Below are positions 1 through 64,000 of a stretch of DNA of 64,000 nt, one piece after another. The first letter of the stretch is position 1, and each line of letters opens with the position of its first letter. The notes under the pieces are model-generated. The model was not told the origin of the DNA. It did no database searches and was given only the letters and a program-made list of their open reading frames with translations. Source of the DNA: an uncultured Gammaproteobacteria bacterium (GTDB lineage Bacteria > Patescibacteriota > Microgenomatia > Levybacterales > UBA12049); assembly GCA_964515545.1 (NCBI GenBank), contig CAZERI010000002.1, positions 213,731 to 277,730 on the forward strand, read 5' to 3'. A program made the position numbers and the translations under genes.

Positions 1-378
1 GAAAAAAATTTTGCGTATCTCTTAAAGTTCTTCCAGAAATATCCTCAGTATTTTTTGCCTCCAATCCAAAATGAAAAAGTGAGGACACAGTGGCTTGCTT
101 TCCCAATGACAATTGTGAAAGATGCTCCATTTACCAGACTTGAACTAGTAACGTATCTTGAGCAGAATAATATTCAGACAAGACCAATTTTTACGGGTGT
201 CATCACAAAGCAGCCCGGCTTTAAGCGCATTAAATATAGGTCAGCTTCTGATTTTTCAAATGCTCAGGAAATAATGGAAAACGGCTTTGTGATAGGGTGC
301 CATCATGGATTAACAAGTGCCCACCTAGTAAGAATAAAAGAAGCATTTACAGAATTCCTAGACCGCTATAAAGACTGA
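1..378 (+). CDS. DegT/DnrJ/EryC1/StrS-family sugar aminotransferase, C-terminal fragment. Frame 1 is open from the window edge, so the gene is 5' partial.
   Basis: No stop codon in frame from nt 1. The translated C-terminus (TRPIFTGV...GFVIGCHHGLT) resembles the C-terminal small domain of PLP-dependent sugar aminotransferases of the ArnB/DegT type. It converges on the SDR gene. Confidence 0.55.
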   Translation, partial: EKNFAYLLKFFQKYPQYFLPPIQNEKVRTQWLAFPMTIVKDAPFTRLELVTYLEQNNIQTRPIFTGVITKQPGFKRIKYRSASDFSNAQEIMENGFVIGCHHGLTSAHLVRIKEAFTEFLDRYKD

Positions 379-1298
379 TACCATACAATAGTTCGTTTTA
401 GTCCCGTTTCGAGATCAGTAGCTGGTCTCCATGCAAGAAGTTTCTTGGCTTTTGTAATATCTGCTTGCCAGACAGGAGATTCATACTTTATTGCAGAGTG
501 ATCCTCTATAATCTTACTATTAGTTTTGGTGAGTTTTGAAATGATAGCGGTAACTTCTTGAGTTGTGTACTGCTTCCCGCTTCCGATATTTATTATCTCC
601 CCTGAGAGTTTTTCCCTGTATGTCATAGCTTTCATATATGCATCGATGACGTCATCAATATAAATGAAATCTCTCACATTTTTAGGGTGGGTCAGCGTTA
701 TCTTTTTATTAGTTAGTGCCTGTGTAATGACTGTACTAATAAATCTATGGGGATCATCATATGATCCAAATGGACTAAAAAGTCTCAAGGTGAGGACTGG
801 CTTATTATTTTTTTGAGCGAAGTTTTTTGCGTAGAGTGTGCTCGCTAATTTAGTTATCCCATAGGTACTCTCAGGAAAACAGCTGTCTATTTCTCTCATT
901 TTCTTATTTTTAAGTCCATATTCAGATGAACTTCCCGTATTAATAAAAAGCTTGTAAGGAATGTCCTTGGAGGCCTGTAAAAGGGTAATTGTACCTAAGA
1001 GGTTAACATTTACTACATCTTCATCAAAGCTCTCTTTTCTTCCATATATACCAATATTTGCTAGATGAAAAATATAGTCAGGTTGAATCTTTCTGAGCAG
1101 TTTTTGGAGCTGGTTTTTATCGCTGATATCGATATTATATGGTGTAGTCTTATGCAGGATATCGTTAAGTCTTATTGAGGTAGTAATAGGGCGATAAAGA
1201 ATATGGATGTCAAAAGACTTATCAAGCAGCTCCCTGACGAGATGAGATCCTATAAAGCCAGTTGCTCCAGTGACAAATGCGGTAGGCTTTTTGCTCAT
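366..1298 (-). CDS. NAD-dependent nucleotide-sugar epimerase/dehydratase (extended SDR family)
   Basis: N-terminal Rossmann motif VTGATGFIGSHLV and a YxxxK-type catalytic region. The ~310 aa length is typical of UDP-sugar 4-epimerases, 4,6-dehydratases and decarboxylases. Confidence 0.85.
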   Translation of the reverse strand: MSKKPTAFVTGATGFIGSHLVRELLDKSFDIHILYRPITTSIRLNDILHKTTPYNIDISDKNQLQKLLRKIQPDYIFHLANIGIYGRKESFDEDVVNVNLLGTITLLQASKDIPYKLFINTGSSSEYGLKNKKMREIDSCFPESTYGITKLASTLYAKNFAQKNNKPVLTLRLFSPFGSYDDPHRFISTVITQALTNKKITLTHPKNVRDFIYIDDVIDAYMKAMTYREKLSGEIINIGSGKQYTTQEVTAIISKLTKTNSKIIEDHSAIKYESPVWQADITKAKKLLAWRPATDLETGLKRTIVWYQSL

Positions 1299-2137
1299 TA
1301 TTCTAACTTTTTTAGTTCTTCCTTTGATATTTCGTAGAAATATTTTTTAGTAGGGAATTTTTCTGTACGGACATCATCGCAATATTTACTAATTGCCTCC
1401 TCAATTATTTTACCTGCTTCTGCGTATCTTTTTACAAATTTGGGAGTAAATTGCTCAAAAAGTCCGATCAGATCATGGACTATGATGAGCTGGCCGTCAA
1501 CTTTATTGCCAGCACCAATTCCATAGACAGGAATAGAGAGATGTTTTTTGATTTTTTCAGCCACCTGAGATGGCATCCCCTCAAGAAGAAGAGAAAAAAC
1601 TCCCGCCTCTTCTAAAGCTAGTGCATCCTTAAGAAGCTGCTGATAACTTTCTTTTGTTTTTCCTTGAACTCTATATCCTCCCATTTGAGAAGCATTTTGG
1701 GGAGTTAGACCTAAATGCCCTTGGACCAGTATTCCTGCATCTACCATAGCCTTTACCCGTGATACTACTCTTATCCCTCCTTCGCATTTAACAGCATCAC
1801 ATCCTGCCTCTCCAATAAGCCTGCCTGCATTAAGGATAGCGTCTCTATCAGATGGTTGGTAGGAAAGGAAGGGCATATCACCGATGATAAAAGAACTCTT
1901 TGCTGCTCGTGTCACTGCGCTGGCATGCCTTACCATATCATCCATAGTTACTTTAAGGGTGTCTTTATAGCCAAGCGTAGTCATCCCAAGTGAATCTCCT
2001 ACCAGAATCATATCTACTCCAGCCCTATCGGCAAGAAGGGCAATGGGGTAATCGTAAGCAGTAAGATAGACTGCTTTTTTATTTTCGTCTTTTAGTTTTT
2101 TAAGAGTAAGAAGGGTGGTTTTTTTTCTTTGTTCCAT
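1298..2137 (-). CDS. panB: 3-methyl-2-oxobutanoate hydroxymethyltransferase homolog (PanB family, ICL/PEPM superfamily)
   Basis: Strong PanB hallmarks: LTAYDYP, MILVGDSLGMT, VKCEGG (the KxEGG motif), GHLGLTPQ and IGIGAG...DGQ. Length 279 aa. The stop/start abuts the SDR gene. Confidence 0.8.
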   Translation of the reverse strand: MEQRKKTTLLTLKKLKDENKKAVYLTAYDYPIALLADRAGVDMILVGDSLGMTTLGYKDTLKVTMDDMVRHASAVTRAAKSSFIIGDMPFLSYQPSDRDAILNAGRLIGEAGCDAVKCEGGIRVVSRVKAMVDAGILVQGHLGLTPQNASQMGGYRVQGKTKESYQQLLKDALALEEAGVFSLLLEGMPSQVAEKIKKHLSIPVYGIGAGNKVDGQLIIVHDLIGLFEQFTPKFVKRYAEAGKIIEEAISKYCDDVRTEKFPTKKYFYEISKEELKKLE

Positions 2138-2139
2138 AG

Positions 2140-3900
2140 TTAGTCAAGAGGATCAATAAACATATTTTTCAAAAATTCTTTTCTACTTAATGATGGTGAT
2201 AGATCTTCAATGGGTTTACCAAATTGTAATTTAGGAATTAATTTCTGTCGAGGGTTAAGATGGACATTTACGAGTACGGGTCCTTTTTCTTTAAGAGCAG
2301 ATTTGATAACAGTATCCATGGCTTTATGGTTTTTTAGATCATAGGTCTTAATGCCGTAGGCCTTTGCGACTTTAATAAAGTCAGGATGTGAGTATCCTTT
2401 GCCTGAGGCTTCAAAACGGCTGCCTAAGTAAAGTTCTTGAAACTGCTTGATGATGCCGTAGCCTTCGTTATTAAGTACAAAAATTTTTACTGGTATTTTA
2501 TAATGAGCAATTGTCTGAAGCTCTTGGATATTAATCTGAAGACTTCCGTCTCCGTCAATACAAATGATCTGCTTTTTCGAAAGAGCAAGGGATGCTCCCA
2601 TAGATGCGGGAAGGGCATATCCCATTGGGGAATTCCCAAATGCTGAAATTAGACGCTGACTGCCCTTTACCTCAAAACCCTGCATAGTCCAGGTTAAGTG
2701 TCCTCCGTCATCAGGAATAACTATCGCATTATCATCCAGAAGCTGAGAAAGTCTTTGGCTGAAGACATAGGGATTTACATATTTATCTTCTTTTTTATAT
2801 TCAGGGAGAACCATCGGATAAGTATTTTTCCAGGACAAGCATTGTTCGACCCATTCAGTGTGGTTTCCTAAATTACTTTTTATGGACTGTTTAAGCAACT
2901 CTTTAATTGCAATTTTTGCATCTGAATTGATTGCAATATCAGGGATAACTTTTTTCTTAGTAAGTTCTGAAATATCAATATCGACAATTATTTTTTTAGC
3001 TTCTCTGGCAAAGGTCTGAGGTTTACCTCCTGTTTGTCTGGTATCAAGTCTGCTTCCAATGGAAAGGAGAACATCTGCATTTTGGACAGCGAAATTTGCC
3101 GACCTATGGCCATACACACCGATTTGACCAATAAGATAAGGAAATTCATGGACAAAAAGATCTTTAGCGCTCCATGAGGTAACAACAGGAACCTTTAGTT
3201 TCAGTGCAAGCTTGAGGATATCTTTTTCTGCTTTAGCAATACGAGTTCCAAAACCGACAAGAAGGACAGGACGCTTAGCTGTCTTAAGAAGGTTGAGTGA
3301 TTTCTCAATTTTTTTAACAAGAGCACCGTCAACGATAACTTCTTTTTGTGGTGGTGTAAATCCTTTAAGAGTCCGTGGATTTATTTCAACTCTCTGGAAA
3401 TCCTGCGGGATATCGATAAGTACTGGCCCTGGCCTTCCGGATTTTGCGATGTAGGTTGCCTTCTCGAGAAGGTATCGAATGTTCTCAGGTTTATCCAGTT
3501 GAGCTGCAAATTTAGTAATCGGCTTTACTACCGATACAATATCAGTTTCTTGGAAGCCAATTTGGCGGACAGAAGAATTTCCTTTTTGTTCATATGTATT
3601 AACCTGCCCGGAGATATGGAGGACAGGAATAGAATCAAACCAAGAGCAGCAAATTCCTGTAATAAGGTTCGTAGCACCCGGACCTGAGGTTACCATCGTT
3701 GCTGCTAAATTAGGCCCGAGGCGGGAATATGCATCCGCTGCCATAGCTGCTGCCTGCTCGTGAGCGATACAGACATATCCTATATCTTTTCGTCCATGAA
3801 AGGCATCAACCACAAAAGAAATAGCTCCTCCCGTCATGAGAAATACTTCTTTAATTCCCTGTGCAGCAAGATAATCGAGTATATACTCAGCAACTAACAT
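2140..3900 (-). CDS. Thiamine-diphosphate-dependent enzyme of the acetolactate synthase large-subunit / YerE-like family
   Basis: 586 aa with three-domain ALS architecture. ThDP-binding GDG...NN motif (IDGDGSLQ...VLNNEGYG) in the C-terminal domain and N-terminal Pyr domain motifs (MTGGAISF). No ilvH, ilvC or ilvD nearby. Confidence 0.8.
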   Translation of the reverse strand: MLVAEYILDYLAAQGIKEVFLMTGGAISFVVDAFHGRKDIGYVCIAHEQAAAMAADAYSRLGPNLAATMVTSGPGATNLITGICCSWFDSIPVLHISGQVNTYEQKGNSSVRQIGFQETDIVSVVKPITKFAAQLDKPENIRYLLEKATYIAKSGRPGPVLIDIPQDFQRVEINPRTLKGFTPPQKEVIVDGALVKKIEKSLNLLKTAKRPVLLVGFGTRIAKAEKDILKLALKLKVPVVTSWSAKDLFVHEFPYLIGQIGVYGHRSANFAVQNADVLLSIGSRLDTRQTGGKPQTFAREAKKIIVDIDISELTKKKVIPDIAINSDAKIAIKELLKQSIKSNLGNHTEWVEQCLSWKNTYPMVLPEYKKEDKYVNPYVFSQRLSQLLDDNAIVIPDDGGHLTWTMQGFEVKGSQRLISAFGNSPMGYALPASMGASLALSKKQIICIDGDGSLQINIQELQTIAHYKIPVKIFVLNNEGYGIIKQFQELYLGSRFEASGKGYSHPDFIKVAKAYGIKTYDLKNHKAMDTVIKSALKEKGPVLVNVHLNPRQKLIPKLQFGKPIEDLSPSLSRKEFLKNMFIDPLD

Positions 3901-3949
3901 GATTTAAATGTATATTACTAAAGGATTATTCAAAAAACAATGGCTAACA

Positions 3950-4840
3950 CTATAGTCCGTAAACCTTTTTAATAATATGGTTGGGACGATTACGACTTTC
4001 AGTAAAAATACGGAGGATATACTCGCTTTGCATGGCAGTAATAAAGAAGAGAAGTGTAAAAAGAAGTAGAAAAATTGTCAGCTCCAGAGGATAGAAGAAG
4101 AACGAGATACTAGTTATTATCGTTGAGAGGATAAATATGATCCAGGATAATCGTAATGGCAAACTGGAAAACCCTAGGATACCATTTATAGCTACGTGCA
4201 ATGTCAGTTTAATATTTGCTTTTGATTTCCCTGCCACACGATCCGGTCTATCAAAGGGTATACCTATTTTTTTGAAACCTGGCCACATAGCTAATCCTCT
4301 AAAAAATTTATTATGTTCGGGTAGGTTTGCTAGAGTTTTATAGACTGCTTTGTCCAGCAAGCGAAAATCACTTACATTTTGAGGAACAATATTATCAGTA
4401 AGGTACGCAATAATTTTATAAAAAATAAAGGTACCAACTCTTCTGTGGAGAGGATAATTAATTCTTTTTTTTACTACACCATAGACAATGTCATAACCCT
4501 TTTGCCATTCTTTAACAAATGTAGGAATTAGTTCCGGCGGTTCCTGGAGATCGGCCATCATGACAATTACCGCCTCACCTTTCGCAAAGTCTAACCCAGT
4601 GAAAATACTCTCATCACACCCATTATTTTTAGACATCTCAATAACTTTAAATCTTTTATCTTTTTTTCGTGCTTTGATCAGTTCATGGATAGTATTATCA
4701 CGAGATCCATCATCTACAAAAATGACTTCAAAATCAAAACTACTATATGAGTCCATGAAAGAGGTTAATCTTTTCGTAAGAGGGGAGATCATGGGCTCCT
4801 CATTATAGGCAGGAATAACGATAGAGAGTAGTTTTCTCAT
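3950..4840 (-). CDS. GT2 polyprenyl-phosphate sugar transferase (ArnC/DPM1/GtrB-like)
   Basis: N-terminal GT-A motifs (IVIPAYNEE, FVDDGSRDNT, DxD-like MADLQ) followed by two C-terminal transmembrane helices. This is typical of enzymes that make polyprenyl-P-sugar donors. Confidence 0.75.
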   Translation of the reverse strand: MRKLLSIVIPAYNEEPMISPLTKRLTSFMDSYSSFDFEVIFVDDGSRDNTIHELIKARKKDKRFKVIEMSKNNGCDESIFTGLDFAKGEAVIVMMADLQEPPELIPTFVKEWQKGYDIVYGVVKKRINYPLHRRVGTFIFYKIIAYLTDNIVPQNVSDFRLLDKAVYKTLANLPEHNKFFRGLAMWPGFKKIGIPFDRPDRVAGKSKANIKLTLHVAINGILGFSSLPLRLSWIIFILSTIITSISFFFYPLELTIFLLLFTLLFFITAMQSEYILRIFTESRNRPNHIIKKVYGL

Positions 4841-4892
4841 GTCGAGACCATTGTAGAGAAATATGCCTGAGATAGCAATATAATTTGTTTGT

Positions 4893-6107
4893 ATGCGCTA
4901 CAATAGAGAAATGTCAGCAAGAATATTTGCGTACATTGGGATTGTCATTACACTTTATTATGTAATCTATGCAATTTTTAATGGCATCATCCATCCTATC
5001 CCTGCTTTAGGAGACAGTTGGGATTATCATATCCCTATTGCAAAAATGATCCTAACGGGTGAAATCTTTTCTCCGGTACATCCTCTGATTACACAGTGGT
5101 ATTATCCAGGAAGCAGTGAACTGTTTAATTCATTATTCTTATTACTTCATATTCCCTTAACTCTCACTAATGTTTTGGCAGTTATTGTGTTATTTTTTAT
5201 TTGCTGGAAGTTGGGGGGAATAACTGGACTTAATTATTATGAAAGTATTTTCTTTGCATCAACAATTATTACACTAAATGTTTTGGTGCGGTGGTTCAAT
5301 TCAGTAAATATAGATATATGGCTGGTAAATTTTTTCTTAATAAGTATTGTCCTTCTTGAGAGGCCTCGGCAGTCTTTAAAATATTTCTTATTTTTAGGTT
5401 TTATTTTGGGTATGATAATAGGGACTAAATATACAGGATTTTATTATCTTTTACTGCTTTTTATTTGTTATAGAAGAAGATTTTTGCGGGATTTTAAGAT
5501 AAAGAAATTAATAGCTTTTTTAGTTCCATTTACTATTTTTGGATTATCGTGGTATATCAGAAATATTATTCTCTTCCATAATCCTTTTTATCCTCTTTAT
5601 TTTATCGGTCTTCCTTACGACATTAATTTTGATAAGCAGGTCTGGAATATATTTCTTTCCTATCCTAAGGATATCATCGACGCAGCATTTGGAGAGTATA
5701 AGATATGGCTTATAAGTATTCCCTTTGTTATTGTTCGCCTTTTAAAAGGTTTTAAAACTCCTATCAAAAAATATCTATTATCCTTAGAAAATCATAGATT
5801 AGAACTTATCTGTATTTTAACATTCATTATTTTTTTAATTTCGCCTACTGATACGAAGTCATGGATTATGGTATCAAGTATGCGTTATTCATATGCTTCC
5901 TTTATCTTAGGGATTCTTATAGTCTTTCTTTATTGCAAAAAAATAAAGAAGTTAGAGTGGCTTTTTCTCATAGCGGTTTCTTCCATGATCATGGTCACTT
6001 CATTTGACTATTATCCAAAACTCACTATTATGTATGGGGTAATTTCTTTGATGTGTTGTTATTTTCTTGAACGATATAAAAAGAAATTACAAAAATTGTT
6101 TAGCTAA
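4893..6107 (+). CDS. Polytopic integral membrane protein, candidate GT-C-fold glycosyltransferase
   Basis: About 10 predicted hydrophobic helices across 404 aa. First gene of the co-directional glycan operon. No soluble catalytic domain recognised. Confidence 0.45.
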   Translation: MRYNREMSARIFAYIGIVITLYYVIYAIFNGIIHPIPALGDSWDYHIPIAKMILTGEIFSPVHPLITQWYYPGSSELFNSLFLLLHIPLTLTNVLAVIVLFFICWKLGGITGLNYYESIFFASTIITLNVLVRWFNSVNIDIWLVNFFLISIVLLERPRQSLKYFLFLGFILGMIIGTKYTGFYYLLLLFICYRRRFLRDFKIKKLIAFLVPFTIFGLSWYIRNIILFHNPFYPLYFIGLPYDINFDKQVWNIFLSYPKDIIDAAFGEYKIWLISIPFVIVRLLKGFKTPIKKYLLSLENHRLELICILTFIIFLISPTDTKSWIMVSSMRYSYASFILGILIVFLYCKKIKKLEWLFLIAVSSMIMVTSFDYYPKLTIMYGVISLMCCYFLERYKKKLQKLFS

Positions 6108-6108
6108 T

Positions 6109-7056
6109 ATGAAAACATCGTTAATAGCCACTGTTCTCAATGAAGAAGAAAATATCCTTTTATTTTTAGAGTCTCTTCTTATTCAGTCTCGTATGCCAGA
6201 TGAGGTAGTGATTGTGGATGGAGGATCAGAGGATAGAACAGTTACTATTATTAAGAATTTTATTCAAAAACACTCATTGCCGTATAAGCTACTGCTCTCA
6301 ACTAAGGAAGGGAATCGTTCTGTCGGAAGAAATGAAGCTATTAGAAAAACCCATGGTGAAATTATCCTTATCTCTGATCCTGGCTGTGTTCTTGATAAAA
6401 ATTGGATTAAAGAGATGATGATCCCGATTACCGATAAAAAAGCTGATGTAGTGGCTGGCTATTACAGCGCTAGAAGTGAAAATATTTTTCAAAAATGTTT
6501 AGTCCCTTATGTCTTAGTCATGCCGGATAAAGTTAATGAAAAAGACTTTTTGCCTGCTACTAGATCAATGGCAATTAAAAAAATAATATGGGAGGAGATG
6601 GGAGGATTTGATGAGCGATATTCTCATAATGAAGATTATGTTTTTGCTAAGAAACTTAAAAAAGAGAAAAAAAAGATCATATTTACACGGAAGGCAATTG
6701 TTTACTGGATTCCGCGGAGAAATCTGCTGGAGGCATTTTTGATGTTTCAAAGGTTCGCATATGGAGATATGGAAGCATCAATACTCCGGCCAAAAGTAGT
6801 ATTGATCATCTTTAGGTATCTTGCAGCTTTACTCTTTATTATTTTTGCTATTACAAAGCATACTATACTATGGTGGTTGGTACTCTTAGCGGGAATTATC
6901 CTTTACAGTATATGGTCTATCTATAAAAATTATAGCTATATTAAAGACGCAAGGGCAATTTACTATCTCCCCCTTATTCAATTCACTTCAGATATAGCAG
7001 TCCTACTAGGAAGTTGTTCTGGTTTTCTAGCCAGCAGGCGGGTAAAGAAGCTATAA
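6109..7056 (+). CDS. GT2 family glycosyltransferase with C-terminal membrane anchor
   Basis: The ATG at 6109 gives MKTSLIATVLNEEENI (a GT-A start), then VVIVDGGSEDRT and a DxD region (ISDPG). The ORF-track start at 6067 would overlap the upstream gene by 41 nt, and 6109 directly follows its TAA stop. Confidence 0.7.
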   Translation: MKTSLIATVLNEEENILLFLESLLIQSRMPDEVVIVDGGSEDRTVTIIKNFIQKHSLPYKLLLSTKEGNRSVGRNEAIRKTHGEIILISDPGCVLDKNWIKEMMIPITDKKADVVAGYYSARSENIFQKCLVPYVLVMPDKVNEKDFLPATRSMAIKKIIWEEMGGFDERYSHNEDYVFAKKLKKEKKKIIFTRKAIVYWIPRRNLLEAFLMFQRFAYGDMEASILRPKVVLIIFRYLAALLFIIFAITKHTILWWLVLLAGIILYSIWSIYKNYSYIKDARAIYYLPLIQFTSDIAVLLGSCSGFLASRRVKKL

Positions 7057-7064
7057 TAGAACGG

Positions 7065-8282
7065 ATGGGTTATAAGAAAGATGTTTTTAGAGGAATTTCC
7101 TGGATGACATTTTTGAGAGGTTTGACAAGGTTACTGACATTCGTTCGTTTAGCAATCCTCGGCAGACTTCTTACTCCAAGCGAATTTGGCTATTTTGGTA
7201 TTGCCTCTATCCTTTTAGCTTTTCTTGAGATAGTAACTGAGACAGGCATTAATGTATTTCTTGTCCAGGAGAAGCGACATATCAGTGAATATGTGGATTC
7301 AGCATGGATAGTCTCTATCCTAAGGGGGATCGTTCTCTCTGTATTCATTTTTTCCTTAGCACCATATATCACAGTTTTTTTTAAATCCCCCGGGGCAATA
7401 ACAGTTATTCAGTTGACTGCTGTGATTCCCTTTATTAGGGGATTTATCAATCCTGCTATCGTAACATATCAAAAAGAGTTACTCTTCCATAAAGAGTTTG
7501 GATTAAGATCATTTCTTTTTTTCATAGAGGTTGTTTTTTCAGTAATTGCTGGATTTTTGAGTAAAAGTGCAATGAGCTTTACGTGGGGACTTATCGCCTC
7601 CGCACTTGCGGAGGTAGTACTATCCTATGTCCTTATTCCCTTGTGGCCTAGGTTAAAGTTTGAAGGAGAAAAGGTTAAGATGGTTTTAAAAAGAGGCTGG
7701 TGGGTTACCTTAACTGGTATTTTTTCTTATTTGGCAGAAAATGGCGACAATATTATAGTAGGGAAGATAATGGGGTCTTCTTCTTTAGGTATTTATCAGG
7801 TAGCCTACAAATTCTCAACACTTCCCATTAGTGAAATAACGAATGTTGTGAACGCAGTACTTTTTCCAGTATTTACGAAATTTTCTGATGATAAGAAGCG
7901 GTTAAGGTCGGCTTTTATTAAAGTGACTATACTAACTGCCATAGGATCAATGATACTTGGGTTAATTATTTTTATTTTTGCCAAGTCAATAATTCTTATC
8001 TTTATGGGGTCTCAATGGCTGGCTGCGGTATCTGCAGTTCAAATCCTTTCAATCTATGGAATCCTCAGAACAATTTTTGGTAATTTTACTCCCCTCTATC
8101 TTTCGGTTGGGAAGCAGAGTTATGCAGCCCAAACTACTCTTGTTAGGCTTGTTGTTCTTATAACTGTCGCTATACCTTTGGTTATGAGCTATGGTATGGT
8201 GGGAGCTGGCTGCGCTATGCTTATTTCAGTTATTTTTGAAATTCCTTTTGTTCTTTTCTTTGCCAGAAAGGTGCTCTACTAA
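7065..8282 (+). CDS. Wzx-like polysaccharide flippase (MOP/MATE superfamily, polysaccharide biosynthesis protein)
   Basis: About 12 TM helices. The N-terminal region (GISWMTFLRGLTRLLTFVRLAILGRLLTPSEFGYFG) matches the Wzx/RfbX family signature. The start is set at the in-frame MGYKK to avoid overlap. Confidence 0.65.
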   Translation: MGYKKDVFRGISWMTFLRGLTRLLTFVRLAILGRLLTPSEFGYFGIASILLAFLEIVTETGINVFLVQEKRHISEYVDSAWIVSILRGIVLSVFIFSLAPYITVFFKSPGAITVIQLTAVIPFIRGFINPAIVTYQKELLFHKEFGLRSFLFFIEVVFSVIAGFLSKSAMSFTWGLIASALAEVVLSYVLIPLWPRLKFEGEKVKMVLKRGWWVTLTGIFSYLAENGDNIIVGKIMGSSSLGIYQVAYKFSTLPISEITNVVNAVLFPVFTKFSDDKKRLRSAFIKVTILTAIGSMILGLIIFIFAKSIILIFMGSQWLAAVSAVQILSIYGILRTIFGNFTPLYLSVGKQSYAAQTTLVRLVVLITVAIPLVMSYGMVGAGCAMLISVIFEIPFVLFFARKVLY

Positions 8283-9529
8283 TGAATATTCAAAGTAAAA
8301 AAGTATTTCTTGACACATTCTATCAGGTGGGTGGGAAAGTGGTTATTTCACTTTTGGGGTTCTTGACGACAGCATTTCTCACCAGGTATTTAGGAGTAAC
8401 ACAATTTGGTGAATATAATCTCATAGCGACAATAGCTGGATTTATTACGCTATTTGCTGATTTTGGTCTTGCGACTTATGTAATTCGAGAGATAGCTAGC
8501 GAAAGAGCAGATAAAGATTTTGTAACTCACATATTTAGTTTGAGATTTTATATAGCTCTCCTCTCTCTTATGGTTGTCTGTAGTGGCCTTATCTTTTTCC
8601 CTTATACCGTTACAGTAAAAATTGGCATTATTATCTCTTCTATAAGCGGATTTGTACTTTTACTCTCGTCAGTATTCTGGGCATTCCATCAGGGAAAGCT
8701 TCACTTCAGGAGAGTAGTAGGGATTCAGATAGCAGCTGCAGTAACCTCATTTGTACTAACCCTCGTCTTTATATATTTTAAGTTATCATTACTTTGGATA
8801 ATTTCAGTTAGCCTAATTTCAAATGGTATAGGCCTCCTTTTATCACTAGGAGAATTTAGGAGATCTTCTTTATTGACAAATAATATTTCTGAATATAAAA
8901 AAATATTATATGAAGTATGGCCTTTTGGTGTAGGGCTTATTTTAAGTATCGCTTATTTTAAAATAGATACTATTATGCTCTCTTTTTACTTTAGTCCTAC
9001 ATCTCATCCTGATGTAGCTTATTACTCAATAGCATATAAGATTTTTGAGGTATTACTGGTCTTTGCGGGATATTTCACATCAACTCTTTTTCCTGTTTTT
9101 TCTCAGCCTCGAAAAAAGGAGGAATTTAAAAAAATCTATAAAAAATATTTCTCACTTACCTTTTTGATTGCAGTCGGTGGAGGAATAGGGATGTTCATCT
9201 TTGCGCCATTTCTTATCCAAATCCTGGGAGGAAATGCGTATATGAAAGCAACATTAGCTGTCCAAATCCTGTCTTTTTCTTTATTTGCAAGTATCCTTAG
9301 CGGTTTTTTTCTCAATATTGCCATTGTGGGAAACAAACAATTACTTCTTATAAAATTTGCTCTTTTGGCAATAGTTCTCAATATAATATTAAATTTCTTT
9401 ATTTTGCCCTCATACTCATTTATTGGAGCAAGCATTACGACAGTCATAACTCAAATTTTTATACTAGCTACTTATATAATCACTACAATTATAGTGTTTA
9501 AAGAAAAGCATGCTAAAATACGAGGATGA
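8282..9529 (+). CDS. Second Wzx-like polysaccharide flippase (MOP superfamily)
   Basis: 415 aa polytopic membrane protein with the same family features (GFLTTAFLTRYLGVTQFGEYNLIATIAGF). Its ATG overlaps the preceding stop (TAATG). Confidence 0.65.
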   Translation: MNIQSKKVFLDTFYQVGGKVVISLLGFLTTAFLTRYLGVTQFGEYNLIATIAGFITLFADFGLATYVIREIASERADKDFVTHIFSLRFYIALLSLMVVCSGLIFFPYTVTVKIGIIISSISGFVLLLSSVFWAFHQGKLHFRRVVGIQIAAAVTSFVLTLVFIYFKLSLLWIISVSLISNGIGLLLSLGEFRRSSLLTNNISEYKKILYEVWPFGVGLILSIAYFKIDTIMLSFYFSPTSHPDVAYYSIAYKIFEVLLVFAGYFTSTLFPVFSQPRKKEEFKKIYKKYFSLTFLIAVGGGIGMFIFAPFLIQILGGNAYMKATLAVQILSFSLFASILSGFFLNIAIVGNKQLLLIKFALLAIVLNIILNFFILPSYSFIGASITTVITQIFILATYIITTIIVFKEKHAKIRG

Positions 9530-10113
9530 TTACGATCAGTCACATTATAAATGGTGGAATAAAGAGAATTATTATATTTTTCTATCCTAGTTCTTTTCCC
9601 CTCAAAGGAATCCAAATACCTGATGATCCTGAACAAGCAATGCTCTTTCCTTATTGTAAGGGACTTGGAATTGATGTAGGGTGCGGATCAAAAAAGACAC
9701 ATCCTCTGGCGCTTGGGATAGATCTTACCCCTAAGGGTATGACTGGCAAATATGGAAGCGAAAGGAGACAAATAAGTGAGGCTGATATTTGTACATCTGG
9801 AGACAATCTTTATATGTTTTCAGATAATGTTTTGGACTATGTAGTGGCTCGACATAACTTAGAACACTACACAGATCCGATTAAAACTCTTAAAGAGTGG
9901 AAGCGTGTTCTTAAAAGAGGAGGAATTTTAGGAGTAGTAGTTCCGGATGACGAGGCACTGGATACAATAAAATTGGACCCAACGCATAAGCATGCCTTTA
10001 CTAAAGAGAGCTTTTCTACCATGCTCCAGACAATTGGAGGATTTAAAATAATAAAGCTCAAAACATGCATTCCTCACTGGAGTTTTATTTGTATAGCCAA
10101 GAAAGTATCGTAG
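9526..10113 (+). CDS. Class I SAM-dependent methyltransferase
   Basis: Motif I GIDVGCGSKK plus downstream acidic residues typical of a Rossmann-fold MTase. It sits inside the glycan operon and is a candidate sugar O- or N-methyltransferase. Confidence 0.6.
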   Translation: MITISHIINGGIKRIIIFFYPSSFPLKGIQIPDDPEQAMLFPYCKGLGIDVGCGSKKTHPLALGIDLTPKGMTGKYGSERRQISEADICTSGDNLYMFSDNVLDYVVARHNLEHYTDPIKTLKEWKRVLKRGGILGVVVPDDEALDTIKLDPTHKHAFTKESFSTMLQTIGGFKIIKLKTCIPHWSFICIAKKVS

Positions 10114-10114
10114 T

Positions 10115-10930
10115 ATGAAAGATCCTCTTATATCCGGAATAGTTCCTGTCTACAATGAAGAAAAATATTTAGACTCCTGTCTTATATCCCTTCTTAATCA
10201 GTCATATAAAAACATAGAAATTATTGTGGTGGATGACGGTTCTACTGATAACAGTATCCTAATTACAAAAAAATATAAAATAACACTTATTAGACAGAGT
10301 CATAAAGGAGCTGGTGCTGCGCGTAATAAAGGAATAAAAGCTGCAAAAGGTGAGATAATCGTCCTAGCTGATGCTGACATGAGATATGATAAGGACTATA
10401 TTAAAAATCTTGTCAAACCAATTATTGATGGTAAAGCTATAGGGACCTTTATTAAAGAGGAGTATGTAGCAAATCCTGAGAATATTTGGTCTAGATGCTG
10501 GAGTATCAATGCTGGGCTGCCTTCTAATAGGCGATTACCTGAGAAATATAAAAATACAGAGAATGCTTTTAGAGCAATTCTTAAGAAATATGCGTTAGCA
10601 GGTTATAACGAAAAAGAAGGTTATACGGATGATTCAAGTCTAAGCCAAAAAATCTCAAAGTATGCAGTCAACGCTCCTCATGCGAAAAGCTATCATTATA
10701 ATCCTTCTACATTACATGAGGTTTTTTACTCTGCAAGGTGGATAGGGAGGTCAAAGCTTTTTAATAAAAGCTTTTCTAATTTTCTTCGCTTTTCTCCAAT
10801 TAATTCTTTTCGGGTTAGTATGAAGTATTTCCAGAATAACGCTCCTATTGCTATGTTGCTTTTTAAGTTAGTTTTTGATGCTGGAATGTTTAGCGGTATA
10901 TTTTTAAGCGGAGACAAAACTGCGAAATAA
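10115..10930 (+). CDS. GT2 family glycosyltransferase
   Basis: IVPVYNEEKYL, IVVDDGSTDNS and a DAD motif (LADADMRYD). These are classic GT-A motifs. Confidence 0.75.
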   Translation: MKDPLISGIVPVYNEEKYLDSCLISLLNQSYKNIEIIVVDDGSTDNSILITKKYKITLIRQSHKGAGAARNKGIKAAKGEIIVLADADMRYDKDYIKNLVKPIIDGKAIGTFIKEEYVANPENIWSRCWSINAGLPSNRRLPEKYKNTENAFRAILKKYALAGYNEKEGYTDDSSLSQKISKYAVNAPHAKSYHYNPSTLHEVFYSARWIGRSKLFNKSFSNFLRFSPINSFRVSMKYFQNNAPIAMLLFKLVFDAGMFSGIFLSGDKTAK

Positions 10931-10931
10931 T

Positions 10932-13130
10932 ATGAAAAATCCTGAAGTCAGCATAATAATTGTCCAATACAAAGTTAAAGAGTTATTACTAGAATGTATT
11001 ACATCACTTAAAAAAGCGATTAAAGCTGTTTCTTATGAGATTATTGTTGTCGATAATGAAGAATCAAGAGATATTAAAAACACTATTAAAAAGGTGTATC
11101 CGGATGTCATCTACATTTCAAATAAAAATAGAGGGTTTGGTCAAGGGAACAATGTAGCTGCAAAAAGGGCGAGAGGAAAGTATCTTTTTTTGCTCAATCC
11201 TGATACCACTGTGTTTGAAAAGACAATTAAAGAGCAGGTTGAATTTTTAGAAAAGAATAGTGATGTAGCAATAGTTGCTCCTTTGCTGCTCCATGCAGAT
11301 AAAAAACCATTTTCTCTCCAGGGAATGGCAATACTAACTCCGCTACGAGGAGTGGTAAGTCTTTCTTTTCTTAATAAATTATTTCCTAATAATCCTATTT
11401 CGAAAGGGTATTGGCTGCCTGACTGGGATAGAAAAAAAGTAAAAGAAGTAGGTGTTGTGCCAGGTACAGCATTTATGATGAGGAAAGATCTCTATGAAAA
11501 AGTTGGAGGATTTGATGAAAAGTTTTTTCTTTATTTTGAGGAATTTGACCTCTGTAAAAGAGTAAAAGAACTAGGATATCGAATCTGTATGCTTCCTCAG
11601 GCAAAAGTTATCCATTTATGGGGGGAGAGTACGAAGCAAAGATCTGATATCTCTCAAATTTTTCAGGATAGCAGGTTTTATTATTTTTCCAAACACTATG
11701 GCTTTTTTAAGGCATTTCTTATCGAGTGTGTTGCACGTTTTAGTAAGGAAGCTGCTGCAGTTACAGTAATTATTATCTGCTCGTCACTCTTATCGTTGTG
11801 GAAGATCGCATCAGGTATGCTTTTTATTGGTGACCAAGCATGGTTTTATCTCTCTGCTCGGGATTTATTACTTGGGCATTCATTTCCTCTTGTTGGGATT
11901 ACTTCAAGTCACACATGGCTCCATCAGGGACCATTATGGACATATCTCCTAGCTATCCCAATGTGGATAGGAGGATACAGTCCATTATCAGGAGCTTATC
12001 TTTCAATTACAATACATGCTTTAACAATATTTTTCTTTTATATCTTTGGAAAAAAAATATTCTCAAAACAAGTCGGTCTAGTGGGGGCAATCTTGTATGC
12101 TTTTTCTCCCTACATAATACATTTATCACGTATGCCTTATCATACCTCCCCTATTCCTCTTCTGACAATTGTTTACTTTTATTTTTTAACACAATGGGTA
12201 AAGGGAAGGACAGTCTATCTGCCGTTTTTAATCTTTCTTATTGCCGTACTTTATAATTTTGAATTAGCTACTGTTATCCTGATAGCACCTCTCCTCCTTG
12301 TAGGGATATACGGTATTTGGAGGAGATCTGACTGGATTACCAAACTTACTAAAAGAACTATTATTTGGTCGATAGTTTTGGGATGTATTCCTCTTCTACC
12401 TGTTATTCTTTATGATCTTAACCACGGTTTTAAGCAGACAGTTGGATTTACTGCATGGCTTTTTTATTCAGGATTTCGTTCTCTTTTTCATATTTCATCA
12501 CAAAGTACTCAAATGAATTCTCTTGGGTTAGTTTTGGGATTCCTTTTAGAGAGGTTTCAGTGGCTAGTTTTTCTTCCAAATAAGATCCTTAGTACTCTTA
12601 TCATACTGGGAAGTTTTGGAGGACTGAGTGCTGTAATATGGAAACAATACAAAAGCAATACTCAGTATAGTTCGTATCTTCTCCTTTTAGTCTGGATTCT
12701 GGCTTCAATTGGTATTCTTATCGTTAATAAAATACCATCAGATGCTTATTTACCCATTATTTTTCCAGCAGTATTTTTCAGCATTGCATTAACGATGAGT
12801 AACTTTTTCTCAAAAAAAATAATGATGACAGTAATTATTTTCTTACTACTCTTAAATATAGTTGCTCTCCTCAAGCATAATTACTCTATGATTCCACAGA
12901 GAGATATAGCTCTCAGTCAACGAGTAGCAGCAGCCGATACGCTAGTTGCCTCTTCCCACGGCAGATCATTTGCACTGCGAGGAAAGGGAGCAGGGAGTCA
13001 ATTTGAGTCATTTCTGATGCCTTATGAGTATGTACTGTGGTACAAGAAACATCCTGTTATCCGAGATTCAGAATTAAAGTATATAATAAGAGAAAGCAAT
13101 ACTCAGATAATAATCACGCGAAATGATTAG
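10932..13130 (+). CDS. Fusion protein: N-terminal GT2 glycosyltransferase domain plus C-terminal GT-C-like (ArnT/PMT-type) polytopic membrane domain
   Basis: The first ~280 aa carry GT-A motifs (VSIIIVQYK, VVDNEES, NPDT). The remaining ~450 aa hold more than 10 hydrophobic helices, with an acidic first-loop motif (GDQAWFYLSARD) resembling GT-C enzymes that use polyprenyl-P-sugar donors. Confidence 0.65.
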   Translation: MKNPEVSIIIVQYKVKELLLECITSLKKAIKAVSYEIIVVDNEESRDIKNTIKKVYPDVIYISNKNRGFGQGNNVAAKRARGKYLFLLNPDTTVFEKTIKEQVEFLEKNSDVAIVAPLLLHADKKPFSLQGMAILTPLRGVVSLSFLNKLFPNNPISKGYWLPDWDRKKVKEVGVVPGTAFMMRKDLYEKVGGFDEKFFLYFEEFDLCKRVKELGYRICMLPQAKVIHLWGESTKQRSDISQIFQDSRFYYFSKHYGFFKAFLIECVARFSKEAAAVTVIIICSSLLSLWKIASGMLFIGDQAWFYLSARDLLLGHSFPLVGITSSHTWLHQGPLWTYLLAIPMWIGGYSPLSGAYLSITIHALTIFFFYIFGKKIFSKQVGLVGAILYAFSPYIIHLSRMPYHTSPIPLLTIVYFYFLTQWVKGRTVYLPFLIFLIAVLYNFELATVILIAPLLLVGIYGIWRRSDWITKLTKRTIIWSIVLGCIPLLPVILYDLNHGFKQTVGFTAWLFYSGFRSLFHISSQSTQMNSLGLVLGFLLERFQWLVFLPNKILSTLIILGSFGGLSAVIWKQYKSNTQYSSYLLLLVWILASIGILIVNKIPSDAYLPIIFPAVFFSIALTMSNFFSKKIMMTVIIFLLLLNIVALLKHNYSMIPQRDIALSQRVAAADTLVASSHGRSFALRGKGAGSQFESFLMPYEYVLWYKKHPVIRDSELKYIIRESNTQIIITRND

Positions 13131-13890
13131 TGGAATCGTCCTAGTAAAAAATCAACAGGAACAACTGGCTCAATGCTTAGATGCATTATCTTTTTGTGAG
13201 GAAATTATCGTGATTGATGATAACTCTGTAGATGATTCTGCACAGGTAGCAGCAAAAAAAGGGGCAAGAGTCTATAAAAGAAAACTTAATAATGATTTTG
13301 GGACACAAAGAAATTGGGCAATGGAAAAAGCAAAAAATGAATGGATATTATTTGTAGATGCAGACGAGATTGTGTCACGAGAGCTGGCGACTGAACTCTA
13401 TCAGCAAACGACCCAGTTTTTAACAGACGTAAATGGATTTTATATAAAACGTGTTGATTATCTTTGGGGGAAGAGGCTACGTTTTGGCGACGCAGGAAGA
13501 AGCAGGATTTTACGGCTAGCAAAAAAGTCTAAGGGTACATGGCGAGGCAGGGTACATGAAAGGTGGGATGTGATAGGAGAGATTGGTATATTAAAAAATC
13601 CGCTTTTCCATTATCCTCATCCGACAATATACGAATTTCTTAAAGAAATTAATTATTATTCCTCTTTAAGAGCTCAAGAGCTTTTTGATAAAAAAGTATC
13701 AGTAAGCATTCTTGCAATTATTTTTTATCCTTTTGGGAAATTTATTATAAATTATATAGTGAAATTAGGATTTCTTGATGGTACTGTTGGGATAATCTCT
13801 GCACTGATGATGTCATTTCATTCATTTTTGGTTAGAGGAAAACTATGGCAATTAAAGCATAAAAAACGAGTCTATGAATTTGGAAATTAA
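13123..13890 (+). CDS. GT2 family glycosyltransferase (WaaE/KdtX-like)
   Basis: ISGIVLVKNQQE, IIVIDDNSVDDS and VDADE motifs. The start overlaps the upstream stop. Confidence 0.7.
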   Translation: MISGIVLVKNQQEQLAQCLDALSFCEEIIVIDDNSVDDSAQVAAKKGARVYKRKLNNDFGTQRNWAMEKAKNEWILFVDADEIVSRELATELYQQTTQFLTDVNGFYIKRVDYLWGKRLRFGDAGRSRILRLAKKSKGTWRGRVHERWDVIGEIGILKNPLFHYPHPTIYEFLKEINYYSSLRAQELFDKKVSVSILAIIFYPFGKFIINYIVKLGFLDGTVGIISALMMSFHSFLVRGKLWQLKHKKRVYEFGN

Positions 13891-13926
13891 ACATAAACAT
13901 ATTTTTTTTGTAGTTCCTTTCTGTCT

Positions 13927-15753
13927 TTGGATAGCCACTTTATTTCTTCTCTATTTCACTCATCTTTTATGCAAAAATGGTTTATGTTTACTTCATATAT
14001 AAAACCCCTCCTCTCAAAGAACATTTTTAGTCATATAGGTATTGCCTGTCTATTTGCTTTTATCAGTATATTTATTACCTATCCTCTTGTTTTGCATATT
14101 GGAGATTATACAAGTGGGATGGGAGATGAATTAATTTTATCCTACATTCAAAACTATGTAATTAATGCATTATTCCATCATCCATTTACTCTTTTTAATG
14201 CTCCTCATTTTTTCCCCTACAGTAATTCGCTCGCTTATTCGGACTCACTTATTACGTCAAGCCTGTTACTCTCGTTTCCAGCGTGGTTTTTTCATCAGCC
14301 AATTGCAATTCATAATTTAACATTACTTTTCTCATTAACAAGTCTTAGTTACTCTGTCTATCTTTTGACAAATTATATAGTAAAAGACAAAATAGTAGCA
14401 GTTTTGGCAGGATTCCTCGTCATTTTTTCTCCCGTTACTCTGGATAAATACATCCATCTCCAAGTTCTTTTTATTTTTTTTGTGCCTTTAAGTATTTATT
14501 TTTTCCTTAGATTTCTAGAAGAAAAGAAGCTGAAGTTATTTATTTTATGCCTCATCTGTTTTGATCTCCAAACACTCAATAGTTTTCTACCTGGATATTT
14601 TATCGCTTTTAGCCTAGTTACAATTTTCCTCGTATTTATCCTTACGAGCAGACAAAATATAAGAGAATATGTATCTAAAAAATCTATGTTGGCGCTTGTA
14701 TGTAGTCTGATAATTCTTCTCCCGTTTATTCTTCCATATTATCAAGTGGCAAGTGAGTTCTCTTATTCAAGAGATATTAGAGATTCCATTCATTTTGCCA
14801 ATCAGCCTGAGGATTTTCTTTTTTCTTCTCAGTTTACAAAACTTTCTTCATTTTTGACTAATTTTTGGCATAGAGATTCCTACCCCAAGTCAATCTCTTT
14901 TAAGAATGGATTTCCCGGGATAGTTCTCCTAGGACTGAGTCTTACCTCATTAATATATATCTTTAACAATAGAAGAAAATTAGATTATAAAATCATCTCA
15001 CTTTCTTTGATAGCTTGCGTAGGGTTTATCTTAAGCCTAGGACCATTTTTGCATATTAATAGACATACAATTCACCATCCTTTCCCCATACCTCTTCCTT
15101 ATGCTCTTTTTTACTATCTGTTACCTGGATTTAATGGTATGCGTAATTCTGCACGTTGGGAAGAACTTTTTATCATAGGAGCTTCGATCGGAGGTACGGT
15201 GATACTTCATCACATCATTAAAAAATATTCTTCCTCAATCAGGCTAATTATAGTAGGAGTACTCATGGGAATTATTATAGGAGAGTACACCCCATCTATT
15301 ACTTTTCAGTCTTTACCAGAAGTGAAAAACTTTCCTTTAGAATATGAGTACAGTAAAACTCTACCGGATGCAAGAATTATTGAGATGCCTATTTATAACT
15401 GGAATATGTCTCCCTATGCCGGACAAGAATACATAAGGCAATACTACTCTATAAATGGATTTCAGAAGCGCATGAATGGTGTCAGCGGGTTCTCACCGCC
15501 ACCTTGGCAAGCTGAGGTTACTCATCTCCTTAAGACATTTCCTGATGAAACTTCACTCACACGGATTAAGAAAATGGGGATAAATACTATCATTGTTCAT
15601 CCTGGAGAGTATAATATGCTTTATCATGATAAAGTAAAAATAGACAATATTTCTTTACTGCCAGGGGAAACGGTGATAAGAATACTTGATAAATCAAAGA
15701 GTGTTACGAAAATCAAAAGTTATCCATCAGCTGTAATATACAGTATAAAATAA
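13927..15753 (+). CDS. Polytopic membrane protein with C-terminal soluble domain, candidate GT-C-fold glycosyltransferase
   Basis: More than 10 TM helices in the first ~430 aa. It has an acidic first-loop motif (GDYTSGMGDELILSY) and a ~170 aa hydrophilic C-terminal domain. This matches ArnT/PMT/YfhO-like architecture. Confidence 0.45.
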   Translation: MDSHFISSLFHSSFMQKWFMFTSYIKPLLSKNIFSHIGIACLFAFISIFITYPLVLHIGDYTSGMGDELILSYIQNYVINALFHHPFTLFNAPHFFPYSNSLAYSDSLITSSLLLSFPAWFFHQPIAIHNLTLLFSLTSLSYSVYLLTNYIVKDKIVAVLAGFLVIFSPVTLDKYIHLQVLFIFFVPLSIYFFLRFLEEKKLKLFILCLICFDLQTLNSFLPGYFIAFSLVTIFLVFILTSRQNIREYVSKKSMLALVCSLIILLPFILPYYQVASEFSYSRDIRDSIHFANQPEDFLFSSQFTKLSSFLTNFWHRDSYPKSISFKNGFPGIVLLGLSLTSLIYIFNNRRKLDYKIISLSLIACVGFILSLGPFLHINRHTIHHPFPIPLPYALFYYLLPGFNGMRNSARWEELFIIGASIGGTVILHHIIKKYSSSIRLIIVGVLMGIIIGEYTPSITFQSLPEVKNFPLEYEYSKTLPDARIIEMPIYNWNMSPYAGQEYIRQYYSINGFQKRMNGVSGFSPPPWQAEVTHLLKTFPDETSLTRIKKMGINTIIVHPGEYNMLYHDKVKIDNISLLPGETVIRILDKSKSVTKIKSYPSAVIYSIK

Positions 15754-15754
15754 T

Positions 15755-17353
15755 ATGTTTAGTCTCGCTTTTTTAATTGGCCTCTATGCAAATTGTATCT
15801 TCCTTTTAGGAATGGCTCATTTTCTGACAAAACCAATTCTTATTGTATTTAGTACCCTTTATATACTTTGTTCAGTCTTATTTTGGAATAGATTCGACAA
15901 AAAAGTTAATTGGGCAGGAATAAAAAAAGAAGTACTAGATAATTTTAACAAGCATACACTATGGGTAGTAGGACTTATTAGTGCTTTTTCTATTATGGTC
16001 CTAGGAAGTTTAGTCCCTGAGACTGCATTTGATGCGCTATGGTACCATCTGACTCTACCGAAGCTCTACTTGGCGATGGGGGGAATATCTTTTATTCCAG
16101 GAAGTCTCTTTTATTATTCAGCGATGCCTAAATTAGGAGAGATGCTCTATATCCCTGCCATTGCTCTACAAGGAGATATTCTGGCTCATAGTATCCATCT
16201 AGCATTCGCAGTTCTTACTGGTATCGCAATTTATGAATTGATTAAGAAATTTTCATCCCCTTATTTCGCGATTATCGGAGTTGTTATCTTTTTTAGTAAT
16301 ATCGTAGTCCTTTGGGAAGCAACAACAGCTTATGTAGATCTTATCAGGGCTTTTTATGAAGTCATGGCTTTATGGGGAATTATTAACTATATAGAGAAAA
16401 AGGAAATAAAATGGTTAGTAGAGTCAGCTTTTCTCTTTGGGTTAGCAGTTGAAACTAAATTACTGGCGATGATGAGCCTCCCGATTTTTGTAACTGCATT
16501 ATTTTTCTTTGGATTTAAGAGAAGGACAGAGAGACTCTTCGATTGTATCCTTTTTATTTTTCTTTCTTTACTTGTATCTCTTGGCTGGTTCGCTCTTTCG
16601 TATAGTACTACTGGAAATCCCTTGTATCCACTATTTGGTAATTATTCAGTTGTGATAGGGAAGGATGTCCTAGCCTTTCCCCAGACTATAACGGATATGG
16701 CAACAGTCTTTGTCTCATCTGCTGATCCTATTTCTCCAATTTATCTCATGCTAGTTCCTCTCCTCTTACTCGTATGGAGAAAGCTAGGCAGACAGGAGGT
16801 AATGCTAGTAATTTTATCTTTAGTAAGTCTCTTGATGTGGACAGTAACTCCTAAAACTGGAGGAGGAAGATTTATTTTGCCTTACTTGCCGTTATTTAGT
16901 CTAACAGCGGGAGTTGTCCTCTCTAAACTTAAAAATGAAAAGCAATTGCTGAAGATAAGTCTGGGCAGTATCTTACTGGTATTTATTGTCTCAATTGCAT
17001 ATAGAGGAGTTGCCCAGATGCGGACTCTACCTGTAGTGTTGGGTGTGGAATCGAGAGAGTCGTACTTAACTAAGAGTCTTAATTTTCAGTTTGGTGATTT
17101 TTATGATACTGATAATAAAATAAAGGATATGGTAGGCCCTAGTAAGAAAGTACTTCTCTATGGCTTTCATAATCTTTACTACTTAGATGTACCTTTTATC
17201 GACTCATCCTATGTTCAAAGAGGAGATACATTTGACTTTGTAGCAACTCAGCATGCAGATCTTCCTAAACGATTTTCCTATTGGCAGCCTATCTACTACA
17301 ATAAAACGACAGGTGTTACATTATACACATTAGGCCAGGAATGGGTGTATTAG
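15755..17353 (+). CDS. Polytopic membrane protein, candidate GT-C-fold glycosyltransferase (ArnT/PMT-like)
   Basis: 532 aa with many TM helices, an early loop carrying ETAFDALWYHLTLP and a C-terminal hydrophilic domain. It is a paralog-like arrangement with the preceding gene. Confidence 0.45.
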   Translation: MFSLAFLIGLYANCIFLLGMAHFLTKPILIVFSTLYILCSVLFWNRFDKKVNWAGIKKEVLDNFNKHTLWVVGLISAFSIMVLGSLVPETAFDALWYHLTLPKLYLAMGGISFIPGSLFYYSAMPKLGEMLYIPAIALQGDILAHSIHLAFAVLTGIAIYELIKKFSSPYFAIIGVVIFFSNIVVLWEATTAYVDLIRAFYEVMALWGIINYIEKKEIKWLVESAFLFGLAVETKLLAMMSLPIFVTALFFFGFKRRTERLFDCILFIFLSLLVSLGWFALSYSTTGNPLYPLFGNYSVVIGKDVLAFPQTITDMATVFVSSADPISPIYLMLVPLLLLVWRKLGRQEVMLVILSLVSLLMWTVTPKTGGGRFILPYLPLFSLTAGVVLSKLKNEKQLLKISLGSILLVFIVSIAYRGVAQMRTLPVVLGVESRESYLTKSLNFQFGDFYDTDNKIKDMVGPSKKVLLYGFHNLYYLDVPFIDSSYVQRGDTFDFVATQHADLPKRFSYWQPIYYNKTTGVTLYTLGQEWVY

Positions 17354-18549
17354 CTATGAAATATATACTTATGGTTATTATGGCGGTTGCCTTTGTCCTA
17401 GGGCAGTTTGCTCGCCTTCAATTAGGGAATGTAGGTATTACATTACTAGATAGTGCAGTAGTACTTTTTATTTTGATATGGGTTGTAAGGTATCTTATAA
17501 CCCGAAAAACACAGTTTTCTCTCTCAGAGTCAGAAAAAATTATAGGAGGATTTATTATCTCCGGATTAATTGGTCTGGCACTTTTTTCTCGTAATTTGTC
17601 ATTAGAACAGATAGGAATTTCATCGCTATATTTAGTTCGGCTACTTTGCTATTTATGTCTGTTTTATGTAGTGAAAGATATGGCAGGGCAAGATAAAAAA
17701 AAGCTGGTGAATGGCCTTGTGATAAGTGGTGCAGGTATTGTCGGAATTGGTTTTATTCAATATCTTTTCTATCAATCTCTTGGAAATTTACGTTACTTAG
17801 GCTGGGATGAGCATCTTTACCGCCTTTTCTCTACATTTCTTGATCCAAACTTCGCGGGAGCATTCTTTGCCTTGTTTTTACTTATGACTTTAGAGGTGTT
17901 CCTAACTCTTAAAAGTACCCCAAAGCGAATCTTAGCAGGATCCCTGGTAGTCTTAACCTTTGCTGCGGAATTATTAACATATTCAAGAACTGGCTTTATT
18001 ATGCTTTTGGTAGGATTGGGAGTATTCCTTTTAAGTATGGCGGGTAAGAAAATCACAATGGTAATACTCCTCTGCTGTATAGTGTTTTTTTTGGCAGCAG
18101 CTAACTCAAAAATAGAAGGGCTTAATCCTCTCCGTGTTGTATCATCTGAGGCTAGATTAGAATCTGCTCGGGAAGCAGTGTCAATTATTAGTAAATATCC
18201 ACTTTTTGGAGTTGGGTACAATGCATATCGTTATGCACAGGTACAAATGGGGTTGAGAGAAGAGTCACCTCAAGTTCAAAGTCATGCCGATGCAGGGACA
18301 GATAATAGTTACCTTTTCATACTGGCAACAACAGGAATTGCAGGAGGGGTATTTTTTAGTCTATGGATGGTAAGAGTATTAAAGGATTCATGGGACAGCT
18401 CATTAAAAGGGATATGGTTAGGACGTACTTTTTTTGCATCACTCATCGCAGTTCTGTGTGGAAGCCTTTTTCTTAATATCCTTTTCTATCCAATGATTTT
18501 GGGGTGGTTGGTAGTAGAAGGTGCAATTATTCGGAGTAGGAGACCTTAA
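17341..18549 (+). CDS. O-antigen ligase / Wzy-like membrane protein
   Basis: About 10-12 TM helices. A central periplasmic loop is followed by a YSRTGFIMLLVGLG segment typical of the O-antigen ligase (Wzy_C) domain. Last gene of the operon. Confidence 0.55.
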   Translation: MGVLAMKYILMVIMAVAFVLGQFARLQLGNVGITLLDSAVVLFILIWVVRYLITRKTQFSLSESEKIIGGFIISGLIGLALFSRNLSLEQIGISSLYLVRLLCYLCLFYVVKDMAGQDKKKLVNGLVISGAGIVGIGFIQYLFYQSLGNLRYLGWDEHLYRLFSTFLDPNFAGAFFALFLLMTLEVFLTLKSTPKRILAGSLVVLTFAAELLTYSRTGFIMLLVGLGVFLLSMAGKKITMVILLCCIVFFLAAANSKIEGLNPLRVVSSEARLESAREAVSIISKYPLFGVGYNAYRYAQVQMGLREESPQVQSHADAGTDNSYLFILATTGIAGGVFFSLWMVRVLKDSWDSSLKGIWLGRTFFASLIAVLCGSLFLNILFYPMILGWLVVEGAIIRSRRP

Positions 18550-19237
18550 GAGACTTGGTAGTCTTATTTCCGGCTTCATCAGCTGCAACTACTGTTATCT
18601 GATTATCTCCATTCTGGAGAGGCAAATTATAGTAATAATCTCCATTATCACCTACCATTGCCCAAAAATCATTAATAGTAACCCGCATATTTTTATCTGT
18701 TTTTCCTCTCACACGTAATGGATTATTGTCTTTATGATACGTCTCTCCATCAGTCGGAAAATCCACACTCAAAGAAGGTGCTTTGTTAGAGAAGGATACA
18801 GACTGAGTGTCTGAGAATTTACTTTCGTTATTATCTTTAGTAAATGCTCTTACTTTAATAGTGTTATCTCCCTTATCCAGCTCTACATCTCTGAAGGCAA
18901 ATGTATTGTCTTCTTTTACGTCCGCTTTTTTAGATTGCTTTCCGTTAATATAAAGACTTACATAGTCGCCACTTCCCGCTATACCTGTAATATCAATAGT
19001 GGCACTATTAGTAGCTGAAGCGAGAGGATCCAGGATGGGTGCGACCATAATAACATTTTTAGAGGGTTCATTTGTTGAAGAATCTGTTTTCTTCTCAACA
19101 AAGAGGCTAAAATTCACAAGAAGCTTTACCCCAAAAATTACCAGGAGGACAACAACAGCTGCAATCCCTACAATAATAAGCAGTAAATTGCGCTCGGTTT
19201 GCTTGACGAGTCGTCTGTTCATGCGTGATCTAGCCAT
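18527..19237 (-). CDS. Membrane-anchored surface protein with two tandem Ig-like/beta-sandwich repeats
   Basis: Basic N-terminus plus one TM helix (LLLIIVGIAAVVVLLVIFGV). Two ~90 aa repeats share a spaced pattern (I/VDITG...GDY...NG...DNT...V...KGDN.I.V.A). Convergent with and overlapping the end of the ligase gene. Confidence 0.45.
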   Translation of the reverse strand: MARSRMNRRLVKQTERNLLLIIVGIAAVVVLLVIFGVKLLVNFSLFVEKKTDSSTNEPSKNVIMVAPILDPLASATNSATIDITGIAGSGDYVSLYINGKQSKKADVKEDNTFAFRDVELDKGDNTIKVRAFTKDNNESKFSDTQSVSFSNKAPSLSVDFPTDGETYHKDNNPLRVRGKTDKNMRVTINDFWAMVGDNGDYYYNLPLQNGDNQITVVAADEAGNKTTKSLKVSYSE

Positions 19238-19312
19238 AATAACGATTGGTTATTGTCTTAGCCATTCGGTTGGTCTCTAGTATAGCACTAAAGCCGATGA
19301 ACTTGGATATTG

Positions 19313-19385
19313 AGCCTGCGGTCGGATTTGAACCGACGACCTGCTGTTTACGATACAGCTGCTCTACCAGCTGAGCTACGCAGGC
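19313..19385 (-). tRNA. tRNA-Thr (anticodon CGT)
   Basis: Reverse complement folds as a cloverleaf: acceptor GCCTGCG/CGCAGGC, D-arm GCTC-AGCTGGTA-GAGC, anticodon stem GCTGT/ACAGC with loop ATCGTAA (anticodon CGT), T-arm GTCGG-TTCAAAT-CCGAC. CCA is not encoded. Confidence 0.85.
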
Positions 19386-19436
19386 ATCCTACATATTGTC
19401 TAGTCATTTTATGAAATTTTAGTGGTAAAAACAATG

Positions 19437-20069
19437 TTAAGCGGATTTTTTAGAATCGAGGAATTTCTTACCGTGACCTACTGTGGTATTTATAGGTACA
19501 CCATCTCTACAAAGTGGACATTCATCAGCTGAATATGTAGTAACTTTAAGTTCGGCAAGGGATGAAAAAGGTACTCCCATCATTTCAGAATTAACTTTTT
19601 CAGGATCCTTATTGACCATAACACATACTTGGAGGACATTACCCCCTGCACGTTTTACTGTATCAACTACTTTTTTAACAGATCCACCTGTCGTAGTCAG
19701 ATCTTCAACGATGAGGACATTCTTGTTTTTTACATATGCATCGTATCCACGAGTAAAGACTTGATCTTTCTCTGCATTTTTTTCAGTATATACACCAAAA
19801 ATCTCTTTATTTTTTAGCTGAGTAAGATGATGAGCTGTCCAAGTTGAAAGAATAATGCCTCCCATGGCAGGAGCAGCTACTACGTCGATGTCTAGGTCTT
19901 TATTTTTTTCTGCAAATAGCCGACCCATTTCTGAAGTCTCCTCAGTATGAGGGTAAAGGGCGTCTTTATTGATATAGGTGTTAAAATGAAGCCCTGATGT
20001 CCCTACAAAGTGATCGTTTGGTAAAATAGCACCTGTTTTTTCGAGAAGTTCTAATGCTTTATTATCCAT
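19437..20069 (-). CDS. pyrE: Orotate phosphoribosyltransferase-like type I PRTase
   Basis: PRPP-binding motif VLIVEDLTTTGGS, 210 aa length and immediate juxtaposition with the pyrF and pyrD homologs. Confidence 0.7.
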   Translation of the reverse strand: MDNKALELLEKTGAILPNDHFVGTSGLHFNTYINKDALYPHTEETSEMGRLFAEKNKDLDIDVVAAPAMGGIILSTWTAHHLTQLKNKEIFGVYTEKNAEKDQVFTRGYDAYVKNKNVLIVEDLTTTGGSVKKVVDTVKRAGGNVLQVCVMVNKDPEKVNSEMMGVPFSSLAELKVTTYSADECPLCRDGVPINTTVGHGKKFLDSKKSA

Positions 20070-20890
20070 TATCGATAGGTATTTATTTTATCCCGAAGCA
20101 TTTGTGCCTCAAGACGCGCTCTATTTGCAAAATCTTCATGAGAGCTTGCATAAATGATACTTCGTCCTGCATTAATTATCAATCCAGCTTTATCTGATCG
20201 TAGACCAGCTCTTAATGTTGCTTCTAAGTCTCCTCCCTGACTTCCAATCCCAGGAACTAAGAAATTCATTTCAGGGGCAACACTTCGGATCTTTTTCATT
20301 TGTTCAGGCCATGTCGCTCCCACCACCAGGAGACAGTTATGGTATTTTTTATCCCATTCTGCTACTTTCTCTGCAATTTTTATATACAAAGGCTTTCCTT
20401 CTACCATAAGATCTTGGAACTCAGAGGCACTAAGATTAGACGTCCGGCACAGGATAATACAGCCTCTATCCTGACGCTTTAAAAAGAACTCCAGGGAATC
20501 TTCACCCATATAAGGATGGAGAGTCACTGCATCTGCTTTGAAATAGTCGAATGCAGCCATAGCATAGTGTTCTGAAGTACTGCCGATATCTGCCCTTTTG
20601 GCATCGAGAATAACTGGAATATCAGGATAGGCTGAATGAATATACTCAACAGTCTTCTCAAGACTTGCAAGACCTTCTACACCATCTGCTTCATAGTATG
20701 CGCTATTTGGTTTGTACGCACAGACAAAATCATGGGTAGCATCTATTATTTCTTTATTAAATTCAAAAATATGATCCTCATTTTCTTCGACAAGATGAGG
20801 CGGGATTTTATGAATATCGGTATCAAGTCCTATACAAAGAAGTGAATTATTAGTTTCTACTGATATATTTAATTTTTCAACAAATGTCAT
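20069..20890 (-). CDS. pyrF: Orotidine-5'-phosphate decarboxylase (long/type 2 form)
   Basis: LCIGLDTD active-site region near the N-terminus. The 273 aa length fits the type 2 OMPDC family. Confidence 0.7.
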   Translation of the reverse strand: MTFVEKLNISVETNNSLLCIGLDTDIHKIPPHLVEENEDHIFEFNKEIIDATHDFVCAYKPNSAYYEADGVEGLASLEKTVEYIHSAYPDIPVILDAKRADIGSTSEHYAMAAFDYFKADAVTLHPYMGEDSLEFFLKRQDRGCIILCRTSNLSASEFQDLMVEGKPLYIKIAEKVAEWDKKYHNCLLVVGATWPEQMKKIRSVAPEMNFLVPGIGSQGGDLEATLRAGLRSDKAGLIINAGRSIIYASSHEDFANRARLEAQMLRDKINTYR

Positions 20891-21978
20891 TAGCTATTTT
20901 CTGCTTTCCAAATAGTATAGGCAAGCATAGGATCCCACATAGCACCTGTCGCTGACTGGACCAAATCAGCCCCTGCCTTTCTATAGTCAAAGTAATCTTG
21001 TGTATCCATTACTCCACCAATACCGACAATCTCAAACGAGTAGCCATTTTTTCGTCTAATAGCATGCAGCCTTTCAACCATTTCTAAGCCAGCCCACTTA
21101 ATAGAAGCTCCGCAGACTCCACTTCTCATGCGATTTTTGCCAGGAAGTGCCTGATCACCTTTCTCATCTACGACCTCGACCTGGAGAGTATTAATGGCTG
21201 CTATAGCACCAGCATGATTATTCGCTATTTGAGCCAGCTTTTCTAATTGTACGTCGTCTTTAAAATATCCAACTTTAAGGATAAGGGGGAGGCTGCCGAT
21301 TCGTTTACGGATAGCCTGGGTAACAGCTTCTGTGACGTCTAGGTTATAACAGACTAGTCCTTCATTGCCAATATTAGGGCATGATAAATTTGCCTCGAGA
21401 ATTTTTGCTCCTGTCTCTGCTGAGAGCTGACTGGATACTGCAAAATCTTCGATAAAATCGTCTTGGGACTGGCCTTCTCTAACTGTCCCCATAAAACTTA
21501 GTATCATTGCTTGCCCATCTCCAACGTAGGTTAATGCTTTTTTGACATCTGCCTGCCAGTATTCAACTGACTTGGATGGAACACCAAATGAGTTAGTTAT
21601 GGTGATAGAGTCAAGAGAAAGAGGAGTATCTTTTGTTGCAACAAGCCGGGGAGTTTGATCTGGATGAAGTTCAGGAGGAGTCTTAACATATAGAACATTC
21701 GGGAATGGGTGGCAGGGGAAAGTACCTGATCGAACTGTCTTATATGTCGAGACATCAAAGCCGAATTCAAAGGCTGTTTTCATATATGCGCTATTTAGCA
21801 GAGGGCCTGGTGGAATGCCAAAAGGAAGGGAAACTTTTTGTCCTAGAAAAGAGAAGCTTTTAGCTTGATTCAGATCTCTAAGTGGTAATTTTTTGCGGGA
21901 GGAGAGAATAGGGGGACCATCGGTGTAATTATCATCGTAGCTTTTAAGTGGATCGTAAAAAGCCGGTTTTTGCAGCAT
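20890..21978 (-). CDS. pyrD: Dihydroorotate dehydrogenase family protein (class 1-like with catalytic Cys, N-terminal extension)
   Basis: LSCPNIG catalytic motif and a C-terminal FMN-binding region (VGIGGV). The ~60 aa N-terminal extension is atypical. Confidence 0.65.
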   Translation of the reverse strand: MLQKPAFYDPLKSYDDNYTDGPPILSSRKKLPLRDLNQAKSFSFLGQKVSLPFGIPPGPLLNSAYMKTAFEFGFDVSTYKTVRSGTFPCHPFPNVLYVKTPPELHPDQTPRLVATKDTPLSLDSITITNSFGVPSKSVEYWQADVKKALTYVGDGQAMILSFMGTVREGQSQDDFIEDFAVSSQLSAETGAKILEANLSCPNIGNEGLVCYNLDVTEAVTQAIRKRIGSLPLILKVGYFKDDVQLEKLAQIANNHAGAIAAINTLQVEVVDEKGDQALPGKNRMRSGVCGASIKWAGLEMVERLHAIRRKNGYSFEIVGIGGVMDTQDYFDYRKAGADLVQSATGAMWDPMLAYTIWKAENS

Positions 21979-22424
21979 TATGGTTTTGAGTTAATTTGAT
22001 TTTGTTTGTGGCGTTTATTGGCAACTTTGATTTGTACGAGGGCACGCTTCATAGCAGCCTCAAAGTCTCGTTCAGTTATGTCATCACGCTTAGTTTTGAG
22101 CATCTCTTCAGCTCTTTTTTGAGCCTCAACTACCTCTCTCATGTTAATTTCATCAGATCTGACTGCAAAATCAGCAAGAAGAGAAACTGTATCATGCTGG
22201 ATCTCCAGGAACCCTTGGGTAACCGCAATATGCTGATCTTTCCCAGCAGTCTTTATAGTAACCTCGCCATCTGAGATTTGGGTTACTAAGTTCATATGGT
22301 GGGGAAGGATGGCAATCTCGCCATTAACAGTAGGGGCGATAAGCTCTTGGATTTCGCCTTCAAAAATAGTTCGCTCTGGAGTAATAAGCTTGAGAATCAT
22401 AGAGTAGAATGTTAGAAAGATCAC
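21978..22424 (-). CDS. atpC: F1Fo ATP synthase epsilon subunit
   Basis: ITPERTIFEGEIQELIAPTVNGEIAILPHH is a classic epsilon N-terminal beta-sandwich sequence. It lies immediately downstream of atpD. Confidence 0.8.
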   Translation of the reverse strand: MIFLTFYSMILKLITPERTIFEGEIQELIAPTVNGEIAILPHHMNLVTQISDGEVTIKTAGKDQHIAVTQGFLEIQHDTVSLLADFAVRSDEINMREVVEAQKRAEEMLKTKRDDITERDFEAAMKRALVQIKVANKRHKQNQINSKP

Positions 22425-22441
22425 AACGCCTCAATAGGGAG

Positions 22442-24700
<2,259 letters not shown>

Positions 24701-24701
<1 letters not shown>

Positions 24702-26239
24702 TATTTTTTCTTCTCCTCTGTAGCAAAACCTTTTTTAAATTCTTCGATCATTTGATCTACTTCTTTAAGATCTTCTTCTTTGAGTTTTTCTCCATTTCCT
24801 AGTCTCTCCATAACTTTTGCATATTTCTTTTGTTCAGCATATTCCTGAAGTTCTTGATCAAATCTTGAGAGGTCTTCAACTTTTATATCATCAACGTGTC
24901 CACGGGATACAACTATAATAGTAAGGATTTCTTTAGCTTCTGAAAGAGGTCTGTATTGTGGTTGCTTAAAGATCTCCGTAATCCGTTTACCTCTTTCAAG
25001 TTGCTTTGCAGTAGCAGGATCCAGATCAGAGCCAAACTGAGCAAATGCTGCTAATTCACGATATTGAGCTAATTCGAGCTTCATTTTTCCTGCAACTGAC
25101 TTCATAGCACCTGTTTGGGCTGCAGTTCCTACACGTGACACTGAGTTACCTACATTAATTGCTGGTCTAACACCAGAATTGAATAAATCTGTCTCTAAGA
25201 ATATTTGTCCATCAGTAATTGAGATAACATTAGTAGGGATATAGGCTGAGATATCTCCTGCCTGTGTTTCGATAATAGGAAGCGCTGTGATAGAACCTCC
25301 GCCATTTTCTTTATTAAGCTTAACTGCTCTTTCAAGCAGTCGACTATGGAGGTAAAAGATATCCCCTGGATAAGCCTCACGGCCTGCAGGACGTCCCAAT
25401 ACCAAAGAAATCTGGCGGTAAGCCCATGCCTGCTTAGTTAAGTCATCATAGATGATGAGGACATCTTCTCCTTTTTCCATAAAGTATTCAGCAATTGCTA
25501 CGCCAGCAAATGGAGCTAAGTATTGGAGAGAAGCTGGGTCAGATGCTCCTGCTACGACAATGACAGTGTTATCAAGAGCGTCTGCCTCTTTGAGCCGGCC
25601 CATAATTTGGGCAACTGTACTTTGCTTTTGGCCGATCGCGACATACACGCTGATAACTTTCTTTCCATTTTTTGCATTATTTTTTTGGTTAATAATAGCA
25701 TCAATTGCGATAGCTGTCTTTCCGATACCACGGTCACCAATAATAAGTTCGCGCTGTCCACGGCCAATAGGGATCATCGCGTCAATAGCCTTTATTCCGG
25801 TTTTAAGAGGTGTATCTACTGGCTCGCGTTCAACAACACCGGCTGCAATCTTCTCAAGAGGCATAAGCTTACCTTTTTTAAGAGTTGGTCTGCCATCCAG
25901 TGAATGGCCAAGAGGGTCAATAACTCTTCCCAAAATCTCATCTGACACGGTAATACCTAGTAACTCTCCGGTAGTTTTGACTTGATCTCCTTCGCGAATT
26001 TCAGCGGATCTATCAAGAGCAATAATAGAGACAGAATCTTCTTCGAGATCAAGGACCATCCCATCAGCGCCATTTGAGAAAGTTACTCTTTCTCCCATAA
26101 CAGCTTTTGATAAGCCTGTAACTGAAATAACTCCGTCATGGTTTTTTTCGACAACGCCTACATTTGCTGTTTTGGCATCATAATGAAAACCTTGGACTCT
26201 TTCTTCTAATTGTTTAATAATATCGTTACTATTAATCAT
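24701..26239 (-). CDS. atpA: F1Fo ATP synthase alpha subunit
   Basis: P-loop GDRGIGKTAIA, 512 aa and a conserved C-terminal domain. Confidence 0.95.
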
Positions 26240-26585
26240 ATTGTTCTTCTATGTGCTCTGTTACTTTTTCAAGAGTATTCTTAAGACTCATTTCAAAAAT
26301 ATCATCATTATTGTACAATCTCATTCCTAGAAGGAGAGAAGGATCTACTGTAACAACCAATTTTTTATCCGGAAACAATTCTTGAATTCCGTCTAGATCA
26401 AAGCCTCCTTTGCTTGCTACTTCTACAATTATTTTATTTTCTCTTTCCCAGTTCTTTAGCGCTTTAATATAAAGACGCAGTTCTTTTTTTGTGAGGAGAT
26501 CAGCAATTTTGTTAATTTTTCTTGCATCTAACTCACCATCAGAATAACTTCCGATAACCATTTGTTTTAATGTCTGTCTTTTCAT
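26232..26585 (-). CDS. atpH: F1Fo ATP synthase delta (OSCP) subunit, unusually short form
   Basis: The position between atpF and atpA and the C-terminal VTVDPSLLLG motif correspond to the delta C-terminal signature. At only 117 aa it is far shorter than the typical ~180 aa. Confidence 0.55.
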   Translation of the reverse strand: MKRQTLKQMVIGSYSDGELDARKINKIADLLTKKELRLYIKALKNWERENKIIVEVASKGGFDLDGIQELFPDKKLVVTVDPSLLLGMRLYNNDDIFEMSLKNTLEKVTEHIEEQYD

Positions 26586-26588
26586 GTC

Positions 26589-27095
26589 CTAGTCAACTTT
26601 TTTCTTTAATGTTCGTAGTGCTTTATCTATTACTAATGACTGTTCTTTCCCTGTAAATAATTCTTGTGTAGATTTCTCTAAAAGTTCAACTGCTAATTGA
26701 CTAATATGTCCTGCTAGTCTCTTTTCAGCTGCTTTTGTTTCAAGAGTTATTTGTTCCTTTGCTTCCTGCAACATTTTTTCAGTCTGTTCTTTTGTCTTAA
26801 CCTCTGCTTCACTCAGAACTTCTTCACGATGCTTCTTAGCATCTTCTAATAGCTGTTTAGCTTCTGTCTGAGCCTTACGTAATATTTCACGCTCCTTATC
26901 AGATGTTTCTTGCAAAAGCTTACGTGCTTCTTCCGCCTGCTCGAGCCCGTCTTTAATAGTCTTCTCTCTATTCTTTAACATAGTAAGAATAGGCTTAAGA
27001 GCAAATTTTTTGACAATATAAAATACGATCAAAAAATTGACTGTCTGAGCTGCGAGCAGGATCCAGTTAATACCAAATTTGCCTAAAACTTCCAT
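26589..27095 (-). CDS. atpF: F1Fo ATP synthase b subunit
   Basis: A single N-terminal TM helix followed by a long charged coiled-coil (EEARKLLQE...), 168 aa. Confidence 0.7.
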   Translation of the reverse strand: MEVLGKFGINWILLAAQTVNFLIVFYIVKKFALKPILTMLKNREKTIKDGLEQAEEARKLLQETSDKEREILRKAQTEAKQLLEDAKKHREEVLSEAEVKTKEQTEKMLQEAKEQITLETKAAEKRLAGHISQLAVELLEKSTQELFTGKEQSLVIDKALRTLKKKVD

Positions 27096-27105
27096 AAAAA
27101 CTTCC

Positions 27106-28070
<965 letters not shown>

Positions 28071-28176
28071 ATGTGGTATTTTATCGAAGTCCTGATCGTG
28101 GCGTCAAGCTATTTTATTCGTGGAGAGATTTTGCTATACTGAAAGGTAGAACTTTTTTACTCCAGAAGTATGGAGC

Positions 28177-28791
28177 CTATAACCAGTCCTTTTTGTATAT
28201 AAAAAGGAGAAAAGGGATAGCCCCTAGAAAATTTATTAGTGCAGCAAGTGCAAATAATACGTGGAATCCATAGATAGATTCAAAAAATCCTCCTAAGGCT
28301 GAAGCTAGCGCCATACATCCAAATGTTACTGCATCAGCAATACTCCAGTCTGTTGCTTCCTTATTTTTTTCTATGTGAATGGAAAAAAGTGCATTTTTAG
28401 CGGGAGAGGACAAGCCTAGTCCAGCACCAGCTACCATATAAGCAATAAGAAGCATTGAGACTGATTGGGAAAGACTGAAGAATAAATAGGAAAAACCTAA
28501 TATAGTAATACCTACCAATGCAATAACATATTTCTTCTGATCATTAGTCTTAAGAAGAATTTTCCCACAGATAAGTTCAAAAACTACACGGGTTATGAGG
28601 TAAATACTGTATGCAGAAGCAGCTGTCTGTACACTCCCTCCTTTAACCTGGTTAACGACAAATACAGCGAGGATTGGGATAACGAAATTCCAAGCGGACC
28701 AAACGAAACTTTCCGAAATAATATAGCCTCTTACTATCTGATTTACACTAAAGTGAGAGGGGAGTCTTCCTAAAAGGTATTCCTTTATCAT
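28177..28791 (-). CDS. Six-helix membrane protein (half-MFS-like)
   Basis: 204 aa with 6 predicted TM helices and no recognisable catalytic motif. It lies between the atp operon and dnaE. Confidence 0.35.
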   Translation of the reverse strand: MIKEYLLGRLPSHFSVNQIVRGYIISESFVWSAWNFVIPILAVFVVNQVKGGSVQTAASAYSIYLITRVVFELICGKILLKTNDQKKYVIALVGITILGFSYLFFSLSQSVSMLLIAYMVAGAGLGLSSPAKNALFSIHIEKNKEATDWSIADAVTFGCMALASALGGFFESIYGFHVLFALAALINFLGAIPFLLFIYKKDWL

Positions 28792-28833
28792 CTCTTATCT
28801 ATTCTAGTAATAAAAAAAGCTAAATGTAAATAT

Positions 28834-31800
28834 TTAGTTGGAGATCAAACTTTTTGCGGAGTAAATTTTATTAGCAATAATAACTGGCTGTTCGTCTTTA
28901 CTATCCAGCTTACCTTCTATCATGATTACATTGTCATTAATCAGGAGAGACTTCGATTCTTCAAAGACTTTAGGGAATACTACACACTCTACGGTAAGAC
29001 CTTTTTCATCTCCTATTGAAAGGAAAGCCATCTCCGCATTGGTCTTTCTTGTCATTATCTTACGATAACCTTCAATGATTCCTCCTATTTTGACAAATGT
29101 TCCCTGGCGTTCTCCATCTAAGAGATCTAATTCATGGCTTATGTAGTGCTTAATAGAAGAGAGTGTCTCCATATGAGGATGGGAGGTAAGGTAAAAGCCT
29201 AAGAACTCTTTTTCAAAGTTAAGCTTTTCTTCAAGTGTGAAGTCATCAACCTCATAGATAACCTGTTCCATAATCTCTTTTTGTCCATCAAGCTCGTCAC
29301 CAAAAAGAAGTCCTTGTCCTTCAGATTCATTTTTTTTGAATTTGGTAATATTATTCATAACGTCAGGCATACTAATGAGGAGAGACGCTCTATTGCCAAA
29401 ACTATCGAAGGCGCCTGATTTGATAAGGCTCTCGATAGTTTTTTTGTTAACTTTACTAAGATCTACCCTCATACAAAAATCCTGAAGGGTAGAGAATGGG
29501 CGGTTTTTTCGGGCTTCAAGGATACTTTCTATTGCAGCAGATCCCACATTTTTAATAGCAGATAGACCAAAACGAACCATAGTCTTCTCTTCGATACTAA
29601 AATCTGATTGTGAATAATTAATATCCGGCTTTAGAATAGGAACTTCTAACCTCTTACACTCAGCAACAGCTTGAGAAATTTTCTCATTCTTTTGGGGGCC
29701 TGAAGTTCCTCTCGACTCTGCTGTTAACACTGCTGTCATAAATTCCACAGGAAAATGGGCTTTAAGATATGCTGTCCTGAATGCAATCATTGCATAGCAG
29801 GCTGCATGAGCTTTATTAAATCCATACCCCGCAAATGGAGCAATCAACTCATAAATTTCTCTGGCTTTTTTCTCTGTTAATCCATTTTTGAGACAGCCTG
29901 AGATAAATAATTCTTCCTGCTTTTTCATTTCGCTAGGAATTTTTTTACCCATAGCTTTTCGGAATTTATCAGCATCAAGCCAGGTATAGCCAGCGAGAAT
30001 TATAGCAGTAAGAAGTACATCGTCCTGGAAAGTAAGTACGCCATATGATTCCTTGAGAATTCCTTCCAATTTAGGGTGCGGGTAGGTAATAAGAGTAGGA
30101 TTTCTTTTGCGGGCAATAAATTCAGGGATATTCTGCATCGGACCAGGTCGATATAAGGCGACCATTGCCTGCAGATCAAAAATAGTTGTCGGTTTAAGTT
30201 CTTTAATATACCGGCGCATACCTGCAGACTCGAGCTGAAAAATACCGGTAGTTTCTCCTTGGCCAAGCAACTCGTACGTAGCACGATCATCAAGATTTGC
30301 TTTATTAAGATCAATTTCTCTCTCTTGATTAGCTCTAATAAATTTAAGTGTTTCTTCGATGATTGTTAAATTACGGAGTCCAAGAAAGTCCATTTTTAAG
30401 AGGCCTACTCCGTCTTCACCCACTGTGTACATGTCATACTGAGTGACTATCTTTTCGCCGTTTGTCTCTCTTTGGATAGGAGTGTAGTCAGTAATATCCT
30501 TGTCTGCAATTACTACTCCGGCAGCGTGGACAGAAGCATGTCTAGCGACTCCTTCTAGCTTTTTTGAAATATCAAGAAGCCTCTGCGTCTCAGGCTCTGT
30601 GTCATATGCTCTTTTTAGATCAAGGCTTTGGGTAAGTGCATTATCTATCGTCATGGCATGGCCCTGCCATCCCGGCGGAATCATCTTGGAAATTCTATCA
30701 GGTCCCGCATACGGCATACCTAAAGCTCTTCCTGCATCTCTTACAGATCCACGTGCCTCCATAGTCCCAAAAGTGATAATTTGGGCTACTTTGTCTTTCC
30801 CATATCGTTCGGTAACGTAGGCGACGACTTCCTCTCGTCTGGTATCAGCGAAATCTAAATCGATATCTGGAGCGGATGGTCGCATCGGGTTGAGGAAGCG
30901 TTCAAAGGGAAGTGAAAAATAGAAGGGATCAACGTCTGTAATATTCAGACAGTAGGACACAACAGATCCTGCAGCAGAGCCACGGCCAGGACCTACGGCT
31001 ATACCATGGTCTTTAGCCCAGTTAACGAAGTCCTGGACAATAAGGAAATAAGCGTCATACTCCTTATCTCTAATAATTCCTAGTTCATAATCAACTCTGT
31101 CCTGAATTTCCTTCGTGATTTCAGAATATCTATTGTGCATTCCTGAATAGGTTAATTCTTTTAAGTATTCGGCTGCGGTCTTGCCATCTGGTACAGCAAA
31201 GATAGGCATATGCCACTTGCCTAGTTCTATTGTGACATTACATCGATCAGCAATTTTAACAGTATTTTCTATAGCTTCTGGTATGTCTTGAAAAAGATCT
31301 GCCATCTCTTGAGCATTTTTGATATAAAAATCCGGAGAATCGATCATCGATAGCTTTCTATTGGTATCTAAAAGAGTATGCTGTGTCTGGATGCAAAGGA
31401 GTACTTCCTGAGCTTCTGCATCTGCTTTCTTTGTATAGTGATTATCATTGGTAGCAACCAGCGGTATTCCTAACTTTTTTGAAAGAGCTATTAATTTTTC
31501 GTTAGCTACTTTTTGAGGGGGAACATTTAAATGCCGTTGTATTTCTAAATAAAAATTACCTTGCCCAAAAATGTCGTTTAGTGTCTTTGCTCTTTCTTCT
31601 CCGGTTTTATCTTCTCCAGCAACGAGAGGAGCTGTGACATACCCATTTACACAGGCTGAAAGACAAATAAGACCTTCATGGTATTTTTCTAAAAGCGTAA
31701 GATCTACACGAGGTTTGTAGTAATATCCTTCCAGCCAGGAGATAGAAATAATTTTCATTAAATTTTTATAGCCCGTTTCATTTTCGGAAAGGAGGATAAG

Positions 31801-32064
31801 ATGATTATAGTCATTATCTACGCCTGCTTCTTTATCTTTTAAGGAGCGTTTTGCCACATAGACTTCACAACCTATAATAGGTTTTATATCGGCTGCCATA
31901 CAGGCAGAGTAGAACTTAATAGCTCCATATAAATTACCATGATCAGTAATAGCAAGTGCTTTCATGCCTATCGATTTGGCATATGCGACCATACTCTTTG
32001 TTTTTTGGAGTCCGTCCAAAAGAGAGTACTCAGAATGATTGTGAAGATGTACAAATTCCGCCAT
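28834..32064 (-). CDS. dnaE: DNA polymerase III alpha subunit
   Basis: N-terminal PHP domain (FVHLHNHSEYSLLDG), polymerase core motifs and a C-terminal OB fold. Length 1076 aa. Confidence 0.95.
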   Translation of the reverse strand: MAEFVHLHNHSEYSLLDGLQKTKSMVAYAKSIGMKALAITDHGNLYGAIKFYSACMAADIKPIIGCEVYVAKRSLKDKEAGVDNDYNHLILLSENETGYKNLMKIISISWLEGYYYKPRVDLTLLEKYHEGLICLSACVNGYVTAPLVAGEDKTGEERAKTLNDIFGQGNFYLEIQRHLNVPPQKVANEKLIALSKKLGIPLVATNDNHYTKKADAEAQEVLLCIQTQHTLLDTNRKLSMIDSPDFYIKNAQEMADLFQDIPEAIENTVKIADRCNVTIELGKWHMPIFAVPDGKTAAEYLKELTYSGMHNRYSEITKEIQDRVDYELGIIRDKEYDAYFLIVQDFVNWAKDHGIAVGPGRGSAAGSVVSYCLNITDVDPFYFSLPFERFLNPMRPSAPDIDLDFADTRREEVVAYVTERYGKDKVAQIITFGTMEARGSVRDAGRALGMPYAGPDRISKMIPPGWQGHAMTIDNALTQSLDLKRAYDTEPETQRLLDISKKLEGVARHASVHAAGVVIADKDITDYTPIQRETNGEKIVTQYDMYTVGEDGVGLLKMDFLGLRNLTIIEETLKFIRANQEREIDLNKANLDDRATYELLGQGETTGIFQLESAGMRRYIKELKPTTIFDLQAMVALYRPGPMQNIPEFIARKRNPTLITYPHPKLEGILKESYGVLTFQDDVLLTAIILAGYTWLDADKFRKAMGKKIPSEMKKQEELFISGCLKNGLTEKKAREIYELIAPFAGYGFNKAHAACYAMIAFRTAYLKAHFPVEFMTAVLTAESRGTSGPQKNEKISQAVAECKRLEVPILKPDINYSQSDFSIEEKTMVRFGLSAIKNVGSAAIESILEARKNRPFSTLQDFCMRVDLSKVNKKTIESLIKSGAFDSFGNRASLLISMPDVMNNITKFKKNESEGQGLLFGDELDGQKEIMEQVIYEVDDFTLEEKLNFEKEFLGFYLTSHPHMETLSSIKHYISHELDLLDGERQGTFVKIGGIIEGYRKIMTRKTNAEMAFLSIGDEKGLTVECVVFPKVFEESKSLLINDNVIMIEGKLDSKDEQPVIIANKIYSAKSLISN

Positions 32065-32083
32065 AGTGTGAGAATACCTTCAA

Positions 32084-33022
32084 TTAAGCAGAAAGATTTA
32101 CTAATTTCGGTTTTTTACCAGATGCATAATCCAGAGTATAGGAAATATTCCGAGTGACATCATGGAGTGATTCAAGTTTTTTATTATCATCACTCATTAC
32201 TGCCTTGTAGATAATATTATTAGTGACATCGTGATAGTACCATTCGTTATGCTTATCTTGTTTAGCAATAACTGCTCTATTTTTATCAGTAAGCTTAGCG
32301 ATAAGAGAGGCAGTAGATGCTCTTTCAAAACACTGAGTAAAAGTCTCCCCGGAAATATATTCTGACATTCCTATACTTACAGTAAGCTTTTGGGGAATTT
32401 CATTGCTAACAGGAATTGCTTCAACTTTTTCTCTCATTCTTTCGCCTGGAGGAGTGAGATCAGTTGTCTGTCTGGTCGAGTCGAATGCTTCGGGAGCGTT
32501 TTCTGGAGCTTCTTTATCATAAGGGAGAGCAAATGCAAATTCTTCTCCACCCCATCTTCCTGCAAGATCAGTATCCCGAATAGATGTAGTAAGGGCTGTG
32601 GCAACTTCTCGCAGAGCATGGTCTCCGGTAAGTTCTCCATAAGTTGAGTTAAACGCCCCAAAATTGTCTATATCTTGAATACCTAAGATAAGTCCATGAA
32701 GGTTGGGATTCCGATTTACTTTAGCTATTTCACGCTCAGCTTCATTGAAAAAAGATTCGTGATTACGTAATCCTGTCTTCTTATCATATTCTGCAGCGAG
32801 ATCTGCCCTTACTTTATCAACTGCTATCCCTAAAAATGAGGATGTAGGCTCTTCACGTTTGGTATCTTTCCGAAAGCTCTCTTGAGCTGCTTGCTGCTGC
32901 TGTCGCACCATATCCCTAAGTCTTCCGAGTCTTCCTGAGGAGCCTGGATTTGTAACCGATGCTTTTTTTTCCGAAGAGGTTGGCTGAGGAGATTTGTTTA
33001 GTTCAGTAGTACCTTCGGACAT
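32084..33022 (-). CDS. GGDEF-domain diguanylate cyclase with low-complexity N-terminus and extra C-terminal region
   Basis: Active-site GGEEF is preceded by an RxxD I-site (RDTD). The N-terminal ~90 aa are Ser/Gln/Lys-rich and likely disordered. About 120 aa of unassigned sequence follows the GGDEF domain. Confidence 0.75.
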   Translation of the reverse strand: MSEGTTELNKSPQPTSSEKKASVTNPGSSGRLGRLRDMVRQQQQAAQESFRKDTKREEPTSSFLGIAVDKVRADLAAEYDKKTGLRNHESFFNEAEREIAKVNRNPNLHGLILGIQDIDNFGAFNSTYGELTGDHALREVATALTTSIRDTDLAGRWGGEEFAFALPYDKEAPENAPEAFDSTRQTTDLTPPGERMREKVEAIPVSNEIPQKLTVSIGMSEYISGETFTQCFERASTASLIAKLTDKNRAVIAKQDKHNEWYYHDVTNNIIYKAVMSDDNKKLESLHDVTRNISYTLDYASGKKPKLVNLSA

Positions 33023-33024
33023 AA

Positions 33025-34344
33025 TTACGTAAGACGTTGGAGAAGTTTTTCTCTAATGAAATTAACATCTACTTTACGCCCAATGAGGCGCATACATTGA
33101 CCAACTAAGAACATTATGACAGATTCCTTTCCTGATTTATAGTCATTAACTGCTTTTTCGTTTTCTGAAAGTACTTTATCGATAATTGATTGGAGTTCTG
33201 CTTCATCAATAGTATCGACTTTAGCGTTTTTGGCTATATTCTCTACCAAGTTAGCCGAAGTGATAGACGAATAATCTATTTTTTTATTAATAATTTCATT
33301 AGCAATCTGCTTTTCTGTTATCCCAATTTTTTTGCCTAGCTCGACTGCTCTCTCAAAGTAATCAGCCAGTGATTTCTCTCTAGTCAGGATCTCCGCATCA
33401 TAGGAGGTGATACCAAATAGCTTCACAAATCGGGAGATTTTTTCTTCCTGTAATTCTGGCAATATATCACTCAGATTGCTAATTTGTTCTTTAGTGAACG
33501 TAATGGGAGGGATATCCGGCTCTGGGAAGTAACGATAGTCGTTGGCTTCTTCTTTTAATCGCTGAGAGACAGTTTCGTTTTTTAATTCATTCCATCCTCG
33601 AGTTTCCTGGAGGGGAGTCTCGCCTTTTTCAAGAAGTTCTCTTTGGCGTTTTATCTCAAATTCTATGGATTTTCCGACAAATCTAAATGAATTAATATTT
33701 TTTACCTCAACTTTATAGTTAGGAAGTACGGATGGGTTAGTAGTTAGCGATATATTAGGCTCAAGACGCATATCTCCTTTTTCCATATCAGCATTTGATA
33801 CATCCAAATAGCGGACAATCTGGTGAAGGCGTTGGAGATATTCAATAACATCTTCTGAATTATTAAAATCGGGTTCAGTCACGATTTCAACAAGAGGAAC
33901 ACTTGAGCGGTTAAAATCAATTAAGCTTGTTTTGGCTCTTTGTACATCTTGGTGGATGAGCTTACCAGTGTCTTCCTCCATGTGAACTCTGCGAATTCTC
34001 ACCATCTTCCCTGATTTCAGCTTCATAGAGCCATTTTTCCCAAAAGGAAGATCATACTGGCTGATCTGATAACCTTTAGGAAGATCTGGATAGAAGTAAT
34101 TCTTGCGGTCAAACTTAGAGAATTCATTAATTTCACAATTAAGAGCGAGTGCGATCAAGATACACCACTCAATCGCTGTTTTATTAGGAACTGGTAATGC
34201 TCCGGGAAGTCCTAAACAGACTGGACATGTGTGGGTGTTCGGCTCAGCTCCAAAATACTCAGCAGAACAGCGACAGAACATCTTGGATTTGGTCTTTAGT
34301 TCTACATGTACTTCCAGGCCGATAATGGGAGTGTATGTGTTCAT
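33025..34344 (-). CDS. gatB: Asp/Glu-tRNA(Asn/Gln) amidotransferase subunit B
   Basis: N-terminal IGLEVHVEL and a C-terminal YqeY/GatB domain, 439 aa. Confidence 0.9.
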   Translation of the reverse strand: MNTYTPIIGLEVHVELKTKSKMFCRCSAEYFGAEPNTHTCPVCLGLPGALPVPNKTAIEWCILIALALNCEINEFSKFDRKNYFYPDLPKGYQISQYDLPFGKNGSMKLKSGKMVRIRRVHMEEDTGKLIHQDVQRAKTSLIDFNRSSVPLVEIVTEPDFNNSEDVIEYLQRLHQIVRYLDVSNADMEKGDMRLEPNISLTTNPSVLPNYKVEVKNINSFRFVGKSIEFEIKRQRELLEKGETPLQETRGWNELKNETVSQRLKEEANDYRYFPEPDIPPITFTKEQISNLSDILPELQEEKISRFVKLFGITSYDAEILTREKSLADYFERAVELGKKIGITEKQIANEIINKKIDYSSITSANLVENIAKNAKVDTIDEAELQSIIDKVLSENEKAVNDYKSGKESVIMFLVGQCMRLIGRKVDVNFIREKLLQRLT

Positions 34345-35744
34345 AGGTGCGGACGCTCCTTCCAGACTGGATTTGCTTGTTCAAAGGCAAATCCTACTTG
34401 GTAGAGTTGGTCTTCGCTAAAATGAGGACCAAGAATCTGCATTCCAACAGGGAGTTCATCTACAAATCCAACAGGCACTGAAAGACCCGGAACTCCTACT
34501 AAATTTGCATGAACGGTAAAAATATCTGAGAGATACATAGCTAAAGGATCATCTGCTTTAGCACCTAATTTCCATGGCAGTGTAGGGGAGGCAGGTGTAA
34601 TCATAACGTCGACTTTTTTAAATGCTTCTTCAAAGTCTTTTTTCAAGAGCGTTCTTACCTGCATAGCTTTTTTATAATATGCATCGTAATACCCTGCTGA
34701 GAGAACGTACGTCCCAAGCATAATACGGCGTTTTGCTTCATCCCCAAAATTGGATCTATCGTTTCCATACCTCACACCTGTATAGCGTGCGAGGTTTGAA
34801 GAGACTTCTGCAGTCTGAATGATGTAATATACCTCAATTGCATAAGGTGTGTGGGGAAGTGAGACATCAATAAGCTCAGCGCCTTCTTGTTCATACCATG
34901 CAAGTGTTTTTTCGATCTCTTTTTTAACTTTGGGATCTAGACCTTTGATAAAGTACTCTTTAGGTACTCCAATCTTTAACCCTTTAACTCCCTTAGTTAT
35001 ATTTTTTGTGTAGTCCGGGACTTCAACTTCAGGAGTAGTAGCATCCATCTCATCATGCCCTGCAGTGACTTTAAGATACATAGCGTTATCTTCAACTGTC
35101 TTTGTGAAATGACCAATTGAATCTAGAGAAGACGCCATAGCAATAACACCATAACGGCTCACTCTTCCATAAGTAGGTTTAAGTCCAACTACGTTACAAA
35201 AACTGGCGGGAAGTCTGATAGAGCCTCCTGTATCGGTCCCTGAGGCTGCCAAAGCCAGATCAGCAGCAACAGAGGCAGGAGAGCCACTACTTGATCCTCC
35301 CGGAACAAATTCAGTGTTGTAAGGATTTTTAGTCGGTCCAAAATCAGAATTTTCTCCACTAGAACCATGCGCCCATGCATCTAAATTGGTTTTGCCTAAT
35401 AAGACAGCACCTGCATCTTTGAGTCTCTTAACCACTGTGCCATCATACTGAGCTTTGTAGTTTTCTAGAACTTTAGAAGCAGCTGTTGTCCTGATGCCTT
35501 TAGTTTGAAATAAATCTTTATGTGCAATAGGAATTCCAAGCATGGGAGTGGATTCGCCTTTAGCTAGCCTTGCATCAGCGTTTTTAGCATCTTCGAGCGC
35601 TTCCTCTTCAGTAACTGTTAAAAATGCGTTAAGGATATCATTATGTTTTTTAATAGTTTCAAGGTAGGAAGAAGTGAGCTCAACTGAGGAGATTTCTTTA
35701 CTGTCGAGCTTTTTTCTTGCTTCTGTAATAGTTACGTTATTCAT
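34341..35744 (-). CDS. gatA: Asp/Glu-tRNA(Asn/Gln) amidotransferase subunit A (amidase signature family)
   Basis: Amidase signature GGSSSGS and Ser-cisSer-Lys triad context, 467 aa. Confidence 0.9.
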   Translation of the reverse strand: MNNVTITEARKKLDSKEISSVELTSSYLETIKKHNDILNAFLTVTEEEALEDAKNADARLAKGESTPMLGIPIAHKDLFQTKGIRTTAASKVLENYKAQYDGTVVKRLKDAGAVLLGKTNLDAWAHGSSGENSDFGPTKNPYNTEFVPGGSSSGSPASVAADLALAASGTDTGGSIRLPASFCNVVGLKPTYGRVSRYGVIAMASSLDSIGHFTKTVEDNAMYLKVTAGHDEMDATTPEVEVPDYTKNITKGVKGLKIGVPKEYFIKGLDPKVKKEIEKTLAWYEQEGAELIDVSLPHTPYAIEVYYIIQTAEVSSNLARYTGVRYGNDRSNFGDEAKRRIMLGTYVLSAGYYDAYYKKAMQVRTLLKKDFEEAFKKVDVMITPASPTLPWKLGAKADDPLAMYLSDIFTVHANLVGVPGLSVPVGFVDELPVGMQILGPHFSEDQLYQVGFAFEQANPVWKERPHL

Positions 35745-36057
35745 TTTCGAGTACTCCTTCTACAGCAAAGAATCCGTTGTGTTTGTTACGTGCTTGGGAC
35801 AAGGCTTCCTCTTGTGAAAGAGAAGGTCGAGACTTATCTCCATCCAGTACATTTTCAAGACCAGTTACTTGACTTGTTTCCTTAATACCTGTTGTATCTA
35901 CCTCATTCAAGCGTTCAATATAAGAAAGGACATTGGAGAGCTGGGACTCAAATTTAGCTTCTTCTGATTTATCAATTTGCAGATTTGCTAATTTGGCAAT
36001 GTGGGGAATGTTAATTTTCATGAGGGTATTATACGCTAATGCCAAGGCGAGTAGCAA
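35737..36057 (-). CDS. gatC: Asp/Glu-tRNA(Asn/Gln) amidotransferase subunit C
   Basis: 106 aa ORF immediately upstream of gatA (overlapping starts) with a GatC-like sequence (IAKLANLQIDKSEEAKF). Confidence 0.75.
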   Translation of the reverse strand: MLLALALAYNTLMKINIPHIAKLANLQIDKSEEAKFESQLSNVLSYIERLNEVDTTGIKETSQVTGLENVLDGDKSRPSLSQEEALSQARNKHNGFFAVEGVLENE

Positions 36058-36790
36058 TTGCCGAGTGCGCCTTATTTTCTAGTGAGTCATCGAGGCTTTC
36101 CAATTCTATTTTTTCTCTATATTTTTTTTTGAGAGATTTAGCAATTAGCCAATCAGCAACTGCTGGGTTTTTAGGAAGAAGTGGCCCATGGAAATAGCAT
36201 CCGATAGCATTTTTGTAAATCACACCTTCAGTCAGATCTTTCCCATTATTACCATAACCCTTAATAATTTTTGCAAAGGGTGTAGCATCCCTTCCTAGGG
36301 TAGTTCTACCACCATGATTTTCAAAGCCGACAATTGTGGTTGTTAGGCCAGGTATCTCCACTCGGGCTACAGCATTACCAATAAGCCGTGGCTGATTAAG
36401 TCCGGGATGTTTTGTTGTCATATCAAAAACGCCTACACCCTCAATCCTTTTGCCTTCAGCAGGCTCATAATACTTTCCCATAAGCTGAGGTGCACCACAG
36501 ACAAAAAGAGCTGCCGTGCCATCGAGAATAAGCTCCTTAATAATGGCGCCTTTGTCGCCTTTGAGATCACTCATCACAATTTCTTGTTCCAAATCTTGAG
36601 CTCCACCTCCAAAAATAATATCTACCTTTTTCAGCTCACTCTGTCTTGTTTCAGGAGTTATGGAAAGTATTTCTATCGTAAATCCTCTCCATTCACAACG
36701 TTTCTTAAGCGCCATAATGTTGCCACGATCTCCGTAGGTGCTCATAAGATCAGGATATAACCAGCCTATGATGAGTTTTTTTTCTTTCAT
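36029..36790 (-). CDS. gatD: Lipid II isoglutaminyl synthase glutaminase subunit GatD (CobB/CobQ-like class I glutamine amidotransferase)
   Basis: Strong similarity to the MurT-partner GatD: GFENHGGRT, GYGNNG, YKN..G.YFHGPLLPKN. It overlaps murT upstream. Confidence 0.85.
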   Translation of the reverse strand: MKEKKLIIGWLYPDLMSTYGDRGNIMALKKRCEWRGFTIEILSITPETRQSELKKVDIIFGGGAQDLEQEIVMSDLKGDKGAIIKELILDGTAALFVCGAPQLMGKYYEPAEGKRIEGVGVFDMTTKHPGLNQPRLIGNAVARVEIPGLTTTIVGFENHGGRTTLGRDATPFAKIIKGYGNNGKDLTEGVIYKNAIGCYFHGPLLPKNPAVADWLIAKSLKKKYREKIELESLDDSLENKAHSAIATRLGISV

Positions 36791-38058
36791 AAAATCTTTT
36801 TCCCAACTAATAACTTACGTACATCCAGCATAGCGGTATATGTTGGGAGAATAAATAATATTTGGTTTAAAGGAGTTTTGGAAAGAGCTGTATTTATAGC
36901 ATCTAGCAAGTTTGGTTTTAATTCATAAGGAATGTCAGCATACTTAAGTCTAAGAGCTAAATCGTAGACTCTGTCACCACTTATAGTTATAGAGATGTTT
37001 TTTTGGGAAAGCTTCTCAAAGTCCACGTCCCAGATCCACGAAACATCAGTCCCATCAGCTATACGATCATTGAGAATAAGAAGTAAATTTGTGGCATCGA
37101 GTTCCAAAGATGTTTGGATCGTTTGATTAAACCCTGCAGGGTTTTTTGCCAATATAAGCTCTATTTCTTTATTATTAATAATAAGTTTTTCTTGTCTGCC
37201 AAAGGCTGGTTTAAAGCTATCCAAATACTGCTCTGCGCTCACCCCTAATATCCTGGCGGTAAGGACGGCAGCTAACGTGTTGTAGTGATTATACGTTCCA
37301 GAGAGCGGGTATGAATCAACATAAGACAAAAAGTCTTTGGGATGAGTAAAGTCTCCTGTTGGACAGCTCCAATCTCCTAAATGAGAATAATAAAATGTCT
37401 GATAGCTAAGTTTAGACTTACATAAAGGGCAATGGACGGAATCTGAGGCATGCTCTGAATTCTTCGTTCCTTTTTCTTTAAGGCCAAAATAACTTACTTT
37501 GAGACTGACATCATTGCCAAGAAATGCTATCTGAGGATCATCTGCATTAAGAATAAGATGAGTTGATGAGGGAAGTGTCATAATAGTTTTTTTCCAGCGG
37601 TTAGCAATTGTGTTAAGTTCTCCATAGCGATCTAGTTGATCACGAAAAAGGTTGAGGACAATAATGACATTCGGTGTAATCTCCTGACAAGCAAGGGGAA
37701 ATGTATTCTCATCAACTTCAAAGAGAGCATAGTCTGCATGAATCTTCCCTCTTAAGTCGGAATTAAGAAGAAGAGTTGATGCTATCCCATTAATGAGATT
37801 TGCACCGGAGGTATTCTGAATAACTTTTTTACCGCTTGAAGTAAGAAGGTGAGCGAGCAGAGAAGTAGTAGTTGTTTTTCCATTGGTACCCATAATAAAA
37901 ATCACTTTAGTCTGAGATTTTCTTATTAAGTCAGAAATAAAATGGGGGTTATAGGTGAGTGCTATATGTCCAGGCCACGTTGAGCCATTTCCTAAATTGG
38001 CAACTCTACTAACCTTAGAGAGAAGTTTTCCGTAATGGATCAATAGTTGGTTTTTCAC
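36787..38058 (-). CDS. murT: Lipid II isoglutaminyl synthase MurT (Mur ligase family with Cys4 ribbon and DUF1727 C-terminal domain)
   Basis: Mur ligase P-loop GTNGKTTTTSL and the Cys-rich insert HCPLCKSK...SCPTGD. The N-terminus (YGKLLSKVSRVANLGNGSTWPGHIA) matches the MurT N-terminal region. An in-frame GTG at 38058 is proposed as the start, because the ORF-track TTG at 38130 would overlap htpX by 65 nt. Confidence 0.8.
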   Translation of the reverse strand: MKNQLLIHYGKLLSKVSRVANLGNGSTWPGHIALTYNPHFISDLIRKSQTKVIFIMGTNGKTTTTSLLAHLLTSSGKKVIQNTSGANLINGIASTLLLNSDLRGKIHADYALFEVDENTFPLACQEITPNVIIVLNLFRDQLDRYGELNTIANRWKKTIMTLPSSTHLILNADDPQIAFLGNDVSLKVSYFGLKEKGTKNSEHASDSVHCPLCKSKLSYQTFYYSHLGDWSCPTGDFTHPKDFLSYVDSYPLSGTYNHYNTLAAVLTARILGVSAEQYLDSFKPAFGRQEKLIINNKEIELILAKNPAGFNQTIQTSLELDATNLLLILNDRIADGTDVSWIWDVDFEKLSQKNISITISGDRVYDLALRLKYADIPYELKPNLLDAINTALSKTPLNQILFILPTYTAMLDVRKLLVGKKIL

Positions 38059-38065
38059 AAAGTGG

Positions 38066-38959
38066 TTACATCTCTCGTAAGATCTTAATACGTTCTTGAA
38101 CGGGAGGATGCGTATTAAAAAGTGAAGCAAGCCAGGCTCCAGCTTCTTTTCCTTTAAAAGGATTTACAATAAAAAGATGAGCAGTTGCGGTAGTAGCGCT
38201 TCTTGTTGGACGTGGGTCACTTGAAATCTTCTCGAGTGCACTTGCTAAGCCTTCAGGATATCTTGTCAAAAGAGCTCCTGATGCATCCGCCAGAAACTCT
38301 CTTTTCCGAGAGATTGCTAGTTGGATAAGTGTAGCAATAATAGGGGAGATAACTGCAAAAATAATTCCGAGAAGAAGGAAGATACCATTACCTCTGTTGT
38401 CATTATCATCTGAATCTCGAAACCATAGACTTCGCATGAACATATCTGCAAGAATTGCCACAAAACCCACTAAAACAGCAACAACCGCCATGACACGAAT
38501 ATCATAATTCTTAACATGAGATAGTTCATGAGCAATTACGCCTTCTAATTCTGCCTTGTTAAGTCTTTCTAAGATTCCTGTTGTACAACAAACTACAGCA
38601 TGTTTAGGGTCTCGTCCTGTAGCAAAAGCATTGGGAGAAGAGTCTTGGGTAATAAAGATTTTTGGCATCGGGAGCCCATCTGCTATAGTCAAATTTTCGA
38701 CTATGTGGAAAAGCTCTGGATTATCTGCTTCAGAAATTTCTTGAGCGTTCGCAGTTGCTAGGACAAGTTTGTCAGAAAAATAATAACTCCCCACAGAGCT
38801 AACAATCGCAAAGATGAAAGCGATTACTGCATATGAAGCTGCCAGCCCACCTGAGGCTTTTCCATATACAAAACCAAGTGTTGTAATAAACAACACAAAA
38901 AGCAGCATAATAAAAATAGTTTTGCGTTTGTTGCTTCCAACCGCACTATAAATATTCAT
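38066..38959 (-). CDS. htpX: Zinc metalloprotease HtpX (M48 family)
   Basis: HEXXH motif (HELSHV) with flanking TM helices, 297 aa. Confidence 0.85.
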   Translation of the reverse strand: MNIYSAVGSNKRKTIFIMLLFVLFITTLGFVYGKASGGLAASYAVIAFIFAIVSSVGSYYFSDKLVLATANAQEISEADNPELFHIVENLTIADGLPMPKIFITQDSSPNAFATGRDPKHAVVCCTTGILERLNKAELEGVIAHELSHVKNYDIRVMAVVAVLVGFVAILADMFMRSLWFRDSDDNDNRGNGIFLLLGIIFAVISPIIATLIQLAISRKREFLADASGALLTRYPEGLASALEKISSDPRPTRSATTATAHLFIVNPFKGKEAGAWLASLFNTHPPVQERIKILREM

Positions 38960-38972
38960 ATTAAGATTCTCT

Positions 38973-39524
38973 TTAGAAGCTTACCTTTACTGGCTGACGC
39001 TCACTTTCTGATGCCCCGAAGAACTCAGCGGGTTTAAATCCAAACATATTTCCTATAATGTTGCTTGGAAAAACGCTTAGCTTCGTATTGTAAGTTAAGA
39101 CATTAGAATTGAGGAATTGACGAGAATAAGCGATTTTATTCTCAGTATCTGTTAATTCATCCTGCAGTTTGCCAAAATTTTCATTAGCTTTGAGTTGCGG
39201 ATAGTTTTCAGCAACAGCAAAAAGTGTCTTAAGAGTATCTGAGAGTTCATTATTTGCCTTAGCTTTATCTTTGTTTGAGTGGGCCTGCATGAGACTTGTC
39301 CTTGCTTTTGTAACATTCTCTAGAAGCTCTTTTTCATGCTTCGCATAACCTTTAACAGTCTCGACCAAATTCGGAATAAGATCTGTACGTCTCTTGAGTT
39401 GAACATCAATATGTGAAAGCGCTTCTGAAATACGCATTTTAGCTGTTACAAGTCCATTGTAAGTAAGCCATAGATAAACAAGAATTACACCCAGGATTAT
39501 AGCTAAAATAATATACAAATTCAT
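38973..39524 (-). CDS. lemA: LemA family protein
   Basis: N-terminal TM helix followed by the conserved LemA region ([23 protein letters not shown]...[12 protein letters not shown]). Confidence 0.8.
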
Positions 39525-39536
39525 AAAGTCACCTCC

Positions 39537-41303
39537 TTATTTCTTAAACCATTCACCTAACTTATTATACTCTTGTGCGTTTAAAATGTCATCTTTTGTC
39601 GCCCAACCTCTTCTTGCTACCGACACACCGTATCTCATTAAGTCCATTTGGGAGACTGCATGACTATCGGTATTGATAAATAATTTAACTCCCATGTCGA
39701 CAGCTTGTCGAACAAGCGTATCCATGAGATCAAGCCTTGAAGGAAATGCATTAATTTCTAATGCTTTATTTTCTGACTTACAAAAAGCAAAAATTTCTTT
39801 CCATTCTAATTCATATCCAGAACGTTCATTAATCAGTCTTCCTGTAGGATGGGTTAATATTTTTGCTTTAGGGTGGCTCAATCCTTTAAGAACTCTTTTA
39901 GTCATCTCTTGCTTATTCATAGTAAAAACGCTATGGATCGAAACAAGTGTTGCGTCTAGTAGTGAAAGTGCTTCATCATTAATTGCTAATATACCGTTAG
40001 GAAGGATATCTGTTTCGAGTAATGAAAATATACGAATACTTTTATTACTCTTATTAAGTTGTTCAATTTTTTTATTCCTTTTCAGCAAAATCTCAAAAAC
40101 TTCTTTATTTGTATGTTTAGACTGACTAGGGTTGTGTTCTGAAAATCCAATGTATCGATAGTGTAACTCCTGAGCCTTTTTTATCATTGTTTCCATAGAG
40201 TCTATTCCCATATCGTGGCTTGGTTCTATGGGAAAGTTAGAATGAAGATGGAAATCCCCTTTAATATCACTAAGATCTACTAGGTGAGGCAGTTTATGTT
40301 TTTCCGCTAACTCAATCTCTCCTGTGTCTTCACGGATCTCAGGCGGTATCCAGTCCAGGCCAAGCGCGTTATAGAATTTAGCTTCATCGTCATATTGAAC
40401 CAATGTATCAGGATGGGTTTTATTTCTAATACCGTATTCAGAAAGTGATAGGCCTTTTTTTAATGCAAATTCCCTAAGGTGGATATTATGTTCTTTGCTT
40501 CCTGTAAAGTGCTGGAGAAGTGAACCAAACGCAGCCGGAGGCTGAACCATAAGATCAACATGTTTACCTCCAGAAATAAGAATTGAAGATGTTGCTTCTC
40601 CTTTTTCAATAACTCTTTCTTTATAGGGATAGTCAGCAAAGTGTTGAAGGACTTTTTCTGGATGCTTAGTAGCTACAGCAAGATCAATATCACCAATAGT
40701 TTCTTTCCTCCGTCTAAGGCTCCCAAGAGGATAAATTTTTATAACGTCAGGAGATTTTTCCATATAGGCTATGATCTTCTCTGCCAGCTCTCCTGCAAAC
40801 GGCAGTACCATTCGCGATGTCTTATTAACTCCTGCACTATATTCGTTAATTGCTCTCAAAATATCAGATTGAGATTTTTCTCCAAATCCATCTAACTCAG
40901 CTATTTTACCAGCTTCAGCCAGGCGTTTAACGTCCTGAACAACAGTTTTCTCATTAGCAAGTTTAAAGTGAGATACAAGACGAAATGCTTTTTTTGGGCC
41001 AAAAGAAGGAATATCTAAAAGAGGGAAGAGAGCTTTAGGGATACCATTCATTACAGTCTCAAAGTGTTTTACATGTCCTGTCTTAATAAGTTCTTGTAGA
41101 TGTTCTTGGATTGAAGGTCCGACTCCTGCTATGGCTTGAAGTTTGTTCTCTTTTGCCAGGTCGCTAACTTCAGATGTGGAATTCGCTATTGCATCCGATG
41201 CCTTCTGATAGGCTATAATTTGAAAGCGATATTTTGCCTCATCTTTGATAGCATAGCTGGCTGCAACTTCATGGAGGAGTTTGGCAATCTCACTATTTGT
41301 CAC
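39537..41303 (-). CDS. polX: Family X DNA polymerase with C-terminal PHP phosphoesterase domain (PolX)
   Basis: N-terminal helix-hairpin-helix and pol-beta-like nucleotidyltransferase region (GSLRRRKETIGDIDL), plus a C-terminal PHP domain with conserved His residues (DFHLHSNF...). 588 aa. Confidence 0.8.
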   Translation of the reverse strand: MTNSEIAKLLHEVAASYAIKDEAKYRFQIIAYQKASDAIANSTSEVSDLAKENKLQAIAGVGPSIQEHLQELIKTGHVKHFETVMNGIPKALFPLLDIPSFGPKKAFRLVSHFKLANEKTVVQDVKRLAEAGKIAELDGFGEKSQSDILRAINEYSAGVNKTSRMVLPFAGELAEKIIAYMEKSPDVIKIYPLGSLRRRKETIGDIDLAVATKHPEKVLQHFADYPYKERVIEKGEATSSILISGGKHVDLMVQPPAAFGSLLQHFTGSKEHNIHLREFALKKGLSLSEYGIRNKTHPDTLVQYDDEAKFYNALGLDWIPPEIREDTGEIELAEKHKLPHLVDLSDIKGDFHLHSNFPIEPSHDMGIDSMETMIKKAQELHYRYIGFSEHNPSQSKHTNKEVFEILLKRNKKIEQLNKSNKSIRIFSLLETDILPNGILAINDEALSLLDATLVSIHSVFTMNKQEMTKRVLKGLSHPKAKILTHPTGRLINERSGYELEWKEIFAFCKSENKALEINAFPSRLDLMDTLVRQAVDMGVKLFINTDSHAVSQMDLMRYGVSVARRGWATKDDILNAQEYNKLGEWFKK

Positions 41304-41323
41304 ACTCTCATGCTAACAGATCA

Positions 41324-41352
41324 TTGACTAGCTAGCAATAATTTGGTACGAT
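41324..41352 (+). promoter_or_regulatory. Candidate sigma70-type promoter for tRNA-Asp
   Basis: TTGACT at 41324-41329, a 17 nt spacer and TACGAT at 41347-41352, about 50 nt upstream of the tRNA 5' end. Confidence 0.3.
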
Positions 41353-41404
41353 ACGCGCCATAGCTGTCTTCAGTTGAGCTACACTCAGACTAAAGACAAG
41401 TTTT

Positions 41405-41481
41405 GGGGTCGTAGCTCAGTTGGTTAGAGCGCTTCCCTGTCACGGAAGAGGTCGCGGGTTCGAGTCCCGTCGGCCCCGCCA
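41405..41481 (+). tRNA. tRNA-Asp (anticodon GTC), CCA encoded
   Basis: Cloverleaf: acceptor GGGGTCG/CGGCCCC (one G-U pair), D-arm GCTC-AGTTGGTTA-GAGC, anticodon stem CTTCC/GGAAG with loop CTGTCAC, T-arm GCGGG-TTCGAGT-CCCGT, then discriminator G and CCA. Confidence 0.9.
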
Positions 41482-41543
41482 AAAAGGCTTTATTTAGGAC
41501 AGTAAATAAGCCACATCGTCTGCCCATCAAATACCTAAGATTT

Positions 41544-42281
41544 ATGGCAGCACGAAAAACAACATCTAAAAAAACTACAAAGAAAACTGCTTCAGACAAA
41601 AAAGTGGTCTCTTCAAAGAAAACCTCTTATTCTGCTAATCTTGTAGATTATTTTAGGCTTGGGGAGTCATACACGAGTCTCGTTTTGGGAATTATAGTTG
41701 TTATCGCGATTGCTGTATTGTTAGTTTCATTTTTTAAGACTCGTACTAACTCATCGCATATCGATAATCAACAAGGGACAACTTCCATAAGCACTATCGC
41801 TGAACACCTTGATAAGATTACATCCACTCCAGCTCCATCTGTCACTGTAGCTCCTACACCAACTTCAGTTCCGCCTAAAATTGCTGCCAATCAGTCAGGA
41901 GCAGTGACTTATAGAATTAAAGCAGGAGACGATCTTTGGAAAATTGCCGAGGAACAATACCATGATGGATATCAGTGGGTGGCAATTGCCAAAGCAAATA
42001 ACTTATCAAATCCAAGTCTGATTAATGTAGGCAATATTATTGTCCTCCCAAAGGTAACACCTACACCAACATTAGCCCAAGCAAAAACAGCTCCAACTCA
42101 GGTCGCTCAGGGCACAAAAATTGGTGGAACTACCTATGTTATTGTGCACGGAGATGATCTTTGGGATATTGCTGTAAGAGCTTATGGAAATGGTTACAAG
42201 TGGGTCGATATTGCAAAAGCAAACAACCTTTCATCTCCAAATCTTATCCACGCTGGTAACTCTCTCAAAATCCCTCGATAA
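41544..42281 (+). CDS. Membrane-anchored protein with two LysM peptidoglycan-binding domains
   Basis: Lys-rich N-terminal tail, one TM helix (LVLGIIVVIAIAVLLV), a Thr/Pro-rich linker and two LysM repeats (YRIKAGDDLWKIA...INVGNIIVLP and YVIVHGDDLWDIA...IHAGNSLKIP). Confidence 0.75.
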   Translation: MAARKTTSKKTTKKTASDKKVVSSKKTSYSANLVDYFRLGESYTSLVLGIIVVIAIAVLLVSFFKTRTNSSHIDNQQGTTSISTIAEHLDKITSTPAPSVTVAPTPTSVPPKIAANQSGAVTYRIKAGDDLWKIAEEQYHDGYQWVAIAKANNLSNPSLINVGNIIVLPKVTPTPTLAQAKTAPTQVAQGTKIGGTTYVIVHGDDLWDIAVRAYGNGYKWVDIAKANNLSSPNLIHAGNSLKIPR

Positions 42282-42324
42282 GTTCTTCACCTAACTTTGT
42301 TCATATGCTATCATCACAGATAAT

Positions 42325-42396
42325 GCGGCGGTAGTTCAGTGGTAGAATGCTTCCTTCCCAAGGAAGAGGTCGCCGGTTCGAGTCCGGTTCGCCGCT
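42325..42396 (+). tRNA. tRNA-Gly (anticodon CCC)
   Basis: Acceptor GCGGCGG/TCGCCGC, D-arm GTTC-AGTGGTA-GAAT, anticodon stem CTTCC/GGAAG with loop TTCCCAA, T-arm GCCGG-TTCGAGT-CCGGT. CCA is not encoded. Confidence 0.85.
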
Positions 42397-42479
42397 CATC
42401 AAAAATAGCTGTGGAATTACTTACTAATGAAATCCTCAGCTTGTCTTTTTTCAGCTTTGGTATAGTAAATTCAGCCATA

Positions 42480-43388
42480 ATGATTGAGAGTGATTCTTCT
42501 ACTATTTTGGGTACAGAGTCTCATTTTGAGCCTCATAAGTCTTCCTGGCGATTTCGTAAAACAATGGAAGCTAATGTAGGGATGGTTACTGAGGTTAAGG
42601 ATGTAAGTGGATGGGAAAATTTCTACAATCTCAAGCTAGGTATTAATCCTGTTATAGCTACTACACACTTGACTGATACAGATGTCCAAATAGGAGCAAA
42701 GATATTTTCTAACCTTGTTGATGTTGGTGTTGCTAGTATGCAGACCAACCAGACAGATGCGATTATTGGTAAACTCGTTGGTCTAGCGGGGAAAGGCAAT
42801 TTTTTCGATGTTGCCAATACGTTTGAGGATGGTAAGGCAAGTTTCAAACTTGATTCGCGAAACTTCCTTTTAATGGCACAAGCAATGAATGAGCGAGGAA
42901 AGACAATGGTAATTCCTTCTCATAGCCCACATTACAAAGACTACGGTAATAGGATTCTTCCAGAAGTACCAGGGTTAACTGCAGTGATCGTTGCAAATTT
43001 AACAGACCGAGTTATTTTGCCTGTTGCTGTCGAGTTCCAAGGTGAAGGACATATTGGTATGTCTCAAGATATGATAAAAAATGTTCTTAAGAAAGCCAAA
43101 GGAGATACTCCTTCGTCTTCAGTCCATATCGCAGAACCGATTATGCTTGACAGCGGGGGAATTCCAGATGAGTTTATTACTCAGAAAGATGAGATTTTAG
43201 AGGCGCTTCAGCTGTTTAATTCTGAAACTCGAAAAATAATGAGTACTGAAGATAAAAGTAAAGCACTTGATACATTAAAAAAGTTACAAAAGCAAGGTGA
43301 AATCGTCCTTATGGCTCAGGCAGCTGAACTTCCTCAGGAGTCGCGTGGAGTATGGCAGGAACGGTTGGCAGCTACAATTGAAGGATAA
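42480..43388 (+). CDS. Hypothetical protein (no recognisable domain)
   Basis: Long ORF with coding-like composition. The ORF-track start at 42339 lies inside the tRNA-Gly gene, so the first in-frame ATG after the tRNA (42480, MIESD) is used. Confidence 0.4.
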   Translation: MIESDSSTILGTESHFEPHKSSWRFRKTMEANVGMVTEVKDVSGWENFYNLKLGINPVIATTHLTDTDVQIGAKIFSNLVDVGVASMQTNQTDAIIGKLVGLAGKGNFFDVANTFEDGKASFKLDSRNFLLMAQAMNERGKTMVIPSHSPHYKDYGNRILPEVPGLTAVIVANLTDRVILPVAVEFQGEGHIGMSQDMIKNVLKKAKGDTPSSSVHIAEPIMLDSGGIPDEFITQKDEILEALQLFNSETRKIMSTEDKSKALDTLKKLQKQGEIVLMAQAAELPQESRGVWQERLAATIEG

Positions 43389-43461
43389 ATTCCCAGTTGA
43401 CTTTGCATTTATTCGTTTGTTATTATTAATCGTGCCCCGTAGTAAATCTAATACAACTAAA

Positions 43462-45120
43462 TTGAAATACATCTTTGTCTCCGGTGGAGTCATCTCAGGC
43501 ATCGGAAAAGGCCTCACTGCATCCTCCATAGCTCTCCTTCTTAAAGAATCAGGTTATACAGTAGCTCCCATTAAATTTGAAAATTACCTTAATTTGGATG
43601 CCGGAACAATTAATCCTATAGAACATGGTGATCCATTCTTGTGTGAAGACGGAACCGAAACTGACATGGATATCGGTTCCTATGAGAAATTCCTTGATCA
43701 GGATATGGGAGTAAATAACTTTGTAACGATGGGTAAAATCTACCAGACTGTTATTGATCGAGAGCGAAGATTTGAATATAAAGGTGAGGATGTTGAAGCA
43801 ATTCCTCATATTACTGATGAAGTAGCAACAAGAATCCAGAATGTTGGAGAAAAAAACAATGCAGATATTGTTCTTATAGAACTTGGAGGAACTGTTGGAG
43901 AGTATCAGAACGCACTTTATTATGAGGCTGCTCGTATCATGACTCTTAGAAATCCAGGTGATGTACTCCATGTCCATGTCAGCTATGTCCCAACACCAAA
44001 TCACTTAGGTGAGCCTAAGACTAAACCTACTCAGCTCTCTGTTCGCATGCTTAACTCTATGGGTATTCAGCCTGATTTTATTATTGCACGATCAGAAAAG
44101 TATCTTGATGCGCGCAGACGAGATAGATTTGCACTCTTCTGTAATATGCATCCAGAAGATATTATTTCAAACCCAGATTTAGAATCAGTATATGAAATTC
44201 CGCTTACTCTCCATGAACAGGGGCTGGATAGACGTATTCTCGAGAAATTAGGACTTCCAGCAAATAAACCTGATTTAAGTGCGTGGACTAAATTTGTAGA
44301 GAAAATTAAGGCTCCTCGTACTATGACGCTAGAAGTAGCAATTATTGGTAAATATTTTGGAACAGGTGAGTATCAGCTGAGAGATTCCTATGCAGCCCTT
44401 TTTGATGCTATTGATCATGCAGCTATTCACGAGAATCTAGAAGTAAAGACGAGATGGATTGACGCCGAGAAGATTACCCCTGAGAATGCTAAAGAGATGG
44501 TAGGAACTCCGGATGGTATTATTGTGCCTATCGGATGGGGTGTTAGGGGAGCCGAGGGTATGATTGCAGCAGCTAACTATGCTCGTGAAGCAAAAATTCC
44601 TTATCTTGGGTTATGTTATGGTATGCAGCTTGCTGTAGTTGCCTATGCAAGACATGTATTAGGTTTAGAGAATGCGAACACCGAAGAAAATGAGCCAGAA
44701 GCTCTTCACAAGATTATTCATTTTATTCCTAACCAAAAAGAACTTATCAAGCAGAGGGCATACGGCGGAACAATGAGATTAGGAGGATGGGAAGCAATGG
44801 TTAAAAAAGGGACGATGGCTTATGATGCATATGAGAAATACGGTGGTCTTATTACTAAAGATGGCTTAACTAGTGAGAGACATCGTCACCGTTATGAATT
44901 TAATAATGATTACGCTATTGATTTAGAGAAGGCTGGATTAGTAATTGCAGCGAGGTCTATAAAAGAAAATTTAGTTGAGATTGTAGAGTTACCTCGAGAT
45001 AAGCATCCATTTTACTTAGGAACTCAAGGACATCCTGAATATAAGAGCCGACCTCTTCATCCTCATCCGCTCTTTACCGTTTTTGTTCAAGCAATGGCTA
45101 AGGAGCATAAAAAAGCTTGA
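43462..45120 (+). CDS. pyrG: CTP synthase
   Basis: Canonical N-terminus (L)KYIFVSGGVISGIGKG, a C-terminal class I glutamine amidotransferase domain (GLCYGMQ) and a proposed TTG start at 43462. The upstream ORF-track extension from 43297 has no homology and overlaps the preceding gene. Confidence 0.9.
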   Translation: MKYIFVSGGVISGIGKGLTASSIALLLKESGYTVAPIKFENYLNLDAGTINPIEHGDPFLCEDGTETDMDIGSYEKFLDQDMGVNNFVTMGKIYQTVIDRERRFEYKGEDVEAIPHITDEVATRIQNVGEKNNADIVLIELGGTVGEYQNALYYEAARIMTLRNPGDVLHVHVSYVPTPNHLGEPKTKPTQLSVRMLNSMGIQPDFIIARSEKYLDARRRDRFALFCNMHPEDIISNPDLESVYEIPLTLHEQGLDRRILEKLGLPANKPDLSAWTKFVEKIKAPRTMTLEVAIIGKYFGTGEYQLRDSYAALFDAIDHAAIHENLEVKTRWIDAEKITPENAKEMVGTPDGIIVPIGWGVRGAEGMIAAANYAREAKIPYLGLCYGMQLAVVAYARHVLGLENANTEENEPEALHKIIHFIPNQKELIKQRAYGGTMRLGGWEAMVKKGTMAYDAYEKYGGLITKDGLTSERHRHRYEFNNDYAIDLEKAGLVIAARSIKENLVEIVELPRDKHPFYLGTQGHPEYKSRPLHPHPLFTVFVQAMAKEHKKA

Positions 45121-45133
45121 GATTGTCTCTGTG

Positions 45134-45162
45134 TTGAGTAATTCCTCTTTTTTGTGTATAAT
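45134..45162 (+). promoter_or_regulatory. Candidate sigma70 promoter of rplS with near-consensus -10
   Basis: TTGAGT at 45134-45139, a 17 nt spacer and TATAAT at 45157-45162 preceded by TG. The first plausible ATG of rplS is at 45169, only 6 nt after the -10 element. Confidence 0.4.
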
Positions 45163-45168
45163 ACTCAC

Positions 45169-45453
45169 ATGATTTCTAGCATTTCTTTTGCACCAGGTGA
45201 TGTGGTCCGTGTTCACCAAAAAATTCAAGAAGGAGAGAAATTTCGTATTCAGGTCTTCCAAGGGACTGTAATCCAAATTCGAGGTAGAGGCGATAATAAA
45301 AGCTTTACAGTACGTAAGGAAGTAGCAGGTGTTGCTGTGGAGAAGATCTGGCAGATAGGCTCTCCAAATATCGAAAAAGTTGAAGTAAAAGAAGCTCCTA
45401 AAGATAAACCACGCAGATCACGTCTTACCTTCCTTCGCAAAAGTAAAAGATAA
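45169..45453 (+). CDS. rplS: 50S ribosomal protein L19
   Basis: GDVVRVHQKIQEGEKFRIQVFQGTVIQIRGRG...FTVRK is a strong L19 match. The start is chosen at MISSIS because the upstream ATG at 45154 lies inside the predicted promoter. Confidence 0.85.
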   Translation: MISSISFAPGDVVRVHQKIQEGEKFRIQVFQGTVIQIRGRGDNKSFTVRKEVAGVAVEKIWQIGSPNIEKVEVKEAPKDKPRRSRLTFLRKSKR

Positions 45454-45497
45454 ATTCCTCTTTTTTCTTCTCATTTTTTCCGCTACGATTTCTCTAT

Positions 45498-45875
45498 ATG
45501 CCATCTGGATACAGAAAAATCTTTGGTCAAGAAGGTGAAGAGAGAGCTATTGAATACCTTCAGAATAACGGTTATAGAATAGTCGAGCGTAATTTCAGAA
45601 CTAGAAATGGGGAGATTGACATTATTGCAATTGATGAGTCTCTTTCTCCAAAGGAATTAGTATTTGTCGAGGTTAAGACCCGCTTTTCAGATTCCTTTGG
45701 TGATCCTTTGGAGGCAATTACCTACTACAAAATGAAAGCACTAAGAAGAACTGCTCTTTTTTATCAAGTCCGACATCCAAAGCTTCCTCAGATACTTCGG
45801 TTAGATGCAGTTGCAGTTATCCTGAATAAAGAAAAAAATAACGCTACTATTAGGCTAGTCAAAAATATTGGCTAG
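45498..45875 (+). CDS. yraN: YraN/UPF0102 family endonuclease-like protein
   Basis: GEEGEERAIEYLQNNGYRIVERNFRTRNGEIDIIA...FVEVKTR is the conserved UPF0102 core, 125 aa. Confidence 0.75.
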   Translation: MPSGYRKIFGQEGEERAIEYLQNNGYRIVERNFRTRNGEIDIIAIDESLSPKELVFVEVKTRFSDSFGDPLEAITYYKMKALRRTALFYQVRHPKLPQILRLDAVAVILNKEKNNATIRLVKNIG

Positions 45876-45919
45876 TATTATGCTTGCGCTTATTAAGGTG
45901 AAGTGGTATTCTATAGGCC

Positions 45920-47320
45920 ATGTATAATAAAAAGGTAAAAATCGTTGCGACTATTGGTCCTGCTAGTAACTCTTATGCCTCCTTACTTGCTTTAGCACAT
46001 GCTGGAGTCGATGTGTATAGAATTAACCTTTCCCACCAGCCCTATGATGAGATAGCCAAGCTTGTTTCAGATATGAGAAAGGTTGAGGGGAAGATCGGAC
46101 GACCATTAACGATTATGGGAGATCTTGCTGGTCCAAAAATTAGAATCGGGAAGGTACAGCATGGGGTAGTTCTTAACAATAATGATGAAGTTGAGATAGT
46201 TAAAAAAGCAGTTGTAGGGTCGTCCCATAGACTATCGGTTAATTACCCGACGATCATCGGACAGCTCAAAAAAGGCGCTGAGATTTATGTAGACGATGGC
46301 AAAATTCGTATGGAAGTTATCGAGGAGGGCACAATAAAAGCGGTTGCAAGAGTCACTGTGGGAGGCCCTCTTGTCTCATTTAAAGGCTTTTATGCACAAG
46401 GGTTATCTTTGGAAAATCATGGACTAACAAAAAAAGATAAATTAGATATAGATCTCATGGTTAAAGAGGGTGTTGATGCTTTAGCCGTGTCTTTTGTTCA
46501 AACTGAGAAAGATATTGAGGCAGTGAGAAAACTTCTCCCGGATGGTTCTAAGATCATGCTGATTGCAAAAATTGAGACAGCGAAGGCTATTGAGAACGTA
46601 GCTAAAATAATTAATGTTTCAGACGGACTGATGGTGGCTCGAGGAGATTTAGGGCTTGCTGTTCCTATGGCAGAAGTTCCTCATCTACAAAAAAACCTTA
46701 TCAATATTTGTTTGAAGCATGCTAAGCCTGTTATTACTGCTACTCAGATGCTTGAGTCTATGACTACAAATCCGCTTCCAACCCGCGCTGAAGTTACAGA
46801 TGTGGCAAATGCTATTTTAGATGGAACAGATGCTGTAATGCTTTCAGGAGAATCAGCCATGGGAAAGTTTCCTGTGGAGACTGTAAAAATGATGGCCCAA
46901 ATTATAGAGAGCGCAGTCCCTTATGTTGAGAGGAGAGAATTTGATCATGAACAGGCAGTAGGAAATGCAGTAAGTGCAAATGTCGGTCATGTGGCAGACC
47001 AAATTGGTGCTAGGTTAGTAGTAGCTTTTACCCATCGGGGAAGAGCAGCACAGCGTATCTCACGTCATAGATCCCCGCAGTGTATTATAGCTCTAACTCC
47101 TGTAAAAGAGACGCTAAGAAGGCTGAATTTCTCATGGGGAGTTTTTCCTTTTGAAATTAAACCTACTCAGGACTTTAACGACATGACAGCCCAGGCCAGA
47201 GAGATTGCTGAAAAAAACCATGTTCTTAAGTTGCATAAAGGAGAACATTTTGTCATAGCTGCAGGTATGCCTTTTGGACAGTCAGGTACTACCAATATGA
47301 TCCTCGTAGAGAGAGTGTAA
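45920..47320 (+). CDS. pyk: Pyruvate kinase
   Basis: N-terminal KIVATIGPAS plus the MVARGDLG motif, 466 aa. Confidence 0.9.
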   Translation: MYNKKVKIVATIGPASNSYASLLALAHAGVDVYRINLSHQPYDEIAKLVSDMRKVEGKIGRPLTIMGDLAGPKIRIGKVQHGVVLNNNDEVEIVKKAVVGSSHRLSVNYPTIIGQLKKGAEIYVDDGKIRMEVIEEGTIKAVARVTVGGPLVSFKGFYAQGLSLENHGLTKKDKLDIDLMVKEGVDALAVSFVQTEKDIEAVRKLLPDGSKIMLIAKIETAKAIENVAKIINVSDGLMVARGDLGLAVPMAEVPHLQKNLINICLKHAKPVITATQMLESMTTNPLPTRAEVTDVANAILDGTDAVMLSGESAMGKFPVETVKMMAQIIESAVPYVERREFDHEQAVGNAVSANVGHVADQIGARLVVAFTHRGRAAQRISRHRSPQCIIALTPVKETLRRLNFSWGVFPFEIKPTQDFNDMTAQAREIAEKNHVLKLHKGEHFVIAAGMPFGQSGTTNMILVERV

Positions 47321-47323
47321 TCT

Positions 47324-47863
47324 ATGGAAATGCTTCGTGATACGTCCGAGAAGGTAACTCAAGCTGGAGACTTACTCACTTATTCTGACAATTTGATCCT
47401 TATCAAAAATAGATACATAGGCCCTTCTTTTCGTTTACCAGATAATACTTCAATACATCCAGGGAACTTTATTGGCAATCTTCATCTTAATCCTCTCATG
47501 TACCAGGGAGACTCAGATATTGCTCATGCCAGAAGTTTTGCGAGAGAAGCAGTGGAGGGCTTATGTAATTTAGCTGAAGATTGCGAGAGTAATGAATCAG
47601 AAGTACAAGGAATTGTCGCATTTCATGGGATTTCAGATATTGTAAGACCTTCTTTTGCTAAAAGTATAGGATTACCTGATAGTTCATTATCACTTTATAA
47701 AAACCAACCAAGAATGAAAAGTAGAATAGTCAGCTTCCGTCAGGAGTTCTATGATTCCGAGTATGAAGGTCATCAAGTCAAGGATATCTATGAATTATGG
47801 CTTTCCCGCAGAGAACTCATGTCATTGACAGATAATTTTGGAGAGCTGCTTAGAAGATTATAA
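47324..47863 (+). CDS. Hypothetical protein
   Basis: 179 aa ORF starting 3 nt after the pyk stop, with no recognisable motif. Its end abuts the convergent uvrB stop. Confidence 0.4.
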   Translation: MEMLRDTSEKVTQAGDLLTYSDNLILIKNRYIGPSFRLPDNTSIHPGNFIGNLHLNPLMYQGDSDIAHARSFAREAVEGLCNLAEDCESNESEVQGIVAFHGISDIVRPSFAKSIGLPDSSLSLYKNQPRMKSRIVSFRQEFYDSEYEGHQVKDIYELWLSRRELMSLTDNFGELLRRL

Positions 47864-49864
47864 TTATTTTCCTTGGAGCGTTCTAATCTGATCCCGCAGA
47901 AGAGTAGCTGTCTCAAAGTCTAGCCCTTCAGCTGCTGCTTTCATTTCTTTCCGGAGTCTCTTTATTAAATCTTCTCTTTCATCAGGAAGTAAAACTTCTT
48001 TTTTACCCATTTTAAGCAGAAAGTCTATTGATGGCTTGTTATCTTCTTTCTCCTGCTGCTTTTCAATAAGTCTTGCTCTAATTGCCTTATCAATATTCTT
48101 AGGAGTAATTTTGTGCTTCTTATTATAAGTTAGCTGGATTTCACGTCGTCTTTCTACCTCCTCGATAGCAGCTTTCATAGACTTCGTGACGTGATCCGCA
48201 TACATGATAACTTCACTATCTATATTTCGTGCTGCTCTTCCCATAGTCTGAATAAGGGATGTCCTACTTCGTAAAAATCCTTCTTTGTCAGCATCCAGTA
48301 TGGCTACTAAGGTTACTTCTGGAAGATCCAGACCTTCACGGAGCAGATTGATTCCGACCAAGACATCCACTTCTCCTAAACGCAGACTATCTAAAATATC
48401 TTGCCTTTCAAGAGTTACGATATCTGAATGGAGATATGCTACTTTAATCTGGTGTTCTTCCAGGTACGAGGATAACTCCTCAGCCATTCGTTTTGTAAGA
48501 GTAGTTACCAAGACACGCTGTTTCCTCTCAACTCGTTTTTTAATTTCTTCCATTAAATCAGGAATTTGTCCCTCTGTTGGCTTAACTGTTACTTGTGGAT
48601 CTACAATTCCTGTAGGACGGATTAATTGCTCCACAACTCCATCGTCTTCTTTCGCAAGTGACATTTCATACTCTTCAGGGGTAGCTGAGACATAGACAGC
48701 TTGGTTAACATGCCTCATAAATTCTTCAAATCTGAGCGGTCTATTGTCTAAGGCAGAGGGAAGACGGAAGCCATAATCAATAAGTGTTTCTTTGCGGGAA
48801 CGATCTCCGTTATACATGCCTCTAATCTGGGGAAGTGTGATATGTGACTCATCGACTACTAAAAGCCAATCTTTTGTATTATGGTCGAAGTAGTCAATGA
48901 GTGTATAAGGCGGGTCTCCTGGTTTTCTGCCGTCAAAATAAATAGAATAATTCTCTATCCCATTAACATAACCTACTTCTCGAATCATTTCTAAGTCATA
49001 AGTTGTCCGCTGTTGGATACGTTGAGCCTCAATTAGTTTATTTTCAGATTTTAACTTAGCAACATGCTTCTCCAAGTCTGCATTAATTTGCTTAAAAGCA
49101 TTATCATAAGTCTTAGGATCTGTCATATAATGCTTGGCAGGGTAGATCATAATCTTTGGGTATACCTGAAGTACTTCCCCTGTAAGAGGATCAAATTCCG
49201 TAATACTTTGGACAGAATCAACTCCTAGTTCTATCCGAATTCCTGTATCCATATATGCAGGAAGGAGTTCTATAGTTCCGCCTCTTACTCTAAAATTTCC
49301 TCTCCTAAACTCATAATCATTCCGATCATATTGGAGATCAGCGAGACGTACCAATATATCCCGCTGTGAAATTTTTTGCCCGGGCATTAATTCTAAGACA
49401 AATTTCCCGTATTCAACAGGTGATCCAAGATTATAGATACATGATACAGAGGCTACTACGATGACATCACTCCGAGTAAGGAGATGAGTAGTAGTTGAGA
49501 GGCGAAGCTTATCTATTTCTTCATTAATTTCTGCTTCTTTCTCTATATACGTATCACTGCTTGGTACATATGCCTCTGGCTGGTAGTAATCATAATAAGA
49601 AACAAAGTAGGAGACTGCATTATTGGGGAAAAAGTCTCTGAATTCCTGATACAACTGAGCAGCAAGTGTCTTGTTATGAGAAATAACAAGAGTTGGTTTC
49701 TTTACTTTTTGAATAACATTTGCCATGGAAAACGTTTTACCGCTTCCAGTTACGCCGAGCAGTACTTGATTTTTTTTGCCTTCAGATAATCCTGAAGAGA
49801 GCATCTTAATTGCCTCTGGCTGATCGCCAGTAGGTTTAAAGTCAGAAATAAGCTGAAAATCCAT
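47864..49864 (-). CDS. uvrB: Excinuclease ABC subunit B
   Basis: Helicase motif I GVTGSGKT, a beta-hairpin region and a C-terminal UvrB/UvrC interaction domain (DFETATLLRDQIRTL). 666 aa. Confidence 0.95.
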   Translation of the reverse strand: MDFQLISDFKPTGDQPEAIKMLSSGLSEGKKNQVLLGVTGSGKTFSMANVIQKVKKPTLVISHNKTLAAQLYQEFRDFFPNNAVSYFVSYYDYYQPEAYVPSSDTYIEKEAEINEEIDKLRLSTTTHLLTRSDVIVVASVSCIYNLGSPVEYGKFVLELMPGQKISQRDILVRLADLQYDRNDYEFRRGNFRVRGGTIELLPAYMDTGIRIELGVDSVQSITEFDPLTGEVLQVYPKIMIYPAKHYMTDPKTYDNAFKQINADLEKHVAKLKSENKLIEAQRIQQRTTYDLEMIREVGYVNGIENYSIYFDGRKPGDPPYTLIDYFDHNTKDWLLVVDESHITLPQIRGMYNGDRSRKETLIDYGFRLPSALDNRPLRFEEFMRHVNQAVYVSATPEEYEMSLAKEDDGVVEQLIRPTGIVDPQVTVKPTEGQIPDLMEEIKKRVERKQRVLVTTLTKRMAEELSSYLEEHQIKVAYLHSDIVTLERQDILDSLRLGEVDVLVGINLLREGLDLPEVTLVAILDADKEGFLRSRTSLIQTMGRAARNIDSEVIMYADHVTKSMKAAIEEVERRREIQLTYNKKHKITPKNIDKAIRARLIEKQQEKEDNKPSIDFLLKMGKKEVLLPDEREDLIKRLRKEMKAAAEGLDFETATLLRDQIRTLQGK

Positions 49865-49937
49865 GTCAGTATTCTAACATATAAAATGACAAATGCGGTT
49901 TGATATAGACAATAACAGTACGTCTTATTGACAAAAA

Positions 49938-50006
49938 TATACGAAAACTCGTATATTTTATTCATACAGTTTTCTGCCCTCTAAAAGAAAACTGCTCAAC
50001 TGTATG
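49938..50006. promoter_or_regulatory. Candidate SOS operator/promoter region shared by divergent uvrB and lexA
   Basis: Perfect inverted repeat TATACG-N6-CGTATA at 49938-49955 overlaps a -10-like TATATT and lies 17-18 nt downstream of TTGACA (49928-49933). A second nested inverted repeat has CATACAGTTTTC (49963-49974) pairing with GAAAACTG (49987-49994) and AACTGTATG (49998-50006), which covers the lexA ATG. GAAAACT occurs twice. Confidence 0.4.
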
Positions 50007-50636
50007 CCAGGTGTTTTATATAGAAAAGAAAGAGAGCTTCTTACATTTTTAGCTCAATTCCAAAATAAGAACGGTTATTCTCCTACTCTTCGAGAGATGG
50101 CCGATGCTACAGGCCATAGAAGCGTCTCTACTATTCATGCAATTATCCGCAACCTCGTTGATAAAGGCTACATTCAAAAAGATGATGGTAATGCACGAGT
50201 TCTTAAGATTAAAGACGAAAGCGCAGTCCCATTAATAGCCAAAGAAATTCAGCCTTCAGTTGAGCTTCCTTTAATGGGCTTTATTGCAGCAGGGCAACCA
50301 CTGGAGCCACATACTGATCCTAATGCTACATTTCAAATATCTGCTTCTATGCTTTCTGGCAAGAATACCTCATATGTCCTGCAGGTTAAAGGAGAGTCTA
50401 TGATTGAAGAAGGAATACTTGATGGAGACTTCGTAGTTATCGAAAAAGTAAACACAGCTATAAATGGAGAGATTGTGGTGGCACTCGTTGATGACAATTT
50501 AGCGACACTTAAAAAGTTTTACAAAGAAGACGGCAGAGTCATCCTTAAACCAGCGAATTCTCGCATGGACCCCATCTATCCTAACTCGCTTAAGATCCAG
50601 GGGAGAGTTGTGGGGCTTGTTCGCAGGTATTCCTAA
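50004..50636 (+). CDS. lexA: LexA repressor (S24 peptidase)
   Basis: N-terminal winged-helix domain, an Ala-Gly cleavage site (FIAAGQP) and a Ser/Lys dyad region (VKGESM...LKKF). 210 aa. Confidence 0.85.
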   Translation: MPGVLYRKERELLTFLAQFQNKNGYSPTLREMADATGHRSVSTIHAIIRNLVDKGYIQKDDGNARVLKIKDESAVPLIAKEIQPSVELPLMGFIAAGQPLEPHTDPNATFQISASMLSGKNTSYVLQVKGESMIEEGILDGDFVVIEKVNTAINGEIVVALVDDNLATLKKFYKEDGRVILKPANSRMDPIYPNSLKIQGRVVGLVRRYS

Positions 50637-50705
50637 TTATTGTCAGCAATATGTCAGTTAATTATCCTGTATCCATAGTCTATTCTTGTTAGACTTAAAG
50701 ATATT

Positions 50706-52268
50706 GTGCTAAAAGAAAGAACTTCTGAATCCTCATCACCTTCTCGATCTTCTTATCGCAACATGAGCAGTGCTTTTCTTTTTGAACAGGCAGTTAGGAG
50801 AAATGAAGGACGTGAATTAACAACAGGCGTTATTGATATTGACACTCGACCCTATACCGGCAGGTCTCCTAAAGATAGTTTTGTCGTGGATGGATTAGAT
50901 GGCATTGACTATGGAGAAGTCAATCAGCCTCTGGACAAAGACAGGTTTGAGGCGCTTTTTAATGAAGCAAATAATCATCTTGAAAAAAGCGATAGAATGT
51001 ATGTTCAGGACAGATCAGTGGGAGCAGATTCTCAGTACAATATCCCCGTCACCTTAAAAACAGAAAAGGCATCGGCTGCTCTTTTTGCTAATACCATGTT
51101 TTTGCCCCGATTTGAAGGGGAAGATTCACCTTCAGCCCTTCCATATACCATTTTACATGTCCCCTCAATGCAGCTGAGAGGCAGAGAAGACGGAGTTAGA
51201 TCCAATGTTGGAGTAGTTACTTCGTTTGAAGATCGAAAGATGCTTATTGCTGGGACACCTTACTTAGGAGAAATTAAAAAACGGATGTTTGGAGCCATGA
51301 ACTATGAGTTGCCTCTCCAGGGAGTAGCTACAATGCATTGTTCAGCAAATGTTGGAGAAGAAGGAGATGTTGCATTATTCTTTGGGTTATCCGGAACTGG
51401 TAAGACGACACTCTCCATGGATCCTGCTCGACTACTTATAGGTGATGATGAGCATGGATGGTCTGATAATGGAGTGTTTAACTTTGAAAATGGATCTTAT
51501 GCTAAGCTAATCAAGCTCTCTGAGGATAGTGAGCCAGGAATTTATAAAGCAAGCCGTCAGAGAGGCGGTATTAGTGAGAATGGCACATTTGATTTATATC
51601 TTAATCCTGTTTATTCGCAAGGTGAGGAAAATATGCGAGGAGCTTTCACACTTTCGCAGCTTGATAATGTAAAAGCTGATGGTATGGGAGGACATCCGGA
51701 GAATATTATTTTTCTTACTGCTGATGCATCAGGAGTTATTCCGCCTGTGGCAATTCTCACACCAGAACAGGCAGGGTACTATTTCTTGTCAGGCTATACT
51801 TCAAAAGTTGCAGGTACGGAGAGGGGAGTAACTAAGCCTGAGTCTACTTTTTCGGCCTGCTTTGGCAGTCCATTTTTACCATTGTCTCCTGAAAAATATA
51901 TGGAGCTTCTTTTAGAAAAAATAGGCCGTCATAATCCAAATGTCTGGATGGTAAATACAGGCTGGCCTGGAGGAGTAAATAATAATGAACGGATGAGCAT
52001 CGAACATACGAGGAGTATTGTTGATGCCGTACTTAAGGGAGAAGTAGATGGAGCAGTCCGTGACAGTCTAGGCTTTATTGTTCCAGAACATATTAAAAAC
52101 GTACCCCAAGAAGCCCTCAGAGCAGAAAATTATTGGGATAATGTGGCGGATTATAGAGACGAAGCTAGGAAGTTGGCTTCAGATTTTACTGCTAATGCAC
52201 AACTATATTCCGGCAGGGTTGATCGTTCTATCCTTGAAGCAGGTCCTCAATTTGCTCAAAATATATAG
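50706..52268 (+). CDS. pckA: Phosphoenolpyruvate carboxykinase (ATP-dependent)
   Basis: Kinase-1a P-loop GLSGTGKTTLS, TGRSPKD and a C-terminal PEPCK-ATP region. The true start may be the internal MSSAF. Confidence 0.85.
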   Translation: MLKERTSESSSPSRSSYRNMSSAFLFEQAVRRNEGRELTTGVIDIDTRPYTGRSPKDSFVVDGLDGIDYGEVNQPLDKDRFEALFNEANNHLEKSDRMYVQDRSVGADSQYNIPVTLKTEKASAALFANTMFLPRFEGEDSPSALPYTILHVPSMQLRGREDGVRSNVGVVTSFEDRKMLIAGTPYLGEIKKRMFGAMNYELPLQGVATMHCSANVGEEGDVALFFGLSGTGKTTLSMDPARLLIGDDEHGWSDNGVFNFENGSYAKLIKLSEDSEPGIYKASRQRGGISENGTFDLYLNPVYSQGEENMRGAFTLSQLDNVKADGMGGHPENIIFLTADASGVIPPVAILTPEQAGYYFLSGYTSKVAGTERGVTKPESTFSACFGSPFLPLSPEKYMELLLEKIGRHNPNVWMVNTGWPGGVNNNERMSIEHTRSIVDAVLKGEVDGAVRDSLGFIVPEHIKNVPQEALRAENYWDNVADYRDEARKLASDFTANAQLYSGRVDRSILEAGPQFAQNI

Positions 52269-52288
52269 TTCTCTGCTATAATCTCACC

Positions 52289-52894
52289 ATGATTAAAGCT
52301 GCTATTTTTGATATAGGAAATGTCCTCCTCCGTTGGACCAATCTTCCTCTTTTTGAAGATGTTGATCAGACACTTCATATTACCGAGGAACAGCGAGGTG
52401 AATACTGGCAGAAATATATGGATGTTTTAGAAATAGGAAAGATCACTGAGAAGGAATTTTGGGATGGTTTTATCAAAGATACTAAGGCTGAAGGAAGATT
52501 ACCCTTAGAATCTCTCCTTCAAAGGCAGTTTAAAAGGAGGTTCACTGTTGATGAAGAAATGGTAAAGATTCCATACAAGCTACAGAAAAGTGGGTTAAAA
52601 ATAGGAATAATTTCCAATACTATTGCACCTCATGCTGAGATAATCAGGAACTCCAAAAGTTTTGAAGGATTTGATGAATTTATCCTCTCTAATGAAGTAG
52701 GTTTTAGAAAGCCTGAGAGAGAAATCTACGAGCTAGCTTTACAGATATTACATGTTAAACCGGACGAAGCCTTGTTTGTAGATGATCTCCCTGAAAATGT
52801 AGAGGGAGCAAATAATGTTGGCATCCATGGAATTCTCTTTAAAAATAAAGATATATTATTACAGGATCTTCAGAAACTAGGAGTAGAAGTATGA
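52289..52894 (+). CDS. HAD superfamily hydrolase (phosphatase-like)
   Basis: Motif I AAIFDIGNVLL (DxG variant) and a C-terminal DD motif (VDDLPENV). 201 aa. Confidence 0.6.
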   Translation: MIKAAIFDIGNVLLRWTNLPLFEDVDQTLHITEEQRGEYWQKYMDVLEIGKITEKEFWDGFIKDTKAEGRLPLESLLQRQFKRRFTVDEEMVKIPYKLQKSGLKIGIISNTIAPHAEIIRNSKSFEGFDEFILSNEVGFRKPEREIYELALQILHVKPDEALFVDDLPENVEGANNVGIHGILFKNKDILLQDLQKLGVEV

Positions 52895-53622
52895 TGGGGA
52901 AACTCTATATAGTGCCGACTCCGCTTGGTAACTTAGAAGATATTACCATTCGAGCGATCAAGACACTTTTTGCAGTGGATGGGATTGCTTGTGAAGATAC
53001 TCGTAAGACAGGATTACTACTTAAAGAGTTATCTAAGCGCTATCCTGACTTTGCTGTGACAAAGACTGGAGAACGTTCTCAGCGATTACTCTCACTTTAT
53101 GAAGAAAATGAAGTAAGACGCCTGCCGGAAGTAATCACTGCACTTAAAAATGGCCTTGATATCGCTTTGGTTTCTGATGCAGGGACTCCTCTTATATCAG
53201 ATCCGGGATATAGACTTATTAATGAATGTCTGCGGGAAGGAATCGATCTAGAGTCACTCCCAGGCCCTTCCTCTGTTACATTGGCGCTTACTTTATCAGG
53301 ATTACCTACAGATAAATTTCTCTTTTTAGGTTATCCTCCTCGTAAGGGAGGGCACAGAATGAAATTTTTCGAAAAAGCTAGAGAATCTCAGAAGAATATT
53401 GCTTCTACGATGGTCTTTTTTGAGGCTCCACATCGTCTACTTACGACACTAGAAGAGCTTCAGCAAGTCTTTGGCGATATTCACCTAGTAGTATGCCGGG
53501 AGATGACTAAGACTTTTCAAGAAGTGCGAAGAGAGAAGATATCAAAGTCCCTGGAGCATTTTAAAACGACACCTCCTAGAGGAGAATTTGTCCTGCTTTT
53601 AAACACTAACCTAGATGAGTGA
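52891..53622 (+). CDS. rsmI: 16S rRNA (cytidine1402-2'-O)-methyltransferase RsmI (tetrapyrrole methylase fold)
   Basis: LYIVPTPLGNLEDIT and EDTR motifs characteristic of RsmI, 243 aa. Confidence 0.8.
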   Translation: MMGKLYIVPTPLGNLEDITIRAIKTLFAVDGIACEDTRKTGLLLKELSKRYPDFAVTKTGERSQRLLSLYEENEVRRLPEVITALKNGLDIALVSDAGTPLISDPGYRLINECLREGIDLESLPGPSSVTLALTLSGLPTDKFLFLGYPPRKGGHRMKFFEKARESQKNIASTMVFFEAPHRLLTTLEELQQVFGDIHLVVCREMTKTFQEVRREKISKSLEHFKTTPPRGEFVLLLNTNLDE

Positions 53623-53634
53623 TATACTAGAGTT

Positions 53635-53898
53635 ATGAGTGAGCTAGAACAATTGAAATTTGAGCTTGCGAAAATACATGAGAGAAATAAAAGGGTAGAA
53701 AAAGAGAAAGCCTGGGAGACAAGTAGCATCCGTCGTCTGTCTATTATAGTCCTGACCTACTTTGTCATGGTACTTGTTTTTACCGTTATTCAAGTCGATA
53801 AGCCTCTTATTAATGCTGTAGTTCCCACACTGGGTTATTTCTTATCTACTGTCTCAATAGGCGCTGTTAAGCGCTGGTGGATAGGGGAGAGAGCCTAA
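53635..53898 (+). CDS. Small membrane protein with N-terminal coiled-coil
   Basis: 87 aa with a charged N-terminus and two hydrophobic helices. No known motif. Confidence 0.3.
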   Translation: MSELEQLKFELAKIHERNKRVEKEKAWETSSIRRLSIIVLTYFVMVLVFTVIQVDKPLINAVVPTLGYFLSTVSIGAVKRWWIGERA

Positions 53899-53900
53899 AA

Positions 53901-55541
53901 TCAATAATCTTCAAGAGTCGATGTGTCTCCGATTGGCTGGCCGAGTTCTTTCGCCTTTAGAATTCTGCGCATAATCTTCCCGCTTCGGGTCTTAGGCAAT
54001 TTATCGATAAATTCTATCTCACGAGGGTAGGCATGTCCTGCTAAATGTTCTTTAACGTGCTCTTGAAGCTTTTCTTTAAGTTCATCTGTTCCTTCAACTC
54101 CATCTTTAAGTACTACAAAAGCTTTAATAATTTCTCCTCGTACTTCATCAGGTTTTCCGATAACTCCCGCCTCAACAACATCAGGATATGAAATAAGTGC
54201 CGACTCTACCTCGAAAGGACCGACTCTTTCTCCGCTGGTCTTAATAACATCATCTGCCCGTCCGATAAACCAGTAATAACCATCCTGGTCCTTTTTTGCT
54301 TTGTCTCCTGAGATGTACCAGCCATTCAGGAAATAGGAATCATATTTTTCCTGGTTCTGCCAGACTGTACGCATTAGAGACGGCCATGACGGCTTAAGCG
54401 CTAAGTTACCTTCCTGTCCATCAGGTACTGGATTGCCCTGGTCGTCTATAATTTCTGCTTCCATCCACGGAAGTGGCTTCCCCATAGATCCAGGCTTAAG
54501 ATCAAATCCAGGATAATTAGCAATCATTATCGAACCTGTCTCGGTCTGCCACCATGTGTCATGAAAATATTTCCCGCCAAAAACTTTTTGGCTCCAGAGA
54601 AGGGGTTCAGGATTAAGAGGCTCGCCGACTGAGGCGAGGTAACGGAGGCTTGAAAGATCAAATTTCTTAAGAAGATCTTCACCTTTTGCCATTAACATTC
54701 TAATAGCAGTAGGGGCCGTATACCAGACATTTATCTTGTATTTTTGAAGAAGAGAATACCATTTTTCAGGATCAAAACGTCCATTATGGACAAATGAAGT
54801 AACGCCAAGTGCAAACGGAGTCAAAATACCATAGACAATACCAGTAACCCACCCCGGATCGGCAGTACACCAATAGACATCCTCCTCTTTAAGATCTAAG
54901 CATAACTTAGCACTTTCTATCTGCTGAACTAAAGAATAATGTGAGTGCATAATTCCTTTGGGATGCCCTGTAGTCCCTGAGGTGTAGAGCATAAAAGCAT
55001 AATCTTCAGGTTTTGTATGAGCCATTGAATACATATCAGAGCAGGCAGAAAGTTCTTTTTGATAGTTAGGGTCATCGACTATAAAAATATGCTCCAAATC
55101 AGGCAATTCATCTTTTACAGAGTGGATCCTTTCTGCTAATTCCTTTGTTGTAAAAACAGCTTTTGCTTTTGAATTTCCCAGTCTATCTTTAATAGCATCC
55201 GACCCAAAAGCTGAGAACATAGTGCCTGCGATTGCACCTGTTTTGACTATTCCTAAGAAATTAATATAAAGCTCAGGTATTCTAGGGAGGAAAAGAAAGA
55301 CACGATCTTGCTTATTAATAACATTATCTGAGAGGAAATTAGCAACTTTATTTGACTGTTTTACAATTTGTTCGTAGGTAAATTCAGAAACCTGGCCATT
55401 ATCATCTTCTATAATCAAAGCCTTTTTGCTTCCCAAGCCATCTGTAAGGTGACGATCCATGACTGTTAAAGCCATGTTGAGTGTGGTGTCATTAAACCAT
55501 TCGAGATTTTTTGCTTTATCTTGCCAATCAAAATCACTCAT
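53901..55541 (-). CDS. AMP-forming acyl-CoA synthetase (acetate/short-chain acyl-CoA ligase family)
   Basis: AMP-binding motif YTSGTTGHPKG and a C-terminal PKTRSGKIMRR, 546 aa. Confidence 0.8.
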   Translation of the reverse strand: MSDFDWQDKAKNLEWFNDTTLNMALTVMDRHLTDGLGSKKALIIEDDNGQVSEFTYEQIVKQSNKVANFLSDNVINKQDRVFLFLPRIPELYINFLGIVKTGAIAGTMFSAFGSDAIKDRLGNSKAKAVFTTKELAERIHSVKDELPDLEHIFIVDDPNYQKELSACSDMYSMAHTKPEDYAFMLYTSGTTGHPKGIMHSHYSLVQQIESAKLCLDLKEEDVYWCTADPGWVTGIVYGILTPFALGVTSFVHNGRFDPEKWYSLLQKYKINVWYTAPTAIRMLMAKGEDLLKKFDLSSLRYLASVGEPLNPEPLLWSQKVFGGKYFHDTWWQTETGSIMIANYPGFDLKPGSMGKPLPWMEAEIIDDQGNPVPDGQEGNLALKPSWPSLMRTVWQNQEKYDSYFLNGWYISGDKAKKDQDGYYWFIGRADDVIKTSGERVGPFEVESALISYPDVVEAGVIGKPDEVRGEIIKAFVVLKDGVEGTDELKEKLQEHVKEHLAGHAYPREIEFIDKLPKTRSGKIMRRILKAKELGQPIGDTSTLEDY

Positions 55542-55560
55542 ATTATTACCTTACCAAATT

Positions 55561-56853
55561 TTATTCCGGCACACTAGTAGGAGTCTGCCCAGAAGCAGCT
55601 TCTTGTATTTGGGATTCTATCTGAAGCAGTCGGTTATATTTAGAGACACGTTCCCCTCTAGCAGGTCCGCCAAATTTTACATAATCAGCTGCTACAGCTA
55701 CTGAGAAGTCAGCGATAAAGTCATCGTTTGTCTCTCCGCTTCTATGAGAAACAATAATTTTTTGATTAGCGTGGCGAGCTATCTCAACGACAGCCAAAGC
55801 CTCCATCACAGTACCGATCTGGTTAGGTTTAATAACCACTCCATTAATAGCTCCCTTATTCAGAGCCATCTGGAGACGATAAGGATTGGTAGCAGTTAAG
55901 TCATCACCTACGATAAGCGATCTTTGGCTAAGCCGAGGTAGGATAGCGGACCAACCCTCCCAATCATCCTCAGCCATCGGATCTTCTAGATAAAGAATAT
56001 GATATTTCTTAATGAGTTCTTCATAAAGGGTGATAAGTTCATCAGATTTCATCGAAGTTGATTTATCTTTAATTTTATAGAATTTTTCTTTATAGAAATT
56101 TTTAGCTGCAGCATCCAATCCTATAAAAATATCATATCCTAACCTCCAGCTGGCACTTGAGACTGCCTGAGCAATAAGTTCAAATACATCTTCATTTTTT
56201 TCAAAAACAGGAGCAAAACCTCCTTCATCACCAATGGTTGTAATTTGGTGGTTCTTTTCTAGCTGTGAACGAATATTATGATATACAGCAACTCCCATCT
56301 CTAATGCACTTGAAAAAGACTGATAGGTAGCAGGAATAACTAAGAATTCCTGAAAATCGACATTATTTCCTGCATGACTTCCCCCATTAATAAGGCTCAT
56401 TGCAGGAGTGGGTATTTTAAGAGGAAGATTTTCTTTTGAGAGATAATTTCTTAAATACAAAAAAAGCGGTTGATAGCTGCTCTTTGCTGCCACTCGTGCC
56501 ACTGCCTTAGAAACACAGTAAATAGAATTACCACCTAATTTAGATTTAGTCTTTGTTCCATCTAGCTCAATAAGCGTTCTATCCACAAGCTGTTGATTAG
56601 TGGCTTCAATTCCAACAAGCTGGGGAGCAATTATATGGGTTATTGTCTCCACTGCATTCCTGACACCCATTCCTTCATATCGTGATGGATCATTATCTCG
56701 AAGTTCAAAAGCCTCATACGAACTTTTTGAAGTACCACTAGGAGAGGAAGCAGCAGAAGTATTTCCATCATCTAGGATAACTCGTGCTTCAACTGTTGGG
56801 ACACCTCGGGAGTCGAGGACTTCACGAGCTGTAATTTGTCTAATTTTAGCCAT
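55561..56853 (-). CDS. eno: Enolase
   Basis: N-terminal ITAREVLDSRGVPTVE and a C-terminal SHRSGETND motif, 430 aa. Confidence 0.9.
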   Translation of the reverse strand: MAKIRQITAREVLDSRGVPTVEARVILDDGNTSAASSPSGTSKSSYEAFELRDNDPSRYEGMGVRNAVETITHIIAPQLVGIEATNQQLVDRTLIELDGTKTKSKLGGNSIYCVSKAVARVAAKSSYQPLFLYLRNYLSKENLPLKIPTPAMSLINGGSHAGNNVDFQEFLVIPATYQSFSSALEMGVAVYHNIRSQLEKNHQITTIGDEGGFAPVFEKNEDVFELIAQAVSSASWRLGYDIFIGLDAAAKNFYKEKFYKIKDKSTSMKSDELITLYEELIKKYHILYLEDPMAEDDWEGWSAILPRLSQRSLIVGDDLTATNPYRLQMALNKGAINGVVIKPNQIGTVMEALAVVEIARHANQKIIVSHRSGETNDDFIADFSVAVAADYVKFGGPARGERVSKYNRLLQIESQIQEAASGQTPTSVPE

Positions 56854-56894
56854 ACCTTTGAATATAAAATGGAAAAGTAAAAATACAACTTACT

Positions 56895-59159
56895 TTACTT
56901 GAGTAATTTTTTTTCTGCCTGAGCCACAGTTTTACGAACGCTATCTACTACATCAGGAGAGACAGAGATACTTGTGATTCCCCAGCTCACTAATTTATCT
57001 ACTAAGTCGGGATAGAGAGATGGAGCTTGCCCGCAAATACCTGAAGTAATACCATGCTTGTGGGCTGTTTTTACAGCATGCTCAAGCGCCCAGAGTACTG
57101 CTTCATTTTGCTCATCATACTCAGACGCTACTTCGCTATTATCCCGATCTGTCCCTAAAATAAGCATAGTTAAATCATTTGAGCCAATAGAGATTCCATC
57201 GATTCCTTCTTCTATAAATTTATCAAGAAGTATCACATTTGAAGGAATTTCTACCATCATTAAAAGATGAAAAGTCGGGGAGCGGTGAAGATCATTTTTT
57301 GTTAAAATTTTCTTAACCTCTCGCAGCTCCCTTACCGTCCTGACAAAAGGAATCATAAGAGAGAGATTCTTAAGATTCTTCTTATTCCTGACTATCTTTA
57401 TTGCTTCAAGCTCAAGTTTGAAGACTTCGGGATCGTGCATATAACGAAAAGCTCCGCGATAGCCAAGCATTGGATTTGGTTCTACAGGTTCATATTCTTT
57501 CCCACCTACAAGTCCACGATATTCATTTGTTTTAAAATCAGATGCTCTATAAATTACAGGTCGCGGATTGAAGGCACTACAAAACTTCTCGAGCGCTTCA
57601 GCTAAAGCAGTAACAAAAACTTCTTTTTTACCATCATGAATAAGTTTTTTAGGGTGGGTTCCAATTCCAGCCATGATAAATTCAGCTCTTAACAAGCCAA
57701 CCCCATCTACATATTGTCCAGCCACTTTTTCTGCTAAATCAGGCTGAGCTAAATTTACATATACTTTTGTAGCGGTTTTAAGATGTTCAGTAGTAATGAC
57801 AGATTCTGTCACAGGTGCAGATTTTGCAAGTCCTCCCTTATAGACTTCTCCTACACCACCATTTATGGTAATTACCATACCTTCTTTAAGAATTTCCGTT
57901 GCATTGTCTGTGCCGACTACAGCAGGTATTCCTAGCTCACGCGATACAATTGCAGCATGAGAAGTCCTTCCTCCTTTATCAGTAATAATCGCCACAGCTT
58001 TTTTCATGCCAGGAACGAAATCAGGATTTGTTTGAGGGGCTACCATGACATCTCCTGGTACCATTTTCTGCAGATCATGAATTGTTTTAATTATTTTTAC
58101 CGGACCTGAAGCAATACCAGGCGAGGCAGGTGCTCCTTTTGTCAGAAGGGGAAGATGCTTAGTATCTTCAGTAGAGATCTCCACTTTTTTTGTTGAGATA
58201 GTAGTAATAGGGCGAGTCTGTACTATATGCGGTATACCATCTATTACAGCCCACTCCACATCCTGAGGATGGTAGTAATGCCTTTCCAATTTTCGCCCAA
58301 GAGCAGCCAGCTCCATGATCACATTATCGCTAATTTTTTGCTTCTTCCCGTCTTTTTCCGTGACTTTTACTTCTACATCTTTCCCTTTTACTTTTGTTAG
58401 CTTTATCTTCTGATGGACGACTTGACGCTTGAGGATGTGCAGATCTTCCTTATTTACCTCATAGTGATCGGGAGTGACGACTCCTCCGACGATTAATTCT
58501 CCAAGTCCGTAAATAGCCTCAATAACAATTTTCGATTTGTCATTGGTAACTGGATCTGCTGTGAACATAATTCCAGACATCTCAGACTCCACCATTTTTT
58601 GAACGACAATTGCAATTCCTATTCTAAAATGATCAAATTTTTGCTCGTGACGATAGAAGATGGCTCGAGCATCGAAAAGTGATGCCCATGCATCTCTAAT
58701 TTTAAGAATTAAATTACTGTCCCCATGGACATTAAGATAAGTCTCTTGCTGTCCTGCAAATGATGCTCCTGGCAGATCCTCAGCAGTAGCACTCGATCTT
58801 ACAGCTACGAGCGCATCCCCTATAGGGCCACTTAGTGTAGTGTAGGCTTTAAAAATCTCGGCTACTAGTTCATCACTCATTCTTTCTCCCATAATAAGTT
58901 TTTTGATGTGGGATGATACTTGCTGGAGAGAGTCAGGCTTATCGTAGTTAATTGTTCCTAAGAGGTGATTAATCTTACTTGACAGGTTATTTTCCTTAAT
59001 AAATTTAAAATAAGCATGTGCAGTAACTATAAATCCATTGGGGACAGGGAAGTGGGACTGGGTCATTTCTCCTAAATTTGCACCTTTCCCGCCGACAAGA
59101 GGGATGTCTTCTTTATCGACATCTTTAAACCACAAAACAAGAGAATTATCTTTAGGCAT
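56895..59159 (-). CDS. ppsA: Phosphoenolpyruvate synthase (pyruvate, water dikinase)
   Basis: Central phospho-His domain GGRTSHAAIVSRELGIPAVVG, an N-terminal ATP-grasp-like domain and a C-terminal PEP-utilising TIM barrel. 754 aa fits PpsA rather than PPDK. Confidence 0.8.
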   Translation of the reverse strand: MPKDNSLVLWFKDVDKEDIPLVGGKGANLGEMTQSHFPVPNGFIVTAHAYFKFIKENNLSSKINHLLGTINYDKPDSLQQVSSHIKKLIMGERMSDELVAEIFKAYTTLSGPIGDALVAVRSSATAEDLPGASFAGQQETYLNVHGDSNLILKIRDAWASLFDARAIFYRHEQKFDHFRIGIAIVVQKMVESEMSGIMFTADPVTNDKSKIVIEAIYGLGELIVGGVVTPDHYEVNKEDLHILKRQVVHQKIKLTKVKGKDVEVKVTEKDGKKQKISDNVIMELAALGRKLERHYYHPQDVEWAVIDGIPHIVQTRPITTISTKKVEISTEDTKHLPLLTKGAPASPGIASGPVKIIKTIHDLQKMVPGDVMVAPQTNPDFVPGMKKAVAIITDKGGRTSHAAIVSRELGIPAVVGTDNATEILKEGMVITINGGVGEVYKGGLAKSAPVTESVITTEHLKTATKVYVNLAQPDLAEKVAGQYVDGVGLLRAEFIMAGIGTHPKKLIHDGKKEVFVTALAEALEKFCSAFNPRPVIYRASDFKTNEYRGLVGGKEYEPVEPNPMLGYRGAFRYMHDPEVFKLELEAIKIVRNKKNLKNLSLMIPFVRTVRELREVKKILTKNDLHRSPTFHLLMMVEIPSNVILLDKFIEEGIDGISIGSNDLTMLILGTDRDNSEVASEYDEQNEAVLWALEHAVKTAHKHGITSGICGQAPSLYPDLVDKLVSWGITSISVSPDVVDSVRKTVAQAEKKLLK

Positions 59160-59227
59160 TAGCTTTATTATGAGCTACCAGTAGATAAAATAGCAAGAGG
59201 TTGAGGGGAATATAGATTTTCGATCAA

Positions 59228-60274
59228 TCAACTATTTTTCAGTTCAGCTTTGAACCAATCAACCCATGGATTGACTGCAGGATTCTGGTCATATCTGAGA
59301 GCCAGAAAGAGAGTGATGTAGCTGCCATAGGAGAGCGTCTCTAAGAAATCGTCATAAATTGTCTGTCCTGATGTCATAAATTCATGAAGTGCATGATTAT
59401 TTTGTTTAACCACATCCATAGTTAATTCCATACGCTTTTTTATCTTAGGGCTGTAATTAGGAGAATTAAGGATCAAGAAATGCAAGTTATGCTCTGTCGG
59501 GAACTGTAATCCTTCCATTAAATGATGGTTAAGATCAGGAACTAAGTAATAACATGAAAATGCTTTACTTGTTTCATTGAATTGATTTCGTAAGATCTGT
59601 GCGTTGCCTGATAAGTGTTCGGCTGCAAAAATGACTGGTATTTTATCCTGAAATGTCTCAAATTCCCGCAACGCTTGTCCTTTAATCTCAGGCAGCTTCT
59701 CCTCAAGGCGGGTTATCGCATTTTCTATTTCTTTATCTTCAATATCAATTATCTTTGCTTTATTAAGGAGGCCGATAAGACCAAGAATTGAATACCCATT
59801 TCCAAGGCGAGGTACACTAGATGGGTTCAACTTGCCGTCAAAGATATAGGCAGGGATGTTATTAGCTTTGGCAAATTCAGCTAACTGTCCTCCTCGAGTG
59901 AGGACCAGCATATGAGCACCCTTTGCTTTTGCCTCTTCAGCACATGACAGAACTTCTTCTGTGGTTCCTGAGTATGAAGTTAATACTACCAGCGAATTCT
60001 TGTCGACATAGGCGGGAAGGTGATAATCTGTTACTACTTCACTGGGGTACTGCATTTCAAGTCCAAGAAGCGCCTTCGTAACCAATGCTCCATAAATTGA
60101 TGCTCCCATACCGCAAAAAACGATATTTTTGACATGAGAGGCGTCAAAATCCATAGGAATTGCATTTACCTCAAACCAGGCTGCTTTGCATTGCTGTACC
60201 AGCATATCAGTAGAGGAGTAGGTATCCTGCGGGTCAATCTTTTTGATTTCTTGTAGGTCGTTAACGTTTTGCAT
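59228..60274 (-). CDS. SIS-domain bifunctional phosphoglucose/phosphomannose isomerase-like protein
   Basis: Two SIS-like halves (IVFCGMGASIYGA... and LVVLTSYSGTTEE), 348 aa. The architecture is typical of PGI/PMI family enzymes. Confidence 0.65.
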   Translation of the reverse strand: MQNVNDLQEIKKIDPQDTYSSTDMLVQQCKAAWFEVNAIPMDFDASHVKNIVFCGMGASIYGALVTKALLGLEMQYPSEVVTDYHLPAYVDKNSLVVLTSYSGTTEEVLSCAEEAKAKGAHMLVLTRGGQLAEFAKANNIPAYIFDGKLNPSSVPRLGNGYSILGLIGLLNKAKIIDIEDKEIENAITRLEEKLPEIKGQALREFETFQDKIPVIFAAEHLSGNAQILRNQFNETSKAFSCYYLVPDLNHHLMEGLQFPTEHNLHFLILNSPNYSPKIKKRMELTMDVVKQNNHALHEFMTSGQTIYDDFLETLSYGSYITLFLALRYDQNPAVNPWVDWFKAELKNS

Positions 60275-60323
60275 ATGAGCTACTTTAGCAGAGTACTGTT
60301 AGTAAATCCTGACAAGACTCAGA

Positions 60324-60761
60324 CTATTCTCCGCGTTCTAATTTTCGCTGCTCTGGAGTCTCATCTGGTCTTTTGTAATCATCCTCAAGGCGTAGAGTAG
60401 TTCCAGCTTCAGGCGTAGATACTTCGATAACATCACAGTCAGTTACAGCCTGATGTCGATGCTTTTGTCCAACGATCATGGTATAGCCAACACCCTTTTC
60501 CATATGTGTTGTTTGGAGTTGGCCTTCTACATCTTCATTGATCAAATCACATTCACCATTTACCAACCAATAGCTTTCCTGCTTAGTATCATGGATTTGA
60601 AGAGAAAGCCTATGGCCCTTATTGATATGCATCAATTTACCCATATATGGCATTCCTTCAGGTACCCAGTGAAGTTCATAGCCCCAAGGTTTTTCTACTT
60701 TTTTGACGTAGGGAGTGAGTTTGAAGTTAGATTTATCGATGTTATTTAAATCAATTGCCAT
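60324..60761 (-). CDS. Cupin-domain mannose-6-phosphate isomerase (type II PMI cupin, ManC C-terminal-domain-like)
   Basis: KPWGYE...HRLSLQIHDTKQESYWLVNGEC matches the type II PMI cupin signature (WG.E...SLQ.H..R.E.W.V..G). Confidence 0.65.
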   Translation of the reverse strand: MAIDLNNIDKSNFKLTPYVKKVEKPWGYELHWVPEGMPYMGKLMHINKGHRLSLQIHDTKQESYWLVNGECDLINEDVEGQLQTTHMEKGVGYTMIVGQKHRHQAVTDCDVIEVSTPEAGTTLRLEDDYKRPDETPEQRKLERGE

Positions 60762-60776
60762 GAATATTGATTAATA

Positions 60777-61550
60777 TTAGTAATATTTCTTTACAATAGC
60801 AAGTACCTCATCATGAAGTAATCCGTTTGTGATAATACTCCCATCACGACCATCTAATTCCCACTCAGATCCGTCTAATCGTGTCATTCGTCCTCCAGCT
60901 TCTTCTATGATCACTTTAAAGGGAGCACAATCCCACGTCTTACCATACCTATCCACAAGAGCATCGATCTTACCTTGTGATAGAAGAAAAGTCGAGTAAG
61001 TTAAATCATGCATTCTTAATGTAGCACTGGCATCTACCAAGTCTAAAATGACCTGCTTGTGTTCAAAATACTTGGGACTACCAAGTGCAGAATAAGACTT
61101 ACTGAGCTGATCTGTCTTTGATACAGAAATCTGATCGTCATTGAAGTATGCGCCTTTACCTTTTTCCGCATATAAGACACCACCCATAAGCGGGAAGTAA
61201 CTTACCCCTACTTTTACCTCACGATTTTGACAATATGCGATAAGCACATTCCACGTAGGAATTCCCCGGCTAAAGCTTCTAGTCCCATCAATTGGGTCAA
61301 TAATCCAAAATGAATCATCATGGACTTCTCCGCCGCTTTCTTCAGCGAGAAAATGAGCATCAGGGAACTCTTTTTTTATATGTTGAATAATAATTTTCTC
61401 AGACGCCACGTCAGCTTCTGTTACGACAGTTTTGTCCGCCTTAAACTTTGTTTCGATGCCTTTGTCGTAATACTCAAGAGCTTCTTGAGCCCCTGCTTTA
61501 GCTGCTTCTATTGCAACACGTAATTCATGGGACTTAAGGGGAGAGGACAT
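60777..61550 (-). CDS. Inositol monophosphatase / fructose-1,6-bisphosphatase family protein
   Basis: IMPase metal-binding motifs (EE..G and WIIDPIDGT), 257 aa. Confidence 0.75.
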   Translation of the reverse strand: MSSPLKSHELRVAIEAAKAGAQEALEYYDKGIETKFKADKTVVTEADVASEKIIIQHIKKEFPDAHFLAEESGGEVHDDSFWIIDPIDGTRSFSRGIPTWNVLIAYCQNREVKVGVSYFPLMGGVLYAEKGKGAYFNDDQISVSKTDQLSKSYSALGSPKYFEHKQVILDLVDASATLRMHDLTYSTFLLSQGKIDALVDRYGKTWDCAPFKVIIEEAGGRMTRLDGSEWELDGRDGSIITNGLLHDEVLAIVKKYY

Positions 61551-61553
61551 AGA

Positions 61554-62954
61554 TTAGTGACTATTCGTTTGAGTCTCTTCTTTCGCGACTGATTTAATAA
61601 GAGCGATTACTTCATCTCGTTTTGCTTCCATCGTTTCCTTAGTCCATGCCTCTAAATTAAATCGAAGAAGTGGCTCTGTATTAGACGTCCTCAGGCTCAT
61701 CTTCCATTCTGGGTAAGAAATAATAACTCCATCAAGGTCAGAAAATTCACCATCACTGTATTTTTCTTTTATTTGATCCATAACTTCCTGAGCATTGCTG
61801 ACTTCAAAATTGATTTCTCCTGACTCAAAACTCTTTTGGAATTCTTTTGCAACTTCAGATAGAGGTTTTTTCTCCTCAGTGAGAATTTTAAGTAGTGCAA
61901 TGATAGTAATTACTTGAGACTCCGCATTTCCCGTTGCTCGGTAGTAATAATGTGCGGAAGCTTCACCAGCCATGAGTGCTCCAGTTTTGGTCATCAGTTC
62001 GGTAATGAAAGCATGCCCAGTCTTGGATGGCAATACCTCTCCACCCATAGCTTCAATATTCTTTTTGGCGTTGTAAATATACTTCACGTCGACGACTACC
62101 TTACTATTGGGGAACTCTTTAAATAACTCCTTTGCAATCATGCTAGTAATTACTGAAGGAGAGACGACTTGACCTTTCTCATCTAGGATAAATAGACGAT
62201 CACCATCACCATCTGGGACAAGTCCCAGATCGGCTCCAGTTTCGATAACTTTTTTCTGAGCGTCTTCGAGGTTTTTAGGCTGCATCGGATCAGGCTGGTG
62301 AATAGGGAAGGTACCATCTAGTTCAAAATTCATCTTAATGAGATCAACTGGGACTTTCTTCTCAAGCGCATTAAGATAAGCAATTCCCATGGCATTTGCA
62401 GGGTCTGCTACTATTTTGAACCTAGCTAATTGAGGATTCTCTAAAAGCTTAAGTGCGTTATCTACTTCTAGCGTTGTTAGCTCTGGAGCATCTTCTTGTG
62501 TGCCTTCTTTTTGAGGCAAGTCCACGCCTTCCAATGCCATCTTCTTAACGTCTTCCATGCCGGTAGGCTTTCCAATTTTAAGAAGTCCCTGCGGAGTATT
62601 AATAACGTACTTCATTCCGTTATATTCTTTAGGGTTGTGTGATGCAGTAATGGTAATTCCCGTCTCATAGCTGAAATGGGAAACAGCAAAGTAAAAAGTA
62701 GGAGTTGAAACCAATCCTAAATTGACTACATGCGCTCCAGCATCAAGAAGAGCTTTTCTAACACTCTCAACAATACTTGGGCTTGAAGTTCGCATATCCC
62801 ATCCCAAAGCAACAGTAACTTCTTCTTTCTTAAGTTTTTCTTGAAAGAACTTATATATAGCCTTAGCAATCTGAGCAGCTTTTGCTTCGTCAATATCTGT
62901 GGGGTAAATACCGCGGATGTCGTATGCCTTAAAGATCTTAGGATCTAATCCCAT
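61554..62954 (-). CDS. Phosphoglucomutase/phosphomannomutase
   Basis: Phosphoserine loop TASHNP, metal-binding DGDGDR and a sugar-binding region, 466 aa. Confidence 0.85.
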   Translation of the reverse strand: MGLDPKIFKAYDIRGIYPTDIDEAKAAQIAKAIYKFFQEKLKKEEVTVALGWDMRTSSPSIVESVRKALLDAGAHVVNLGLVSTPTFYFAVSHFSYETGITITASHNPKEYNGMKYVINTPQGLLKIGKPTGMEDVKKMALEGVDLPQKEGTQEDAPELTTLEVDNALKLLENPQLARFKIVADPANAMGIAYLNALEKKVPVDLIKMNFELDGTFPIHQPDPMQPKNLEDAQKKVIETGADLGLVPDGDGDRLFILDEKGQVVSPSVITSMIAKELFKEFPNSKVVVDVKYIYNAKKNIEAMGGEVLPSKTGHAFITELMTKTGALMAGEASAHYYYRATGNAESQVITIIALLKILTEEKKPLSEVAKEFQKSFESGEINFEVSNAQEVMDQIKEKYSDGEFSDLDGVIISYPEWKMSLRTSNTEPLLRFNLEAWTKETMEAKRDEVIALIKSVAKEETQTNSH

Positions 62955-62963
62955 GTCAAAATA

Positions 62964-63656
62964 TTAGATATCGATGAGCAAAATGTCAAGCGCAATTGTC
63001 AAAGGAACGGATAATTGACCGGTTTTAAGCCCATTATCAAGGGTGTAGAGCTTAGTATGAAGAGTGATAAGTTCTTCTTTAGTAAAAAGAGCAGCCTGCT
63101 TTTGTAGCTTATTCATCTGCCAAGGTGCAAGCCTTTTTACTTCATCTATTTGGTCTGTACCTTTCTCATAAAGTGCCAACAGAAGACGTACTTGGCGGAT
63201 AAGCATAAAAAATACCATTTCAGTATCAACTGTCGCAATTACTTTATGATAAAGGAGGACAAGCTTCCCCCCATGTTTGGGCTTAAGCGAATCAAGAAAA
63301 AGAAAAAGTGTCTGAGGCAGCTTGTATGTCTTAACTGTTGCATGCTTAAAAAGAGAAAGTGATTTTTTGTCCAGTTCTTTTCCTTCCCAAAGGACTATTT
63401 CATACTCGAGAGTCTTATCTTTCAGAATTGAAGTTAATGCCTCAAATTCTTTTACAGCCTTTTTTTTGGAATAAAAATTTTCGATCAGTATTGTCTTTTC
63501 TGTAGTAAATAGCCCTCCACCGTCTATAATTTGGAGAAGATCAGTTACTGTCAGCTCCTCACCATTTAGTAGTACAGCTTCAGATCTTTTCTGTCTTACT
63601 TCATTGAGAAAATTTCGAGATGAGGCTAAATCATCACCATGAATAATTGTTATCAT
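62964..63656 (-). CDS. DNA polymerase III delta subunit-like protein (HolA N-terminal region, short)
   Basis: N-terminus MITIIHGDDLASSRNFLNE resembles the HolA start and overall similarity is weak. At 230 aa it is about 100 aa shorter than typical delta subunits. Confidence 0.35.
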   Translation of the reverse strand: MITIIHGDDLASSRNFLNEVRQKRSEAVLLNGEELTVTDLLQIIDGGGLFTTEKTILIENFYSKKKAVKEFEALTSILKDKTLEYEIVLWEGKELDKKSLSLFKHATVKTYKLPQTLFLFLDSLKPKHGGKLVLLYHKVIATVDTEMVFFMLIRQVRLLLALYEKGTDQIDEVKRLAPWQMNKLQKQAALFTKEELITLHTKLYTLDNGLKTGQLSVPLTIALDILLIDI

Positions 63657-63697
63657 TGTTCTCCTTTATACTCCCAAAAATCTTTCTTAACAACAGA

Positions 63698-64000
63698 TCA
63701 TAACTTCATTACCCACTTAAAAGTCGCCCTCAGCATCTTAGAAAGCTGGGCTGGGTTAGTTTTTCCCTCATCTGATTTGTCAGAAAAGGACTTCTCAGCT
63801 GGGGCAGATTCAAGATAACTTGCAGCAGCCAGGACTGTCTTGGTAAGCGAAGGAGAGCCTTTAGTTTTTGTGATTTCTTTAATGGCTTCATATTGCTTCG
63901 TGTACGTCGAATCACCTTTGATAAAAGTAAACTGATCAAAAGGTCCGCTTGCCCTCAGGACAAATGGAGTAACAGCCACAATTTGGGAATCATTCCAGAC
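63698..64000 (-). CDS. Hypothetical protein, 5' partial (open to the window edge)
   Basis: The minus-strand frame is open from nt 64000 down to the stop at 63698. No motif recognised. Confidence 0.3.
   Translation of the reverse strand, partial: VWNDSQIVAVTPFVLRASGPFDQFTFIKGDSTYTKQYEAIKEITKTKGSPSLTKTVLAAASYLESAPAEKSFSDKSDEGKTNPAQLSKMLRATFKWVMKL

Follow-up and report, generated by a model that had tools for sequence, protein, structure and literature searches.

The window analysed here, a stretch of 64,000 nucleotides from a member of the Levybacteria (Patescibacteria/CPR), opens with the larger part of a surface-glycan assembly locus of ~25 kb. The genome is tiny, as the initial annotation had supposed, and no description of this Levybacteria locus was found in the literature searched, in keeping with its view of an undescribed system. 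Two divergent operons make up the locus within the window, one on the minus strand (366-4840) and one on the plus strand (4893-18549), and the dense glycan locus that had been recognised is thus confirmed, with the correction that the plus block holds 11 genes and not 12. These encode three free GT2 glycosyltransferases (the count rises to five only if the fusion and a GtrB-like protein of the minus strand are included), one GT2-GT-C fusion, three further GT-C-fold proteins where two had been proposed, two Wzx flippases, one methyltransferase and one Wzy_C protein, the fusion, the flippases, the methyltransferase and the ligase-like protein having been read correctly. The junctions of the plus block are +1, +8, -1, -4, +1, +1, -8, +93, +1 and -13 nt; nine of the ten lie within +8 to -13 nt, so that the earlier statement that genes abut or overlap by 1-13 nt holds except at the junction of +93 nt. 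Starts placed at 6067, 7014 and 13927 by the longest-ORF rule are likely wrong, and identical public contigs call these genes from 6109, 7065 and 13984. On the same public contig the locus runs on for ~6 kb upstream of window position 1, where the genes encode a PTPS_related/PMT_2 protein of 605 aa and a PMT_2-like one of 509 aa, which add two GT-C-like genes to the set, along with a GT4 and a second methyltransferase. Domains were assigned by Pfam and NCBIfam profile scans, with scores judged against the family cut-offs.

The polytopic membrane proteins g404, the fusion, g589 and g532 are all GT-C by fold or profile, as had been anticipated, and a crude hydropathy scan, which undercounts g404, gives ~5 to 10 hydrophobic segments for each of them. 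The smallest, g404 (4893..6107, plus strand; 404 aa), matches no family in the Pfam copy used; its AF2 model (pLDDT 92.8) contains about a dozen long helices, and GT-C enzymes account for all of its 14 best PDB matches (ALG12, STT3, PimE, ArnT, ALG9, Pmt4), at a marginal Foldseek E of ~1e-3 and a TM of ~0.45. The fusion (10932..13130, plus strand) joins a cytoplasmic GT2 domain (residues 1 to ~260; Glycos_transf_2, 70.6 bits) to a PMT_2-type GT-C membrane domain (~275-732; 32.7 bits vs a cut-off of 26.1). It has 1475 homologues, the best 120 of which are all ~730 aa long with identical architecture, and its GT-C part stands alone in six related loci. The protein g589 (13984..15753, plus strand) combines an STT3/DPY19-like GT-C fold with an extracytoplasmic alpha/beta domain at its C-terminus and belongs to a DUF6311/DUF7657-type family with 16,406 cluster representatives at E<=1e-3; its AF2 model (pLDDT 89.5) matches STT3 (8e-9), DPY19 (2e-8), AglB (3e-6), AftD (1e-5) and PglB (4e-5) in Foldseek searches of the PDB, with EmbA/B as further structural neighbours. 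Finally, g532 (15755..17353, plus strand; PMT_2, 25.0 bits for this copy) is of the PMT/ArnT type: 23 of 24 orthologues match PMT_2 (best 2e-9), five match PMT (1.7e-11) and two a TMEM260-like family, and the family profile has its top PDB match in ArnT 5EZM (0.006). An invariant Asp right behind a TM helix is found in every GT-C family, namely D41 of g404 (in GDSWDYHIP), D301 of the fusion (with Q302 and W304 likewise invariant, just past the first TM), D48 of g589 (in GDELL, where E49 is almost invariant) and D93 of g532 (with E89 also invariant, in PE..FDALWYH). The four proteins had been described as three to four GT-C paralogs; their number is four, but they are not close paralogues, the best E in an all-against-all BLASTP being 8e-4, and their families are connected at the profile level only (hhalign ~95%; 95.5% for g404 against the g532 family).

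In structure, g589 comes closest to GT-Cs that modify proteins (STT3, DPY19, AglB and PglB), and it may be asked whether the locus glycosylates surface proteins such as pilins or an S-layer, with g532 as a PMT-like protein O-mannosyltransferase, g589 acting on polypeptide in the manner of STT3 or DPY19, and/or the Wzy_C protein serving as an O-oligosaccharyltransferase of the PglL/PilO type. The PMT and TMEM260-like matches of the g532 orthologues are consistent with this. However, likeness of GT-C fold says nothing on the acceptor, and the WWD motif is absent from all 46 members of the g589 family. Further evidence on both sides comes from an adjoining gene. Ig236 (18527..19237, minus strand; Glucodextran_B, 85 bits), which carries two Ig-like domains and a membrane anchor (N-terminal TM 19-37), could be substrate or partner of such a system; its gene overlaps and converges on the Wzy_C gene and keeps this convergent position in 22 related loci. 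It is tied to the locus by synteny only, and its sole conserved N-x-S/T lies in a generic 'D.AGN' Ig-domain turn and is not a D/E-x-N-x-S/T sequon. We therefore regard protein glycosylation as improbable, a judgement that also takes in two of the glycosyltransferases considered below.

Among the GT2 proteins, the minus-strand enzyme at 3950..4840 is a polyprenyl-phosphate hexose synthase of the GtrB/CsbB/PgfS type, composed of a GT2 catalytic domain and two C-terminal TM helices (234-270 in the hydropathy scan). Its PDB matches are GtrB 5EKE (1e-53, full length, residues 5-296), ArnC (1e-28) and DPMS (7e-17), and it misses the cut-offs of both PgfS (198 vs 500 bits) and ArnC (108 vs 529 bits). 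The initial annotation was thus right about the kind of enzyme, a synthase of polyprenyl-phosphate sugar, but the nearer kin is GtrB, with ArnC more distant. PgfS, which serves adhesin glycosylation in S. mutans, is its best NCBIfam model and would suit protein glycosylation, were the score not so far under the cut-off. The other three give generic GT2 matches only, and the synthase assignment, judged from sequence, is well founded for the GtrB-like protein alone. GT2b (10115..10930, plus strand; Glycos_transf_2, 122 bits) is closest in the PDB to GalT1 (4e-23) and chondroitin synthase. GT2c (13123..13890, plus strand; 255 aa; Glycos_transf_2, 61 bits), which has a C-terminal TM hairpin (192-230), sits immediately upstream of g589 and is found in 29 related loci; its top PDB matches, GmaR (1e-16) and SunS (3e-9), are protein or peptide glycosyltransferases, a further point for a protein acceptor. 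GT2a (6109..7056, plus strand) is membrane-anchored (two TM segments, residues 244-286 in the numbering of the longer ORF) and matches Glycos_transf_2, Glyco_tranf_2_3 and Glyco_transf_21, together with weak matches to the lipid-glycosylating models HpnI and CruG. If this GT21-like enzyme made a glycolipid anchor, which Wzx1 would flip and the GT-Cs extend outside from polyprenyl-phosphate sugars, the product could be a membrane-anchored lipoglycan like LM/LAM or a glycosylated LTA; the recurring triad g404-GT2a-Wzx1 and the structural likeness of g404 to PimE and of g589 to AftD and EmbA/B point the same way. Every match of GT2a is weak and generic, however, and no feature points to a lipid acceptor, which makes a lipoglycan very unlikely.

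The two flippases are divergent members of the MOP family (30% identity over 151 aa). Wzx1 (7065..8282, plus strand; Polysacc_synt_3, 222 bits; NF007773, 174 bits, under its cut-off of 273) occurs in 14 related loci, whereas Wzx2 (8282..9529, plus strand; Polysacc_synt, 101.6 bits; 12 TM segments) is lineage-specific and absent from the related loci, as is the SAM-dependent methyltransferase that follows (9526..10113, plus strand; Methyltransf_11, 43 bits). No GtrA-type flippase was found at the locus. The Wzy_C-domain membrane protein (17341..18549, plus strand; 64.9 bits vs a cut-off of 31.7; 11 TM segments) has no PDB sequence match, and its sequence fits a polymerase, a ligase or an O-oligosaccharyltransferase alike; its place behind g532 is kept in related loci.

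The remaining genes of the window's left end concern nucleotide sugars, and it is on these that the initial annotation, which proposed an aminoarabinose (Arn) logic with a DegT/ArnB-like aminotransferase, has to be revised most. Only the last 125 codons of the DegT-family gene lie in the window (1..378, on the plus strand, converging on the minus-strand SDR gene), and this C-terminal fragment scores 87.6 bits with NF011936 RfbH; the full gene encodes 405 aa on the same public contig (L002:10921-12138), and the protein scores 357 bits with RfbH and 104 bits with ArnB (cut-off 631). Because a His stands in its SFYGSH motif where the Schiff-base Lys of aminotransferases is expected, the protein is read as a sugar 3-dehydratase (RfbH/E1- or ColD-like), and since it has only two Cys it would lack the iron-sulfur site of E1. 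An Arn-type pathway, in which an amino-pentose would be passed from undecaprenyl phosphate to a lipid, could draw on the presence of a DegT-family gene, an SDR, an ArnC-related GT2 and PMT_2/ArnT-like GT-Cs. It was rejected on four defining features: the dehydratase in place of an aminotransferase, an SDR scoring 32 bits on the ArnA-type model (cut-off 294), the lack at the locus of ArnA formyltransferase, ArnD deformylase and ArnE/F, and a GT2 far nearer to GtrB than to ArnC. In addition, the window holds MurT/GatD, familiar from walls of the Gram-positive type, and no gene for lipid A was noticed there. We accordingly give the Arn pathway almost no credence, although the general logic behind the proposal, a polyprenyl-phosphate-sugar synthase working with GT-C transferases outside the membrane, holds.

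Two minus-strand genes had been left out of that reading, PanB (1298-2137) and a ThDP-dependent, acetolactate-synthase-like enzyme (2140..3900). The latter has three TPP domains, and its best NCBIfam match is the AHAS large subunit (460 bits, the cut-off of 538 not being reached); it is read as a putative YerE-type sugar branching enzyme. Relatives of it were located in 33 loci, each 6 kb or longer; 21 of these have an RfbH-like gene no more than 5 kb away, 22 have an SDR and 11 a GtrB-like GT2, and all 23 dehydratase neighbours carry the His-for-Lys motif. The family thereby matches the arrangement of ThDP enzyme and dehydratase in the yersiniose (YerE) system (PMC9306805). The extended SDR (366..1298, minus strand; Pfam Epimerase, 174 bits), of the NDP-sugar epimerase/dehydratase/reductase type and under all NCBIfam equivalog cut-offs, is 45% identical to the SDR immediately downstream of ThDP-enzyme relatives in L077, L079 and L082, and is put forward as a YerF-like side-chain reductase, with a 4,6-dehydratase as another possibility. 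Taken together, the 3-dehydratase, the YerE-like enzyme, the SDR and PanB probably make a yersiniose-type 3,6-dideoxy-4-C-acyl-branched hexose. Against this, the locus does not encode the nucleotidyltransferase, the 4,6-dehydratase or the E3-type reductase (the RfbH partner), all of them needed ahead of the 3-dehydratase.

Set beside about 30 Levyibacteriota genomes, the locus falls into two layers, a class-wide conserved core and a lineage-specific insertion. The core, which adjoins the ATP-synthase operon, consists of (GT2-)GT-C, GT2c, g589, g532 and Wzy_C, often together with g404-GT2a-Wzx1, a triad kept in the same order in L009, L023, L028 and L073; the core order is maintained in about 30 species at 35-60% identity, and its synteny next to the atp genes could partly be general genome collinearity of the class. 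The insertion comprises the GtrB-like synthase, Wzx2, the methyltransferase, GT2b and the nucleotide-sugar module; it is found in L073, an 87% relative, and is missing from the ~30 species save for weak RfbH-, SDR- and GtrB-like matches (22-36% identity). The strain-variable left half and the lower GC of the locus (0.351 vs 0.396 in the rest of the window) are reminiscent of O-antigen and capsule loci, and together with the Wzx pair, the Wzy_C protein and the several cytoplasmic GT2s they would suit a conventional Wzx/Wzy heteropolysaccharide (EPS, capsule or secondary cell-wall polymer), in which a primer from elsewhere in the genome would start repeat units on Und-PP, Wzx would flip them and Wzy_C would polymerise them, the GT-Cs merely decorating side branches, much as the model for the B. 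anthracis secondary cell-wall polysaccharide pairs Wzx/Wzy with a GT-C decoration system. Yet it is the GT-C genes, and not Wzx and the GT2s, that form the conserved part, the opposite of what is expected of optional decorators. Moreover, no priming phosphoglycosyltransferase, Wzz/PCP (chain-length regulator or polysaccharide co-polymerase) or LCP family was found among the scanned window proteins or in the annotation of the 9 kb upstream, so that the locus does not look like the standard Wzx/Wzy O-antigen cluster that would have spoken against the initial annotation. We consider this alternative unlikely, while giving it some weight.

With moderate confidence, we favour instead a multiplied 'multi-component transmembrane glycosylation' system on polyprenyl-phosphate donors, consisting of the conserved core and the lineage-specific insertion with its probable yersiniose-type branched-deoxysugar module. 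The gene content fits the known general scheme of a GT-A enzyme, a Wzx-type flippase and a GT-C, and assembly on polyprenyl monophosphate, as shown for the lactococcal PSP, fits because the primer family is missing from the proteins and annotation scanned. We infer the donor lipids, the order of the steps, the sugars and the acceptor, which may be a cell-wall polymer, a lipid or a protein, as follows. Membrane-anchored GT2s would first put sugars on polyprenyl phosphate at the cytoplasmic face, a role that is well founded for the GtrB-like enzyme and is extended to GT2a, to GT2c and to the fusion's GT2 half; soluble GT2s may then lengthen a lipid-linked oligosaccharide, and the Wzx-type flippases would carry the lipid-linked sugars outward. 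There, g404, the fusion, g589, g532 and the two upstream GT-C-like proteins would transfer sugars to a growing extracytoplasmic acceptor, and a polymerising or ligating step by the Wzy_C protein would follow.

PanB (3-methyl-2-oxobutanoate hydroxymethyltransferase; minus strand; Pfam Pantoate_transf, 360.7 bits) is oddly placed inside a sugar operon. In the YerE/ErwE scheme, the 2-oxoacid donor is the product of a neighbouring enzyme, and PanB possibly provides a hydroxymethylated 2-oxoacid as branch donor; it passes the equivalog cut-off for a true PanB (TIGR00222, 325 bits vs 207.6) and may also be a housekeeping gene that landed in the operon. Among the related loci, PanB adjoins the ThDP enzyme only here and in L073.

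The locus consists of two divergent gene blocks lying 52 bp apart (4841-4892), as delimited by an ORF listing and by Pfam and NCBIfam scans. The minus-strand block comprises an extended SDR of 310 aa (366-1298), PanB (1298-2137; 325 bits against an equivalog cut-off of 207.6), an acetolactate-synthase-like ThDP enzyme (2140-3900) that scores 460 bits on the AHAS equivalog, under its cut-off of 538, and a GtrB-like GT2 (3950-4840) that carries a pair of TM helices at its C-terminus. Positions 1-378 (+) of the window encode the C-terminus (last 125 codons) of a DegT-family protein, convergent with the SDR gene; the full gene, encoding 405 aa, is found at L002:10921-12138 (-), L002 being a public contig that carries the identical locus together with its upstream sequence. 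The plus-strand block (4893-18549) holds 11 genes, in the order g404, a polytopic protein (4893-6107), GT2a (6109-7056), Wzx1 (7065-8282), Wzx2 (8282-9529), a methyltransferase (9526-10113), GT2b (10115-10930), a GT2+PMT_2 fusion (10932-13130), GT2c (13123-13890), the polytopic proteins g589 (13984-15753) and g532 (15755-17353), and a Wzy_C protein (17341-18549), with successive gaps of +1, +8, -1, -4, +1, +1, -8, +93, +1 and -13 nt. The initial annotation had described this gene set in a way that was largely real, with several wrong counts, among them the slightly inaccurate 12 genes and five GT2s of the plus block, and with no mention of PanB or the ThDP enzyme.

According to the stored upstream annotation, the glycan locus extends about 6 kb past window position 1 on the same contig. 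This stretch carries a PTPS_related/PMT_2 GT-C of 605 aa (L002:12218-14035, +), a GT4 (L002:13962-14969, -), a second PMT_2-like membrane protein of 509 aa with a weak PMT_2 match (L002:14991-16520, -) and the second methyltransferase of the locus (L002:16559-17326, +), and the whole locus therefore measures about 25 kb with six GT-C-like genes, four of them inside the window. The 3' ends of the upstream GT-C and GT4 genes overlap by 74 nt. At 0.351, the GC content of the locus is lower than that of the remainder of the window (0.396). Exact matches to the locus occur on several metagenome contigs. Named homologues assign the source lineage to Candidatus Levybacteria (Levyibacteriota), within the Patescibacteria, and related contigs reach about 1-1.6 Mb. 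Counts of promoters (71 vs 67.7 in shuffles) and terminators (8 vs 12.9) in a scan of 1-19600 were not above those of shuffled sequences, and thus give no information on operon boundaries; three tRNAs were the only matches of the Rfam and tRNA scans, which revealed neither riboswitches nor other RNAs within the locus.

All four polytopic candidates in the window (g404, the fusion, g589 and g532) are GT-C proteins, as the initial annotation had supposed, each being recognized either by the PMT_2 profile or by its predicted fold. Single-sequence searches of the PDB with g404, g589, g532 and the Wzy_C protein returned nothing meaningful, so that fold and profile methods were needed. The fusion matches PMT_2 with 32.7 bits, over the gathering cut-off of 26.1, and g532 with 25.0 bits, just under it; among the orthologues of g532, 23 of 24 match PMT_2 (best 2e-9) and five match PMT (1.7e-11), PMT_2 matches being of a kind that does not separate ArnT from PMT-like enzymes. 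The family profile of g532 has ArnT 5EZM as its top PDB match, with an E-value of just 0.006. The protein g404 belongs to no Pfam family, and its AlphaFold model, built from 46 homologues (pLDDT 92.8), has exclusively GT-C proteins as its 14 best PDB matches (ALG12, STT3, PimE, ArnT, ALG9, Pmt4, ALG3 and AglB among them), with probability 1.00, yet with E-values of merely about 1e-3 and TM scores of about 0.45. The model of g589 (pLDDT 89.5) matches STT3 with 8e-9 over about 700 columns and DPY19 with 2e-8, followed by AglB, AftD and PglB.

In each of the four families an invariant Asp directly follows a TM helix, and a DxD-like acidic motif is present in a putatively extracytoplasmic loop. 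The motifs are GD41SWDYH in g404, PE89..FD93ALWYH in g532, GD301QxWFY in the fusion and GD48E49LL in g589, in which D48 is invariant and E49 nearly so; judged by the positive-inside rule, the loops bearing them would face outward. The four genes are not recent paralogues, a possibility that was rejected because the best BLASTP E-value among their products is 8e-4. At the profile level links were obtained between g404 and g532 (95.5%), g532 and the fusion (94.7%), and g589 and the fusion (95.5%), with none detected between g404 and g589. The g589 family counts 16,406 representatives at 50% clustering, among which no characterised member was found, and the architecture of the fusion is a common one among Patescibacteria, with 1475 matches, the best 120 of which are all about 730 aa long.

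A protein glycosylation system is one alternative that the locus may represent, and the similarity of g589 to STT3 bears on it. Oligosaccharyltransferases of the STT3/PglB/AglB group carry a WWDYG motif in their C-terminal domain. Their architecture, a multi-TM GT-C core followed by a C-terminal extracytoplasmic domain, is present in the g589 model, which places an alpha/beta domain at residues 440-589 with a weak match to the C-terminal domain of AglB. The WWD motif (WW[DE]) is absent from all 46 family members, and the assignment of g589 as an oligosaccharyltransferase was rejected on that ground. Ig236 (18527-19237, -) was considered as a substrate of N-glycosylation. This protein is anchored in the membrane and has two Ig-like domains; its gene converges on that of the Wzy_C protein with a 23-nt overlap and is retained there in 22 Levybacteria loci. 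The sole conserved N-x-S/T of Ig236 belongs to the "D.AGN" turn that is generic to Ig-like domains, and was therefore rejected as evidence of a substrate role.

To assess the conservation of the locus, the g589 profile was run against a genome collection, and every locus protein was then searched by tblastn. About 30 Levyibacteriota species share, at 35-60% identity, the order (GT2-)GT-C, GT2c, g589, g532, Wzy_C and convergent Ig236, followed by the ATP-synthase operon, and two further look-ups agree with this. The GT-C of the fusion is free-standing in six loci, while g404 occurs in about ten, in varying position and orientation, and the triad g404-GT2a-Wzx1 in four. By the same tblastn, the compared Levyibacteriota genomes lack the dehydratase (the DegT-family protein), SDR, PanB, ThDP enzyme, GtrB-like GT2, Wzx2, methyltransferase and GT2b, except for weak RfbH-, SDR- and GtrB-like matches at 22-36% identity; these genes recur in L073, a relative with 87% identity. 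Since the core order is shared and the accessory genes are absent from relatives, the locus can be described, from these comparisons, as a conserved GT-C core joined to a variable accessory part. Extra paralogues of the g589 family also occur at other sites of Levybacteria genomes, away from core neighbours, in L018, L020, L022, L024, L029, L036, L037 and L040.

The accessory part is where a resemblance to the aminoarabinose (Arn) pathway had been perceived, and this resemblance did not survive closer comparison. In that pathway, the PLP aminotransferase ArnB has a catalytic Lys and acts on a UDP-4-keto-pentose, ArnA is a UDP-GlcA decarboxylase fused to a formyltransferase, and ArnC transfers Ara4FN to undecaprenyl phosphate. 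The DegT-family protein scores 357 bits on the RfbH model, versus 104 bits on the ArnB model (cut-off 631), and in its motif SFYGSH a His replaces the Schiff-base Lys of aminotransferases. It contains two Cys in total and therefore would not possess the E1 iron-sulfur ([2Fe-2S]) site, so that it is read as a ColD-like variant of the ColD/E1-type 3-dehydratases. The SDR has no formyltransferase domain, scores 32 bits on the ArnA-type model NF008872 (cut-off 294), and might be a 4,6-dehydratase, though it falls under every cut-off. The GT2 at 3950-4840 matches GtrB 5EKE over its full length (1e-53), with ArnC more distant (1e-28), and fails the ArnC model NF007986 (108 bits vs a cut-off of 529). 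Neither ArnA nor the ArnD deformylase nor the ArnE/F flippase was found among the locus proteins in the Pfam and NCBIfam scans, and no lipid A genes were seen in the window. A true Arn pathway is thus effectively excluded, membership failing on four defining features. The DegT enzyme is a predicted dehydratase rather than ArnB, the GT2 is GtrB-like, and the host is a CPR bacterium. What remains of the analogy is its abstract logic, namely a modified nucleotide sugar, a GT2 loading it onto polyprenyl phosphate, and a PMT/ArnT-type GT-C acting outside. The outline of lipid-linked donors, GT-C enzymes and a CPR surface glycan was in this sense rightly drawn, and the Arn comparison itself was wrong.

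A different affiliation of the sugar module is suggested by the ThDP enzyme, which contains three TPP domains. A metagenome scan yielded 70 related loci, and context was counted on the 33 of at least 6 kb: an RfbH-like gene lies within 5 kb in 21/33, an SDR in 22/33 and a GtrB-like GT2 in 11/33. The His motif is present in all of the RfbH-like neighbours (23/23), and the dehydratase relatives adjoining the enzyme in other loci mostly read SFYP[AP]HH. None of ilvN, ilvC and ilvD is annotated among the genes neighbouring the ThDP enzyme, and a role as housekeeping ilvB is disfavoured by the genomic neighbourhoods of its relatives. In yersiniose biosynthesis, CDP-4-keto-3,6-dideoxyglucose receives a branch derived from pyruvate through YerE, and YerF reduces the product; for the erwiniose cluster, it has been proposed that a longer 2-oxoacid donor comes from an aldolase encoded alongside (PMC9306805). 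The present module shares with these clusters (YerE/YerF, ErwE/ErwF/ErwI) an AHAS-like ThDP enzyme beside a His-for-Lys 3-dehydratase and an SDR and, with the erwiniose cluster, an extra adjoining enzyme acting on 2-oxoacids (PMC9306805). It differs from them in that the extra enzyme is PanB and not an aldolase, that the dehydratase has no E1 cysteine set, and that the early genes are missing: hexose-1-P nucleotidyltransferase, 4,6-dehydratase and E3 reductase are absent from the window and the upstream 9 kb. On domains and gene neighbourhood, compared with the published description of YerE, the ThDP enzyme is read as YerE-like. The bona fide-looking PanB gene (1298-2137, -) sits between this enzyme and the SDR in a reduced CPR genome, and occurs beside the ThDP enzyme here and in L073 only. 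By analogy, PanB may supply a hydroxymethylated 2-oxoacid as branch donor; it may equally be a misplaced housekeeping (stray pantothenate) gene.

In multi-component transmembrane glycosylation, a GT2 of the GtrB/CsbB/GacI type works together with a flippase (GtrA- or Wzx-type) and a GT-C, for example GtrV, YfhO or GacL (PMC8035078). The scheme of a membrane-linked GT-A, a GtrA-/Wzx-type flippase and a GT-C is the best fit for the present locus. A GT-A of the GtrB/CsbB type is present as the GtrB-like GT2, whose activity is predicted and whose gene is the divergent neighbour of the GT-C gene g404; two MOP/Wzx proteins are present, with no GtrA. The TM hairpin of the GtrB homologue, the Wzx-type flippases and the outer-loop Asp motif of the GT-C are thus shared with the known systems (PMC8035078). 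Those systems have one GT-C, whereas here there are four in the window and six in the locus, the four belonging to mutually remote families; one is fused to a GT2, and a Wzy_C protein stands in the conserved core. The theme of GT2, flippase and GT-C would be multiplied, several GT-C genes having a membrane-anchored GT2 alongside: the GtrB-like GT2 lies divergent from g404, GT2a comes after g404, one GT2 is joined to its GT-C in the fusion, and GT2c stands ahead of g589 and g532. Among these GT2s, it is the GtrB-like protein alone that its sequence demonstrably marks as a lipid-phosphate-sugar synthase, GT2a, GT2b and GT2c having generic GT2 matches only.

An elaborated form of this scheme, the lactococcal polysaccharide pellicle (PSP), is the closest precedent (PMC10821137). 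There a GT2 starts an oligosaccharide on C55-P, which is extended in the cytoplasm and flipped by a Wzx-like protein, and GT-C enzymes polymerise and attach it outside; the "dual-chain" assembly genes encode WpsA/B, WpsC-F, the Wzx-like WpsG, and the GT-C enzymes WpsH and WpsJ (PMC10821137). The GT2 start on polyprenyl monophosphate, Wzx-type flipping and outer GT-C would be common to both, and the PSP cluster needs no phosphoglycosyltransferase primer (PMC10821137). Unlike in PSP, no WpsB/GacJ-like small partner was identified here, there are no rhamnan genes, the GT-C families are others, and Wzy_C is present.

The question of the primer also bears on another possibility, that the locus specifies a standard Wzx/Wzy polymer decorated by GT-C enzymes. 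As in O-antigen or capsule clusters, Wzx, Wzy_C and several GT2s occur together with sugar-modifying genes, the GC is low and the gene set variable, and the Wzy_C domain (64.9 bits) is one common to polymerases, WaaL ligases and PglL O-oligosaccharyltransferases. Unlike in such clusters, the conserved core is made of GT-C genes; no initiating phosphoglycosyltransferase of the WbaP/PglC or WecA/TagO type was found among the scanned proteins of the 64-kb window or in the upstream 9-kb annotation, although a copy may lie elsewhere in the genome, and the window proteins scanned include no family of chain-length regulator (Wzz/PCP) or LCP ligase. The missing phosphoglycosyltransferase would be accounted for under the PSP-like scheme because a GT2 starts the chain on C55-P. 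Lipoglycan assembly may likewise be considered. The mycobacterial arabinogalactan/LAM machinery (PimE, EmbA-C, AftA-D) uses polyprenyl-phosphate donors, and the use of several GT-C in series outside the membrane with lipid-phosphate sugars is also what is proposed for the present locus, whose proteins have PimE, AftD and Emb among their structural matches. This likeness is one of fold only (TM about 0.3-0.5), no DprE or Ppm1 equivalents were seen, and the CPR genes, by contrast, share a single operon with Wzx and Wzy_C.

Most CPR/Patescibacteria are uncultured and, to our knowledge, they rely on hosts or neighbouring cells; of the chemistry of their envelope almost nothing is known. Having the same place and order in about 30 species-level genomes of a class with reduced genomes, the gene cluster qualifies as a strong candidate for a core component of the envelope, which might serve in attachment, phage reception or immune-like recognition. 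Its points of interest are the class-wide GT-C core, an uncharacterised bacterial GT-C family, STT3/DPY19-like and counting over 16,000 cluster representatives, together with the abundant GT2-GT-C fusion, and the possibility that PanB beside a YerE-like enzyme points to a new branched-sugar route; if the product is an ordinary decorated polysaccharide, the value would be limited to better annotation. A far-reaching extension, which we hold tentatively and consider rather unlikely as a whole, is that Levybacteria, and perhaps other Microgenomates, share a class-wide conserved, possibly essential, nearly all-GT-C extracytoplasmic glycan assembly line, in which the STT3/DPY19-like family and the "make-and-use" fusion would build an undescribed kind of envelope polymer or glycoconjugate, fed in this lineage by a new acyl-branched deoxysugar pathway with PanB making the 2-oxoacid donor for the YerE-like enzyme. 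No description of the locus was found in the literature searched on CPR/Patescibacteria in combination with GT-C, O-antigen ligase or DUF6311.

Elsewhere the window carries housekeeping genes, including those for tRNA-Thr, pyrE/F/D, ATP synthase, DnaE, GatCAB, MurT/GatD, PolX, CTP synthase, LexA, UvrB and glycolytic enzymes. The tRNA-Thr (CGT) gene (19312-19385, -) directly follows the locus, between Ig236 and pyrE. The pyrE, pyrF and pyrD-like genes (19437-21978, -) adjoin the ATP-synthase operon, pyrE occupying that position in just some related loci; de novo pyrimidine genes are, as far as we know, not typical of CPR genomes. A MurT/GatD pair for lipid II amidation, found with Gram-positive-type cell walls, lies at 36029-38130 (-). 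An ORF of 204 aa (28177-28791, -) aligns with the first half alone of MFS_1 (model positions 6-172 out of 347), and a truncated or split transporter gene is one possible explanation. In its longest form, a 349-aa ORF without Pfam match (42339-43388, +) overlaps at its start with tRNA-Gly (42325-42397, +), and its true start is therefore probably further downstream; the CTP synthase ORF that comes next (43297-45120) looks over-extended at its 5' end. A GGDEF diguanylate cyclase (32084-33022, -) is encoded between DnaE and GatB.
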